Of a stretch of DNA of 64,000 nucleotides, positions 1-64,000 are shown in pieces. A program made the translations under genes and the position numbers. Positions within the stretch are counted from its first letter, which is position 1; each line of letters begins with the position of its first letter. The stretch is from Octopus sinensis (Eukaryota): positions 62,001 to 126,000 of the forward strand of contig NW_021836130.1 of assembly GCF_006345805.1 (NCBI RefSeq), written 5' to 3'. The notes under the pieces are model-generated. The model was not told the DNA's origin. It made no database searches and worked only from the letters and a program-made list of their open reading frames with translations.

Positions 1-370
1 CTATACAACTCGTCAACATGGGGGATCTCGGAGACTGAACTGAAGACTATAGGCTCTTTTCACCGTAAACAACTACGTCTCTTACACGGAATATACTGGC
101 CATCAAAAATTAACAATCTATCTCTGTATAAACATTACGATGCTACCCCGTTGTCTCAAGAAATTGTTGGAGGCCGGTGGAAATTATTTGGCCATATTTT
201 GCGAATGGACCCCAGAGCTCCGGCCAATCGGGCAATGAACGATTATTTCTCCGAAAATGGAGACAAATATCGTGGAAGACCTAGATCCACTCTTCCGGCA
301 ATTCTGGAAAGGGATCTCAAACTTCATGGCAAAAGTTTCAAAAACTGGGACGACCTGGAATTCATGCCTA
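1..370 (+). mobile_element. RTE-like non-LTR retrotransposon, 3' fragment (post-RT region)
   Basis: Translation RWKLFGHILRM..PA..AM..YF...RGRPRSTLP is the typical RTE-clade C-terminus; truncated by the window edge. Confidence 0.7.
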
Positions 371-519
371 GGGGAGTAAAATCAGAAATTTTATTATTCG
401 TTTCTAAAAATAAATACATCATTTTACTTTCAAGTTCATCTTCTACAAACGAGACCTCATATTTTAATCTAAATTATAAATGAGCTTATAACTTGTATTT
501 CATGAATCACACTGTTAAT

Positions 520-730
520 TCCAGAAATAATCCCAAACTTTTTGAAAAGGGTCTCATTGATCGCCGAGTAATGTGTCGTATTATAGGAAAAAGTAACTTT
601 GTCTAAAAATTGTTGCCAATTTTTAGTTCTTTTTTTATCCAATAGTTTTGGCATAGCTCGTGTCAATGTTTGATTAAAGCGTTCAATTAAACCCTGATTT
701 ATTTCAAATTTTATAAAATTGTGACTGAGC
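520..730 (-). mobile_element. LTR-retrotransposon (Gypsy-like) integrase core fragment
   Basis: NQGLIERFNQTL...WQQFLDKVTFSYNTTHYSAINET matches the rve integrase C-terminal half. Confidence 0.65.
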
Positions 731-1250
731 ATGAAACCTGAGTGTGCGTGTCGTAGGCTACAGGTTGCTGTGGATGGACTTGTAAACTGGTGTGGGAGTA
801 GGGGTCTAAAGATGCGTGCGGACAAGTGCAGTGTTCTCAAAGTCTGTAAAAGGACGAGGGGTTACACTAATTACGCCCCTAGGTTATTGCTGAACGGGTC
901 AGCAATTGCTCAGTTGATCGGATGACTTATTTGGGCATGCTCTTTAAGCCGTCCGGTAAGTTTGATGATCACATTGCACGTACGAAAATGCGTGCAATGC
1001 AGCGATTAGGCGCGTTGCGTGCTTTCCGGCTGCGGAGAGGTGCTTAGCTACGTGTGTTTAACGCCATAGTGTTACCCGTGTTGACCTATGGCGTACATGC
1101 CTGGCACTTCTGATTGTTTACGTTCTTCTGCGAGGACCGGGAGAAGTACGTTGACGCGCTCAAGAAAGTCAGAAGACGAGCCATCCGGCTAGCCCATGGC
1201 TTAGGATGGCGAGTAGAGCTCTCGGACACCCAGGAATTGTCCCTCAAAGG
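731..1250 (+). mobile_element. Degenerate non-LTR retrotransposon RT C-terminal fragment
   Basis: LQVAVDGLVNWC..RGLKMRADKCSVL, TYLGMLF, F.AIVLPVLTYG, LKKVRRRAIR spread across frameshifts; GC-richer than flanks. Confidence 0.65.
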
Positions 1251-1564
1251 CTTCCCTAGGGTCTTAGAAAAGATAATGTCTGGGTGGCAGGTAAGGCGAT
1301 AAGTCTTAGTGCCGAAGATAGCATTTTTTTCAACCAAGTCATTCAAAGAGCTATTACTCGATTTTTTGTAAGGACCATCTCCTTGTTTGTAAGAAACACA
1401 GGATAGTCTTTGTAAGGAACGCAGTGACAGTTTTGTTTTTGTCAGAAAATTACTGTTTTCCCAAGCCTTCTCTTTTTCAAAACGAAAGATCAGAGATTTG
1501 TCAGATTGTTTACGTTCTCACCGATCTGAAATTCAAAATCTTGAACGGTCAAAAATTTTAAAAA

Positions 1565-2502
1565 CTAAATATTATTGATTTGAAGTTTGAAAAATAAACA
1601 TAGGATTCAATTGTTTCAGCACACTTTCCATGTCAATTTAATTTTTTGGTGTAAAAAATGAGGCTTTTCCTTTTTATGCCCCGCAACCACTGAAGGTCGA
1701 TTTGTTATCGAGTAGTCGCATTTATATGCTTTTTGTTGTTTTTGTTGTGATAGGCACGTTTGATTTTATGAATTTCTATCCATATGGCCATACGGCCACT
1801 TATTATTTACTATTAAATTACAAGTAAAGTGCTAATCACTGACAGTTTTAGTCTGCTACAATATTTTAATTTATTCGTCAATCTTTAGTTAATTCTTGCA
1901 AATGAGCTGTTTTATTTCCAATTCAGATTTTTCGTATTTATTAAACAAATTTATAATAATATTTACAAAATCGGTATTGTTCTTTTTTTTAGTTTTAATT
2001 CTATTAATTTATTTAGAGCTTTATGCTAGAGTGAACTCTTTTTCTATGCTGAAGATATTGTCATTGTTGCTAAAAACAGATTTTATGAAAACCCATCCAA
2101 AAGAGCACAAGGAATACTTTATTCATTAACTGTTTGGTTTAAACAACTACAGCCTGGCGGATTGCCAAACTGTTCCCCCGGATAACGGCGATCGAGAACC
2201 GTTGCAATAGCCAGTCTACCTCCCGAGGATGGTGGGTACAGACTAAAACTGACATTAATTAAAATGTTCTAGCAGACTAAAACTGACATCGATTAGCTTT
2301 TTTCTTGTAATTTAATAGTAAAGAATAAGTGGCCGCATGGCCATATGGATAGTGTTCTATAAACATGTCACAGCAAAAAGCATTTAAATGCGACCAGTCA
2401 AGTTGAAAGCGGCCTTCAGTGGTTGCGGGGCATAAAAAGGTAAAGCCTCTTTTTAAACACTAAAAATTCAATTTTTAAACTTCAAATTAATTATAATAAC
2501 TA
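1565..2502. mobile_element. Foldback/MITE-like element with long imperfect inverted arms (about 1565-1890 and 2238-2502)
   Basis: ttttatgccccgcaaccactgaagg (about 1672) is the reverse complement of ccttcagtggttgcggggcataaaa (about 2413); cagttttagtctgcta pairs with tagcagactaaaactg. Confidence 0.8.
2139..2238 (-). mobile_element. 3' end fragment of a CRE-like RLE retrotransposon ORF inside the foldback element
   Basis: Minus frame HPREVDWLLQRFSIAVIRGNSLAI matches EPREKQWLFQRISIAILRGNVFSI of the element at 57673-58398. Confidence 0.75.
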
Positions 2503-3089
2503 GGGCGATTCTATTAAGCTAAAAAATAAAAATTTTAACCAAAAACTAACTTTATTGACCTAAAAGCTAAAAAAAATTAACCAAAAAATTTAACTTAGTA
2601 ACTAAACAATTTTTTAGTTAGAACTTGCAACTAATACTTTTTCTGTAAATATTTTATTGTCTAGTTTTTGTCAATTGTCTTTTTTATTCTAAAATTACCT
2701 ATTTCGTTCCATTTTATAAAATTTGAACAGAAAGACTTTAAAATCTGAAAGTTATGAAATTTATTATATAATAATCGAATAGTTACATAACAATTAATAT
2801 AAATTCAAGTATCGGTAGTTAAATACATCCTGTTAAATTTGAATATAGTTTTATCAACACAAGTTAATTTAAAATTCTCCAGGAGCCATCTCGTCTCCAG
2901 AGGATTGTGTGTTCTCAAGGTCTCGAGACGTCCAATACACTTGAGGAAGCACAACGACTCCTTTCCAATCAATCCCAGGGTTTCGACAGCAACCGGCCAG
3001 AGGAGTAACCAGTTTAGAGATTTAAAATTCTTTTATTAAAAAATCATTCGTAACATAATAACATTCTAAATATACATTGAAAGAACATA

Positions 3090-3975
3090 AGCTGCAAATA
3101 CAATTCAAGGATTCATTTTCATAAATGAATCAATTTTTAATTTATCATATTAAAATCAAAAAAACGTATTTATTAATCAAATGTGACAAATTCAAAGAAA
3201 CAAACAAACCATTCAAACAATATAATTTATTTGATATAATGTTCTCATAAAAAACGACATAATCCAACTTGTATTCCATCATTAATTTCAATTGAATAAA
3301 TTATTTTTATATGAGTCAATAATTGTGTAGTATAAATTTGAAGGTAAATATTAAATCTGCAACAAATAAACAACAATCGGTATTAATAGGAGTATTAGCA
3401 CCATCAGTATGCATAAATTGAGATCAACAAAACAAATTAATAACTGAATCACTATCGACAATCTCCTCATAGTTTTCCTTTATCGTATCTTCGTCCGCCT
3501 TATCTTCACTTTTTTTTGAATATTTATAGAATCCGATTTTCTTTTTAAATTAAATGAATATATTTGTGATGAGGTCGGCCAGAACAGTGAATTTTGTGAT
3601 TGTAGTCTCCGTACAATTTTTCATGCATTTTTGATTAGTTTTTAGAGTGTTAATACGATTGATTTTTCATATGCTCCCAGTGCCTAATTTCAAATATGTC
3701 CAACATACCACAGAGTCTGGGATAGGATTAGTGCGTCTATTGTCGCTCATGTGGATAAACACGGGGAGATATTAGATGTCACGTGTGTATGTCGTGTGTG
3801 TATGGAATTGACAGTTCTCGCTAGAAACAGCAATCGAGCTTCTATGTAAATTATAAAAGTGAGTGTTGGCAACGGCAAAGGAAAGGAATGTCTGATAACT
3901 TTCGTAGCAGTTATTAAAATTGGTGTATTATTTGTATTGACGTTATAGAATGATGTAATTTTATTGAATTAATAA
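3090..3975. repeat. Dispersed repeat, copy 1 (empty-site paralogue of the R4 target)
   Basis: 3090-3137 and 3632-3975 align with 7307-7610 plus 11241-11322; a short related piece lies near 29430-29480. Confidence 0.85.
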
Positions 3976-4506
3976 ACAATGTCATTTTATGCAATTCAAC
4001 AACATTAAAACTGCCAAATGATCCTGGAAAGTTTGTCGTTAATGCTAGAAATAATATTTTAAAAAATGCAATATAAAAAAAATTGATTCATGTTGACAAG
4101 ATTTTCATTATTAAAAAAATTTGTGAATCGTCATAGCCTCAATCTATAAAAAATTAGCTACCGTTAATATGGACAAAAATCATCGATTCAACATACCTGC
4201 TAGTAAGATAGCTAAGCCAACCGAAAATTAGTTCTGATCTTGACAGCATTAAATAAGAATAATTATTTTACTACATAACTCGCTGTCTGTCCTCGTGGAA
4301 TAAAACCAGAAACAACGCTAATCGTTACAATAAATATTTTTTATTTGAATGGTTTTTATATTAATCCAGCAAGAAAACAATAGTCCTTACCGAATGGAAA
4401 AAATGTATAATCGGAAATTCATCGCTTAACAGGCAAACAACTAAAAAAATACTCGGTATGAATATTAATTGAGGCAATTATTAGAAGACATTAAACTTTT
4501 AAATAG

Positions 4507-6428
4507 TTAATTAGTAAATTCCGAAAAACTGTCAAACGCAATCTTGATTTCTGTGTCAATTTCTTCAGCAATTCCGTACAAGTGTAAAAACCCATGAGGA
4601 AATCCGTCAATGACGCGAAGCTGAACATTGTGACCAATATCATAAAGACGCTTTGCCATAAAAATCGAATCATCCAACAATGAGTCATAACTCCCCACCT
4701 ATTCTCGGTTATTAGGGCTTAATACAAATATTCTAACAGGAGGCAATGTCCTCAGTATTTCATCACTGAAATTAGCTGGAGAGACCCAAGGGTCGTTTCT
4801 AATGTCCTCGTCCAGAATTTTGGATGCAACGTCGCCTATCCAATACCCCAGATTGTATTTGGACAACATGGAATCGATAGTGTCCGAATCAAAACCAGAA
4901 AATTGAGGAACTCGCTGGTTTTCGGAACGAATATCAACCTTCAAATATGCTGCCAAATTTTCAATAAAAAGAACCAGAAATAGCAGCATAACTTGACGAA
5001 AATGAGACAACAAAATCAACAACTGAGAGAAAACGAGAAGGAGTTGCATTCAATGACAGTGAAAAGTAAGGATATGCCCAAAAAAGCACATCTGGCTTAC
5101 GTAGACCTTCCATTATAGTTTTAGCCGCAACTGTCAACACCAAATTCGCACCCGCACTATCACCGAACATAATAATTTTTCGACCTCTAGTGCCTATATT
5201 TATTAATATAATTTAACATACCAAGAAATTTAAGATTTTCAAGGGCCCATTTGTAAGAATAGAAACATTGATCAATCGCCTTTGGGAATGGAGCCGTTGG
5301 AGCAAGCGAGTAGTCAACAGAAAGAATGGGCAAATTGGTAGCTCGACTTAACGCAGTCAAATATGTCTATAAATACGAAATAAGAGACCACCAAGTGACT
5401 GGCAGATGTATGGGCGATGAACCCTCCCCCATGGAAGTGAATTATTAAATCGTCAGAAATATTCTCCGACACACTTTCTTTATCAAAAAACTAATAAAAT
5501 CACAACAAATAGAGAACATTGTAAGATATAAGTCGGACAGACACGGGATCCCCCTCAGGAGGGTGTATCAAAAATAGGTCATTGATTTTTGGGGAATGAA
5601 AACCATCGAACAATTTATTAAATGAAAGGCGATTCAAATTGTTAAGAAAAAACTTGAATAAGAACTAGAAATACAGTAAACAGTGGTTTTTCAGTTAAAT
5701 TCCAAACATCAGTAACTGCCTGCAAGTTCACAAAATTATTAAAAAAAGCAATCTATGTGAATAAATGAATAAAAACAAATTTCGATCTGAGAAAATAGTC
5801 GGAGTTGGTCAATCTTGCAATGTCGAACATACTTGATAAAAAATTACCTTTCGTCGCCGTATTTTTGACTCGACAGGCCACAAAAAATGAAGCCAAGAGA
5901 TTTAAAGGTTTGTGGAAGGCACTTGGAAACTCGAAAATTATCAATCAATATTACAAAAAATGCCATTTTTGAGCGAAAAAATACAGTTTGGTCAACTTGG
6001 TTTATCTTTTCGATTACTTGCTCCATTTGCCGAGGATTGGAGCTGCTTGTATTTGGAGACACAAGTAGGTCCATCACATCAGCCAGTTTTAGCATCTGTT
6101 CTAGAATATCAACGTGCTGACGTAGATTATTTGTTTGGGCTTTGCTGTTGTATTTTTCTGTGGATATTTCGACGGTTATGTCATAGATTGGTTTGATTGA
6201 CTTATCCAAAATAGAGAAATAACTTCGAAGGCCATTGAAAGGAATTGATGGATGACAGTCAAATTGAGGAGCCTTTTCGTAAAGGTCAAAAAGTTTTTTT
6301 TCAAGTTCCGTATCAAAAAAAATATTTTGAAGACAAGTGGAAATATGATTTGGTACCCTTTCTAAATTTTTATCATCTTTTATGAATTCGCGAATGCGAG
6401 AGAATAACACAGCTGTATTTGAGGTCAT
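4507..6428 (-). CDS. LIPE: Hormone-sensitive lipase (multi-exon, micro-introns)
   Basis: Spliced product contains HSL N-terminal WNLTE, HFHGGGF, FGDSAGANL, DPWVSP, D(S)LLDDS and PHGFL. Confidence 0.85.
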
Positions 6429-7306
6429 TAAATGAGAACAGTATAAATTTAATTCTTATAATTTAATGTAATAAAAATTATGATAAAGTTAAATAAAAAT
6501 AACTAATTCATATCAAATTAATAAAAGATGGAATTCTCAACTTTTACGTCATTTTTGTGAACTATTCTTATTATTTCTGCAAAAACTTCTTCATCCTAAG
6601 ATTTTTAGAGTTGAGAGTCTTTCTGTTCATTTTTTAACCTCCTTTTATTGTCCTCGTCATGTCATTCGTTAAAGCGTCGTTCTTTGAATTCTTCATCAAA
6701 TCATTGACCTCAATCTTGTAATGTCGAACAAATCATTGACCTCAATCTGCTGACAGTCATCTTTGTCATCCACCCACAGCTGTACTCAACTCGAATACTT
6801 TCTGGGATCTTTTTTATTAAACCGGTCTTTTGTAGAATTCTAAAAATAATCACTGATGAGCATTCGGTCACATTTTGTAGCCAAATAATCAATGTTTTTT
6901 ACAATGTTGGAATGAGTGCACTTTAATTCGGTTTTTCGAAAAATAAGTTCCGATCTCGAACAAACGTAGCATTTCTTCACATATAAACCACCGGAAAGAC
7001 TCAGTAAGCTTCACATTTGTATTCATTAGACAATTAATAAATCTTTCCACAATCTCTTCTTCAGACTTTTATAAAGAGACTTTCAGTTTAAAGAAATTTG
7101 AACGATTTTAGGATAAAGTTGCAAGTTTTTTAAAGTCTTTATTTTACGTCCTATTTCCTTAAAAAACCAAGTATTAAATTTAGTGTCAATCAAGTTAAAC
7201 TGTTAAAAAACATTTTTTGCAGCAAAAATAAAATGGCTGTTTGCTCTGAATTGAAAATGCCGGAAATTCAACAAAATTCTCAACACAACAATCTTCTCAA
7301 CAAAAG

Positions 7307-7610
7307 TTGCAAATACATTTCAAGGATTCATTTTCATAAATGAATCAATTTTGGATCAGTTTTTAGAGTGTTAATACGATTGATTTTTTTATATGCTCCC
7401 AGTGCCCAATTTTCAAACATGTCCAACATACTACAGAGTTTGGGATAAGATTAGTGCGTCTATTGTCGCTCATGTGGATAAACACGGCAAGATATTATAT
7501 GTCACGTGTGTATGGAATGAATTGACAGTTCTCGCTGGAAACAGCAATCGAGCTTCTATGTAAATTACAAAAATGAGTGTTGGCAACAACGGAAGAAAGG
7601 AGTATCCAAT
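7307..7610. repeat. Dispersed repeat, copy 2 left part (continues at 11241-11322 after the retrotransposon)
   Basis: Aligns with copy 1 but lacks about 500 bp internally; interrupted at the TSD. Confidence 0.85.
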
Positions 7611-10600
7611 TGATATTAGTCTATTATTAAAAGAAACAAAATTTAACTTAAGCTAGACTATTTAATTTAGATTCTCAGTCCCGCTTATTGGAATCTTTCT
7701 CCTCCTTTTAGGAGAAGAGCTTGCAACCAGTTCCTTCTCACTCTCCATCTCCCAGTCAGATAGATTTTCTATTTGTCTCACATCTTTCACCGGCGTGTCA
7801 CGGCAGCATGCCACTTCTGCAAGCTGGTAAGCAGCAGAGGCGTATTCTTCGGCAGATACTCTCACTCCATGTCTGTGTTCAACTACCATGCTTTCTAGAG
7901 TCCTTTTTAAAACGACAGATTGAATATAAGTTCTTGTGGCTTTTTCGATCGATAATTTGTCCATATAGTTTTTGAAATATCTCGAAACAACACCGTCCCA
8001 GGTCAAGACAACCGGGATAATCTTTACCTTTGCATCATAAAGTATCGAAAGTTCGTTTGCGAGCAGATCATATTTACGAAATTTCTCGATTTCGACTTGT
8101 TTGAGGCGATCTTGTGACGTGATGCCAACTTCAATTAAGGTTATCTCTTGTTTGGTTTTGTCATACACGAAGATATCTGGTTTGTTGGATTGAACTTTAG
8201 TTTCCGTCATGATTGACATATCGACTCTGATTTCAACATTCTGCGTCGATAATATGGACTGAACAGAATGAGTCTTTAATTTGCTTCCTCTCTTAATACC
8301 GTAGGTTCGACACAAATGAAGGTGAATGCACTTCACAACTTCATTGTGTCTCCGCAGATAATCACTGTTTAACATCTTTCCACACTGCGTAGCCAAATGA
8401 TCAACTGTTTTCTTGCATTTTTTGCAGTGACTGCATAAAGATCCCATGGATGTGAAGAACAAATTCCTATCCTGCAAGAGACAGTACAATGCTTCACTCC
8501 GTGGACCATTATTTCCTTTAGATAACCACTCTGAGGATGTGGCTAGATCAACATTTTGTTCGTCCATGCATTTGAATAGAACCGAATGTAGCATTTTACA
8601 ATTGATGTTCTTAAGCAAATATTTTCTTTGAGCATCTTTGATAAATTCAACACCCAAATTCTCCATGTCGAGAATTGCATACTTGGAGGCGAGAAATCCT
8701 GCAATTGTGGCCATATGCCATTTATTTATTTGTATCACACGCAGGATTCCCGATCTCCGTAAGCATACTGTCGACTGTCTTTCTAAACTTTTCATGAACT
8801 GGAAAAGTATCAGTTCACTTCTGAAAGAGACTGAAGCAAGTCCTCTCCCAAGAGATTTCCGATTTAAATATAACCTCTCTTTATTTGCAGGTTTGAGATG
8901 GAGTCTGAGAGTCGTAAGAAGTTGTCGTATTTGACGGTCAATACAATCAAATTCATGAGGTTCAATATTAATGAGTCCAATGTAATAATTATATAGAGAA
9001 ATGGCATGTTCATTTATAGCGTGGAATAAATTTACCGCATTTAATTTCGTCTTTGAAAGCATGGTTATCCTTTCCTTTACATTTCCAAGGATAGAATCCA
9101 TTACTTTACTCTTAAGAACATTACTTCCTGCATCTTCAAGTACACCCAAGTAGCGATATCCTTTGACTCCTTCCAAAGTCTCACAACAAGATAAAGATTT
9201 GACATTTGATGCAGACTTTTCTGAATTCATCTCCAAGCCAACAGTTTTAAAGAATCCATCAACAGCTTCCATCATTTTAATTACTACATCTTCTTTAAGA
9301 GCGAATATCTTTAGGTCGTCAATGAAGAACAAATGATTAGTAGAATAGGTCAACATATTTGGGTCCTGTTGATTAATCTGAACCTTTGGAAACATGGCAT
9401 TAAGAATCCTGCTTAGTGGGTCCATCACCATAACAAACAGTTGCGGAGATAACGAGTCTCCTTGTAAAATCCCTCGGCTCAACTTTACAGAACCAATTCT
9501 CCTTCCGTCAACATGGAGCTTTACAGTCCACATTCGTACAGTCCTTTTCACAAAGTTAACAATCCATACAGGTATCCCAGAGCACTCCAACACATGAAAT
9601 AGAAAGTCGTGGTCAACAGAATCGAAAGCCTTCTTGACATCAATCCATGCAGAGTATAGCCCATTTCCATACTCTTTATTTAGGCATTGGTTAATAAGGG
9701 CCTGTTCTTTAGCACCCTGACACTGTCTCCTCGTACCAAGTTGATTGTCGGAAATTAAGCCAAATACATCCATGAACTCAGACAGTTTTCCATTAACACA
9801 CTTGGTAACTAACTTATAAAGTGTCGACATGCATGTTATAGGCCGTAAATCTTTCGGGGTCTCACAATCGTTCTTTTTAGGAATTAGATATGTAATTCCA
9901 GTATAAAACCAGTTTTCTGGCATGTAATCACCGTTGATTATTTTCTTGATTTCAACACATAAAAATTCATGCAGAGATTCTAGTCTTTTAATGAAGAAAT
10001 TATATATTCCGTCACATCCCGGTGCCTTCCAGTCAGGAAGATATTTAATGATCTCCATTATGTAATTATTTGTTAAATCTGGCAACATGTCTTCACTGCC
10101 GGTTATTCTTTTACTAACATTGTCCAGTGACACGGATATTTCGCGCCTTTTGCTCCATACTTTTTCCCAGAACGACATGCACTCCTCATCGTCAAAAGAG
10201 TATGTTGTGACTTCATTACTCTTTGATAAGTTTCTGTAAAATCTTCTTCTGTTTAGTTCGAAGCAAACATTGTCCTTACGGAAGTCCTTCCTCGAGTTAT
10301 ATACAGCAATTTGTTTTTTCTTAACTCTGATTAGGTCATGTAGTAAGGATTCGATTCTCGAAAGCTCTCCTTTTTTCTTCTTTTTATATCCATAACGACA
10401 TAGAATATCCATCACATTTTGTTTTTCACACTGTGGCAGAGCCTGTCTTACGTAACAATTTACAAGTTCTAGTTCTGCGGATAATTTTGAGATCTTCGCC
10501 TCGGTATTTCCCAACCATGTGGTCTGTGGCTTAACTTTCTTAGTTAAGACTGAGTAGGCACACTGGGCAGCATATAAAATATCACAAATTGCATTGATAT

Positions 10601-11240
10601 CTCGAGGTGGATCGTCCTTTGTAATATGATATATTGCAGAGTTTAATCCCATTAAAATATCAGCTTTGACATATTTTCTTGGAATTTTCCATGTAGGCTT
10701 ACGAGCCTCTCTCGGTATCGATTTAACTTCCTTAATTTGGAAATTAATCTCTTCCAGGCAATTTCTGAAATTGGAGATTTCCACTTGTTCCCTTGTTGGG
10801 AATTGTTTGCTATTAGATCCACCAGCTTCATTATTGTTACCAACTACTGGTTTGAGATTGGCCATATTTTTCAATCTGGTTAGACTCGTACTCTCAGAAA
10901 ATTTCACGTTGAACTTTTCAAGGATAAAACTCCAGCCACCTCTGGGTATTCTCCCCAGTCTTTGTCTGGTGGCATGAACAGCCTGTGACACCCATTCATT
11001 CTTAGAGACACAATCGACATCCTCAATAATGGCAGAAAGAGTGTGAAAGTTAGTATTGGCAACACGACTTCCAAACGTAGGGTTATTGTTTATATAAGCT
11101 CTTGTGGCATTATCCAGCCCCAGAGACATCGTTCCTGCATCCACCATATCTTTTTTATAATTTACTTCTGCAGGAGGGCCCATGGGATTCATTTTCTTCT
11201 TATCGAGAAAAACGGACATGAACAGCACCACAACAACACT
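7611..11240 (-). mobile_element. Intact R4/Dong-clade RLE non-LTR retrotransposon with 13-bp TSD AGGAGTATCCAAT (7598-7610, 11241-11253)
   Basis: Exact TSD on both sides, single uninterrupted ORF, 51-nt 3' UTR with no poly(A). Confidence 0.92.
7662..11219 (-). CDS. Retrotransposon ORF: reverse transcriptase, CCHC knuckle and restriction-like endonuclease (about 1185 aa from the first ATG inside the element)
   Basis: KAPGCDG, RPITC, DVKKAFDSVDH, QGDSLSP, FIDDL, YRYLG; CSHC..KTVDHLATQC; RRHN; KPDI..IEV. Confidence 0.93.
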   Translation of the reverse strand: MSVFLDKKKMNPMGPPAEVNYKKDMVDAGTMSLGLDNATRAYINNNPTFGSRVANTNFHTLSAIIEDVDCVSKNEWVSQAVHATRQRLGRIPRGGWSFILEKFNVKFSESTSLTRLKNMANLKPVVGNNNEAGGSNSKQFPTREQVEISNFRNCLEEINFQIKEVKSIPREARKPTWKIPRKYVKADILMGLNSAIYHITKDDPPRDINAICDILYAAQCAYSVLTKKVKPQTTWLGNTEAKISKLSAELELVNCYVRQALPQCEKQNVMDILCRYGYKKKKKGELSRIESLLHDLIRVKKKQIAVYNSRKDFRKDNVCFELNRRRFYRNLSKSNEVTTYSFDDEECMSFWEKVWSKRREISVSLDNVSKRITGSEDMLPDLTNNYIMEIIKYLPDWKAPGCDGIYNFFIKRLESLHEFLCVEIKKIINGDYMPENWFYTGITYLIPKKNDCETPKDLRPITCMSTLYKLVTKCVNGKLSEFMDVFGLISDNQLGTRRQCQGAKEQALINQCLNKEYGNGLYSAWIDVKKAFDSVDHDFLFHVLECSGIPVWIVNFVKRTVRMWTVKLHVDGRRIGSVKLSRGILQGDSLSPQLFVMVMDPLSRILNAMFPKVQINQQDPNMLTYSTNHLFFIDDLKIFALKEDVVIKMMEAVDGFFKTVGLEMNSEKSASNVKSLSCCETLEGVKGYRYLGVLEDAGSNVLKSKVMDSILGNVKERITMLSKTKLNAVNLFHAINEHAISLYNYYIGLINIEPHEFDCIDRQIRQLLTTLRLHLKPANKERLYLNRKSLGRGLASVSFRSELILFQFMKSLERQSTVCLRRSGILRVIQINKWHMATIAGFLASKYAILDMENLGVEFIKDAQRKYLLKNINCKMLHSVLFKCMDEQNVDLATSSEWLSKGNNGPRSEALYCLLQDRNLFFTSMGSLCSHCKKCKKTVDHLATQCGKMLNSDYLRRHNEVVKCIHLHLCRTYGIKRGSKLKTHSVQSILSTQNVEIRVDMSIMTETKVQSNKPDIFVYDKTKQEITLIEVGITSQDRLKQVEIEKFRKYDLLANELSILYDAKVKIIPVVLTWDGVVSRYFKNYMDKLSIEKATRTYIQSVVLKRTLESMVVEHRHGVRVSAEEYASAAYQLAEVACCRDTPVKDVRQIENLSDWEMESEKELVASSSPKRRRKIPISGTENLN

Positions 11241-11799
11241 AGGAGTATCCAATAAGTTTCATAGCAGTTATTAAAGTTGATGTGTTATTTATAGTGACGC
11301 TATATTTATTGAATTAAAAAAATAATTTCTAAATGGCTATATCTTTCCATGGAGGCAGACTTTTCATCTGGGATGTTGTGTGCTTCAATACCTTTTTTAA
11401 AATGCCTCTTGAAAGGAATTAAAGTCGACCTTGAACAATGCTAAATTAATCGCGTTTGAGACGAGTTATGGTCAGAAATAAAAGGCATTTTTGAACTAAA
11501 GTCGTGAACGTATATTTTAAGCTATTCAGGATGGAGGATAGTCCGTAGAGATAACATTTTTGAAATTTCTGTACATTAATTTGATGTGTTTATATTTGTA
11601 GGGTAAATTTATTCGTTATTTGATTATAATTGATTTTTTTGTTTATAAATTAGCAATAGTCAGTCCACTTAGTTAGTTCACGAGCAAAAAAATTAAAAAA
11701 TTTAGTTAACATTATAAATTAAACAATTGAATTGAACACAATAAAGAAAGAGCCAGAGTTCTTTGATGTCTAAATTTAATTTTGAAAAATGTAACTTTT

Positions 11800-12350
11800 G
11801 GTTATTAAAAAATTCAGATTTCATCGTTGCTAAGAGATTTCGATATGTTGGATAGGAATCCTATGTATTCATTCAAAAAATTCGTGGATGACAAATAAAA
11901 TTTTCAACACGGGATAATATATCGAAGAAGAAATTTTTTAATTTTGGATAATGCTGGGTGCCATAAAACTGAGAATTATTCAAATATAAATCGTTTAAAT
12001 ATCTTTCTGAAAATACGACAGCAATACTTCAACCTTGTGACATTTAAATTAAATTATTTTAACGAATTGATGAAATTACAGAAAATTTGTATATTTACAT
12101 CGACTAGGGTTATAATATTCTAGTCGTCTTTGATAAAACTGACCTAAATATTTTCTGTTTTATTTTTTTAAGGAGAAAGATTTAACATCTCTAAAAGAAT
12201 GCTATACCTGCCAGCAAGAAAAGGAATCCTAGCTCAAGGCTTCTCAACATCCAAAGCGACAATTGGACACGAATTGAATGCCCAAGTTTACGAGATTTTT
12301 TGTAATCTCAGGTCGAAAGGTTACCCAATCAAATTTCCAGTTTCTGGGAT
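11800..12350 (+). mobile_element. Degenerate pogo/Tigger-like transposase fragments
   Basis: FLILDNAGCH..ENTTAILQPCD (DDE_1-like) and VYEIFCNLRSKGYPI (CENP-B/Tc5 HTH-like), with stops. Confidence 0.5.
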
Positions 12351-13156
12351 GATAACAGTATTTACTTACTATTATTAAATTTTAACTTTGGTACCTAGTC
12401 CGCTCTATTTATAACACAGGCCCGTAAAAGTTGTAAGGTGTATCTATCTAAATTTGTGTCGAATCTATGGTATTAAAAGTGGAAGAAAGATGAAAGTACA
12501 CAATTGAAGGCGGAGAGATAGACAATTTTATTCAAGAAAATAGACGTGCATTTTTGAGAGAACTTTATTGGAGTGGGAAATAATAATTTGTTGATGTTCC
12601 TCAGCAAATTTGGTTCTCAAGGAAAGGTATATCCAAGTGAATGGACATAATAAATCCGCTACGAATTTTATGCAATCGATTGTTAGAGACGCTAATTACA
12701 TGCTTCCTACAGATCAACATATTGTTGATGTTGAAATGCTGATTCATTCTAATGACCTTGAACGTTTTTAAATCTAAATTGCACTATATTAAATTTAGTT
12801 GAAGCGATTGTTGCAACTTGATCAGGAATACAGCAATCATTGATTATAAGAGATCAATAAATTGTAGTTTTGCTGACGTCGTTATTCTTTTCTAAATGAA
12901 AACTATTCCTGGATAATTTAGTCTAAAATAGATTACAGCTCTAATTGAAATATTTTTTAAATTCAGTGTAGTTGAAAATTCAGTTAGGAAATCTCCCAAG
13001 AAGATACTACAATTTTAAATATATTTTGTGTCTAATCAGACCACCTAATTCAAAAATCAGCAACTACAAAACCCCCAACACCAGCACAAACATAACAATA
13101 AAACTATCCCAATAAACTTTAGTTTAAACCAAAAATAAAGTCAAAAAACCAGACAA

Positions 13157-15539
13157 TCACCCTCTTCCATAAATGGACCCCTTAGTGGTCCTCGAATTCT
13201 ACACATTACAACCACACAAATCTACTTTTCTAGACATTGGCAGACTTATTGGAAATGTCGGCTTATATGTAAGTCTGACACGAAAAGGCAGATCCTTAAC
13301 TTTATATATCCTCACAATCCAATTCTCGCTCGTAAATGCCTCCTCCATGTGAGTCAACTCATTGACTACATGCCCAACCATCTGTCTCCTCGACTTGTCA
13401 TATCCATTAGTCTTTAATATATGTATAATACTACCAGCTTGTTATGAAAACGGTAGTAACAAAGTCGGAACATCAAAGAAGACTTCATCCTCTCAGAAAC
13501 GCCCTTTCCAATGTTATAGTTCCCCTCCGAGTCAAAATACTCATTTTCCTAAAATATCGGGCAATTGGGCACGTGGATCTCGTTAGGGTACTCCCCTTCG
13601 GATATTCGGACCATCCACAGAAACTTGGCGATATCGTCCGAGTCATACCCCAAATATCCCCCAAACACCACCAGAACATAATCCACGTCCAATTCCCGAG
13701 CTATTTCGGCAGCCCGTGACTCATTGGAGGCCATAGCTTTGCCCACCTAATTTGATTAGGAGAACAGTACAGTGGCAATATGAGTATTATTCCACGTATT
13801 ATTATCCACTATGGTGGTTCTGTTAGAAAACCCCGTTATTTGGTATCCGTAATCCCACCAGGACATGATCTTGGAGTCCTTTGGGGTGTTCCTTCCCAGC
13901 CAGTAGTAGGCCTCTCTGTAGTCGTCGATAATGTGGTGGGCTCTGCCAATAGTTGACTGATCAGTACCCGTCCTGTCCGCTTCCTTCCAGCACGATCGAA
14001 GTCCCCGAATACATCACGGCAGTAATCCACGTGCTGTGCACAACAAATAACGCAATCGCGGCAAAAAGTGAAGTTGTGGCCATCGAGAATGAAAAAAATG
14101 AATTTTTCTCAGTTCGGTGGGATCGAGAAATTCTACGGAAAACGGACTCCAAGGCAAAGGATGACACAATCGCGGAAATTGGGGTCAGAATAATCACCAG
14201 TCTGACCATCATCCCAGAAAAATAAGCAGAAGTGACAGCCAGAGTGAGAACCAGAATCATTTGATCACTCAAACGAGAAAAAGCCAGCCAAATTCCAATC
14301 GGAAAAACAGTCGGAATAAAATGCAAGTCAATAAAATATCTCGTCCAAATAGAAATCTGATGTTCAGCGACAGAAGAAATGATTGGAATGTTGATGGCCG
14401 CATAGGAAGTGTCAAACAACGAATAAAGACGGCCAGTCCAAGGGGAAATGACCCCTTCACTAATAACCCCCAAAAAGACTACCCAAATAAGTAAGGACGC
14501 CCACCATCAACACACTAACGAGGCCAAACACACCCAAACACAACAAAACCACCTTGGCTGCCCAACGAGAGTCACTTAGTGATCCCAAATGCTTAAAAAG
14601 TCCGACCAAACAGAGCAGTAGAAACACCACTGACATATTATACGAATATTACTGAGAGAAGACATATGTTCGCTGGTTGTGAGCGGAAGGAATCCCACAA
14701 AAGGTATCTGCATAGACATAAGTAGGCCAAGAATATAAAAAGTAGTATAAGCTGATAATAAAACATGTATAAACCAAACCACAAAACAATTTACTAGTAT
14801 ATCGACCAGATATAACAAGTATGAACACATGGAGAGGGATGACGTTGATTACATAAATATATCCTCCCCAGGAAGCCACCTACAAGTCAATAAACCTCCA
14901 CCAACTGCATATAAGTAGAAAAAAGCAGTAAAAACTGCCCAAAGGAGACTCCCAGACTTGACAGTCCTGGCCCACAAATACAGAGTAAACATGATTATAA
15001 ATATTGAAATACATTCATAGTCATAACTCCCTGCAACTGATCGGGAGACATATCCGGGGACTGGAAATGAGTGGAAGGGGACTACTTATGCTCATTATGA
15101 AGGCGGAGATCAACCCGGCTGATTTATTCCACACTTCTGAGGCAAATAAATAGGCTGTGATGGCCATTAGACCACTGTAGAAGGCAGGAAGGAATACACA
15201 GACTTCACGGATGTGGACTGGGAGGCTGAGGGAGTGGAGTGCCCAATGGAGGAGGCCGGATGTGCTCATTATGCCTGGGTAAACTGTTCCGCCGACGTCT
15301 CTTCCCAGGGGATACCAGGCTGACTCGTCAAACCAGTTTATAAAGTCATAAAATGAGTTCTCGACCATCATTTTTGTGGCACGATAGTTAAACCAGGGGT
15401 CGAATTCGTGGATTATGCTTTCGAATTTTATGACGGAGTGGAGTCTTGTTATGAACGATAAGACACATATTGAGATCAGAATTAGTGTCAGCAGAAATGT
15501 CTTTTGCCTTTCTATTTTTTGGTGATACAGGATCCCCAT
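13157..15539 (-). CDS. STT3B: Oligosaccharyltransferase catalytic subunit, STT3B-like
   Basis: [60 protein letters not shown]; introns such as 15061-15085 (25 nt); 3' end assumes a final micro-intron. Confidence 0.93.
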
Positions 15540-18084
15540 CACAAAATAGAATAATAAAATTAATTAAAAAATTTAATTATTCAAAAAATAATTTAGTTTA
15601 ATATTCTAACATCAAAGAATTTCATTTTTTAAATAAATAGACATTTAAGGTTTCCACCATAAGGACTAGCCTATAAAAAGAAAAAGGAAATAAGAAATAA
15701 AACGTTGGAAATCACGTTGGATGTTATGTTCTGTGAGATACTTCTAAAAAGACATTTATATTTTTATGACCAATTGAAATTCAAACAAAAAGCTTTTGCT
15801 ACTGCTTCGGAGTGTCTTTTTTTTGATTTTTGAACTCAACAACTTTGCTCATTTTACTGTCCTATCCGAACACCTCATTTTACTGTTAGAAGATGTGATC
15901 ATCTATATGACACTGATAGTTAGAAACGGAAATTTTAGATCATGTTATATGCTGATAAATAAAATTTAGTCAATCGAATAATTCATTTCCCTAATTAATG
16001 TCACCGGTGGTCTTATATTTTTGTGTTGTTAATACATCTGAGCCTAAAAGTCAGCTTAGTGCCGCCGTATTGAGTAGCAGTTTCCGCAAAGCACAGTGAC
16101 CGATATTTTCTGAAAAAGCCAGCTAACCAAATTGTACATTTGGATAACTTTTTTTATTTTGTAACAAATTCCTTACCATAAATATGGATGTATCCCACAT
16201 CTTTTCAGGGTATTTTAAAAGAACTTTTCCCGATACACCGAGGAGACCCTAACCCTAAAAATGCAGCGATCAATCACTTCTATTTTTAGATACCACAAAC
16301 AATGTATTTTAGATACCGCAAACAGTATACACCAATGGTAAAATCAGTCATATCTTTTGGGATATTTTTAAATAAACAAATGTTTCAGGAAAGTATGGGA
16401 TTCTTAAATTTTACAACAATGAGGTTGGTTTTTATATTTTAACTCTTTCGTGTCAATTTCAAATTCTTTATCCTAAAAATAAGAAAATGCGAACGACAAT
16501 CAAAATTTCAGTAAAAAGTTAAATTCAACGTGCACGGACATGTTTTCTCATTTGTCATTTATCCTGCCATTGGAAACTCAGAAGTAATCTGCTGTAAAGG
16601 CAAAAACAGGACTTGACAACTACTAACTTCTGACTTTATAAATGACATCAGAAATAAGATCGGCTTCCAAAAGAGATGCCACGTGCAATATGATGGCTTT
16701 GGTAGAAAATCTTGATCGTCATAATGACATAAGAATCCACAATTATTAAATGGAATTTGTTTTTCTACATTTTCATTCATTATTGGTTTATGTTGACGAC
16801 TTTTATAAATCGGATTATGATTGATGAAAGCTTTGGATATTGACATAAATTTTATAATCTAGAAAATAATCCTGATAATTGAAACTAGTTTGAAAAAGGC
16901 AAAATAACTGAAAAAATATAATTTATGATTTTAAATATTGAAAGTGAGACTCAAATTATTTTTGGGAAATCAAAAAGAAAATTTCGTAATTAATGTACGT
17001 AAAATAATAGAAAAACCAATATTCTCTTATTCTTGTAATTATTGTTTTTCATAAAATGATTTTATGACAGCAATATTCACGTCTATTGAGAAATAAATGA
17101 ATTACCTTATTATATTTTTACAATTGGCCAATTTTAATTGGAAGTCCATTGTGTTTCAACTATAAAAAACAATTCCCCGACAAAATACACTCCATTGCCA
17201 GTTACTATAAAGTAATAGTTTAATTCAAAGTGAGGAAGACCAATCATTTTTAAAGAAAGATATAATACATCTACTTATTGAAGAAAGAATTAAAAGTTTT
17301 AATTAAGACTATATTAGTTAATATTATTTGTGATATAATATGATTGACTCAATTTTTATATAATCAAAAATGAATGTATTTTTGGTAAAATAAATATTTT
17401 TTAGGATATAAAATGGGTATTTGCACGTGCACAAATCAAAGCGGTTTGATTGATGTTCCAGCAATTGATAAATGATATTGTCTTCAGTCTATTCCTTGTT
17501 CAATATTTCTAATAATTATATAGCGTTTCCTATCATCTACCATCTTTAATCGTCAATAAGCGAATGTCGATTTGTGGCTTAATACTTGCATTGTTGGCAT
17601 ATTTACTTCAATTCTTTAATGCCTTGGATACGAAAGTAATTCAGATTTTGAATTGGGTCAGCCTATTGTTTCCACTTTCCGTCATCCCATTAATAAAACC
17701 TCAATAACAAAGAGTTTTTCTATTCAGCTGTGATTTATTGCCTAAAATCCAATATTTATGGCTCCCTTTTGTTCCCACAAGTGCATATTTCAATACCGCA
17801 CTTAAAACCAATTTAACCCAAAAAATTATTTTACGTGTAGAAAAACATTAAAAATTCCCCGAATATTTGATGTTGAGATATTTTAAAAAAGGGGATGAGC
17901 TTTAATTTTACGGTTGAATGTTTAAAGACATATTTTGTTGAAAAATAAAATACGCGTCGTCAGGGCGGCGTATGAACGCGTTATTTCGACTATTCAAGAG
18001 AACAAATGGTCATTGTTTCGCAAACAAAGTTTGAGTGTGGAGATTTTGTTGGTCTTATTATTTTCATAATAATTTATAGAGTAA

Positions 18085-19110
18085 ATGGAACAGCATAAAT
18101 TGATGTCTATTCAACAATTGGAATACAATCAGAATGATTCAACGGGTAATTTATTATCAAAGAAATACCACGAAAATTATAATTCTCATTACAAATTCAA
18201 TGTTTCTAATAACTTGGAAAAAGTGTACTCCGCTCCACAAATGGAATACAATTCAATCTCCGATAAATTTGAAAACAATCCTCAATCAACTTCGATTGTT
18301 AACTACCAGCAAGACCAGAACGTTGAAAGTGCTCCAATTTCGAATGGAAAAAATAGAATCAAGAGACCAATGAATTCTTTTATGGTCTGGTCGAGAGTCC
18401 AACGTAAAAAAATGTCTTCGGAAAATCCAAAAATGCATAATTCTGAAATTTCAAAAAGATTGGGAAATAATTGGAAGATGTTATCCGAGGAAGACAAAAA
18501 ACCTTTCGTCGAAGAGTCCAGAAGACTTCGAACTATCCACATGCGAGACTACCCGGACTATAAATACAGACCACGTAGAAAAAACAAAAATCTGGCAAAA
18601 AAGGACCATCATTTTATTCCTATGGACATGACACATCAAGTTGTGTCACATCCTATATCCAGTCATAGCATGAATATCAGTGAAAATTATTTCCCTGAAA
18701 ATGGCAACTTTACGAGACCCCCATTGACTGATTTGTACTCTCAACAAAATCCATTTAACTATCAAGCATATTCCAACTTTGGAACTAGTTTCCAAAACGG
18801 ACAATTCCCTCACAATCCAAACGCGTTTGTCCAATATCAGCAAATGTCGAATTTTATTCCTCAAATCAACCCTGAGAACGGAATACAGCTGGCATCCAGT
18901 TTTGACTACTATCGAAATTCCTTACAAAATAATCAAGAAACAACCGATTATTCAATTTACCAATCAAGATATGACCCACAACGTCGACATAACTCTGGAA
19001 AAGTTTTTTTTAATAATATTTCTGTAGTTTCAAATGGATCACACTCACCACTAATGTGCTATGCAATACTAGGCTTAGCAAAACTATTTTATTTTATACG
19101 ATTTTACTAA
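18085..19110 (+). CDS. SoxB: SoxB-group HMG-box transcription factor
   Basis: [40 protein letters not shown] followed by the group-B basic motif; a possible 25-nt intron near 19003-19027 would change the C-terminus. Confidence 0.92.
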
Positions 19111-19711
19111 CGGTTTTACTACAATTTTGTTTTATTTTTCTATGTACAATTCATTTTTAGACCAAATTTCCATAAAATCTTATTCATTGTCCATAAATAG
19201 AAATTATGAGGGTTAAATAATTCTTTGGCGTTTTTTATTAACTAAAACAAAAAATGAAATATTTGAATGCAATAAACTCTCTCGAATCCGCCATTTTTTA
19301 AATAAAAATACAAATTTCTCAGGGAAATTCTCGAATTCACCCAAAAAAGAAACATTTAAATATTCCAAAAAGACACAAAAAATTATTTGATCAAATTTCT
19401 AAACCACATATCAAGTATTATATTGGGACAAAGTCAGTAAGCACTGCTAATAAGAAAAGTTAACAACTCTGTCATTATGAGCCCGATTAATACTAAATTC
19501 TAATAGAACTGATTCCCAGAGGCTTTGTAGCAAGTTTGTAGTGATGGCTTACTGTGGGGGGTGAAGTAGATATTAAAAACAATAAGAATCAGAATAATTT
19601 TTCTATTTTTTTTTCTATGGTTAATATTTGAAGTTTTTTATTATCTTTAATATTTTTAAATACATAATTAAAAACCTGAGTTTCAGTTGTTGTGCGTAGT
19701 TGTTCGAAATA

Positions 19712-20346
19712 ATGTCAGAAAACGGTAATGGAACTATCAGCAAAAATCCAGACAATTTTGATCATTTTATAAAAGCCGAATTTGTGGTATAAAAAATAAA
19801 TTTCCAAATTTATTCCAGGAAGACGTAGATTCCTTCATGGAACTCAATAAAGGGGACGCACAAGGAGCACTCGAACGATTCCAAGATCTACACAGGAAAT
19901 TCAGATACATCGAATCAAACTTTTCTCTAAGCAAATCTCGGTTTAAATCATTGATTCTCAATATCAAGTTACCTGAAACAAATCCCCGACTTTACGGCTT
20001 CCTTGGACTCAGTAAGACACCTAAAGACGCTGAGTGGAGACGAGGATCTCACGTGCAGTTATCTGCTTTGTAGTCAGGTCTATTCGAAGGCTCGAATAAG
20101 CTCAGTATCGAGTGTGTATTTACTGCTGGGAGTATAAATGTGTTATAAAGGATGCAGGCGAATATAATGATGGAATATGAGTTGGATGAGGCAGAAGCAT
20201 TTTTAGACAAGAACTATAAGGAAGCACTCAGACAGATTGCCAAGTTGGATGAGCGGCTCAACTATATTCAGGACCAGAAGACTATTCTGGAAGTCAATAT
20301 GAGCAGGATCTTTATTTGGCAATCAAATCGTGATAAAAATGTCTAA
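19712..20346 (+). CDS. VBP1: Prefoldin subunit 3 (VBP1)
   Basis: AEFV|EDVDSFM, KFRYIESN, VYLLLG|ANIMMEYELDEAEAFL, QKTILEVNMSRIF; micro-introns. Confidence 0.88.
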
Positions 20347-20547
20347 TTTGTTTGTTTGATTATTATGCTCTTATTTGTTTTTTATTTTTTGAGAGGACTT
20401 GGTGATTTTTGGACAGGAGATATAAGGGGGAGAGATAGAATCTTATTTTTGTGTTTTGTTCTTTTTTTGTATCATTGTATACCATATACCAACAAATTAG
20501 GACAATTTTTTTATTTTTGACATATGAATTTTTAGCACGTGCCATTG

Positions 20548-21960
20548 TTGTTATAGCACTTCCCATAGGAACAAGAACAGAATAAGTCATATTCACGTGC
20601 CACATATGATACGACCTGCTTAACCACCGTTTTCCGCTTTCTGCGGATTTGGGCCTGTCTGCAGAGTTCGTCCAGATCATCGCAATTGTTTAGGGTTTTT
20701 CATGTTGCAGAACAGCCGTCAGTTTGTTCCTTAGTTCGGTATCAGAAATGCCCCATGTAGATGAATTATACATTAAGACGGGTTTTACAAAGGCATTGTA
20801 GATTCTGAGCGTAGTGAGAGGTCAATTTCTTAGCCAGTTTTTTATGACGGTTTTTATACCAGCAGCGTCCAGAGTTCTTCTGCGCATTATGTTCTCCCGG
20901 TCTCCAAGCAGTGAGCCAAGCTTTTTCGACAGTCTCCATAAGCTGGCTATTCGAAGGTGACATCGGTTTTGTTCATAATTAGAAACCATTTTCCAGGTGC
21001 AATCACCAATAGTCGGTCGACACAAAGTCATCAGCGTAAATTAGTTTGGTGATTTGCACCATATAGACTTCTCAAATCTCGCAAGGCAGCCTTGAAGTAG
21101 ATCACAAACAGCAGAGGCAAGAGAAAGTCGCCTTGAGAGGTTCCCACATTTGTCAGGAAAGGTCTGGACGATGTTGTTCCAAGACGAACAGCAAGTTTCG
21201 TCTTTGTTAGTAATACTCTTATCATTTTGATGTCATCTTCGTTTAAACTCTTCATGAGTAAATCTCGACGGATGGAGTCAACGCTTTTGACATATTGATG
21301 CCTTTTTATATCTTTGGTGTGTTGTGAACCGCCATCGGTGACTCCACAGACGTCTGCAGTTGAACGTCCTTCTTTAAACCATTGTGATTTGGAGACAAAA
21401 ATCTGTCCTTGATTCAATCCAGCACAATCAATGAGAGAATCTTCCTGAGGCAGTTCAGCAGAATGACTGGGCAGAGGTTTTCTACTGGGCCAACGGACTT
21501 GTCCGACTTTTAAATAGGAATTAGGACCCCAGAGCCAAGCAGGAGTAAGTCGTTTGTGACAAACATATCGTTGAGTATATTCTTAATGTTCCAAATTTCT
21601 ATATTTAGACAAGGAATAAGATTTTATAGAAATTAGGTCTAAAATGGTCCGTATTTCAGAAGCTTCGCATTGATGTCGTCGATTGTTTTTAAGCCTGCTA
21701 ACTGCCTTTGTAAACTCCGGCAAGTGATTATATTCCTCAGGAATCGCAGTGAGCCAGAGCAAAACAAAATTGGCTCAGTGTTGTTAAAATAAATCCGCTA
21801 TAAGCTTCGCCTGTTCCCCCGAGTACGATATTACAGTTCCTTTGTTGGTTGAGAGCTGAAATTTGGAGCTTCTTTTCTTTCTCTAAACAGCCAGACACAT
21901 TCGTGCATTATTTTTGAAGGTTTCCAGTTCCTTGAGACAAGAAGTTAAAATATTCCGGCC
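20548..21960 (-). mobile_element. Degenerate RTE-like retrotransposon RT region
   Basis: FKEGRSTAD, NVGTSQGDFLLPLLFVIY, KKLGSLLG, with many stops and frameshifts. Confidence 0.75.
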
Positions 21961-22917
21961 ATATTGAAAGTTTAGGCTTTCCAGTTTTGTGATATTTCAC
22001 ACAATTTTTTCCAAACCTGTTTAATAAAAAAGCTTATTTTTATCAAATTAATAAAAATGGACTATTTTCATAAATCGGAATACCCATGGAAACATAAGTA
22101 AATAATGTGCGAGGCAAAGAAGAACGCTGAAACGACTTATAAATCCACTTACTGCATTCCAAGTCAAATGCCGGGGTAAATGTGAACTAACTAAGCCATG
22201 GCAGCTACCTAGGACACGTGCCGACAACAAAGTATCGTTTTGGGGATACATTTGGGAATATAAGTGCGGATTATTTTATTTATAATCGTCTCAAATGCGT
22301 GGAGGAGTCTGGGAGTATTAAAGGAGGGTCGATTCCCACGTATTTCACAAACAGACCCAACCTTGTTTGGGAAGCACGACAAAACACTCGAAAAGCTAAT
22401 TTCCCTAAAAATTATTTCGACTTTTTAAATTCGTCCCCCAAAAAAATGGCCGAAATGAACGAATTTTATGAGGTTTTGCTATTTTTTGAATTTAAATAGA
22501 AAGTACAACAACACAGAATGTCATACAAGGACAAATGCCGCAGAGGACCAGGACTTTGTCACTTTTCCATTCCCGACAACTATAATAACAGAACACCCTA
22601 TTAACCATTAAAATATACTAATATCAATTTTCTGGGTTTTCATAAACATCATAAATATTTTTTTTATAAACTAAAAAATATTCTCAGAATAAAATTAAGA
22701 AAGTTTCAACTGTAGATTAAAAAATGGTTTTTCCTGTGACTTAATGAAAATAGCCAGCACGTGAGTTATAAATTATAATTTATTTACAAAGTGTAATCAC
22801 AAAAAAACAAATTATTTTAAAAATAAAAATAAATTAAAAAATTGTTCAATATTTAGAATAAAATAAAACTTAATCCGAAAAAAATACACTATTTTGTGGT
22901 ATCTAATCAGTGCCTTG

Positions 22918-24290
22918 ATGTCATCAGTTGACAAATCTACTCTAAAATACACAATGGCCAAATTAGGCCTCCTCCACCACTACTATCCTCTCAAAAGTAA
23001 AATCTCCGAGTACACCCACCCTCTTATACCAATAGACATTCTCAACTGAGTATTAAACTCATCAAATCAGTGGGAATAAACAAGAATTCTGCACGAATAT
23101 TAATAAAAGCAATAAACCAATCCACATCTGCTGATTCCGTCATTTGTGTGCCACATGAGGACATAACATACACACGCCTCATCGGCAGTGGACAGAGCAC
23201 GACTGTCCATGAAGGATTTATGGCCGGAATGAGAGTGGCAGTCAAATCTATTGACACAAAACCCTCAAAACTGGACAGAAATATGTTCATTAGTCTGGAA
23301 CATGCCAATTTAGTCCAGTTAATAGGCCTAACAGTCGAATCCCCACTCCTCATAATCACCACATTTATCCAAGGGGGGACCCTTAGAGAATTTCTGAATG
23401 ATCAGCCTATTCTCCCCCCAATAAACAGACTCCTACACTTTTCAAGACAAATAGCCAGTGGAATGGCCTTTCTACATATCAATAATATTATCCATGGCTC
23501 TCTCTCTGCCAGCCAAGTCCTTCTTTCTCCAGTAAATGTGGTCAAAATAACCGATTATTACCTCCCATGTGACTTCTCTCTCAACAACCCAGCCTGGCGA
23601 GCCCCAGAACTTCTAGAATGTTCTAGAATAACCAAAGATGGTGACGTGTGGTCATTTGGAGTGACTGTTTGGGAAATATTTGCACATAAAACACCCCCTG
23701 GGAAGGCTTCAGTCCCCAAGAATTGTTGGTGGCACACAAAGAGAAGACACTCCCTAAGAACGACACCTGTCCTTTCCCCTTAGAAGGCATCCTTAAGCGG
23801 ATTTGGGTCTCAAGGAAGAGACCTTCATTTATATCATTAATTCTACAACTAAATGATGTAATGAGTGGTATATTGAGTGTAGATGTGTATTCCAGTGGTT
23901 GAGGCAAAGGACAGGTGGGAGAGGGGGCTGAAGGTGACAGCACGTGACTGTATTGCTGTGATTGATTGGAGGGATGACTATGAGTGGAGGGGGCAGAATC
24001 TCAGAACTTTGCAAGTCGGGAATTTTCCCTCCAAGCTTGTGAGAATGGTTAAGTCAGTCAAGTCTGTTGACTTTGTTGAAGTTGGGAGGATTGTTCCGGG
24101 GACTGTGTATCATGCAGGACACAGAGATATTGATGGGACTGGGTGGGGACAGTCATCACATGTTGATAGTTTGTTTATCAGGTCTCAGGCTCGTCCCAGT
24201 AGTATTCGAGTGAGCTTGTTTTGTGACTATAATAGATGGCACCACAAGAATCATCTGATGAATATTGATATATTTATTTTATTTTAGTTG
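22918..24290 (+). CDS. ACK/TNK2-like protein (SAM, kinase-like, SH3, CRIB) with a degenerate catalytic site and a 1-nt frameshift near 23695
   Basis: VAVK, WRAPE, DVWSFGVTVWEI; SH3-like WRGQNLRTLQVGNFP; CRIB-like VYHAGH; HRD reads HGS and DFG reads DYY; 3' end approximate. Confidence 0.75.
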
Positions 24291-24503
24291 TTTAATTTTT
24301 ATATAAATTTTTTAACTTTATATTATTTATTGTAAAAAATAACTACATTAAAATAAAGAAAAATTGTTTATTTTAAATTTTAATAAAGTGTTAATTTAAT
24401 TTTATAAGTATTAGTAAAAAGTAAATATTATATTACAACAAATAATAAAATATATTAAAAATAAATAAAACAATTTTATTAATCGTAGTGGTACAACAAA
24501 AAA

Positions 24504-26142
24504 ATGATAACAGAAGATTCCATTTCCCGGCCAAACGTAAAACTGACCTTCGACGGAAAACGTTTAAGAAAGTCATTATACCGTAAAACAATCGACTATA
24601 ACTCCTCTGCCCTCTACTATGTACAAAACAGACACATCTCAAAATTCCCAGGCCGAAGAAAGCAGTGCATTCAACCAAACGAATTATACGCCTTCCAAGT
24701 AATAAAAACAAATCAAACAACCAGACAAGAAAGCCCTGCCCTTCTCTATCCAGTGCAGTCTCAGTCACGTGCACTCGATTTGTCAAACAAGCCACCAACA
24801 AGAAGAGGTGTCCAATCTACACTGTCATGGTCAGTGGGCTAAATATGACTAGTGGACTCCCGATGGCCGGAGATTGACCACAGGCTCGGCCAGTGGAGAA
24901 TTCACCCTCTGGAATGGCCTGGTTTTCAATTTCGAGACAATTTTGCAAGTTGGTGATATTTTAAAGCAGTAGGCCCACGATGAGGCAATTCAGGCAATGG
25001 CGTGGAGTCACAACGACAACTGGCTGGTCTCGGGGGACAGTCTGGGCTTCCTTAAATACTGGCAGCCCAACATGAACAACGTAAAAATGTTCCAGGCCCA
25101 CAAGGAGTCAGTCAGATCACTGTCCTTCTCCCCCAACGACGTCAAATTCGCCTCCTCCTCCAACGATGGGACAGTGAGGGTCTGGGATTTCATATCCTGT
25201 CGAGAAGAGAGGATATTCCGTGGTATTCTCAGTGGGGGAGTGTAGAACACGGAGCGGATGTGTCCTCCGTGGATTGGCACCCTCAAATGGGGCTCCTCGT
25301 CTCCGGAAGTAGGGATTCCCAACGTCCAATCAAGTTTTGGGACCCTCGGACTGAGACTAGTCTGAGGACACTGTAGAAATATATATAGGAGGGTTTAGTC
25401 ACGTGCATAAGGCAGGGGTGACTCATGTCCGGTGGAGTGTGGACGGGAATCGACTACTGTCGGGATCGGAGGACAGGACGATCAAATTATTTGATACGAG
25501 GAAGCTGAGTGTGCCAATTCAGTCATTTGTGGGGCACAAGAAGGAAGTGAGTGGTACCCTTATTGGGGGAGTTGTAGTATTGGAGTGGCATCCGCTTTAT
25601 GGGGATGTATTTGCGAGTGGGGGGAATGATGGGTCTATTTTCTACTGGTCGGTGGGGACTGAGAAGGAGATTGGGGTGGTGCAGGACGCCCATGACAGTA
25701 CTGTGTGGTCACTGTCGTGGCATCCTCTTGGCCATTTGCTTGTTTCTGGGTCGAATGACCATTCTATTAAGTTCTGGACGCGTTATCAGCCTGGGGATCA
25801 ATCTCAGCTTGAGTTTGTGGCCAATGGAGGGACTAATCGAGAGGAGGAAGGAGAGTCAGATGTGCTGACTATTCTCAGTGATATGCAAAATTGTAAATAT
25901 GTGGGGAAAATACCTGGTTTGGAGGGGACTGAGCCACTCGAGGTTCCTCGGAGGCCGGTTCCTGTTTACAGTCGGCCATCTGGTTCTCGCTTTTCTGGTC
26001 CTTCGTGTATTTATTTGTGTTTATATGATAGATGGAATGAACTATGGCCAGTTTCGTGGGGATTATTGTTTGGATTGTTTATAATGTTGTAGATGACAGT
26101 CATCAAAGCAACCTGGGAGAGTTCAATGACCGTCCTTATTAG
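24504..26142 (+). CDS. WDR33: Pre-mRNA 3'-end processing WD40 protein WDR33/Pfs2
   Basis: [31 protein letters not shown]|[43 protein letters not shown]. Confidence 0.93.
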
Positions 26143-26170
26143 TTTTTGTATATTCGGTAACAAAATAAAC

Positions 26171-26800
26171 AAATTGTGTCTCATTCTAGTCAATTAAATA
26201 GGCATAAGAGATATCCTCTCCCATTAGTTGTGACTAATCGAGAGGAGGAAGGAGAGTCCGAAGTGAACTGAGTAGGCAAATTGTGTCTTATTCAAGTGAA
26301 CTAAATAGATAAATTTTGTCTCATTCACGTGAACTGAATAGGCATTTATTGAGAGCTATCCACTCTTCCATTAAAGATACATGAACGAATAACGAATTAT
26401 AGAAAAGCAAAATAGTTGAATAAAATTGTGTCTCAATCAAGTCAGCTATATAAGCATTTATTGAGAGCTCTCCTTTCCCATTAGTAGTAAAATACTTAAA
26501 TGAAATCGTGTCTCATTCAAGTCAACTAAATAGGCAACTTGTGTGCTATTCTAGTCAACTAAATGGGCATTTATTGAGAGCTATCCTCTTCCATTAGTAG
26601 TAAGATAGTTGAATGAAATTGTGTATCATTTTGGTCAACAAAATAGACAAATTTTGTCTCATTCAAGTGAACTGAATGGGCATTTAAAAACTATCCACTC
26701 TCCCATTAGTAGCAAGATACTGAAATGAAATTGTGTTTTTAGTCAACTAAATACGCATTTGAGAGTTATCCATTGAAATTGTGTCTTATTCAAGTCAAAC
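26171..26800. repeat. Tandem array of a 33-bp unit (AAATTGTGTCTCATTCAAGTCAACTAAATAGGC) with a recurring 47-bp linker
   Basis: Unit starts at about 26171, 26278, 26311, 26423, 26503, 26536, 26616, 26649, 26728, 26776; spacing often alternates 33 and 80 bp. Confidence 0.9.
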
Positions 26801-27152
26801 TATTTTATCAAAGCAAAAATCAAAAAAATTAGTTAGATTAATAATTATTCTCTTTTTATCATTCATAATGAAAAATTTATTTCAGATATTCAATCATTTT
26901 AAACAGCCGTTAAATATGATAATTAATTAACAATTAATGATAAATTCATGATCGACACCGAATAATTACATTTTTTAATTTTACTAATATTAAACTTGTT
27001 CTAACCCTCTTCTGATATAGTTTTTTGTTCTTTGTGTAATTTCATTATCAAATCCGCGACTCTTTACTAAATCTTTGGGTATTTAAAAGCTATCCACTCT
27101 CCATTAAAGATACATGAACGAATTATAGAAAAGCATTTAAAACAGAATGAAC

Positions 27153-28182
27153 TTAGGTCATATATTGGTTAAAAATTGTCTTTATTTGGGCCAACTCGGC
27201 TTCCTGAGATTTGAAAATCAGAAAACCTTGGCATTGAGACAACTCACCAAATAGGCATTCTTCATCTCAATCTTGCGATAATTTTCCTCGACAGCAGCCA
27301 CATCAGTGCTATGTTGATTGCCCATTTCACAAATAGCCGAATTAGCCCTACAACCATAATACACCCATCCTAACTCCTCAAGCTTATTCTGCGCCTTCTC
27401 CAACAACAAATTATATTTTTCTGTCAGTTTTTCTACTTCTTTGTTCAACAAGCCATTCGTCGACTCCAGTTCTGACCGAGCCTATCGAATAGACCCCTCT
27501 CCCAAACTTGCTCAGACTCTACCAGGAGACCACGAGCCTTCTCAAATCGGTCGTGGAGGTTGTGAAATGAGGCTTCCAGTGCCGTGTAGTCATTCTTCAT
27601 ACATTCCACGTTTTTCTTCAAATTGAGCTCAGATTCTCGCCATTTCGCAACCTCCGACTCATATTTGTCTATTTTTTGGCAAAAAAACTCCAAACACATA
27701 ATTTCAAGGGTCGTTGATTTATACAGTGCTAAAAGCTGGTCTGCCAGAGTCCTTTTAGGGACATTCACCTCAGGAGACTGCTCCGGGAAGTCAGAAATGG
27801 CGGGAAATTCTATCGAATTGAGGTTTGTGCTGGAAGCTATAAAAGGATCGCCATTTTCTGGAGTAGGAATGTGGAGAGGGTCAAAATCCCGGAATATTGA
27901 GCTGGAGAGGGGCTTTGGGGACTACAGAAATGCTTAATGCCCTCATACTTGTATCATATTTGTGTCTAAAAGATTATCTTATTAAATAAACCGTCGTTTT
28001 GTGTGTCTATAAGAATATGTCGAGTACTAAAATGTGATATTAATTAATTGCCTATCTTCCCGACTGAGGGGTGATTTGTAGTTGAATGATGTGATTTTGA
28101 GGTTAGTCTGGCTGTCTGAGGTTTTGTTTGACTGGTCAGACTCCAAACAATTGTTTAGGCAATCTTCTGTTGAATTTTCCAT
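27153..28182 (-). CDS. TACC: Short transforming acidic coiled-coil (TACC) domain protein
   Basis: LEASFHNLHDRFEKARGLL..., EKYNLLLEKAQNKLEE|ANSAI resemble the TACC C-terminal domain; exons joined through 23-26 nt introns. Confidence 0.7.
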
Positions 28183-29639
28183 ACCACAACAAGAATAAGG
28201 GAATTTTATTTTAAATATTTGATTAAAAATTATTTACAAAAATTTAATTTTTGATTGAGTAATATTAAAAACAAGATACACAAGTCGGTAGTTATTAACG
28301 GAAATAGATTTTATCAGTATTTTTGGTTTGTTTTTGGTCGCGTTATTAAGAGTAGTCCATCCCTGATTGACTTATTTTTTAACGAGTTACAGTTATTAGG
28401 ACTTTCTCGATTCTGTACTATAAATTGGTATTTTTGAGACTGTGAACTCATTTAGGCAGAATATGTTTTTTCTAATTGCAGAAAGATTAGTTTATTTATT
28501 ACTCAAAAATTCATCTTAATGACGCTGGTTAACCAATCAGCTGGTGCTCGTTGTCTGAGAGAAGGGTATTTATAAAGATTATCCTGATTAGTTCTGGTTT
28601 TGGGGGTGAGTCTCTCTCGAGTTTGTCAAAAAGTAAGTTGGTTTTTTATTATTTACATCCTGGATACTTTTCTGTATTGCAGGATCTGCACTTTTTTTGG
28701 TTTTTGAGACTGAATTTCATTTGTTTATCATAATTGAAGATTCCACCTTTCTGTGGTGTTACATTGACAACTGGCATTAACGCTACTTTTGATAAGGCGC
28801 TAGCATCTTATCAACTATTTCTTCTAGATAATGTTTGAGCTTTTTTATTTTAATATAAGAACCAAAATTATGTGAGCGGTGATTTGAATTTTCACTTGAT
28901 ATCAAAAATAAAATGTTTGTCAGACAACAAGTAAGTTGTTCCGACAGTAAATAAACTTCAAAAAAGTTAATCAAATTTAAATTGACTAATTTTGACTTAG
29001 TTAAAATCAGGATGTAAACGTGTATAAGAAAATGGCTATTAAAAGAATTAAATCGAACAATTATGGATGGATGTGACCATTTGTGTTCTCGAGAATAAAC
29101 GATTTAATAAAAAAAGATTATAAAAACAAATATCGGATTAGCCTCTTTGGAGATTTAGTTAAACAATTTATTTTTATTTTATAGAAATTTCAAAAGAAAA
29201 CCTCGATTCGATCGATCAGTAATGAAATTTTTACTTAATATAAATTGCAAAAATGACATAATAAGTAATATAAATTAAACTCGCCTTGTTTAAACATGCG
29301 CTAAAATATTTAGTGCATTTTAATCAGCAACCTAAAATTCACGTATTAGAAAAATTGTTTGAAATACATTAACAATACAAAACAACGACATGAATTACTA
29401 ATACATTTAAATTAAACATTAAAACCCGGATTTTCAAAATAAATCAATTTTTAATTCTTTCATATTAAAAATCAAAGAAAGATCCAAAAACACAAATAAA
29501 AAAGACAATACATTTTTTATTTGTAATATAATTGTGAATCCTAAATTCGACAATTTTGCTTTTATTGTGAACAGTATTATTTAACATTCAATCGTCAATT
29601 TCATTTAAATAAACCCTAATCTAATATTTTCCAAATAAA

Positions 29640-30220
29640 AAAACCCAAGCATGGGCCTAAGCTTGAAGGACAAGTCCGAAATGCTAATTTAATTCTATCG
29701 ACTGCCGGAGACACATTCTCGACCAGATCCATCGCACGAAGATGCACTCCACCCCCCAAACCTGTGCCGTCAGTGTACAGCATAAGCATGCCAATAATGA
29801 GTAGAATATGACATTGATGGGTTGTTGTTTCTGCATTATGGGTGAGTACGACAACTCACTCGCCACATTAACAGACAAATCGAACTTCTTCATTAACGTG
29901 CAGGGACCAGTTCTTAAATTCGTTATGAATTTTTTTCATAAACAAGTTAAAGATCTTTTTCTGACACAAAATCTGTATCATATAATTCAATTGGCATTAA
30001 TTCTCCAGAAATAGTTCTGAGAGCTTTCAGTAGACTCCAGGTATATGATGAATAAAACTGAAGATAGGTAGTCCCCCTGTGGTGTTCCAATTCAACCCAT
30101 ATAATAAAATTCTGTATTGGGGAATAGAAAAAGAATCAGCCTCTATTATCTTTATCAAATCCGGGACCAGATCTCCTGAACAAAGCTGATTGCCTTTTCA
30201 CCCAAGGAATCGGAAGTCTC
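29640..30220 (-). mobile_element. Degenerate non-LTR RT fragments
   Basis: IGTPQGDYLSSVLFIIYL near 30040-30095; remainder decayed. Confidence 0.5.
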
Positions 30221-30249
30221 ATCTGCGAATAAATAACAATTCAGCATGT

Positions 30250-31210
30250 CTTTGGGAATCAATTTCGTTCACAACATGGAATAATATTCCAATAAATTTA
30301 CTGTGATAACTAATTTTATGACTTAAACAATTGTCAAAAATCAATAATATTTTCCTGTTTAACTTTATGTTTATATCTAGCAACAATAAATTGAATTCAT
30401 TTGAATTTATACATGAAAAAAGTGGTAAAAATAGAAAAAACATAAGAAAAACAGAATTTCAATTTTTTGGTAAAAAAGAGAGTGGCAAATCATAGAGGTG
30501 GTAAATTAGGGAGATTTGACTGTAAAACAGAATTTCGAATTGTAAGAGTGGTAAAAAGTGACTCTTCAATTTTTCTAAATTTCTAAAAAACATCAAAAGT
30601 ATTTGCTGACCCCTGACCTAGGCGATCTTGTGACAACTGTTTTACTTGGAAAATATCAGATTCGGACACAATCAAATTATTAGATTAATATTTAAACCTT
30701 CCCCTGAATTCAGTAAACTCTTTTATTATGAAGTAGATATTACAAGGTGTTTTTTCATCCATTTTTAGAATGTGTTTAAAGGGCCCTTCCCCGCTTTTCC
30801 CCACATCAATGCTTATGGCCGCGAACTGCACATCTTGTAAAGACTTTCATTTGATACTCTTCCTGGAAAAAATATGTTACCGATTCTTCTTAACTGGATT
30901 CTGTGGAAAGAATCCAGCGACATGAATAACTTTTTGGTATATCTTCAGGTACCGGAGTCTAATTAAACACAATTTTAATATCAGGAGAATTTTTCTGCTC
31001 GATGGAAAAAGAATAGCTGAAGAGTTTATTCTTTTTGACTAAGCATTTTCTTTTTATTGACTTAAAGCTTATTTCCGCATTTCTGCTCTCACAGGCGACG
31101 CCCGCGAATCAAGATGGTTTTTCAAGCGGATATCCCTCGCGATAATACGCTCTAATTATTTCTCGATCGCGTCGGCTTCCCGTCCATGAAGTTTAGTTTC
31201 GGATTACATT
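30250..31210 (-). mobile_element. Decayed DNA-transposon fragments (pogo-like DDE and Tc1-like)
   Basis: NRKILLIFDNCLSH near 30320-30365; adjacent stop-riddled transposase-like sequence. Confidence 0.4.
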
Positions 31211-31358
31211 TTTTATGTGACTCAACTCACTATTTTTGTGTCGTAAGATTGAAGAAAAAATAGAAAAATCAAAATCTAATATTTTTTTATTACCAAAAAC
31301 AGCTAAACTGCTTTATAGGGTTCAATGATATAAAGTCTGTTTAAAAAAAACGTTTGGA

Positions 31359-32180
31359 ATGTTGGGACATCCTCAGTCGCCTGTTGTGCTCGAAAGTCTC
31401 GGTTTGCTTCATTCCACATTGATTTACTTCAATTTTGGAGTGGTGGTTTGTGCAATTTATAGAATGGTATTGTGTTGTCTGATTGAGTAGATTCCTGCTG
31501 TGATGAGAGTGGCTGGATTGGACTGTTCGAGTAAGATTAGGATCAGAAGAAGACGAATTTTGACAAAAGCATGTAAAATGATTGGGTTGTCTCGTGCCTG
31601 TTACGATGTTGTTTTTTCAAACAGAACTCAGTGCAGGGTCAGTCACATCCCAAGATTCCGTGCCGGGTGTTAAATAAAATTAAGTTCAAGCCCGGCTGTC
31701 CAGACTATGGAAAATACGTCTATGAAGAGCTGGATTAGCCGGCTTCAGATGGAGATCAGGAGAGAAATCCGTGAAATCGAAAGTCCACGGTAAGAGCGGG
31801 CCTGCAGACTAGTTGAGAGGCGCTTCCCAGATTTCTGGAAACAATTGAAGATTCTGTCGGGAGAGAGGTCAACTTTGACTGCATTGTCGTTGCTCACGAC
31901 GAAATTGACATCTGGAAAAAAGGGGCAGGCGGATTTCAAAATGGCTGTACTCATCTTCGTTAGATTATCCAGTTAGGTGGTTCAGCCTTTCAAAGAGGAG
32001 TCGTCACTAAAAGATATTGTCATTGACGACAAAAGCTGTGTTTCCGTTCTTGTTCTTGCCTTTAATTGGTGTGTACTGTTTTGTTATTTTGGTGAGTGTG
32101 TTGCTGTTGTGGATCAGAGTATCGCCGACGGAATGGCGTATGACTTCATAGAGAAGTGGAAAGAGTCAATGACTCTATAA
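31359..32180 (+). CDS. Probable unidentified multi-exon gene or pseudogene
   Basis: GC-richer block with GT..AG micro-intron candidates; last exons read RFPDFWKQLKIL...FKMA|VVQPFKEE...DFIEKWKESMTL; 5' structure unresolved. Confidence 0.4.
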
Positions 32181-32334
32181 GAGGGCGATTCCGATTTCGG
32201 AATTTTTGGAGAGCAAGAAGATAAATTCTGTAATATAGATAAACGATGATAGATAAGTAATTATTTGTGACATATTGTTGATTTGTTTGTTGTTTAATCA
32301 TTATAAAATTTGGAAATGTTTCTGTCGTTAAAAA

Positions 32335-32794
32335 TATTCAAAGGCTCGAATAGAATCAGTATCGAGTGTGTATTTACTGCTGGGAGTATAAATGTGTTAT
32401 AAAGGATGCAGGCGAATATATTGATGGAATATGAGTTGGATGAGGCAGAAGCATTTTTAGACAAAAATTATAAGGAAGCACTCAGACAGATTTGCAAGTT
32501 AGATGATCGACTCAACTATATTCAGGACCAGAAGACTATTCTGGAAGTCAATATGAGCAGGATCTTTATTTGGCAAACAAATCGTGATAAAAATGTCTAA
32601 TTTGTTTGATTATTATGCTCTTATTTGTTTTTTTATTTTTTGAGAGGACTTGGTGATTTTTGGACAGGGAATATATACAGGGAAAGATGAAACCTTATTT
32701 TTGTGTTCTTTTTTTGTATCATTGTAGACAATATACCAAAAAATTAGGACAATTTTTTTATTTTTGACATATGAATTTTTAGCACGTGCCATTG
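32335..32794 (+). pseudogene. VBP1: Duplicated 3' part of prefoldin 3 (intron, last exon and 3' flank)
   Basis: Near-identical to 20081-20547 including the 26-nt intron; 5' exons absent. Confidence 0.9.
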
Positions 32795-34610
32795 AGCAAG
32801 AGGATAAATTCTGAGATAGATAAACGATGGTAAATAAGAATCATATATGTAATAATGTTTATTTTAGATGTGTTTGAAGCAAATGTAATATTACTTGTGA
32901 CATATTGTTGATTTGTTTGGAAATGTTTCTGTTGTTTAAAAGATGCTGTTTTGGAAAAACTGACATAATAAGCAGTAAAAAATAGTAATGATGTTGATAA
33001 AGTGGAAGGTATAATTTTCTGTAAATACAAAGTTGTGCATAAAAATTCGAAATTTGATTATATTAAAATAATGATTATTACTCACTTTTTCTAATAAAAA
33101 AGTAAATGTATTATTATTTTTGCTGACTATTTTTTGATTAATATGTTACTTGTGAGAGAAATATTATCAGATATTTTTGTATTAGTATATTATAAACCAA
33201 GTTACATTCATTATATAGTCAATTATTATATAATAACATTACATGATTGATTAATTTTTAAAATATTTAAATAGTAAATCAGCAATGATTGGCGTAATTG
33301 GAGGCTTCGTATACAATAATTTTTTAGACCAAAAATATTTATTGAAAAGAGTTATTACTTGACAGAAAGCACAAAGCGAAATCACCTTAGAGATTTCTTC
33401 TCTATTCAATCCATAATTGAGATTTCTTAATTTCGAAAAAAGCCGGTCTCTCCCAAAGTGGTAATGTTCCGCCTAACTTTTATTTTTGCACCTCAACGCA
33501 CTTTAATTCGATTTCATCTTCACAGAAAAAACGCAAATTAAGCCCATTCTTTCAAAAATATGTTTTTCCATCTTCAAAATAGATATTTATTATGTCAGAC
33601 TAATTTTTTAAATTTCTAGCGTATTTTATTCGGACTGTGACATATAATAAAAAATAAAACCAATTTTTATTTTCTAATGAAAATAAATTATTTTATTGCA
33701 GGTATTGGAAAAGCTGCTCAAACTTCTTTAAGTCCTCATCCCAAATATGTCCAACCCATCCTGCTTCATCAATTTTAAGATTGTAGAATATTTAGAAAGG
33801 TTGTTTTTTTCTTGTAATTATTAGTTTCTGTGTGCAGGCCGTCTTTTTAAAGATTCGCCGTGTGTTTATTAAGCTTCTTACAAGGGAGAAGATAAATAAA
33901 TATAGTTTTTTCGGAATTTTGAAGAGGATAATCTTCAATTTTATGCTGATTTGAAACATAAAGCAAACTATTGCCTAAGAAGAGTAATATTTCGTTCAAT
34001 ACAGAACATTTTAAAACACACAATTATCATCACTTTTGTGAAAAAGCGTTTTTTGTGTCCGGAGCTTTCTTTTATATTTAAGACCGCTGCCAAAATCCTC
34101 AAAAATCTTTTTTAAGATTCTTATTTTAATGACCTATTCAGAAAATCTATCGGACTATTAGGATCTCACTAATAGATTCAGTTGTATATTTCGTTTTGCA
34201 GTCAAGTGATGAAAATTTCGACTCTCTAAAAATAATTTTCAAAAACTGGGGACCCCGGAAGAAGTTATGTTATTATTATAACCAAGATCACCGTCCAAAA
34301 TCATAGAACTAATTAATCAGGTGATCCCGACTTCTCTGAGGAGGGTCCGAAGAAGTTATGTGGAATGATAAAAATAATAATGAGTCAGATTCTCAACCAA
34401 GTTTAACCACAAAGTCTAGAAATAGAAACATTAACTTCATTCCAGGTTTCTGACAAATTATAAATAAAACTCGATTGATTTTTCAATTTGTGTTTTTTAT
34501 TTTCAAATTATCTTGTTCAAAGCAAATTAAAAGTCAAATCACTACAATCTTCAGATTAGAAAAAAATAAACAACAAAAATGAAATGACCAAAAAAAGTAA
34601 TTAATGTAAA

Positions 34611-36114
<1,504 letters not shown>

Positions 36115-36453
36115 TTGTGTAACAATGTGATATATTACTTGTATTAATTTAAAATTATTTATAATATTCTAATAGTCTACATCTTAATTACATTTTATAA
36201 AAATAAATGTAAATGTTGATTAATTATAGTAACCAAGCAATGATGAATTAGTTAGAAGAACTACTTTAATATTCAAAAATGTCTGTTTAATTAAAACCAA
36301 TTTATCGGTTAAATAAATATTATTTACTTATTAATAAATATATATTCATAAATTATATAAAATAATAAATAAATTATGAACAAGCGGTCGTTTTAAGTTG
36401 TGGTAGTGTTTTCCATATCTTATACATTTATATATATATTATTAGTAGAATAA
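36115..36453. promoter_or_regulatory. AT-rich spacer between divergent PSMC2 and KIF21, probably a shared promoter region
   Basis: Head-to-head start codons about 340 bp apart. Confidence 0.5.
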
Positions 36454-39400
36454 ATGAATAAATTGAACGAGAATTCGAAAGTTAAGGTGGCCATTCGGTA
36501 AATAAATTTCAATCACCACCAGTGTCCGTCCTCTCACCGGGAGTGAGTTATGTGAGGAATATCCCTACTACACTGAAGTCCTACCTGAGACCTCCCAAAT
36601 ATTGTTGGGAGGCAATAAATATTTCACTTTCGACCACGTTTTTGGGGTCAAATCCAATCAATCTCAAATCTATTCCTCAATCGCCCACAATTTAGTGGAA
36701 GGGTATTTCCCTATCTAATTGTAGGTCCTTCGAAGGCTACAATGCCACAATCCTCGCATATGGACAGGTTTTATAACTCCTTTCTACTTTAGACCGGTTC
36801 TGGGAAGACTTTCTCGATGGGCTCGTCCTTCAACGTGGATTTGAAGGAAGACCAAGTGGGGATAATTCCTCGTGCTCTTTCTCATTTATTTTCGGGGATT
36901 AAAGCACGTTCTGAGTCAGAATTCAAACTGTCCATCCAATTTGTCGAGGTTTGTCAGGTCAGTTCAATTTGGCAGATTTACAACGAGGAAATCAGAGATT
37001 TGTTGGACATTGGCACAAAAGTAGTCCAAAATGGTCATATCGTAGAATAAAAGTCAAATAAAAATCCACGAGGACTCCCAGGGAGGAATATATTTGGTGG
37101 GGGCAACCATGAAGGTGGTGACTGACTTGGAACAAGTGACAAACCAACTCAGAATGGGTTGTGATCAGAGAACGACAGGAAGTACTAACATGAACAACCA
37201 ATCTTCTCGTTCTCATGCAATATTTTCTATTTTAATTAACCAAGAGAAAGTCATTGAGTTGGAAAAAGTTGATTAATTAGTCTGATTGGATCAGGGTGAG
37301 TCACACAAGGAGATTCTCACATCTAAATTTAATTTTGTGGATCTTGCTGGGTCAGAACGACTAAAAAGGACTGGTGCGACTGGAGAGAGGGCAAAGGAGG
37401 GGATTTCTATAAATTGTGGACTGGTTTGGTGTGTTTGGAGGACTCTAGTTTGCATTGGGCAACGTAATCTCAGCTTTGGCTGATAAAATGAAGACAGGGA
37501 CATTTGTGCCTTATCGGACTTCAAAGCTGACTCGAATATTGCAGGATTCGCTTGGGGGGAATAGTCGGACTGTCATGTTGGCGTGTGTTTCCCCCTCTGT
37601 CCGTGACTGTATTGAGACAACTGGGACAGTCGAATATGCAAATAGAGCAAAGAATATAGAAAATAAGGCAACAGTCAACCAAGATCTCAATAGTCGGGAA
37701 ATTATGACTCTTCGGACACAAATATTGAAATTGCAGAAGGAGTTGGCCAGTTGTGGGGTATTTGGACTTGTGGTGGACTGGTAGAATTCGGATGGGATGA
37801 GACTGAGACTGATTGACCTAGAAATGGAGAATTCGCAGCTTCACCAGCAAATAAGTGAACAGAAGCTAGAAATTAGTCGTCATATTTCCCGTTTTGAAGA
37901 GATTCAGATCAATTCAGATAAAAATAGGCTGGAAGAATATTTGGCAGGTGAGTTGTGTGATTTGAGTGTAGTGTGTGGTGGGGAGGACATGGGTTGTTCG
38001 GATATTATCATAAAAGAACTAATAGAAGAGAACTCGTCACTCAAGTAATCTCATTTGAGTAATGTGAAGGAATAAAATATTTGATTTGGAGTCACTCAAA
38101 CATGATGACAAAACACCCGACACTGATGTGAGTGGTCTAAATGAATTAATAGATTAATCAACTCATCCAAACAGTGCGCAGACAAAGAGAGGAATCTACA
38201 AGAATGTGTTCTGATACGTAAATAATAAGCAAATTAGTTAATTTATTAGACAAAGTGAGGATATGGAGAGCAGAGAGGAAGATAACACGTTGATTGAGAG
38301 AGATGGGACTGTGGACGGCATTTCTGATTCCAGTCAAATGGTCAGTCTGGCACAGGAGATTGAGTCGAAAGAAAGGCTGATTCGAGTGATTGAAACCTCC
38401 CGTATTCGCTGCAAAGAGATGGAGACTTGTTACGAGACTAAAATAGGAGCAATGCTCAGCAAAATAAAGTCCTTGGAGCAAGAACGTGATTTGATATCAA
38501 GACGAAACAGCAGTAAATTAACCTCTGTAATACTCAATAGACAAGAAGGATGTCCGTTCTAACGAGAGAGTGGAGGAATGTGAGAAGAAGATCGCAGAAT
38601 TAAATAGTTGTGTTCAGAAATACAAGTCATTACTGCGAGAGAAGACACAGCAACTCAAAATCACTGCCACTTCTGAGCGGGACCTTCAAATGCTGAAGAA
38701 AGAATTGGCGGAGATGAAGAAATTAAAGGTGTATTGTGAAATATATTTAAGGTCAATATGATGAAGAAAATGAGAGAGGAAGCCACTCGGAGTCGACAGA
38801 GGGATGTGGGTCATACCAAAGAAGTCAATCAACTCGAAAGGAAGTTTCAGCGAACATTGTCTGATAACAGAAGTCTAAAAATTGGGTTGGAGCAGAAAGA
38901 CTCGTTGCTAAAGAGGAAGCAGGCCGATGTTGGAGTGTGGTGGATTAACTAATTAGATTGAGAGTCTGAGAAGGAAGAATAGGCTAATCAGTGTGGAGGC
39001 GACTAAATCGAGTATGACTGTGTTATTTATGCTTAGATAGGAGAAAGATATTGAAGGAATTGGTCGACAAGAACATAAAAACAGTGGAGGATTGGATTTC
39101 CAACATGAGTGGACATCAAGTGACAATCAACAATATAGAAAAGGACATGTTCAGTTGGGTTAAGGTAGTTTGAGAACATTCTAGTCCTTCTAGAAACAAA
39201 ATTCATATAAAAAACGGCTTGTATCATTAAGGGAGAAGAGATCACGTCTCCCTGCTCATAAAACAGTTGGTTATGAATTATGACGAGAAGGATAAGGCTG
39301 ATTTGCTGGATACAAAGATATCCTCGGTGGAGTCTACGATTGAGTTTATAAGCAGTCACGTGAAGGATTGTCAGTCAAAGATAACACATTTCATGTCCAA

Positions 39401-41304
39401 AAAGGTGGAGTGTGAATTATGAGTATAGAATGAATTTGGGTCTGCCGACGAGTTGTCCTCCAGTCTATGTGATTATTTACAGAATTCTGAGGATATCAAG
39501 CCGATTCTGGTCAATATCCTCGAGAACATGATCGAGAAGGCTGATTGTTGTAGACTAATAGACAGATTGTGCAGTTGGAGAAGACCATTGTGGATAATAA
39601 GGCACTTCGTGCGAGAATTTCCAAATTGGACGCACGGAGTAGTTTCAGGGCGGAATTGTATGGCAATCTGATGGACTTGGTGCCCAACGACGAAGACAAG
39701 TTGAATATTGACTTGAGTTTCCTCGGAGATGACGTGTCTGATCCAGATTTCGACGATGAAGAAGGTTGAGTGACTAATATTCCTCCCAGAGACCGAGGAT
39801 GAATTTGACGGAGACATTCCTTCCACAACCAATCCTAATGAACTGTATTACCTTATGATTCACACTGCAGGACAGTTCAAGTTGGTGTCGTCCAAGATGT
39901 TGGTATTTTGGTTTAGTTTTAGGAAGTTATTCCAAGAAAACACAGACTGACTGCCATGCCCTCGATGATTGACACTTTGTCCAGGTGGTTGAACTGTTGT
40001 TGCATGTTTAGTACTATTGCTACGTCGTCGAGTGGAAGTGTTGTACCTGTGCCTCATCACATGTTCATCAAGTCGGCCAGTCACACTTTCTCTATCTCAG
40101 ATGTACAGAAAATAAAGGACGCGATGGAGAGGTAGTGTCCATCCTCAACTTTAGTTCTCGGTTTTCCCACTTTTCTGAAGGAAAGAGCGGACCCAAGTCC
40201 TTATTCCTGGAGAATGTGTTCGAAATAAGAGGGCCACGTGGGGGAATTGTGTCAATGAGTGCCAGTCAGGATAGACTTGTCAGTTCTAGCAAGGGTTACT
40301 CTCAATAACTGATTCCAGACTGTTCGAATAATTTGTGGGATTTGGAGGCGTTTTGTGAAGTGCAGACTTACAGTGGATACCCCCACGTCACGAGGAATAT
40401 CAACCTTTCCCCCGAACTGAGGATGGTGGTCATGACGGCTTCGTACTGCTCAATGGTGTGGGACATTCGAGAGCCTGCTAAAAAGAAATTTTCTATTTTT
40501 TGGTTATTTTTACATTTTGAGTGTCAGTTCTGATGGAAGTGTATTCAGGAATGCACAAAGTTTTAATGAAATGCCCAACGCTTGTTCGACGCCGTTGGTT
40601 GTGTGTTTATCTGTGGATAGACTAAGTCTGTATTCTTCTCATTCCAATGTTGTGAATGTCTGGATTTGTCCAGGTTTGCACATTGGGTCATTATTTTAGA
40701 ATGGAAGCACGTCCCAATACATTTATGTGCGACTCTTTGATTGTATTTTTGCTTGAGGTGGTCATTGAGGATGTTCTTTATCTCATTGCTGCTTTGAAAG
40801 ATCGAACTCTTTGTGTATATTTTGGGAGAATAACTTGATAAGGTGTTTAATGTGAAAGGGGACACTTTTGGGGAGGTTCACCCCAGATGTGTTGTTCGCA
40901 CTCCCCACAATGATAGAATTGTCCATCTATATGTGATTGGGAGTTTTCTATTCTCAGTAAGTCATGACGGGTGTGTGTGTAAATGGGATGTGAGGGATTC
41001 GTTAAGAATAGTCAATGTGATGTCTATGGTTATATTTCTAGAGGAATGTTCTGGAACATTCTGGAAGGAGTATTCAGTGTGTCCACGATATTCCGTTTTT
41101 GGAGAATGCGTTTGTTAGTGGGTGTCGGAATAGTGTGGTCAAAGTGTGGAATTCGGAGTCGATGGAGTGCAATGACTCGTTTAAAATTAGTGACAAGGGG
41201 ATTAATTGTTTTGCTGTAAATAATGATGCTCTTTTTATCGGATTGGAGTTTGATTTTTTATTTAATATTTTAGTTTCATTTCTGCATGGAAGAACAGGAT
41301 GTAG
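36454..41304 (+). CDS. KIF21: Kinesin-4 family KIF21-like motor with coiled coil and C-terminal WD40 repeats
   Basis: VKVAIR|VRPL, AYGQ|[54 protein letters not shown]; WD40-like C-terminus; many micro-introns. Confidence 0.88.
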
Positions 41305-42224
41305 ATATTGAAATTCGGTTCTATTTGACTGTATTAAAAATCTTTCTATTTGTTTTTGCATTTGCTAGTCTTATATTTCTAACTCAGGGTAGGCAAGGAG
41401 TTTTGACAGATTAAACTGAGAGGGGATGTTTTGTAGTATTAAGTTGTCTCTTGTTCACGTCTTGAGTTTCAAGCCAAGAAATACGCTTTGAGATCGCTGT
41501 GAATTTTGTATATCCATTTCCAACAGTCTAAGTAGTCTTTAGTTTTTTCATCTCGGCCAATTCTATACAAATATACACTGAAATGGATCGCAACGTGACA
41601 AAGCAGCATTTTGGGCTGAAGTATTTTTATTCTTAACTTCGGCCGCTTCAAAAGTAAACATTAATTTAAATGACTACTTTAGCTAGTCAAAAATTCATTG
41701 TTTTATGTAAAAGGCGACTGGATTGTTTTTTCCAACTCAAAAAAGTCTGCTTTCCATAAAATAATTCACGTCTTAGTAACAAACTCAAATACTATGCATA
41801 TCTTTAAGAGTGGACCAAGCAAGAAACTAATTTTGATTCATCAAGCAGCAAGAACCTTACTATAAGATGGCTTATTTGATAACTCATTATTTTTCAAACG
41901 ACTTTAAAAGACTTTATTTATAATTCAACATTTATCAAAGAAAAAAGAAATAGACTTTCACTGTTCTTTACATAAGTACATGTACCCCTGAATATTTTCC
42001 ATGTTTTTAATTCAATAATCCTTTCTCCTACATGTTGCTGTCAGCTTAGTACTTTCTAAGAAATATGAAAATTGTTTAATTTGTATTCATCATCATAAAT
42101 TTAAAGCGGAAGTGCCATCAAAAACTAGGGTTTGGTTCAAAGTATTTTTATAGTTTATTTAACTTACATTTTTGCTTACCTTGCAAACAATGAACTCATA
42201 TACCTCTCCCGAAGTGTTTTTATT

Positions 42225-42740
42225 GCGATAATAAAATAACTTGTGATTCTTTGCTCTATAGTTTATAGATTTCTATTTTGTTTTTCATTGGCTTAAAGCA
42301 CTTCCTATCCTCAGCACGGGATTACCACTGGACAATGAATCCTTACCGATCGGGATCTGTTTACGCTTGTGTTGAACATCTGCCAGCCCCACCATTGCCG
42401 GTGCGGGTCCACAATTTCGTAGAACAGCTCCACGCCTTGTCGTGTACAAAGAGTGCCGGTAGAATTTCTCGCCACACTCAACTTTAAAGTCGGCTAGTTT
42501 CCCTTCCATTCTAAGGTCTGTCGGCCTTTCCGGGAGCGACGATAAGCGTCCCGACGGGATGACGACCTTTCCTTCAGGGGACGCAAGTCCCTGGTTTGGA
42601 ACGACACCTGCCTCGACTCCTTCTTGGTGACCATGTTACTCAAAACTTGCAGCAACCCGGGCTTTGCCAGTGATCAGGCCGAAGAGTTAAAGAGTCCAAA
42701 ATACACGATTATTTTGAGTTTGCCCCCTTGCCTTCGAAAG
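42225..42740 (+). mobile_element. Degenerate CRE-like retrotransposon RLE fragment with upstream flank
   Basis: WLKALPILSTGLPLDNES..IGICLRL and DDKRPDGMT..LVWNDTC; the first part is repeated at 44735-44950. Confidence 0.75.
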
Positions 42741-42779
42741 GACAAGGTCACCAATCATAGGAAAGGTTTTGTGACAGCT

Positions 42780-43440
42780 CGGCATTTTCTCTGTTAGATT
42801 TACGCCACAACCACCTTGATATCGAATCTCCTCGTTTTTTCCAGTAGTTTTATAATTCTTGCCTTAGAAGGGGACAAGATTCACCCTTCCAGCCCATACA
42901 TCACCACAGGAAGAATACCAACCTGGAAAATAAATAGCAGGGTCTCCAGGGGCAGGAAAAATTTGATTAGGCACATGCTCATTTATGTACATCGTTTTTT
43001 CCTTAGAATAATGTCTTCGTCACACTTTCCATTTTCAGAAAATTGGACTCCCAGGTATAAAAACGATTAGGTCTTCCGAATAATGTCAATCGTGTATGGT
43101 AAGGTTTTTGCACTTCTACTCGAGTGTGACATCTCAATTGACAGAGTCAAGTAATTCACTGTCACCCACTGTTTTATTTAAGTAGATTTTTAGTTTCATT
43201 CCTGAATTCGCCTGAAAGGCTGCCTCGAACGTAATAATAACGTCATCAGCATAAATAAACACATTTGTTGAGATGCACACATGTTTTGGAAAGTTTTCCA
43301 TATACACTTTAGTTTTTTTCTATGACTTTGGAACTTATCCTCTTTGGAGGCTGGCAGATGGATCTTCTTCCAAAACCACTGCGAGCTGATTGCGGAAGAA
43401 TTCGGTAGTCTCCTCTTGGCTCGACAGGCATCCTCTTGGA
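42780..43440 (-). mobile_element. Degenerate non-LTR RT fragment
   Basis: FIYADDV near 43240-43260 and YLGVQF near 43040-43060. Confidence 0.65.
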
Positions 43441-43567
43441 AAACGCAGGCAAACTTCAAATGTCATCTGAAAAAATCAATTTGTCAATAACAACCTTTAA
43501 ATTTGTAATTACGAAAGTCAATTTTGCATATAAGAAATTTTCGTCAAAATACATCGAAAATTGTTTG

Positions 43568-44652
43568 ATGCCTGAAAAAACAAGATATCGAAAATACAAT
43601 GATGATACAAAAAAAATAATAATTGAAGCACATTAAAATTTTGGCGATTGGCAGTCTCTATGCTCCTCTCCTGGAGTTAATTTGAGAACAGCTTATCTTT
43701 GGATTGAAAATAAAGATAAAGAAAGACATCCAAGAGGAGGTAAAAGACATTCAAAAAAATCAAATAAATATAAATGAATTAATCAGTTGGATTGAAACTG
43801 ATCCTCAGATCACTTTGAAAGAATGCGCGGAGAAAATACGAAAAAATTATTCAATGTCTGTGTCGGTTACAACAGTAAAAAATTGGCTTGATGGGGAATT
43901 AATTTCTCTCAAAACCTGTTGACCAATAGTTGCAAACGTAAATTCACCTGAAAATAAAGAAAAAAGAATATATTATTTGGATTGCTTGTTTAAAGCAAGG
44001 TCTCCTGGAAGAACTTTAATTTGGATCGATGAATCCAATTTTAATTTATATTGTAAGAGAAAAGAAGAACGATCAAAAATAGGATCTCGTTCTTTTGTCA
44101 TTACTCCAAATTCGAGAGGCTCTAACTTACATTGTATAAGTGCAATGTCTGCTTCAACATTGTTTAATTTTCATTCAAAAGAGGTTCTTACAGAGGAGAA
44201 GATTGTAAAAAATGGATGAAAGAGTTAATTAATGAATGCAGGTCTTCAGGCGTACAAGATCCCACTTTTATAATTGACAATGCTCCTGTTCACAATCAAT
44301 TGGAATCAGTTGTTGATCAAGAAGAAAATATTGAACTTTTACGATTGGCTTTATGTTCCTACTTATTAAACCCAATCAATTGGCCTGGAGTACTTTCAAA
44401 GCAGAAGTAAAAAAAATGCTAAGAGAAAAGATGCCAATAATTCTCGAATATAACAAAACTTCGGATGGTTCTTCAATTTTTGAATATAGGCTAAAAATGT
44501 TGGAAGAAATCGCAGGAGAGGCAAAAAAGGTTCTAACGCCACAAAAATTAATGGGATTTGTTAACCGGGTTGAAAGGTATTATCCCCAAGTTACTCGTGG
44601 TGAAGACCTTTTTTCAGCACAGGTAGCACGTATTTACATTTTGTTGGCGTAA
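43568..44652 (+). mobile_element. Frameshifted Tc1/IS630-type transposase
   Basis: HTH region (WIETDPQITLKE..SVSVTTV) and DDE motifs IWIDESNF, IIDNAPVH, LNPI; no TIRs recognised. Confidence 0.8.
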
Positions 44653-44734
44653 AGTATTAACTTATAGTTTGAGTATAAGTTAATACTTAATTTACATTAT
44701 TATTTACTTCGCGAACAAAAAACTCTTTTACTTC

Positions 44735-44980
44735 GATAATAAAATAAGTTGTGATTCTTTGCTTTATAGTTTAAAGATTTCTATTTTTTTTTTATTGGAT
44801 CAAAGCACTTCCTATCCCCAGCACGGGATTACTACTGGACGATGAATCCTTACGGATCGGGATCTGTTTACGCTTGGACTTGAACATCTGCGAGTCTCAC
44901 CCTATGTATTTCGGACTCTTTGAGTTTGTCTCCCTTGCCTTCGAAACCTCAGGAATCGTCGGCAAGGCCGCGACTCAAAA
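44735..44980 (+). repeat. Second, internally deleted copy of the 42225-42740 segment
   Basis: Shared gataataaaataa..gtgattctttgct..aaagcacttcctatcc..gatcgggatctgtttacgctt..cccttgccttcgaaa. Confidence 0.85.
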
Positions 44981-45072
44981 AATATTTTTCGTTAAATAAA
45001 AAGAAATTGTGGATTTTTAAATTTATTAAATAAACTGAGGAATTTTTTAATGAAACCAAAGAACAAAATTGA

Positions 45073-46051
45073 TCATTCAGCAATATCTTCGAGATAGGTT
45101 ATAAGGGATGTGAGGCCATTTATATAGTTCATGTCTAACTCATTAGAAGGCAATGCATGAGCAAAGTCAATCATTTTTATTTCAATCTGCTCTTCCTTGC
45201 ATTCTTTGAAATCAGTTTCATAAATTATTAAAATTGATGTTGCGATAAATCTCCACGTTTTTTGAATTTCGAAAATTTTTAGGAGCTCTTTCAGTTTTTG
45301 TATTACAATTTTTAAATATTCTCTCCCATTTGCGAAAAAAAGACTCAATGCTGTAATTATTAATAAAATAAATATTTTTCACCATTACGAGTTGTTTCGG
45401 GTGTAAGCTGAAGGCCATATTCCTTATCGTAAACGTCGTAATAATCAAACCGGCACCATCTCTTTAGAATTTAAGTATTGACACAAAAACCCTCATTCCG
45501 CATATTCGAAATTTGATGATATCTGCAAATGGAAATTTTTTCATCTTTTTTTCCCTTTGAAGCTCAGATTCCCATGTGACTTGACCAATTTTGATATCAA
45601 TTAATGAAGGATTCTGAAATTTTGCTGATAGATCTTCGAGACAAACATAATCTAAAATTAATTATTTATTAATTGTTAAATTACAATTCTCAGATTCTTT
45701 ACAATATACAGTATAAAAATAATCTGCAGTGAATGTATACAAAAGATTTTGTATACTACCAATCGGAGCTTGTGAAACTGTTTTGTAGTAATTTGTTTCC
45801 ATAATTCCTCGATTATCATTTTTTAACTTTTTTAATAACTTTCCTTCTCCATAACTAAGAAATTCTAATATTTAAACAAAATTTGTGATACTACCATCCT
45901 TTTCCCCTTTAGAGCTTATTCCTGCAACCTGATGAAAATATGGTTTTGTTTCTTTTAAGAGTACAACTTCCTAATTTACAATTTTTAATAATATAATAAA
46001 TATTTACTTGGAATTCTTGCTGCATTTAGAATATATAGTAGTTGATTTCAT
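45073..46051 (-). CDS. IPMK: Inositol polyphosphate kinase, IPMK-like
   Basis: HQVAG, LEDL...PSLIDIKIG (PxxxDxKxG), FIATSILIIYE, KMIDFAH, D.NYINGL. Confidence 0.8.
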
Positions 46052-47829
46052 ATTTATAAATAGTGAAAAACATTGATTTCAACAATTATCCTATATTGAA
46101 TTCATTAAAGATTCATTCATTCAAATTTAAATCGAAATTACTACCCTGAATGCTGAATGCATTTTAATTTTTTGAATTCTAATTTATTAAGAATTCATAA
46201 ATATAAAGCACACTAATTATAACTTCATTACTATGTATTAAAGCACATTCAAGGGAGAAATTTAAATAATGGTACAGAAAAGTGATTCAAATCATGTGTA
46301 AAAAAATTTTAATAATATTATTAGTAATTACGTCAAAAAAAAATATTATGCTATAAAATACTAGAAATACATTTGGTGTTTTAAAAAGCTTTTATTTTAT
46401 GTTTTTAGGACAATTTTGTCAATTTTAATTGTTCAATTATTATTTTCATGCTTAAATTTACAAAATCCTCTCATTATAAAGTCTTGAGAATCATCCATGA
46501 ATGTTTCAATTATTCCTGGTTAAATTTTACATTGCAATATATCCAACATTCGCGTAGCATTCCGTAATAATGGTCTGTAGAAAAAACAGATTGGCGAATT
46601 TATTTCAGCAAATATTCTATTTTATAACCTACGGAATCCTTTCTAAGTAATTTTTTTAAATAATATTGGATTTGAATTCAGATTCAAAATGTCGAAAAAA
46701 TGTCAAAATTTTGGCCGAGAAACGTATTATTGATAAAATAGAATTGTTAGTTAATGAAAAGATTTTCTTAATTGTAGATGAAACTGACCCCTGTAAATAA
46801 AATTTTTTAAATATTCTCATTGAAAAAATAACGGATTTTCAAATCAACAATCTTATTACATAGCATTAAAATTGTTGCCAAATGCATCAGTTGTATTCCA
46901 GACTTTGGATGGGACGATTAAAAGTGAAAAGACTAGGAAGTACTTCACAGTTCATTCAGCTTCAATTCAACTGGAAGTTAAAGAAAAATGACTTTCCCTC
47001 ATTTTAATTGTACGTTAGACTTTTATAAGCATGTAGTCATCAGATAGGTGCTAAAAGCCTTTATCGTTTTTGAATTGTGAATTGAGAGTTCTTGTTTTCG
47101 AACATCTACAAATCGAGCCGTTTTGCAAGTTTTATTAAAATTTTTGAATTAATAAAATAATAACACTGGAAAAACAGAAACCAAAAATAATAATGTGATA
47201 TTATGGTGTCGTCGGTTTATGTCCCTTCCAACTAAAAGGGCTAAAATAAGGGTCTTTTATGTGTAATTTCTCGAAGTCATTCGTTGGATTGATATTTTTT
47301 GATCTATCAAGTGATTGATAGGCATCGTTTCTTGCATGTTCTTCATTAGCACTTCTCTGATTTTCCCCAGAATTACTTTCTTCGTCAAAATTCTCCCAGC
47401 AGTCTTTCTTATTGATTTAAGGGAAATATGGAATCAATATTCTCCACTTGTCAATTTTCTTAGTGATATTGAGTTCACTAACTTTTGTATCCAGAGAGCT
47501 TTCAATTTCCTGGGTAAACGAAAATACTTGTAGAATAAACGAATATTTCGAGCCAAAAATGAATTCAAATGAAATTTTGAAAATTTTTAAGAGATGAGGA
47601 ATTTTTTGCCTTTGAAAAAGTTGAAACTGTACTTTACTTATAAAAAATGTAAATTGATGTGGAAAAAATGATGGGATTATTCCAGTGTCCCTTTCACTAC
47701 GTACTAATAAACGAAGATCCAGTCGTGTTCCGTTATTAGAAAAATACATTTCTGGACAAATTAAATATGTCAATTATTCCTTTAATAAAGAAAATGAATA
47801 CATAAACAATTTTTTATAGCCGGAAAAAT

Positions 47830-48180
47830 CAAAATTACAAACCATCAATTCGGCGTAAATTCAATCACGCATATTCCAAAAATGCATCATACCTACCATA
47901 AAATACGGGGGAGAAAGTATCATGTTATGTGGCTTTTTCATCAACTATATGTAATAGATAGAATAATGAATTCAGTCAAATATTGCAAAATCCTAGAAAA
48001 ATATATTTTACATTCAGATCACCAAATTAAAGTTAATACAACACATTCCAGTTGACAAGGATCCAAAACAAAACTCCAAAATGACTGCTAAATGTTTGCT
48101 AAAAACGAAATAAATGTTTTGGAATGACCAAATCAATCGCCAGACTGCAATTTAATCGAACATTTATGAAAAATTTCAAA
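47830..48180 (+). mobile_element. Decayed Tc1 transposase DDE fragment
   Basis: TIKYGGESIMLCGFF, MNSVKYCKIL, DKDPKQ. Confidence 0.6.
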
Positions 48181-48475
48181 AATAAAAGTTAATTTAAGAA
48201 ACCCGAAAAATACTCACAAATTGAAAACAATCTGCTATAAAAAATAAAAAAATAATACAACTTACAAATCCTTTGGTCAATAAAGTATTTAAAAAGCATA
48301 TTCTTCCTTAAAAAAATATGTATTTTAAATATTACATACACGATCTTTTCCTGAATAGATTTACTTAAATGCACTTTTATTAATAACAACCCAATTTAAA
48401 ACCTATTTTCAAAACACACAGCCTAAACTGACCAACGAAAAGAAACAAGAATTAATGAATAAGAAAGAGTACGTC

Positions 48476-48988
48476 CTAATTAGCCATGATTGTCCTGGTA
48501 CATTTCCCACATGTGCTCCTATTTTTGTGTTTGGCCATCATGGATGCAGGCCCACATTCAGGATTGGGGCACCGATCTCTCAACAACGTGACTTCTCCGT
48601 CGTTGTTGACTTTGTAGTATTTCAGAGCAGCCATCACGACTTTCTTTCTTTTGTGTTTCCTCTTCTTTGGCGTGGTGTGCTTTTTGGATTTCTTCTTCTT
48701 CTTTCCTCCCAGGAGGGGCACAAATTGATGGAGGGTTGACAGATCCTTTATTCCATACGAATCCAACGAACAATCTGCACTCAATGTTGAACCCTTGTGG
48801 CTAATATACACCTCATTGAGTGAAATTCCTTTAAATGTTCGAGAATTAAACGGAACCTGTCTTTATGGAAATTTGTTCAAGCAATGTTCGAGTCTGGTCG
48901 GTCTCTGAGACCTAGATTAGATGGATTAACTGAGGATTACATTACAGCACAGTGTTCCTTGAGAGGGGGTCTTGACGAATATCTGCAT
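48476..48988 (-). CDS. RPS27A: Ribosomal protein eS31/S27a fused to a highly diverged ubiquitin-like domain
   Basis: Introns 48912-48940 and 48829-48856; a 76-aa UBL ending LLGG is followed by KKHTTPKKRKHKRKKV..LKYYKV and a C4 zinc finger. Confidence 0.93.
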
Positions 48989-49370
48989 AGTTTGGAGCTC
49001 ACTAGAACACAATAATACACGTGGTATTTATTAATTAATAAAATATCATATTTATGAAAATATTTAACATTAATAAGCTTTTATTTAAAATCTATTTCTT
49101 CACTTGTTCACTTTTATTTAAAATATAGTTTGGTTGACCAGTTATTGGAATATAGTCGGTACCCCCAGTTTGTGACGATAAAAAATCTTTAACAAATACT
49201 TCTAATTTATTTTTTACTTAATTTTTTTGAGGGACCAAAGCTCGGGTTTTATATTAATAGACTTTGTGATAAAATCTGAAAAGTAAAACTAAAAAAAATC
49301 TTCATTTATAAATTTATATACATTAAAAATAGATAAACAAAAAACACAAACAACACGTAAAAAAACAGAA

Positions 49371-51117
49371 TTATAAAATAGAAATTTCAATAATCTTCTC
49401 ATTTTGTCGGCACATAATTTTACAATTTTTGCAAAGAACTGATAAAATATTTACAAAAAACTCACCCAACAAACTCGAGAAATATCTCGCTGCAGTTTTT
49501 CGACTGTTCCGTGTTGGAGGACAAATTTGGTCGAATGTAGTGACCCCCCTCAGAAATGACTGTTCCTTACATTTCTCCAACACTCTCTCATCAAATGTGG
49601 ACGTGGCAGAACTATTAAGCGACGTTTCAGTCAATTCGGGGATTTGAATACTTCGTTCAGTTTTAGAATTAAAACTTCTGTTATCAATTTTCAAGTCAAA
49701 ATTACATTGGTTCATAATTTGTTAGAATTGCAGGAGATTTGTGAAATCTTTCACTTGGTTCTTCTTCTTCACTTTGCATTCTCCTTGCCACCTCAATGCT
49801 GTTATATTTCACCATTTTTCCGCGTTTCGGAAAATGGATTACAATCGGTGGAGACCAAAGGTTATTAAAGTTTTCTAAAAGTTGATTTATTGTTAAAAAG
49901 ACTGGCAAATTTGCTTGAAAGTGTTTCAAATGACAAAGGAAGTTCGTGATTAACCAATTTAAGTTTTTTACTTGTTGATTCAGCTCTGTTTTTATTTTCT
50001 TTTAATTTGTCAATGCTGTAGTTAGTCACTTGATCTACAATTAGTCTTTAGTTTTCCGAACACACCTCTTGACTTGCTAAAGAGTCAATTTTATAAAATT
50101 AATTTAATTATTCTACAAATTTATACTACAAGTGCTATTCAAATGTGACAAATTCACTACTTGACTTATTAAGTGTATAATTCTCACTTACCGATTCTCT
50201 GGGTTGACTGAGCTCGATTCCCTGACTGATGGACATTCCCTGAAGGCCCAATGCCTCGTCCAAAGGTCGGTTTCTTTTTGGAATTGGAGTATTTGGTTGC
50301 TCATTTCTAACACTTTGGGGTCTTTTGATGGACTTGTGTCGGAAATGGAGGAGATTTGTTCTTGATTTTGTAATTCGTTGAGGAGACTTTGGAATTCTTC
50401 TTCGTTTAAGGGGGGAATAATGTCTTGATTGTATTGGATTGTATTTCTGCTGAAATTTTCTTCTTGAAGTGTTATTAATTGTTGGTTAACCGTGTACAAA
50501 TCTAAAAAGAGCGGGAAAATTATTTTGAATGACGTGGTGGAATTAATTAAATATATAATAAATTAAAATACCCATAGAATCGGTGATTTCGTCCTAAGAA
50601 TAAATATAGTGAACTAAAACCAGATAATTAAAGTCAAAATAATTGTTCTGGTCTTCATCGCGAATAAAAAACTCTTTTCTTTTAACTCTCTGTCTCCGAA
50701 TAGGCCTCTTTGTGGGAGTAAAACTGGCAGACAAGTGCCTCGAGTAGAAAGATCGAGTAAAGGACTTGATGTCGGCTAGGAAATTTAATGATTTGCTTAC
50801 TTATCAGGTATTCGATTTGCTTAGAGTAAACTCGGACTACTCCAATGACTAATTTGGCCGAAAGATATAAAGAGAAGCGAGTCTTTCTCCTCCCACGCTC
50901 TGTGTCGAGGAGACCAAGGACATGGGCAGCCAATTCCTCGCTAAATGAATATTTTTGTACAGAAAAACCAATTTTCTACAATATTGGTCTTGTTATATTC
51001 GAGTTTTGAGATTCTCCCACTTTTGGTGGCAGCGATCCTTAAATATGTGGCTAATTAGTACCAAATAATTCCAAATTTTCCTGTCCTTCTTTGTAAAAGT
51101 TGATGTATGTAGAACAT
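49371..51117 (-). CDS. REC8: Meiotic cohesin kleisin REC8
   Basis: MFYIHQLLQRRTGKFGIIW|IAAT..RFSLYLSAKLVIGVVRVYSKQ; C-terminal SRKTAARYFSSLL. Confidence 0.85.
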
Positions 51118-52525
51118 TTTGATCAAATTTGTATTCAGATTTGATTTAAAATTTAAAATATTTATTTGTAAATGGTAAGCCAAAGATAAAATAGTATACA
51201 TTTTTAATATAAATTAATTATAATAATAAATAAAATTTTTGTTATAAAATTGAAATATGTAATAATTTTTTAAATCTTCAAAAAATTAATAAAATTGTTC
51301 ACTTTAAATCAAAATCTAAATATTTGTTAACTAAAAATAACAAATTATTATATCCCAACAATCTCAACTACTTTAATAACTAAAAAACTGTGATTTTACT
51401 TTTTTTGATTAATTTACTAATTAATCGATTTAATTAAAGTCGCTAAAATCATTCAAACTCTAAAAATCGTACTCAAATTCATTCGTTCTAAATGCTCTCA
51501 GAATTTATTTATTAAATTAAATTGAAAATATTTATGATTGAAGACTTTTTAGAAAGCACGAATTAGTATTATTTTATTTATCCAATGCCTTCTCTAAGAC
51601 ATTCAGACTATTTTTCCAAACATTTTTTTCATTTATATTTCAATGAGAAAAGAAGTTAAATTCGAGTTTCGATCTTTGTTTAGACGCTCTCCTAAGTTTA
51701 GTCTATGGAGTATCAAGTCCCACGGATTGTCTTTAATACATTCATGTAATTTTGCTTATCTTAGGCAAATTTTTTGCTTGCTCTGAGTACGTTCAGAGGA
51801 CTGGCAAAAACAAAATTTTTTAATTTGAGCATGTCTTTTGGAGCGGTTTATGTATTTTTTAATTTACTATTCTCGAACGTCACTCCAAAATAAGGTAGCT
51901 CTTGCACAAATGGACTCTCCAAGGTTAGTCTTAAAAACAAAACTTTCACAAAACCCCGCTGACCAAATAACATTTAAAAAACTAAACATTCTGCTAGAAG
52001 AATGGTTCTCAAGTATGAATCCTCTTTAACATGAAGTGTAGTAAATGTGACAGTCTGATAAAATTTCAAAACTACTTAATTGTAGATGCAAACTACTTCA
52101 ATCGGAATCTGTAAAAGATTTGATTTTAAAAATCAAAGAATTTTTACTTATTTTATGTTTACAAACATCAAATACAATTCCAGCCAAATCAGAACCAGTT
52201 ATTCAAATTTCTAAGGCGTAAAGACTTTAAAATTGTCCAGAATATTCTAAATTCTAAATTATAAGGACTCAAAGGACCCTACATTATTAAAGGTAGTCTT
52301 GTAAATCATAAATTTTCTCTAGAGAACGTAAATTAATATTAAATCAAATTTAGATTATTTTCATGCAAAGTTAAAACATTGTTTTTTAAGCAGATAAAAA
52401 TCATAGAGGAAGCTGATAATAAAAATGTTGTGTTGAACTGATTTTATTTTTTTAAAATAGAATAATTTTAACGATATTTTAATATAAAATTGTTTCTATG
52501 GAATCGTAACAATTCTGGATATATA

Positions 52526-55500
52526 ATGGAGGAATCATACCGTCCGCTATTTTTAGCTCAAGTATAGTTGGTTTGAATGTTTACAGTTTAAAGACAAGCT
52601 TGGTTAAGTCTCTAAATGTGTATAAGACAAGAAAAAAAAGTCTACAGAACAACGAGATGATATTAACTGTTGCTGATCGGAAAATCCAGACTCAGCATAA
52701 GTGAAATATTATTTGCTATTATTTTAAGTGATTTAATCAAAGAACAACAAGAAAATATTGACTCTGTAAAAAAGTTGCCAAAAATTAATTCTCCGTCTAC
52801 AAGAATGCCTTCAAAATATATCAAACAATATAACGAAAATAAGAAAGAACGGTGAACGATATTATAATATAAACAGACACGAAAACGAATTGAAGCAACA
52901 TGAAAATAAATCTCTCCTCATCCAGAATGTAGAATCTATTTACCTCAATATTTATAGGAATTGTACCATCAAGTGAAATCAATATGCAACAAATTGACAG
53001 AATCATCACATCAATATAAAAAGGAAATTGAGGACATTTCAAATTCTCTAGAAGAAGTAATAATTTATATTTATTTAGAAAAACGACATGGAATATGACC
53101 AACTTCCTCAACGGAAAATTCAGCTAGAAAGTCTAATGGAAAAAAGAGAAATGATTATTTTATCGTTTTATGACGAATTAAAACAATTGGAGAATAGACG
53201 ACTCAAATCAGTATGTGCTAAATTATTATTTTCAAAGATGATTGATTTATTTACACAAACCAAAAAAAATCTAATCGCCATTGCACACATTCTCCCCCAA
53301 CAAGTCGACGATATTTTGGACGAAAAGTCACTAGTATCAGAAACATAATTAAATATTCAGTTATTCAATTTATCTGTAGTATCAAATCTCAAAAAATATG
53401 AAAATGTGCGAAAAGCACTAAAAATGAGAGATATCGAGATTAAACATATTATGTTGGAAAAATGGACCATAGTAAAGAGTAATTTACGGAATGACAAGAT
53501 GGAGATTGCAATAAAACAATTTCTGTAAAATATATTGTGTAACGTTGTAGTGAGCAAATTGAAGGCGTATCATTCAACATGTATGATATATATAAAGAAA
53601 CTTTACAAAATTATGTAAATAGATTTGCTCAAATAAATAAACAAATTTTATTCATTTTTGAAACTCTTGGGTTTATTGTGGATTAATTTAAAATATGCAG
53701 TTCGTCGGGATTTGATAAAATTCGCGAACAAACCGAAAATGCGGCCTTCCAAATTACAGAAATTGATAAAGAATATGGTCATCGATAATAAAGAACTATT
53801 TATAGAAAATACATTTGTTGAACTTAAAGAAGAACTGAATTTGTTAAAATCTGAGAGAATTCTAGAAATGAAAAACAGGAAAGACGAGTTTATGGTAAGT
53901 TGTACATATAAATTCAAAGACTTCTTTGGACAATATCTTTTCCGTCGAAGAGGCAGAACAACGAATAGAAGACTTTAATAATTCATTTATGAGCATATTA
54001 AGACGAAAAACTTTAATTTGGAATAATGATGCAACTGTTCTGATGGTAAGTATTTCAAATGTATTTTTTCAGAAAAAAATTAAAATATTTCAAAAAAACA
54101 TGTCCAAAAAAATATCCGAAACCGTTCAATTCACAGAAAAAGCTATCCTTCTTTGGAATAATGGAGAAACGAAGTTGAATTCATCCTTCGATGAAATGAA
54201 TCAAACAATGCTCCGTGATATAACAGAAAATCGAGAATATTTAGAAGTATATTATTTACATTTTTTTCTTTGGAAATTGAAAATAACATCACAAAATATA
54301 TCGAGGATATGCGAGAGGATTACACACAAGATCAGCTCAACAACAATTTCACTAAGGCAGTGGAATATTTGAATAACATTAAATCAAGGTATTTTGTTTT
54401 AGTATTTTTAGCTACGAAAATTTTGGAAAAAATCAAATAAAATTTCTCAAATCTTACCCGGGAACAATACGGACAATTTTACGCGAAATTCATAGATCGA
54501 TTACAGAATTTTTTCAAAATCGAAAAACAAGTCATCAATTGACCAGATCAGATACAATCACTGAAAATATTAAAAGAAAAATGATAGAAAATTTTCAGGA
54601 AAGTCTGACAATCTCTGACTTGTTTTTTACTGATGTAGCAGAAAGGTCTGAAATATTTTAATAACTCTAAAGATTGAAAAAATTGTTCAAAAGTAAATTT
54701 TCTGAATGGAAAATCGAGGTGGAAGAAAAAACCAAAGATATCGTAGAGTTTAAGGTCTTACTTTAAATTAAATTTTAAAGAGTGAGGAAGTCAAATCAGA
54801 ACTTCAAATAAAATTGAATCTACTAAAACCCCGTCAGAAACGCATTGAAATCGATATTTATCGATTCCGAGTTGGTTAGCTTTGCAATGCTAAATAAGTA
54901 AGATCAAATCAATCAACATTATGAACAACTTAATAAATTTTGTGGGAATGTGCGTGAGCTGTTGAAAAACATATCAGAAGAATTTAGTCGGGTAGAAGAA
55001 ACTCAGTGCAATACTGTGAACAAGCTTCAAAACCACGTGATTAAACTCGAGACCATACTGGACAACACCTATCACATTTCCAAGTTGCCAAGAACTAAGA
55101 AATTTACTAGATTCTCAAAAGTGAGCGAGTATTATGAAATGGAGATGGAAAACTGTTCAAAAACAATAAAATCTTCATTTCGTAATTTTCGAACAAGTTT
55201 AGAACAGTGTAGTCAGGAGTGCAGAGAAAAAACATATTCTCTCGTACAGTCTTTCAAGTTTTCTCTGAATTGATTTTGTAGGCTGATCTGTGACGGAGGG
55301 ACATTTAGTTCTGGAGAAGTTGGTTTGTACCGTCAACAGATTCACAAAATATCCCAAGAAATTGACAACACTGAATTGGAAATATTGGACCAATTAGAGG
55401 CGACTGAATCTAAACGAATGTTACAATATTCCCGAATTTGCTCCGAATGTCACAATTTGTTTAGTTTATTTACTAATTAAGCTAGACTTGGTGAACATTC

Positions 55501-57315
55501 CAAGGATGTCCACTTTTTGAGTGACATCGGTAAAATACTCACAAACTGTCAAATAAACATAAAATCATTGGCCGCTAAAAGCAACGGAAAAGCACGAATT
55601 TTATTTGAAATGTTGGAAAATATTCGGACTGGCAAAGTATTCAAATTTTAAATATTTTAGGAAATTTATAATTTGAAGACAGTTTTTGAAGAATTTAAAG
55701 CTCGGGCAGTCGATTTAAATTGCCTTAAATCTGGATTTGAAGTTTCTCAATCACCCCAATATGACATGTATGCTACAAAACCAAGCAGAAATAATTCAAA
55801 AAGTCTACTAGACAACACGAATTTTAATAAATTAAAGTAATAAATATTAAATAAATCAAGTCATACCAATTTTAACGACAATGTGATGCCTTCCATAACT
55901 AAAAAAAGTTAGTTTTCATTCTATATTTAAATCAAAATAATATAATATGATATTAGTGAGCATTGGAACTACTCGAAGAGACGTCAATTGTGACACGTAC
56001 AGTAAAATATCAGACCAAGCAAGGTGAGGGATACATTAGACTGTAGTCTGGTCATGAAATCAATGACTAAAAAAGAAAAGATCAAATTGAGACTGAAACA
56101 ATTTGAACCAACCGGACCCCATACGTTTATTTACAATAATAAATTGATACTCAATCGAACCATTGGCTTACTGTTTGAAAGGATTGAAGTGATATTTGTT
56201 TTCTAATGAAAAGGCATTTTTTAAAACTAAAACTGGGAAAAACAAATCAAAGATATTGGCCGATGGAAACGAGAGTTTTGACGAGAGTACAAACTCTGTT
56301 CTTACCAGAATTGAAAATTTTTGAGTCAGATAACAACATATCAACAAAACTGCGTAAATGGTTATATTAATGAGATTATAAAAAATAGAATTTGGAGACC
56401 AAGTCCGTAAATTGATGGATGCTGTAGTCAAATTTTCTTTAGGAAATTTAAAAAATTGTACAATCAAATTCGAGGAATCGGTGGCACAGCAGAAAAGTGA
56501 ATTTAATACAAGAATCAAGGACGTTATAGACAAGTTTGGATCACATAAAGTCTGTCAAATATTTTAAAAGCCAAGAAAATGTATGACGCCAAGCTCTTTC
56601 CTATTTTGGGCCATCCTGCACATACTGGAAAATTAGAAAAATTAGTAAATGATCAAGAAACTTCGGAAAATAAAATTCAAGCCAATTTTTTACCATTGAT
56701 CAAAGAATTTAAAGTAAAGAAATACCATTAATTTAGAAATCATATGCCTTAACAACAATTCAATACGTGGAAGACTATCTCGTCCTGGCCTTGGATTACC
56801 TCAAAATATTTGACAACATTTTGACTGAAGAAGAAATAACATTTGATGGTTGAAACATGACATTTATAATTTTAAGAACTTCCTCCCGAACGGAAACCAA
56901 TCGAGGCACTCCTGTTCGGAGAATTGAGAGAAAATAACACTGCAACTGCATTCACTGATTATGACATTTGTGAAACTACAAAATTTGATACAAAGATAAA
57001 ATTGAAGAAGCTTTTAAAAAGAATGAGGGATCACTTGGATTCAAAAACTGACAACAAAAAATGGAAACAAATAATGGATCTCTTCGACGACGAGGAATAT
57101 TTTAGAAAGACATTGGCTCATCAGAGAGTGAGAGAACATAAGTACAACGTAGTTGAGGTGGTTTTGATTTATGAATTGAACAGAATGCAGAAGTTATGGA
57201 GGATTATATAAAAGAAATTGAGGATGCGTCAAATAATTGGGTTGCAGGAAAAACACGGTGGGATTGTTATTGGACTTCATGCATCGAAAGAATTAAAAAT
57301 CTTTACCATCAATAA
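52526..57315 (+). CDS. CCDC180: CCDC180/CFAP76-like long coiled-coil ciliary protein (many micro-introns)
   Basis: YRPLFLAQ|TSLVKSL, IAHILPQQVDDILDE, LFPILGHP, TLAHQRV, W..YWTSCIERIKNLY; internal exons not all traced. Confidence 0.7.
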
Positions 57316-57619
57316 TAATTAACATTATTAGTACTAATAAGGTTATTTGTATCTTACACAAACCTTGCTTTTAAAATCAGGCTTTAAAGACCACAAAGGT
57401 AATTTTCTGAATTAATAACAATATTATGATAATAATAATTTTGTCAAACTCCTATGTGAATTAAAGTTTGTAGTAAATTTACTGCTAAAACGGAAAGTTC
57501 AAAATGAGTAAGAAACCGTCACCACAAAGAAAATTTTGTCACTATATAAAAAATTAAATCTTTTTAAAATTAGTGTGGAAAGTAACTTGTATACGGAACC
57601 TGCGCGTACCTTTTTAAAA

Positions 57620-58420
57620 TTTTTTTTTTTTTAATACAAATTTTTTTTTTTTTTAACACCCGAAAATAATTATTACAATCTAAAGCTACTGATGATCGAG
57701 AAGACGTTGCCCCTCAGGATCGCAATGGATATTCTTTGGAACAACCATTGCTTCTCCCGAGGCTCTCTCCGTCTTCTCGAGATCAGATCCCCGATTTTCT
57801 CGACGAGTTCGAACGATTTTTGGCTCATGACCCCGGAGGTTTCTATGGATATTGGGGAGAAGATGAAGTTGTCCAACAGGTTGGAATATTTCTGAACTTT
57901 ATGTGCCTCAGCCTTCTCAGCGGCTGAGCCTGGACTGATCGCGGAGTCAACTATATTGGTCTTTGAGAAGGTGTCTGTGCACGTGGAGTCCCACGCGAGG
58001 CATTTCCCATTACTCCACGGGAAAATGGTGACTCCATCTGGGCGTTTACCGTCTCCACGGTCAAGCCCAACGGGTTCCAGTTCTGTCGGGAATCCAGCTG
58101 CTTGTAACGCAGCCGAAATAGTCTCGTTGATAGCGGAGTGTCTGGGAGCACGGCCAGCACTCCTCCTGCATGACAGGGGATGTAGTCCTTTGGTATCGAC
58201 TTTACTACCACATCGGCATTGGCCCCCCGAACAGACATTAAGTCCCAAACGTATTGCTACGCCAATCCTCACACAGTCATTATCGAGAAGGGTTCCAGAT
58301 TGGGAGCAAGGGAGGGCATTAAGCCACGCCCCACTTTCAGGTCTGGCAGCGGCACCGGCGAGGCGATGCTGATCCAATGTAGGTCTGATTGCTTCCATTT
58401 TAGCTTTGCTGGAGATATCA
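57620..58420 (-). mobile_element. CRE-like RLE retrotransposon, 3' half with A-rich tail
   Basis: ESGAWLNALP, CRCG..H.LSC, RH, GKRPDG, AWD, QRISIAILRGN; T runs at 57620-57654 on the + strand. Confidence 0.88.
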
Positions 58421-59111
58421 TCCGTACCTATTCGTACCTATTCAGCTACTTTCCTAAAACTCTCAGCAGTGACTTCGGATTAGTCTTTTCTAGGCCCAAA
58501 GATTCGAGGATCAAAAAATATGCTTCTTTTCCAAAATCTTTCTTTTTTGTTTCTTGCCTCTCAGACAAGTTGTGACTTCGGATCTCCTCCTGTAAAAACA
58601 CGGATCTCCTCCAAGATCTTTGACAAAAAGGTTTGGATTTTCTAACGCATTTCTTTTGTCATCCTCCGAAGTAATTGTAAAGCAATCTTCCCCCCAACGT
58701 GAGAAAAACAATCCAATTTAAGTTTTTAAACAAATAAAAAAATCATTCTTGCAGGGAGAAAATTGATTGGCTGTTTCCATAAATCCAATTTGATCATGTC
58801 TACACGTGTTTTGGTTTGTCAATCAGATGGGAAATCTATAGACAACCCCCACTAAATCAAAAATAGAAATAAAGCATCAACCTCTGGATGTCCAGAATCA
58901 CTGTCAAAATTAAATAAAATAAGAAAATGAATCAATCCTAACAAATAACTCGACTCAGATTGTCTTAATTCGTTTAAATAAGCGTATGTTATAATTTCAA
59001 TATATTTTACCGATTGCAGTAAAACTGTTATTTACTAGAAGTTAACAAAGCCATCTATCCGAAGTGGACCCCGCCAACATAATTGACGTTATTTTACCGA
59101 TTATTTATGTA

Positions 59112-59207
59112 AATTTCCCAATTGATTATTCTAATCACAGAAATAGAAGAAAAGCGTTATGTGCCAGCGGCAAGATTTCTGTGATTAGAATAATCAATTG
59201 GGAAATT
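59112..59207. repeat. Perfect 33-bp inverted repeat with a 30-nt loop
   Basis: aatttcccaattgattattctaatcacagaaat at 59112-59144; exact reverse complement at 59175-59207. Confidence 0.95.
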
Positions 59208-59259
59208 AAAAAAAATTTATGTAAATTAAAAAATTGATTGAAATAACAAAACTGAAATA

Positions 59260-59734
59260 TTAAACTTTTGCCCTACAGAACGGGCAGGATAATTTACGAG
59301 AATTTTTTCCTTGTAGCCACTTCTTGACGCAAGAGAAATGAAAAAAATGACCGCATTTTAATTTAGCCACATTCTCCCCTGATTTGTAAATGTCCAGACA
59401 TATAGAACAGGTGTCACCAATGTCTAATTCCAGAGTATCATAAACACATGTTTTAATTCTTTTAAGAGCCGATTTTAATACCTTTGATCTTTTTTTCTTA
59501 AATCGTTTAAATTAAATTAATAACCCATTCACAAAAACTTGAAATATTCTCATTTAGTGCGTCCACGAGTTGATTAAATTGAACATTTGGAGAATCTTCA
59601 AACATAGCGGTGTATACTAAATATATATGCTCAGATATTTGATCACTATGAGTTACAAATTGTTTTAAGAACTGAATTGAGCTTGTGTCATCTTCATCTA
59701 GCATGCGAAGATACGATTGGTTTAGAAACGACAT
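59260..59734 (-). CDS. Small RING-H2 finger protein (putative E3 ligase), two coding exons
   Basis: After a 28-nt intron the frame reads CSICLDIYKSGENVAKLKCGHFFHFSCVKKWLQGKNSRKLSCPFCR; exon 2 is not in the ORF track. Confidence 0.85.
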
Positions 59735-59944
59735 TATGTGGCACCTAAAAATTAATATTTATTAAAATACAACAGTCAGAATATAACAAAGCAATAATTG
59801 GTAGCAGAATATTTAATGCTTTTAAATATTTATTTAATAATTTCAAATATTAATAAAATTAAAGAGAATTAATATTTTTCCATTTTAATAAAATATAAAA
59901 TTAAAAAAAGATAGGTTTTTGACTTCTTCCTTCTTTCGGAAAAG

Positions 59945-61020
59945 TGACGCCATTGGAAGAGTCGCCTGTCTCCAAGACTGCGTATCGAAGCTGACGTTGA
60001 GGATGTCCTCAGTGCAAGCTTTCATGTGCTCGGAATAGTCTTCGAGAAGATCTGTTTCCTCATAGCACTGGGCCGTCCTCAAAACGTATGTTAACTTTGG
60101 AATAGATAGACAGTTCCTCAATAAAAGGGCCCAGTGGAGTATGCCAAGTTGACAATCGGTAGGATGTACGCAATTTCTTTGACGCAAGCTTCAAGGATAC
60201 AGTCTCTTCTAACAGAATTGAATGCATTCTTTAAGTCGATCTTGACCAGAATTCGTTGGGAATCAGTGGAAGAGTTAACAAACTCACGTAGAGCGTGGAC
60301 CCCGGCCTCGGCGCCTCTTCGGATACCAACTTTGAGCTGTGTTGGTACGAAGTACGGTACAAGTGCCCCAGAACCTTCCTTCGACGATCTTTTCAAGCAA
60401 GGTAGTACTGTTTTTCCCTGAAGGCCGGCGTCTCTTCGGTAGGGGGGGTAGAGAACGGACTCGAAATTGGACATTCATTCAGGGATCTGCGCTTTCAAAG
60501 CTTTAGCAAGGGATTGCCCATCCGTTCGTTGCTGTATCGGGACGCTCAAAGCGTAGACGGGAAAGAGGAATAGTTTTGCCCACGAAAGGGCGTCGGAGTG
60601 TTTCTTCGTGGCATTTCCAATCAAGGTGGCAAGACTCTCTGAAGCAAGTAACCTGGCTGCCTTCGGAATCCTAACGGGGATGTACCTACACCGTCGCAAA
60701 GGGGACAGATATCGCAGGAAATCCCCTGCATCAGAGACGGGAAGGACAAAGGGAGGTGGAAACCATCCAGGAACTACGCACGAAAAGAAATTCCACGTCT
60801 GGAGGGGAAATGGCTGCTTCCTCTTAAGACCAATACAAGAAAGATGGAAAAAATTCCCACAGGTCGAGCAATTAATTCTACGTTTCTGTCTGTTCGATTT
60901 CTTGCTAGAAAGGCATGTGGGATTATCTACTTTTTCCATGAATAGATTAGAATAAAATACAATAGGATACACAGAAAATAAGACAATACAATGAGATACA
61001 CAGAAAATAAGGCAGTACAA
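59945..61020 (-). mobile_element. CRE-like retrotransposon, 5' half (PHD-like finger and RT), deleted and frameshifted
   Basis: CSTCGNFFHLSCIG, RIPKAAR, QLKVGIRRGAEAGVHALR, KIDLKNAFNSVRR, LLLRNCLSIPKLTY, WRQATLP. Confidence 0.85.
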
Positions 61021-61328
61021 TGAAAAACAACAATGAATGTGACAAAATTACAAATGGGAAGAAATTACACCACAATATTTAGTTTGTACTCTAATTAAAT
61101 AAATAATCCAGTAAATGGCACTTTAAAGCTCTCAAGTCACTATAGAAATCTATACGCTTATTTAATTGTTATTTTTTTCATATTTGCCTTCTAAATACCG
61201 CCAAAATACGTTGTTTAGTATCTTAAGCTCTTTTTTAAGCCCCCAAGCTAAGATTTTGAGCTTCTTAAGAAACGAATTTAATAAAGATTGTTTTTTTCAA
61301 TAAAGACAGTAATTAAAATTCAAAATAG

Positions 61329-62045
61329 TCACTTTTGGAAATTGACAGAATACCCGCCTCCTTTATCTTTATCAAATTTAAAGTTATCTGTCGACAGTCC
61401 AAATGGTTTTAAAACCATATTCCCTAATTCTTTTAATTTAGCTAACAAAATTAATACACCAACCCAACCCATTGCCTCTGTTTTTAATTTCTCGTTCCTG
61501 GTTTCAATCAGAGGGGGCAATTCAAAATTTCCTTTAAGAGCGACTTGGTTTTTTGGATCGAGTTCCAACACTTTTTTGTAGTCTTTTAAAGCATCTTCCA
61601 ATTTTTCGGTTTTTTCATAAAGTTTTGCCCTCAGAAGATAAGCTTTGATATAATTTGGATCAAATTCCAAGGCATTGGTACATTTTTCGATGGCTTCTGA
61701 GTCTTGGGACTAAATATTTATTTTTTGTTTAATAACAAGATATTTTAACGAGATTGCTGTGTTGTGGTATAAATTGGCTTTAATGTCAGGAAAATATTCC
61801 GAAGGACACAACTTCAAAGTTTCTGAATATTTATTTATGGCTTCAATGTATTTTTTGTTTTGGAAAAATTCATTTCCGATGCTTTTTTCTTTGAGAATAT
61901 CATTTTTTAGTTTCTAGAATGTTGTTCATAATTTTACATCTAATTCCTCTGGTGATAATTCTACATTAATTTCTTCATTTATTTCCTCTAAATTAGAAGT
62001 CTCGTCAGCATCAAAAAATTCAGAAATTTCATTTTCAGAATCCAT
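61329..62045 (-). CDS. TTC1: Tetratricopeptide repeat protein 1
   Basis: YIKAYLLRA..ALKDYKKVLELDP, KLKELGNMVLKPFGLSTDNF, YSVNFQK. Confidence 0.92.
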
Positions 62046-62370
62046 CAGTCAAAATCAAGTGCACAACAAAAACTAAATTATTAAATTATATAATTTATAT
62101 TTCAAATTTATTGTGAACCTAATTTTATAATTAGATTCATGTGAAGGGTAAGAGATAATTCTTTCAGCTTCGACATGGATATAACTTAAGTCCCAAAAAG
62201 TTAATGTTATGAAATAGTCGACTTTGGTATTGCTTACATGTTAGTTAGGCTTTGAGAGGAATTTCTGTTTTTGATTATTTTGTTGAGCTGGCATTGGAAA
62301 TGGGGCAGTTGAGACAATTATTATTATTTAGGCCAAACAAAATCACCGTCTTAACCATTAACTAACACGT

Positions 62371-63255
62371 TCAGGTGATTTCGACACTTCTCAACAGTCG
62401 AGCCATCTTTTCACGATGTTCCGACCGTGACCCCACACACTTTCTGTATGTACGGTGAATGGTTTGTGGTCCATTTCCACGATCCCCCCCATTTGCCTCT
62501 ACGAGAGACTCCAGTGTTCTATGGACAATTTCCCTATCGGTATGGTCCTTCAGTAGGTTGATAGATCTTTCTTGAATTCTTTCGATTTTTAGCCGGTTCG
62601 TTGCCGCCAGGTTACAGCCCCAAGCAGCACATGGATAGCCTATTGTTGGCTCGATATACTGCTTGTAAAGGGTCTCTACCCCTGGCGGATAAGTTCTCCC
62701 ACAGTTCCAAAGGAAGGCTTTTACAAAATTGATCTTCTTTATACAGGTTGATACGATCGATTCTACGTGAGGTGAAAAACAGAGGAAAGTATCGAACGTT
62801 ACTCCCAATATCTTCTGTGTTTTCTTTTGTGGTATTGGAATTCCGTTCAACGTGACATCAATAGTTTTCGTCCCCATCTTCCTATTTTTCGTGAATAGAG
62901 TGACTGCTGACTTTTCGGAACATGCATGTAGTCTGTTTTCATATAGCCATCCATATAAGTCTTCCAGTATTCTTTGTAGTCTTTCCTTCGCGTATTCGAC
63001 ATTTACATCCCTAGATGCGACAACTATGTCATCGGCATAGGAGAGTAGTATGTCATTATTTTCCATAGGAACCGGGAGATCATTCAGAAACAAGTTGAAG
63101 AGGGTCGGGGATAAAGGAGAACCCTGGGGTACACCATTGGGTAATAAGCGTGATTTTGAACTCTCGTTCCCGACGCACACTTTCCCACGACGTTCGCTCA
63201 AAAAATTCGGCAGTTGAGACAATGAAAATTGTATAAATGTTTTATCGTCCCTCAA
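62371..63255 (-). mobile_element. Non-LTR retrotransposon RT fragment (I/Jockey-like)
   Basis: GVPQGSPLSPTLFNLF, SYADD, KILGVTFD. Confidence 0.88.
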
Positions 63256-64000
63256 AAAGTCAAATCACCTTTAAAATATTTATTCCCCCGATGACCTTAT
63301 TTTAAATTGTTCCGACTGAGAGTTTAACCCAGATTCACCTCAATGCACACCTTTGGAATGTCGCTTGTTTGGAAAGTTGCTTGTTTCTGTGCATAAAAAT
63401 ATTAATTTTCTTTGTTTTCAAGATTTTCTTGTTGGTTGAAATACTCATTTTAAAGTATTCCTTTAATTTTATTTAAAATGTCCGTTCGGATAAACATTTT
63501 ATATAATTAGTAATATATTACTCAAATTATCAATCTGAAAATAAAAAATGAATTTAAAGACGTTCTTAAACTCTAATTTATTAATCATCTATTCTGGCCT
63601 ATGCAGACTTGGTTCGGGTTGATCGTCTTTTTCTTTGCAATCAGAGTCGATACTTTGAGAGTTCGAAAAGAGTACTTTTATATGAATTTTATTTTTTAAA
63701 TGACTTTCTACGTGTCTTATAAGTAAATTGTGAATTTTTTAAATAATTTTGTAAATTTGTAATAAAAAATTGTAAGAAAAGTATTTAAAAATGAAAAAAA
63801 TGTATTTATATGACGACAAACGGAAAGATCTTTTAAAATTATTTTTTAATTTGCAAAATAACACAAAATATTTTATCAAATAAAATTGAAGCATTTAAAA
63901 TGATATTTGTGGAATGAAGAATACCGCCAATGTTTTTTGAAGTCTGTATTTTTCATTGATTTCCTCAAACTAATAGATTCAACTTTGGATATACTATCAA

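What the first reader, a model, noticed from the sequence alone, without database searches (positions are those of the whole stretch)
13100..51200. Most genes carry their own C/A-rich to G/T-rich compositional gradient, introns included
Seen: STT3, PFDN3, ACK-like, WDR33, TACC, PSMC2, KIF21 and REC8 each start C/A-rich and end G/T-rich, and the skew resets at the AT-rich spacers. Introns show it without coding constraint. PSMC2 sense introns go from gtatttcactaaaatataacaaaacag and gttttccaccaaaaaataactcaag (5') to gttattttttgtgaggaggtcag and gtgttggttgaattggattatttgtag (3'). WDR33 goes from gtaataaaaacaaatcaaacaaccag to gtttggattgtttataatgttgtag. The pattern is reverse-complement symmetric, so orientation cannot separate its causes. 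Inference: each gene behaves as a separate mutational unit. Candidates are gene-sized replicons or excised molecules, breaks in the spacers leaving deamination-prone single strands, or an extreme transcription-coupled bias. Dicyemids are reported to have extrachromosomal circles and somatic DNA elimination, which makes the first option worth testing.
Basis: partly seen in the sequence, partly recalled or inferred. Interest (0 to 1): 0.75.

Follow-up and report, generated by a model that had tools for sequence, protein, structure and literature searches.

The report
Gene-end strand skews in a dicyemid
In DNA likely from a dicyemid (a tiny cephalopod parasite), most genes are C/A-rich over their first ~400-500 bases and G/T-rich over their last ~400, in introns and silent codon sites alike, a strong animal version of a pattern known from fungi that likely records transcription-linked mutation rather than gene-sized replicons or circles.

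Summary
The gradient is real. In 303 non-redundant predicted genes from 1.85 Mb of the same contig class, intron GC skew runs -0.16 / +0.15 / +0.29 and four-fold GC skew -0.21 / -0.01 / +0.07 (first 400 bp, middle, last 400 bp). TA skew moves the same way. It repeats in 81 held-out genes, and 7 of the 8 named genes are individually significant. It is not a whole-gene gradient: two end-anchored decays (~500 and ~400 bp) around a plateau fit better than a length-scaled slope. It is independent of neighbour orientation, has no mirror image in spacers, and the two ends of one gene co-vary while ends facing across a spacer do not. DNA contigs bridge both KIF21 ends with no circle joint listed. Gene-sized replicons and circles are not supported; transcription-anchored strand-biased mutation is likeliest, but mutation versus selection is untested. 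Closest known: opposite 5'/3' GC skews in fungi (PMC3315797); here TA skew co-varies and promoters are unskewed. This scan already noted the pattern on other DNA of this genome.

The parts
13157..15539 (-). STT3 gene model, 11 exons; 5' zone C/A-rich, 3' zone mildly G/T-rich (delta +0.68, p 0.0005)
   Evidence: model; Pfam STT3; test
   Evidence: a 95% copy of its 3' part lies at 32335-32554
22918..24268 (+). ACK-like tyrosine kinase gene model; delta +0.71, p 0.0005
   Evidence: Pfam PK_Tyr_Ser-Thr plus weak GTPase_binding
24504..26142 (+).
   Evidence: Pfam WD40; quoted introns located
27153..28182 (-).
34611..36114 (-).
   Evidence: four quoted introns located
36454..41304 (+). KIF21-like kinesin, 32 predicted introns of 22-32 nt; 4.85 kb with short end zones; delta +0.42, p 0.0025
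   Evidence: Pfam Kinesin and KIF21A_4th; intron totals match spliced contigs in 11 of 16 intervals; DNA contigs bridge both ends
49420..51201 (-). Rad21/REC8-like gene, modelled as two fragments (49420-50304, 50543-51201); 5' zone -0.25, 3' zone +0.05, weak
   Evidence: Pfam Rad21_Rec8_N
22105..22604 (+). small gene model that does not follow the pattern (delta -0.12)
31359..32180 (+). gene model that does not follow the pattern (delta -0.15)
45073..46025 (-). low-GC gene model with no significant gradient (delta +0.07, p 0.31)
48476..48988 (-). ubiquitin-like/RPS27a gene, C/A-rich throughout its 0.5 kb (delta +0.17, p 0.15)
   Evidence: Pfam Ribosomal_S27

Best explanation
Most genes of this likely dicyemid carry a C/A-rich zone over the first ~400-500 bp and a weaker G/T-rich zone over the last ~400 bp of the coding strand, and these zones are likely the long-term footprint of strand-biased germ-line mutation tied to the start and end of transcription. 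Shown: the zones have fixed length, stay inside the transcription unit, ignore neighbours and co-vary within a gene. Shown: relative to mid-gene, the template strand near the start and the coding strand near the end both lose C and A and gain T and G. Inferred: this is the C->T plus A->G signature of damage to exposed single strands, or of uneven repair. Inferred: the coding strand is exposed near termination (pausing, R-loops), and the template strand is exposed or under-repaired just after initiation (antisense transcription into the 5' region, or repair not yet engaged). Genes of 1-2 kb with ~26-nt introns are short enough that the two zones meet, so they look like one gradient per gene.
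For: Zone skews with gene-bootstrap CIs: introns GC -0.164 [-0.219,-0.112], +0.145, +0.294 [+0.243,+0.347]; four-fold GC -0.212, -0.009, +0.069; TA +0.098/+0.229/+0.297 and -0.066/+0.057/+0.131. Same direction on both strands, on all six contigs and in intron cores. Held-out genes: 61 of 72 and 67 of 81. Fixed length: dLL 388 vs 333 for length-scaled models in 300 genes; bootstrap advantage 36 [14,57] in 229 genes. Follows distance, not intron rank: third or later introns within 400 bp GC skew -0.15, beyond 600 bp +0.14. Neighbour-blind: 5' residual -0.156 tandem vs -0.140 divergent; 3' +0.067 tandem vs +0.066 convergent. G/T excess runs ~150 bp past the stop, then ends; upstream is flat. Mirrored change vs mid-gene, log2 for 5' template | 3' sense: C -0.68|-0.36 (introns), -0.53|-0.22 (four-fold), with T and G up and A down in all four; no CpG-specific excess. 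Precedents: PMC3315797 (parts 1-3 of 4 read); intron skew tracks germ-line expression in Drosophila (PMC5786239, passages).
Against: No mutation rate was measured. Haplotype differences were too few and could not be polarised (17 C/T vs 17 A/G on the 'exposed' strand). Variant density is not raised at gene ends (5'/middle ratio 1.01 [0.57,1.74], 28 genes). No expression, start-site or poly(A)-site data, so 'transcription unit' rests on ATG and stop codons from my own gene finder. The 5' sign is opposite to ordinary non-template-strand deamination and to the mammalian 5' C->T asymmetry (PMC2927911, passages), so the 5' mechanism needs an unshown step. 13 single-exon non-repeat genes show almost no gradient, which would suit a splicing-linked or selective cause, though they may be mobile-element ORFs. 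About a quarter of genes do not rise, and 4 of 283 are significantly reversed against 39 forward. Four-fold GC skew falls back to about 0 in the last 100 bp before the stop.
Confidence: 0.6

Rival explanations
1. Selection on the pre-mRNA keeps the 5' part poor in G and U (little folding, few R-loops, easier first splicing or export) and the 3' part rich in G and U (termination, 3' processing).
For: The pattern is confined to transcribed DNA and nearly absent in 13 single-exon genes. A T-rich tract follows the stop codon. McLean and Tirosh offer an adaptive reading for fungi.
Against: It is spread over ~400-500 bp of silent and intron sites, and shifts first and second codon positions and amino acids (KNQTPH 0.301 at 5' vs 0.266 mid). 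The 5' and 3' changes mirror each other base by base, which selection need not produce. Weak selection on so many sites is hard in a fast-evolving parasite (inference).
Confidence: 0.17
2. Germ-line double-strand breaks (meiotic or topoisomerase) at open chromatin on gene borders would be resected, exposing 3' overhangs that deaminate.
For: The polarity fits: the strand whose 3' end points to the nearest gene border loses C and A, as on the flanks of human hotspots (PMC7615360, passages). Peaks lie slightly off the ends. 5' skew is stronger where an AT-rich patch precedes the gene (-0.199, n=169 vs -0.108, n=134). Spacers turn over quickly (5-9% of bases unaligned at 100-400 bp and 34-48% beyond 1 kb between two haplotypes ~1.6% apart), which could erase a mirror.
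Against: No mirror upstream even for strongly skewed genes (+0.001). My rough estimate is that about +0.1 should survive turnover. Mirror coefficients in neighbouring genes are -0.005 [-0.23,+0.18] and -0.006 [-0.21,+0.17] against +0.51 and +0.36 expected if additive. Ends facing across short spacers are not positively correlated. 155 deep-intergenic and 33 intragenic AT patches show no flip. GC and variant density do not rise at gene ends.
Confidence: 0.15
3. Each gene is a replicon or an excised circle or linear piece, so leading/lagging-strand bias runs across the whole gene.
For: Dicyemids are reported to have chromatin diminution and extrachromosomal circles (PMC6543705, passages). The gene is the unit of variation.
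Against: The gradient does not scale with gene length and long genes have a plateau. X1 contigs bridge the KIF21 start and stop at depth 54.7 and 55.1, and no joint is listed within the gene other than one GT..AG intron in spliced contigs (one gene, contigs drop rare forms, X1 may be the source sample). Reported long circles are ~700 bp and mitochondrial or non-coding. Somatic products are not inherited (inference).
Confidence: 0.04
4. Artefact of gene modelling, codon usage or assembly.
For: Models come from a self-trained finder that splits genes with long introns; short-read contigs differ from the window at 19 listed KIF21 sites.
Against: The finder has no position-dependent term. The effect repeats in held-out genes, on both strands and in intron cores, and is visible in raw sequence. 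Intron totals match spliced contigs in 11 of 16 intervals. Wrong gene ends would be expected to dilute it.
Confidence: 0.02

Closest known systems
Opposite GC skews at 5' and 3' gene ends in unicellular fungi (McLean and Tirosh 2011, PMC3315797; parts 1-3 of 4 of the text read, supplement not seen)
   Same: C-biased 5' end, G-biased 3' end, constant middle; present at four-fold sites; changes amino-acid use; runs into the 3' UTR; many but not all genes.
   Different: Here an animal; shown in introns; TA skew moves with GC skew (flat in fungi, which led the authors to reject deamination); no skew upstream of the ATG, where most fungi are most C-biased.
C>G skew at transcription starts of plants and fungi (Fujimori et al. 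2005, PMC555766; passages)
   Same: C excess on the coding strand near the start. The paper cites a template-strand C-deamination proposal that matches the 5' signature here.
   Different: Plants peak at the start site with no AT skew, and the paper found no significant C excess in the animals it tested. Here the trough lies 50-300 bp inside the coding region, AT skew follows, and a mirrored 3' zone exists.
Transcription-associated mutation bias in animals (Drosophila PMC5786239; vertebrates PMC2927911; passages)
   Same: Strand skews in introns tied to germ-line transcription; localised asymmetry near 5' ends.
   Different: Drosophila intron skews are 1-8%, against 16-29% here. The mammalian local 5' asymmetry is C->T on the coding strand, the opposite sign, and is mirrored upstream of CpG-island promoters.
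Strand-asymmetric mutagenesis on resected flanks of meiotic break hotspots (PMC7615360; passages)
   Same: Same polarity and C/A-loss signature, off-centre peaks.
   Different: Hotspot asymmetry is two-sided over 1-2 kb; here it is one-sided, inward only and ~400-500 bp.

Membership tests
Fungal-type opposite 5'/3' GC skew (McLean and Tirosh) | C-biased 5' end, G-biased 3' end on the coding strand | tested here: met
Fungal-type opposite 5'/3' GC skew (McLean and Tirosh) | Three regimes: 5' ramp, constant middle, 3' ramp | tested here: met
Fungal-type opposite 5'/3' GC skew (McLean and Tirosh) | Present at four-fold sites and alters amino-acid use | tested here: met
   (amino-acid shift clear at the 5' end, slight at the 3' end)
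Fungal-type opposite 5'/3' GC skew (McLean and Tirosh) | Extends into the 3' UTR | tested here: met
   GC skew +0.09 to +0.11 at 50-150 bp past the stop
Fungal-type opposite 5'/3' GC skew (McLean and Tirosh) | Extends into the promoter, usually strongest there | tested here: not met
   upstream GC skew +0.05 to -0.02 in all bins, 199 genes
Fungal-type opposite 5'/3' GC skew (McLean and Tirosh) | AT skew flat along the gene | tested here: not met
   TA skew rises in introns and four-fold sites
Transcription-associated mutation bias | Skew confined to and oriented by the transcription unit | tested here: met
Transcription-associated mutation bias | Amplitude tracks germ-line expression | not testable with these tools
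   only contigs were available, which cannot rank genes
Transcription-associated mutation bias | New mutations are strand-biased in the same direction | tested here: inconclusive
   too few and unpolarised variants
Replication-associated skew domain (gene-sized replicon) | Skew changes linearly from border to border, scaling with unit length | tested here: not met
Excised or circular gene-sized DNA | Junctions or ends at gene borders in DNA reads | tested here: inconclusive
   none listed at KIF21, contigs bridge both ends; one gene, contigs only
Break-resection asymmetry | Mirror-image skew on both sides of the break site | tested here: not met
   spacer turnover weakens the spacer part of the test
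Dicyemida (source organism) | Close match to a named dicyemid protein; introns mostly under 30 nt | tested here: met
   A Pax6 exon on another tiny-intron contig of G000 (L183) is 99% identical to Dicyema acuticephalum Pax6. Intron median 26 nt vs 27 in Dicyema sp.. The link to the window's own contig is inferred from shared intron size; the window's STT3 had no hit above 66% among the 120 listed.

The most novel reading that the evidence does not exclude
Dicyemid germ-line DNA is cut or opened at the borders of each transcription unit and processed inward only, exposing ~400-500 bp of the strand whose 3' end faces the border. The skew would then map the cut sites of an undescribed gene-border process, possibly the one behind the reported DNA diminution and amplification.
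Probability: 0.1. Interest if true: 0.8.

Novelty: new variant of a known kind. Interest (0 to 1): 0.4.

Why it matters
The cause of opposite 5'/3' skews in fungi was left open, and deamination was rejected there because AT skew is flat. This animal shows both skews moving together, in introns, with a mirrored C- and A-loss signature. It is therefore a clean case in which single-strand damage at transcription start and end can be tested with population and expression data. The bias is strong enough to shift N-terminal amino-acid composition, which may affect phylogenetic placement of this long-branch phylum, and it can help locate gene ends in annotation. It does not point to a new replication or excision system.

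Tried and rejected
Length-scaled (linear, linear plus cubic) models fit worse than end-anchored ones. Neighbour-promoter and neighbour-terminator mirror terms are near 0; this rejects additive, not saturating, sharing. AT-rich patches as general reset points: no flip around 155 deep-intergenic patches or 33 intragenic ones (upstream -0.075, downstream -0.086, p 0.75), so the internal restart reported in e1-10334333 is not a general rule here. CpG or neighbour-base specificity: the shift appears in nearly all contexts, with no CpG excess. Mutation versus selection from five haplotype copies: one copy carries 339 of 550 minor alleles, so singletons do not polarise; an apparent doubling of variant density at 5' ends vanished in the 28-gene pair test. 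A first gene finder allowing introns up to 1500 nt fused neighbouring genes and was replaced by a 60-nt limit, which splits true long-intron genes. Rows dropped: of 723 predicted models, 331 passed (repeat fraction <=0.1, CDS >=450 nt, >=3 exons) and 303 remained after removing second copies. Run search: no RNA holder listed. Reads were laid on one gene region only, so other gene borders are untested for junctions. Literature: 'dicyem'+'skew' gave 19 papers, 15 listed, none on nuclear gene skew by title; searches listed no animal report of the two-ended pattern. Two relevant metazoan papers (PMC436054, PMC521644) were not held, so absence from print is not established. STT3 homologue search did not name the organism.


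Full report
Source. The window is G000:C12601:62001-126000 in a 2.72-Gb assembly of 13,516 contigs. It and five other contigs reached through a shared transposon are 33-38% GC and gene-dense, with introns of 22-33 nt, median 26. A Pax6 exon on another tiny-intron contig is 99% identical to Dicyema acuticephalum Pax6, and Dicyema sp. introns have a median of 27 nt (passages of PMC6543705). The window is therefore likely dicyemid DNA co-assembled with a host; the link between contigs is inferred from intron size.

Method. I wrote a self-training gene finder with no position-dependent term. For the KIF21-like gene, predicted intron totals equal the gaps in laid contigs of runs X2-X4 in 11 of 16 intervals. 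Three other intervals fall short by one intron, one by two and one by 6 nt, and the 32-nt intron 38218-38249 is matched exactly. On 1.85 Mb, 723 models gave 331 filtered and 303 non-redundant genes. Near-neutral sites were intron interiors and four-fold third positions away from junctions.

The six quoted introns are present. Of 17 multi-exon models in the window, 15 rise and 9 are significant; seven of the eight named genes are significant and REC8 is weak. In the first 229 genes, intron GC skew goes from -0.19 to +0.32 by decile and four-fold from -0.19 to +0.02 to +0.10. In 81 genes not used for training, 61 of 72 and 67 of 81 rise. With all 303 genes, first 400 bp / middle / last 400 bp: intron GC skew -0.164 / +0.145 / +0.294, TA +0.098 / +0.229 / +0.297; four-fold GC -0.212 / -0.009 / +0.069, TA -0.066 / +0.057 / +0.131, on both strands and in intron cores.

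Shape. It is not a gene-long slope. Two exponential decays, from the start (best scale 400-500 bp) and from the stop (400 bp), beat length-scaled models (dLL 247 vs 207-211, gene bootstrap 36 [14,57]; 388 vs 333). Adding relative position gives -0.02. The 5' trough lies 50-300 bp after the ATG and the 3' GC-skew peak 100-300 bp before the stop. Distance, not intron rank, sets the sign. Median gene length is 1.2 kb, so the zones usually meet and look like one gradient.

Anchoring. The 5' residual is the same with tandem and divergent neighbours (-0.156, -0.140), the 3' residual the same with tandem and convergent ones (+0.067, +0.066), with no clear trend over spacer length. Spacer DNA 100-400 bp upstream has GC skew +0.004 [-0.017,+0.024]; downstream the G/T excess lasts ~150 bp and stops. 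Terms for a neighbour's promoter or terminator are -0.005 and -0.006, against own-end terms of -0.51 and +0.36. Within a gene the two ends co-vary (rho 0.21; 0.28 in 152 genes of 1.2 kb or more); across spacers under 500 bp the facing ends do not (rho -0.17, n=65; tandem -0.31, n=41; divergent +0.43, n=11, not significant). One caution runs against my reading: between two haplotypes ~1.6% apart, 5-9% of spacer bases at 100-400 bp and 34-48% beyond 1 kb do not align, against 0% in genes. Spacers are young and are a poor record. My rough estimate is that about +0.1 of a mirror should still remain upstream, which is not seen, but it rests on one haplotype pair.

Signature. Against mid-gene, the 5' coding strand loses G and T and gains A and C; the 3' coding strand loses C and A and gains T and G. 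Read on the template strand at 5' and the coding strand at 3', both lose C most (log2 -0.68|-0.36 in introns, -0.53|-0.22 at four-fold sites), lose some A and gain T and G, in nearly all neighbour contexts and without CpG preference. By established chemistry this is what C->T plus A->G damage on single strands gives; here it is composition, not measured mutation. First and second codon positions and amino acids shift at the 5' end. Amplitude grows with the gene's four-fold GC (rho -0.26 at 5', +0.20 at 3').

Circles and replicons. In DNA run X1 one contig bridges the KIF21 start and another runs from 37542 to 42090 across its stop, at depth 54.7 and 55.1. The only joint listed within the gene is an intron in spliced contigs. 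This is one gene, contigs drop rare forms, and X1 may be the source sample. With the scaling result and the point that somatic products are not inherited, gene-sized replicons or circles get 0.04.

Mechanism. Best reading (0.6): germ-line mutation or repair bias tied to transcription initiation and termination. The 3' zone fits ordinary exposure of the coding strand; the 5' zone needs the template strand to be exposed or under-repaired, which is inferred. Rivals are selection on the pre-mRNA (0.17) and break resection at gene borders (0.15), whose polarity fits but whose two-sidedness does not. Haplotype variants could not decide between mutation and selection.

Comparison. McLean and Tirosh described the same three-part GC skew in unicellular fungi and speculated on why higher eukaryotes lack it. 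I recalled that paper and looked it up before opening the scan's notes. Two of its features fail here: AT skew is not flat and the promoter is not skewed. Fujimori et al. found no significant C excess in animals and rejected template-strand deamination in plants for lack of AT skew. Drosophila intron skews are 1-8%; the mammalian 5' asymmetry has the other sign. My searches listed no animal report of the two-ended pattern, but two metazoan surveys were not held. The scan has several earlier notes of the same pattern elsewhere in this genome; they are not independent support.

Verdict. Real, strong and genome-scale in the sample; a new variant of a known kind; interest 0.4.

Noticed in passing
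G000:C12601:51414-110001 vs 187755-251728; C9748, C9323, C9587: The window's region is present as at least five haplotype-like copies. One is ~98% identical with kb-scale insertions between genes; the others are 99.1-99.8% in most blocks.
   Followed up: partly
303 genes on six contigs: Four-fold GC ranges from about 0.15 to 0.70 and is strongly shared by neighbouring genes (rho 0.5-0.7, even beyond 1.5 kb), while spacers stay near 0.31-0.33: regional domains of silent-site GC.
   Followed up: no
G000:C8318:17183-17923, C9497:120112-122185, C8697:135301-136818, C9002:88623-92508: Four of 283 genes show a significantly reversed GC skew (G first, C last), two of them GC-rich, one a Rab-like gene by recalled motif.
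   Followed up: partly
window 42053-43453: High-copy retroelement-like remnant; in DNA run X1 one contig joins 43453 back to 42053 with 28 other letters between (depth 20), which could be a tandem copy, another locus or a circle of the element.
   Followed up: no
window 7662-11258 (-), 62371-63264 (-), 43923-44219 (+): An intact 1198-codon reverse-transcriptase ORF, a partial one and a DDE transposase remnant. Six long repeat ORFs show no 5'-to-3' gradient.
   Followed up: partly
window 32335-32600: A ~95% identical copy of the 3' part of the prefoldin-like gene at 19712-20346.
   Followed up: no
window 18085-19110 (+): Long ORF with an HMG box and weak SOXp hit, a Sox-type gene with at most one predicted intron.
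   Followed up: no
G000:C12601:760-3439: Tandem array of ~80-bp units near the contig start.
   Followed up: no
0-25 bp after stop codons, 303 genes: TTTATT is concentrated just after the stop (76 hits vs ~20-28 per bin further on) while AATAAA shows no peak within 300 bp, hinting at an unusual 3'-end signal.
   Followed up: no
genes on six contigs: CACGTG occurs 140 times in 488 kb of genes, more than the other palindromes counted (16-96), without a formal expectation.
   Followed up: no
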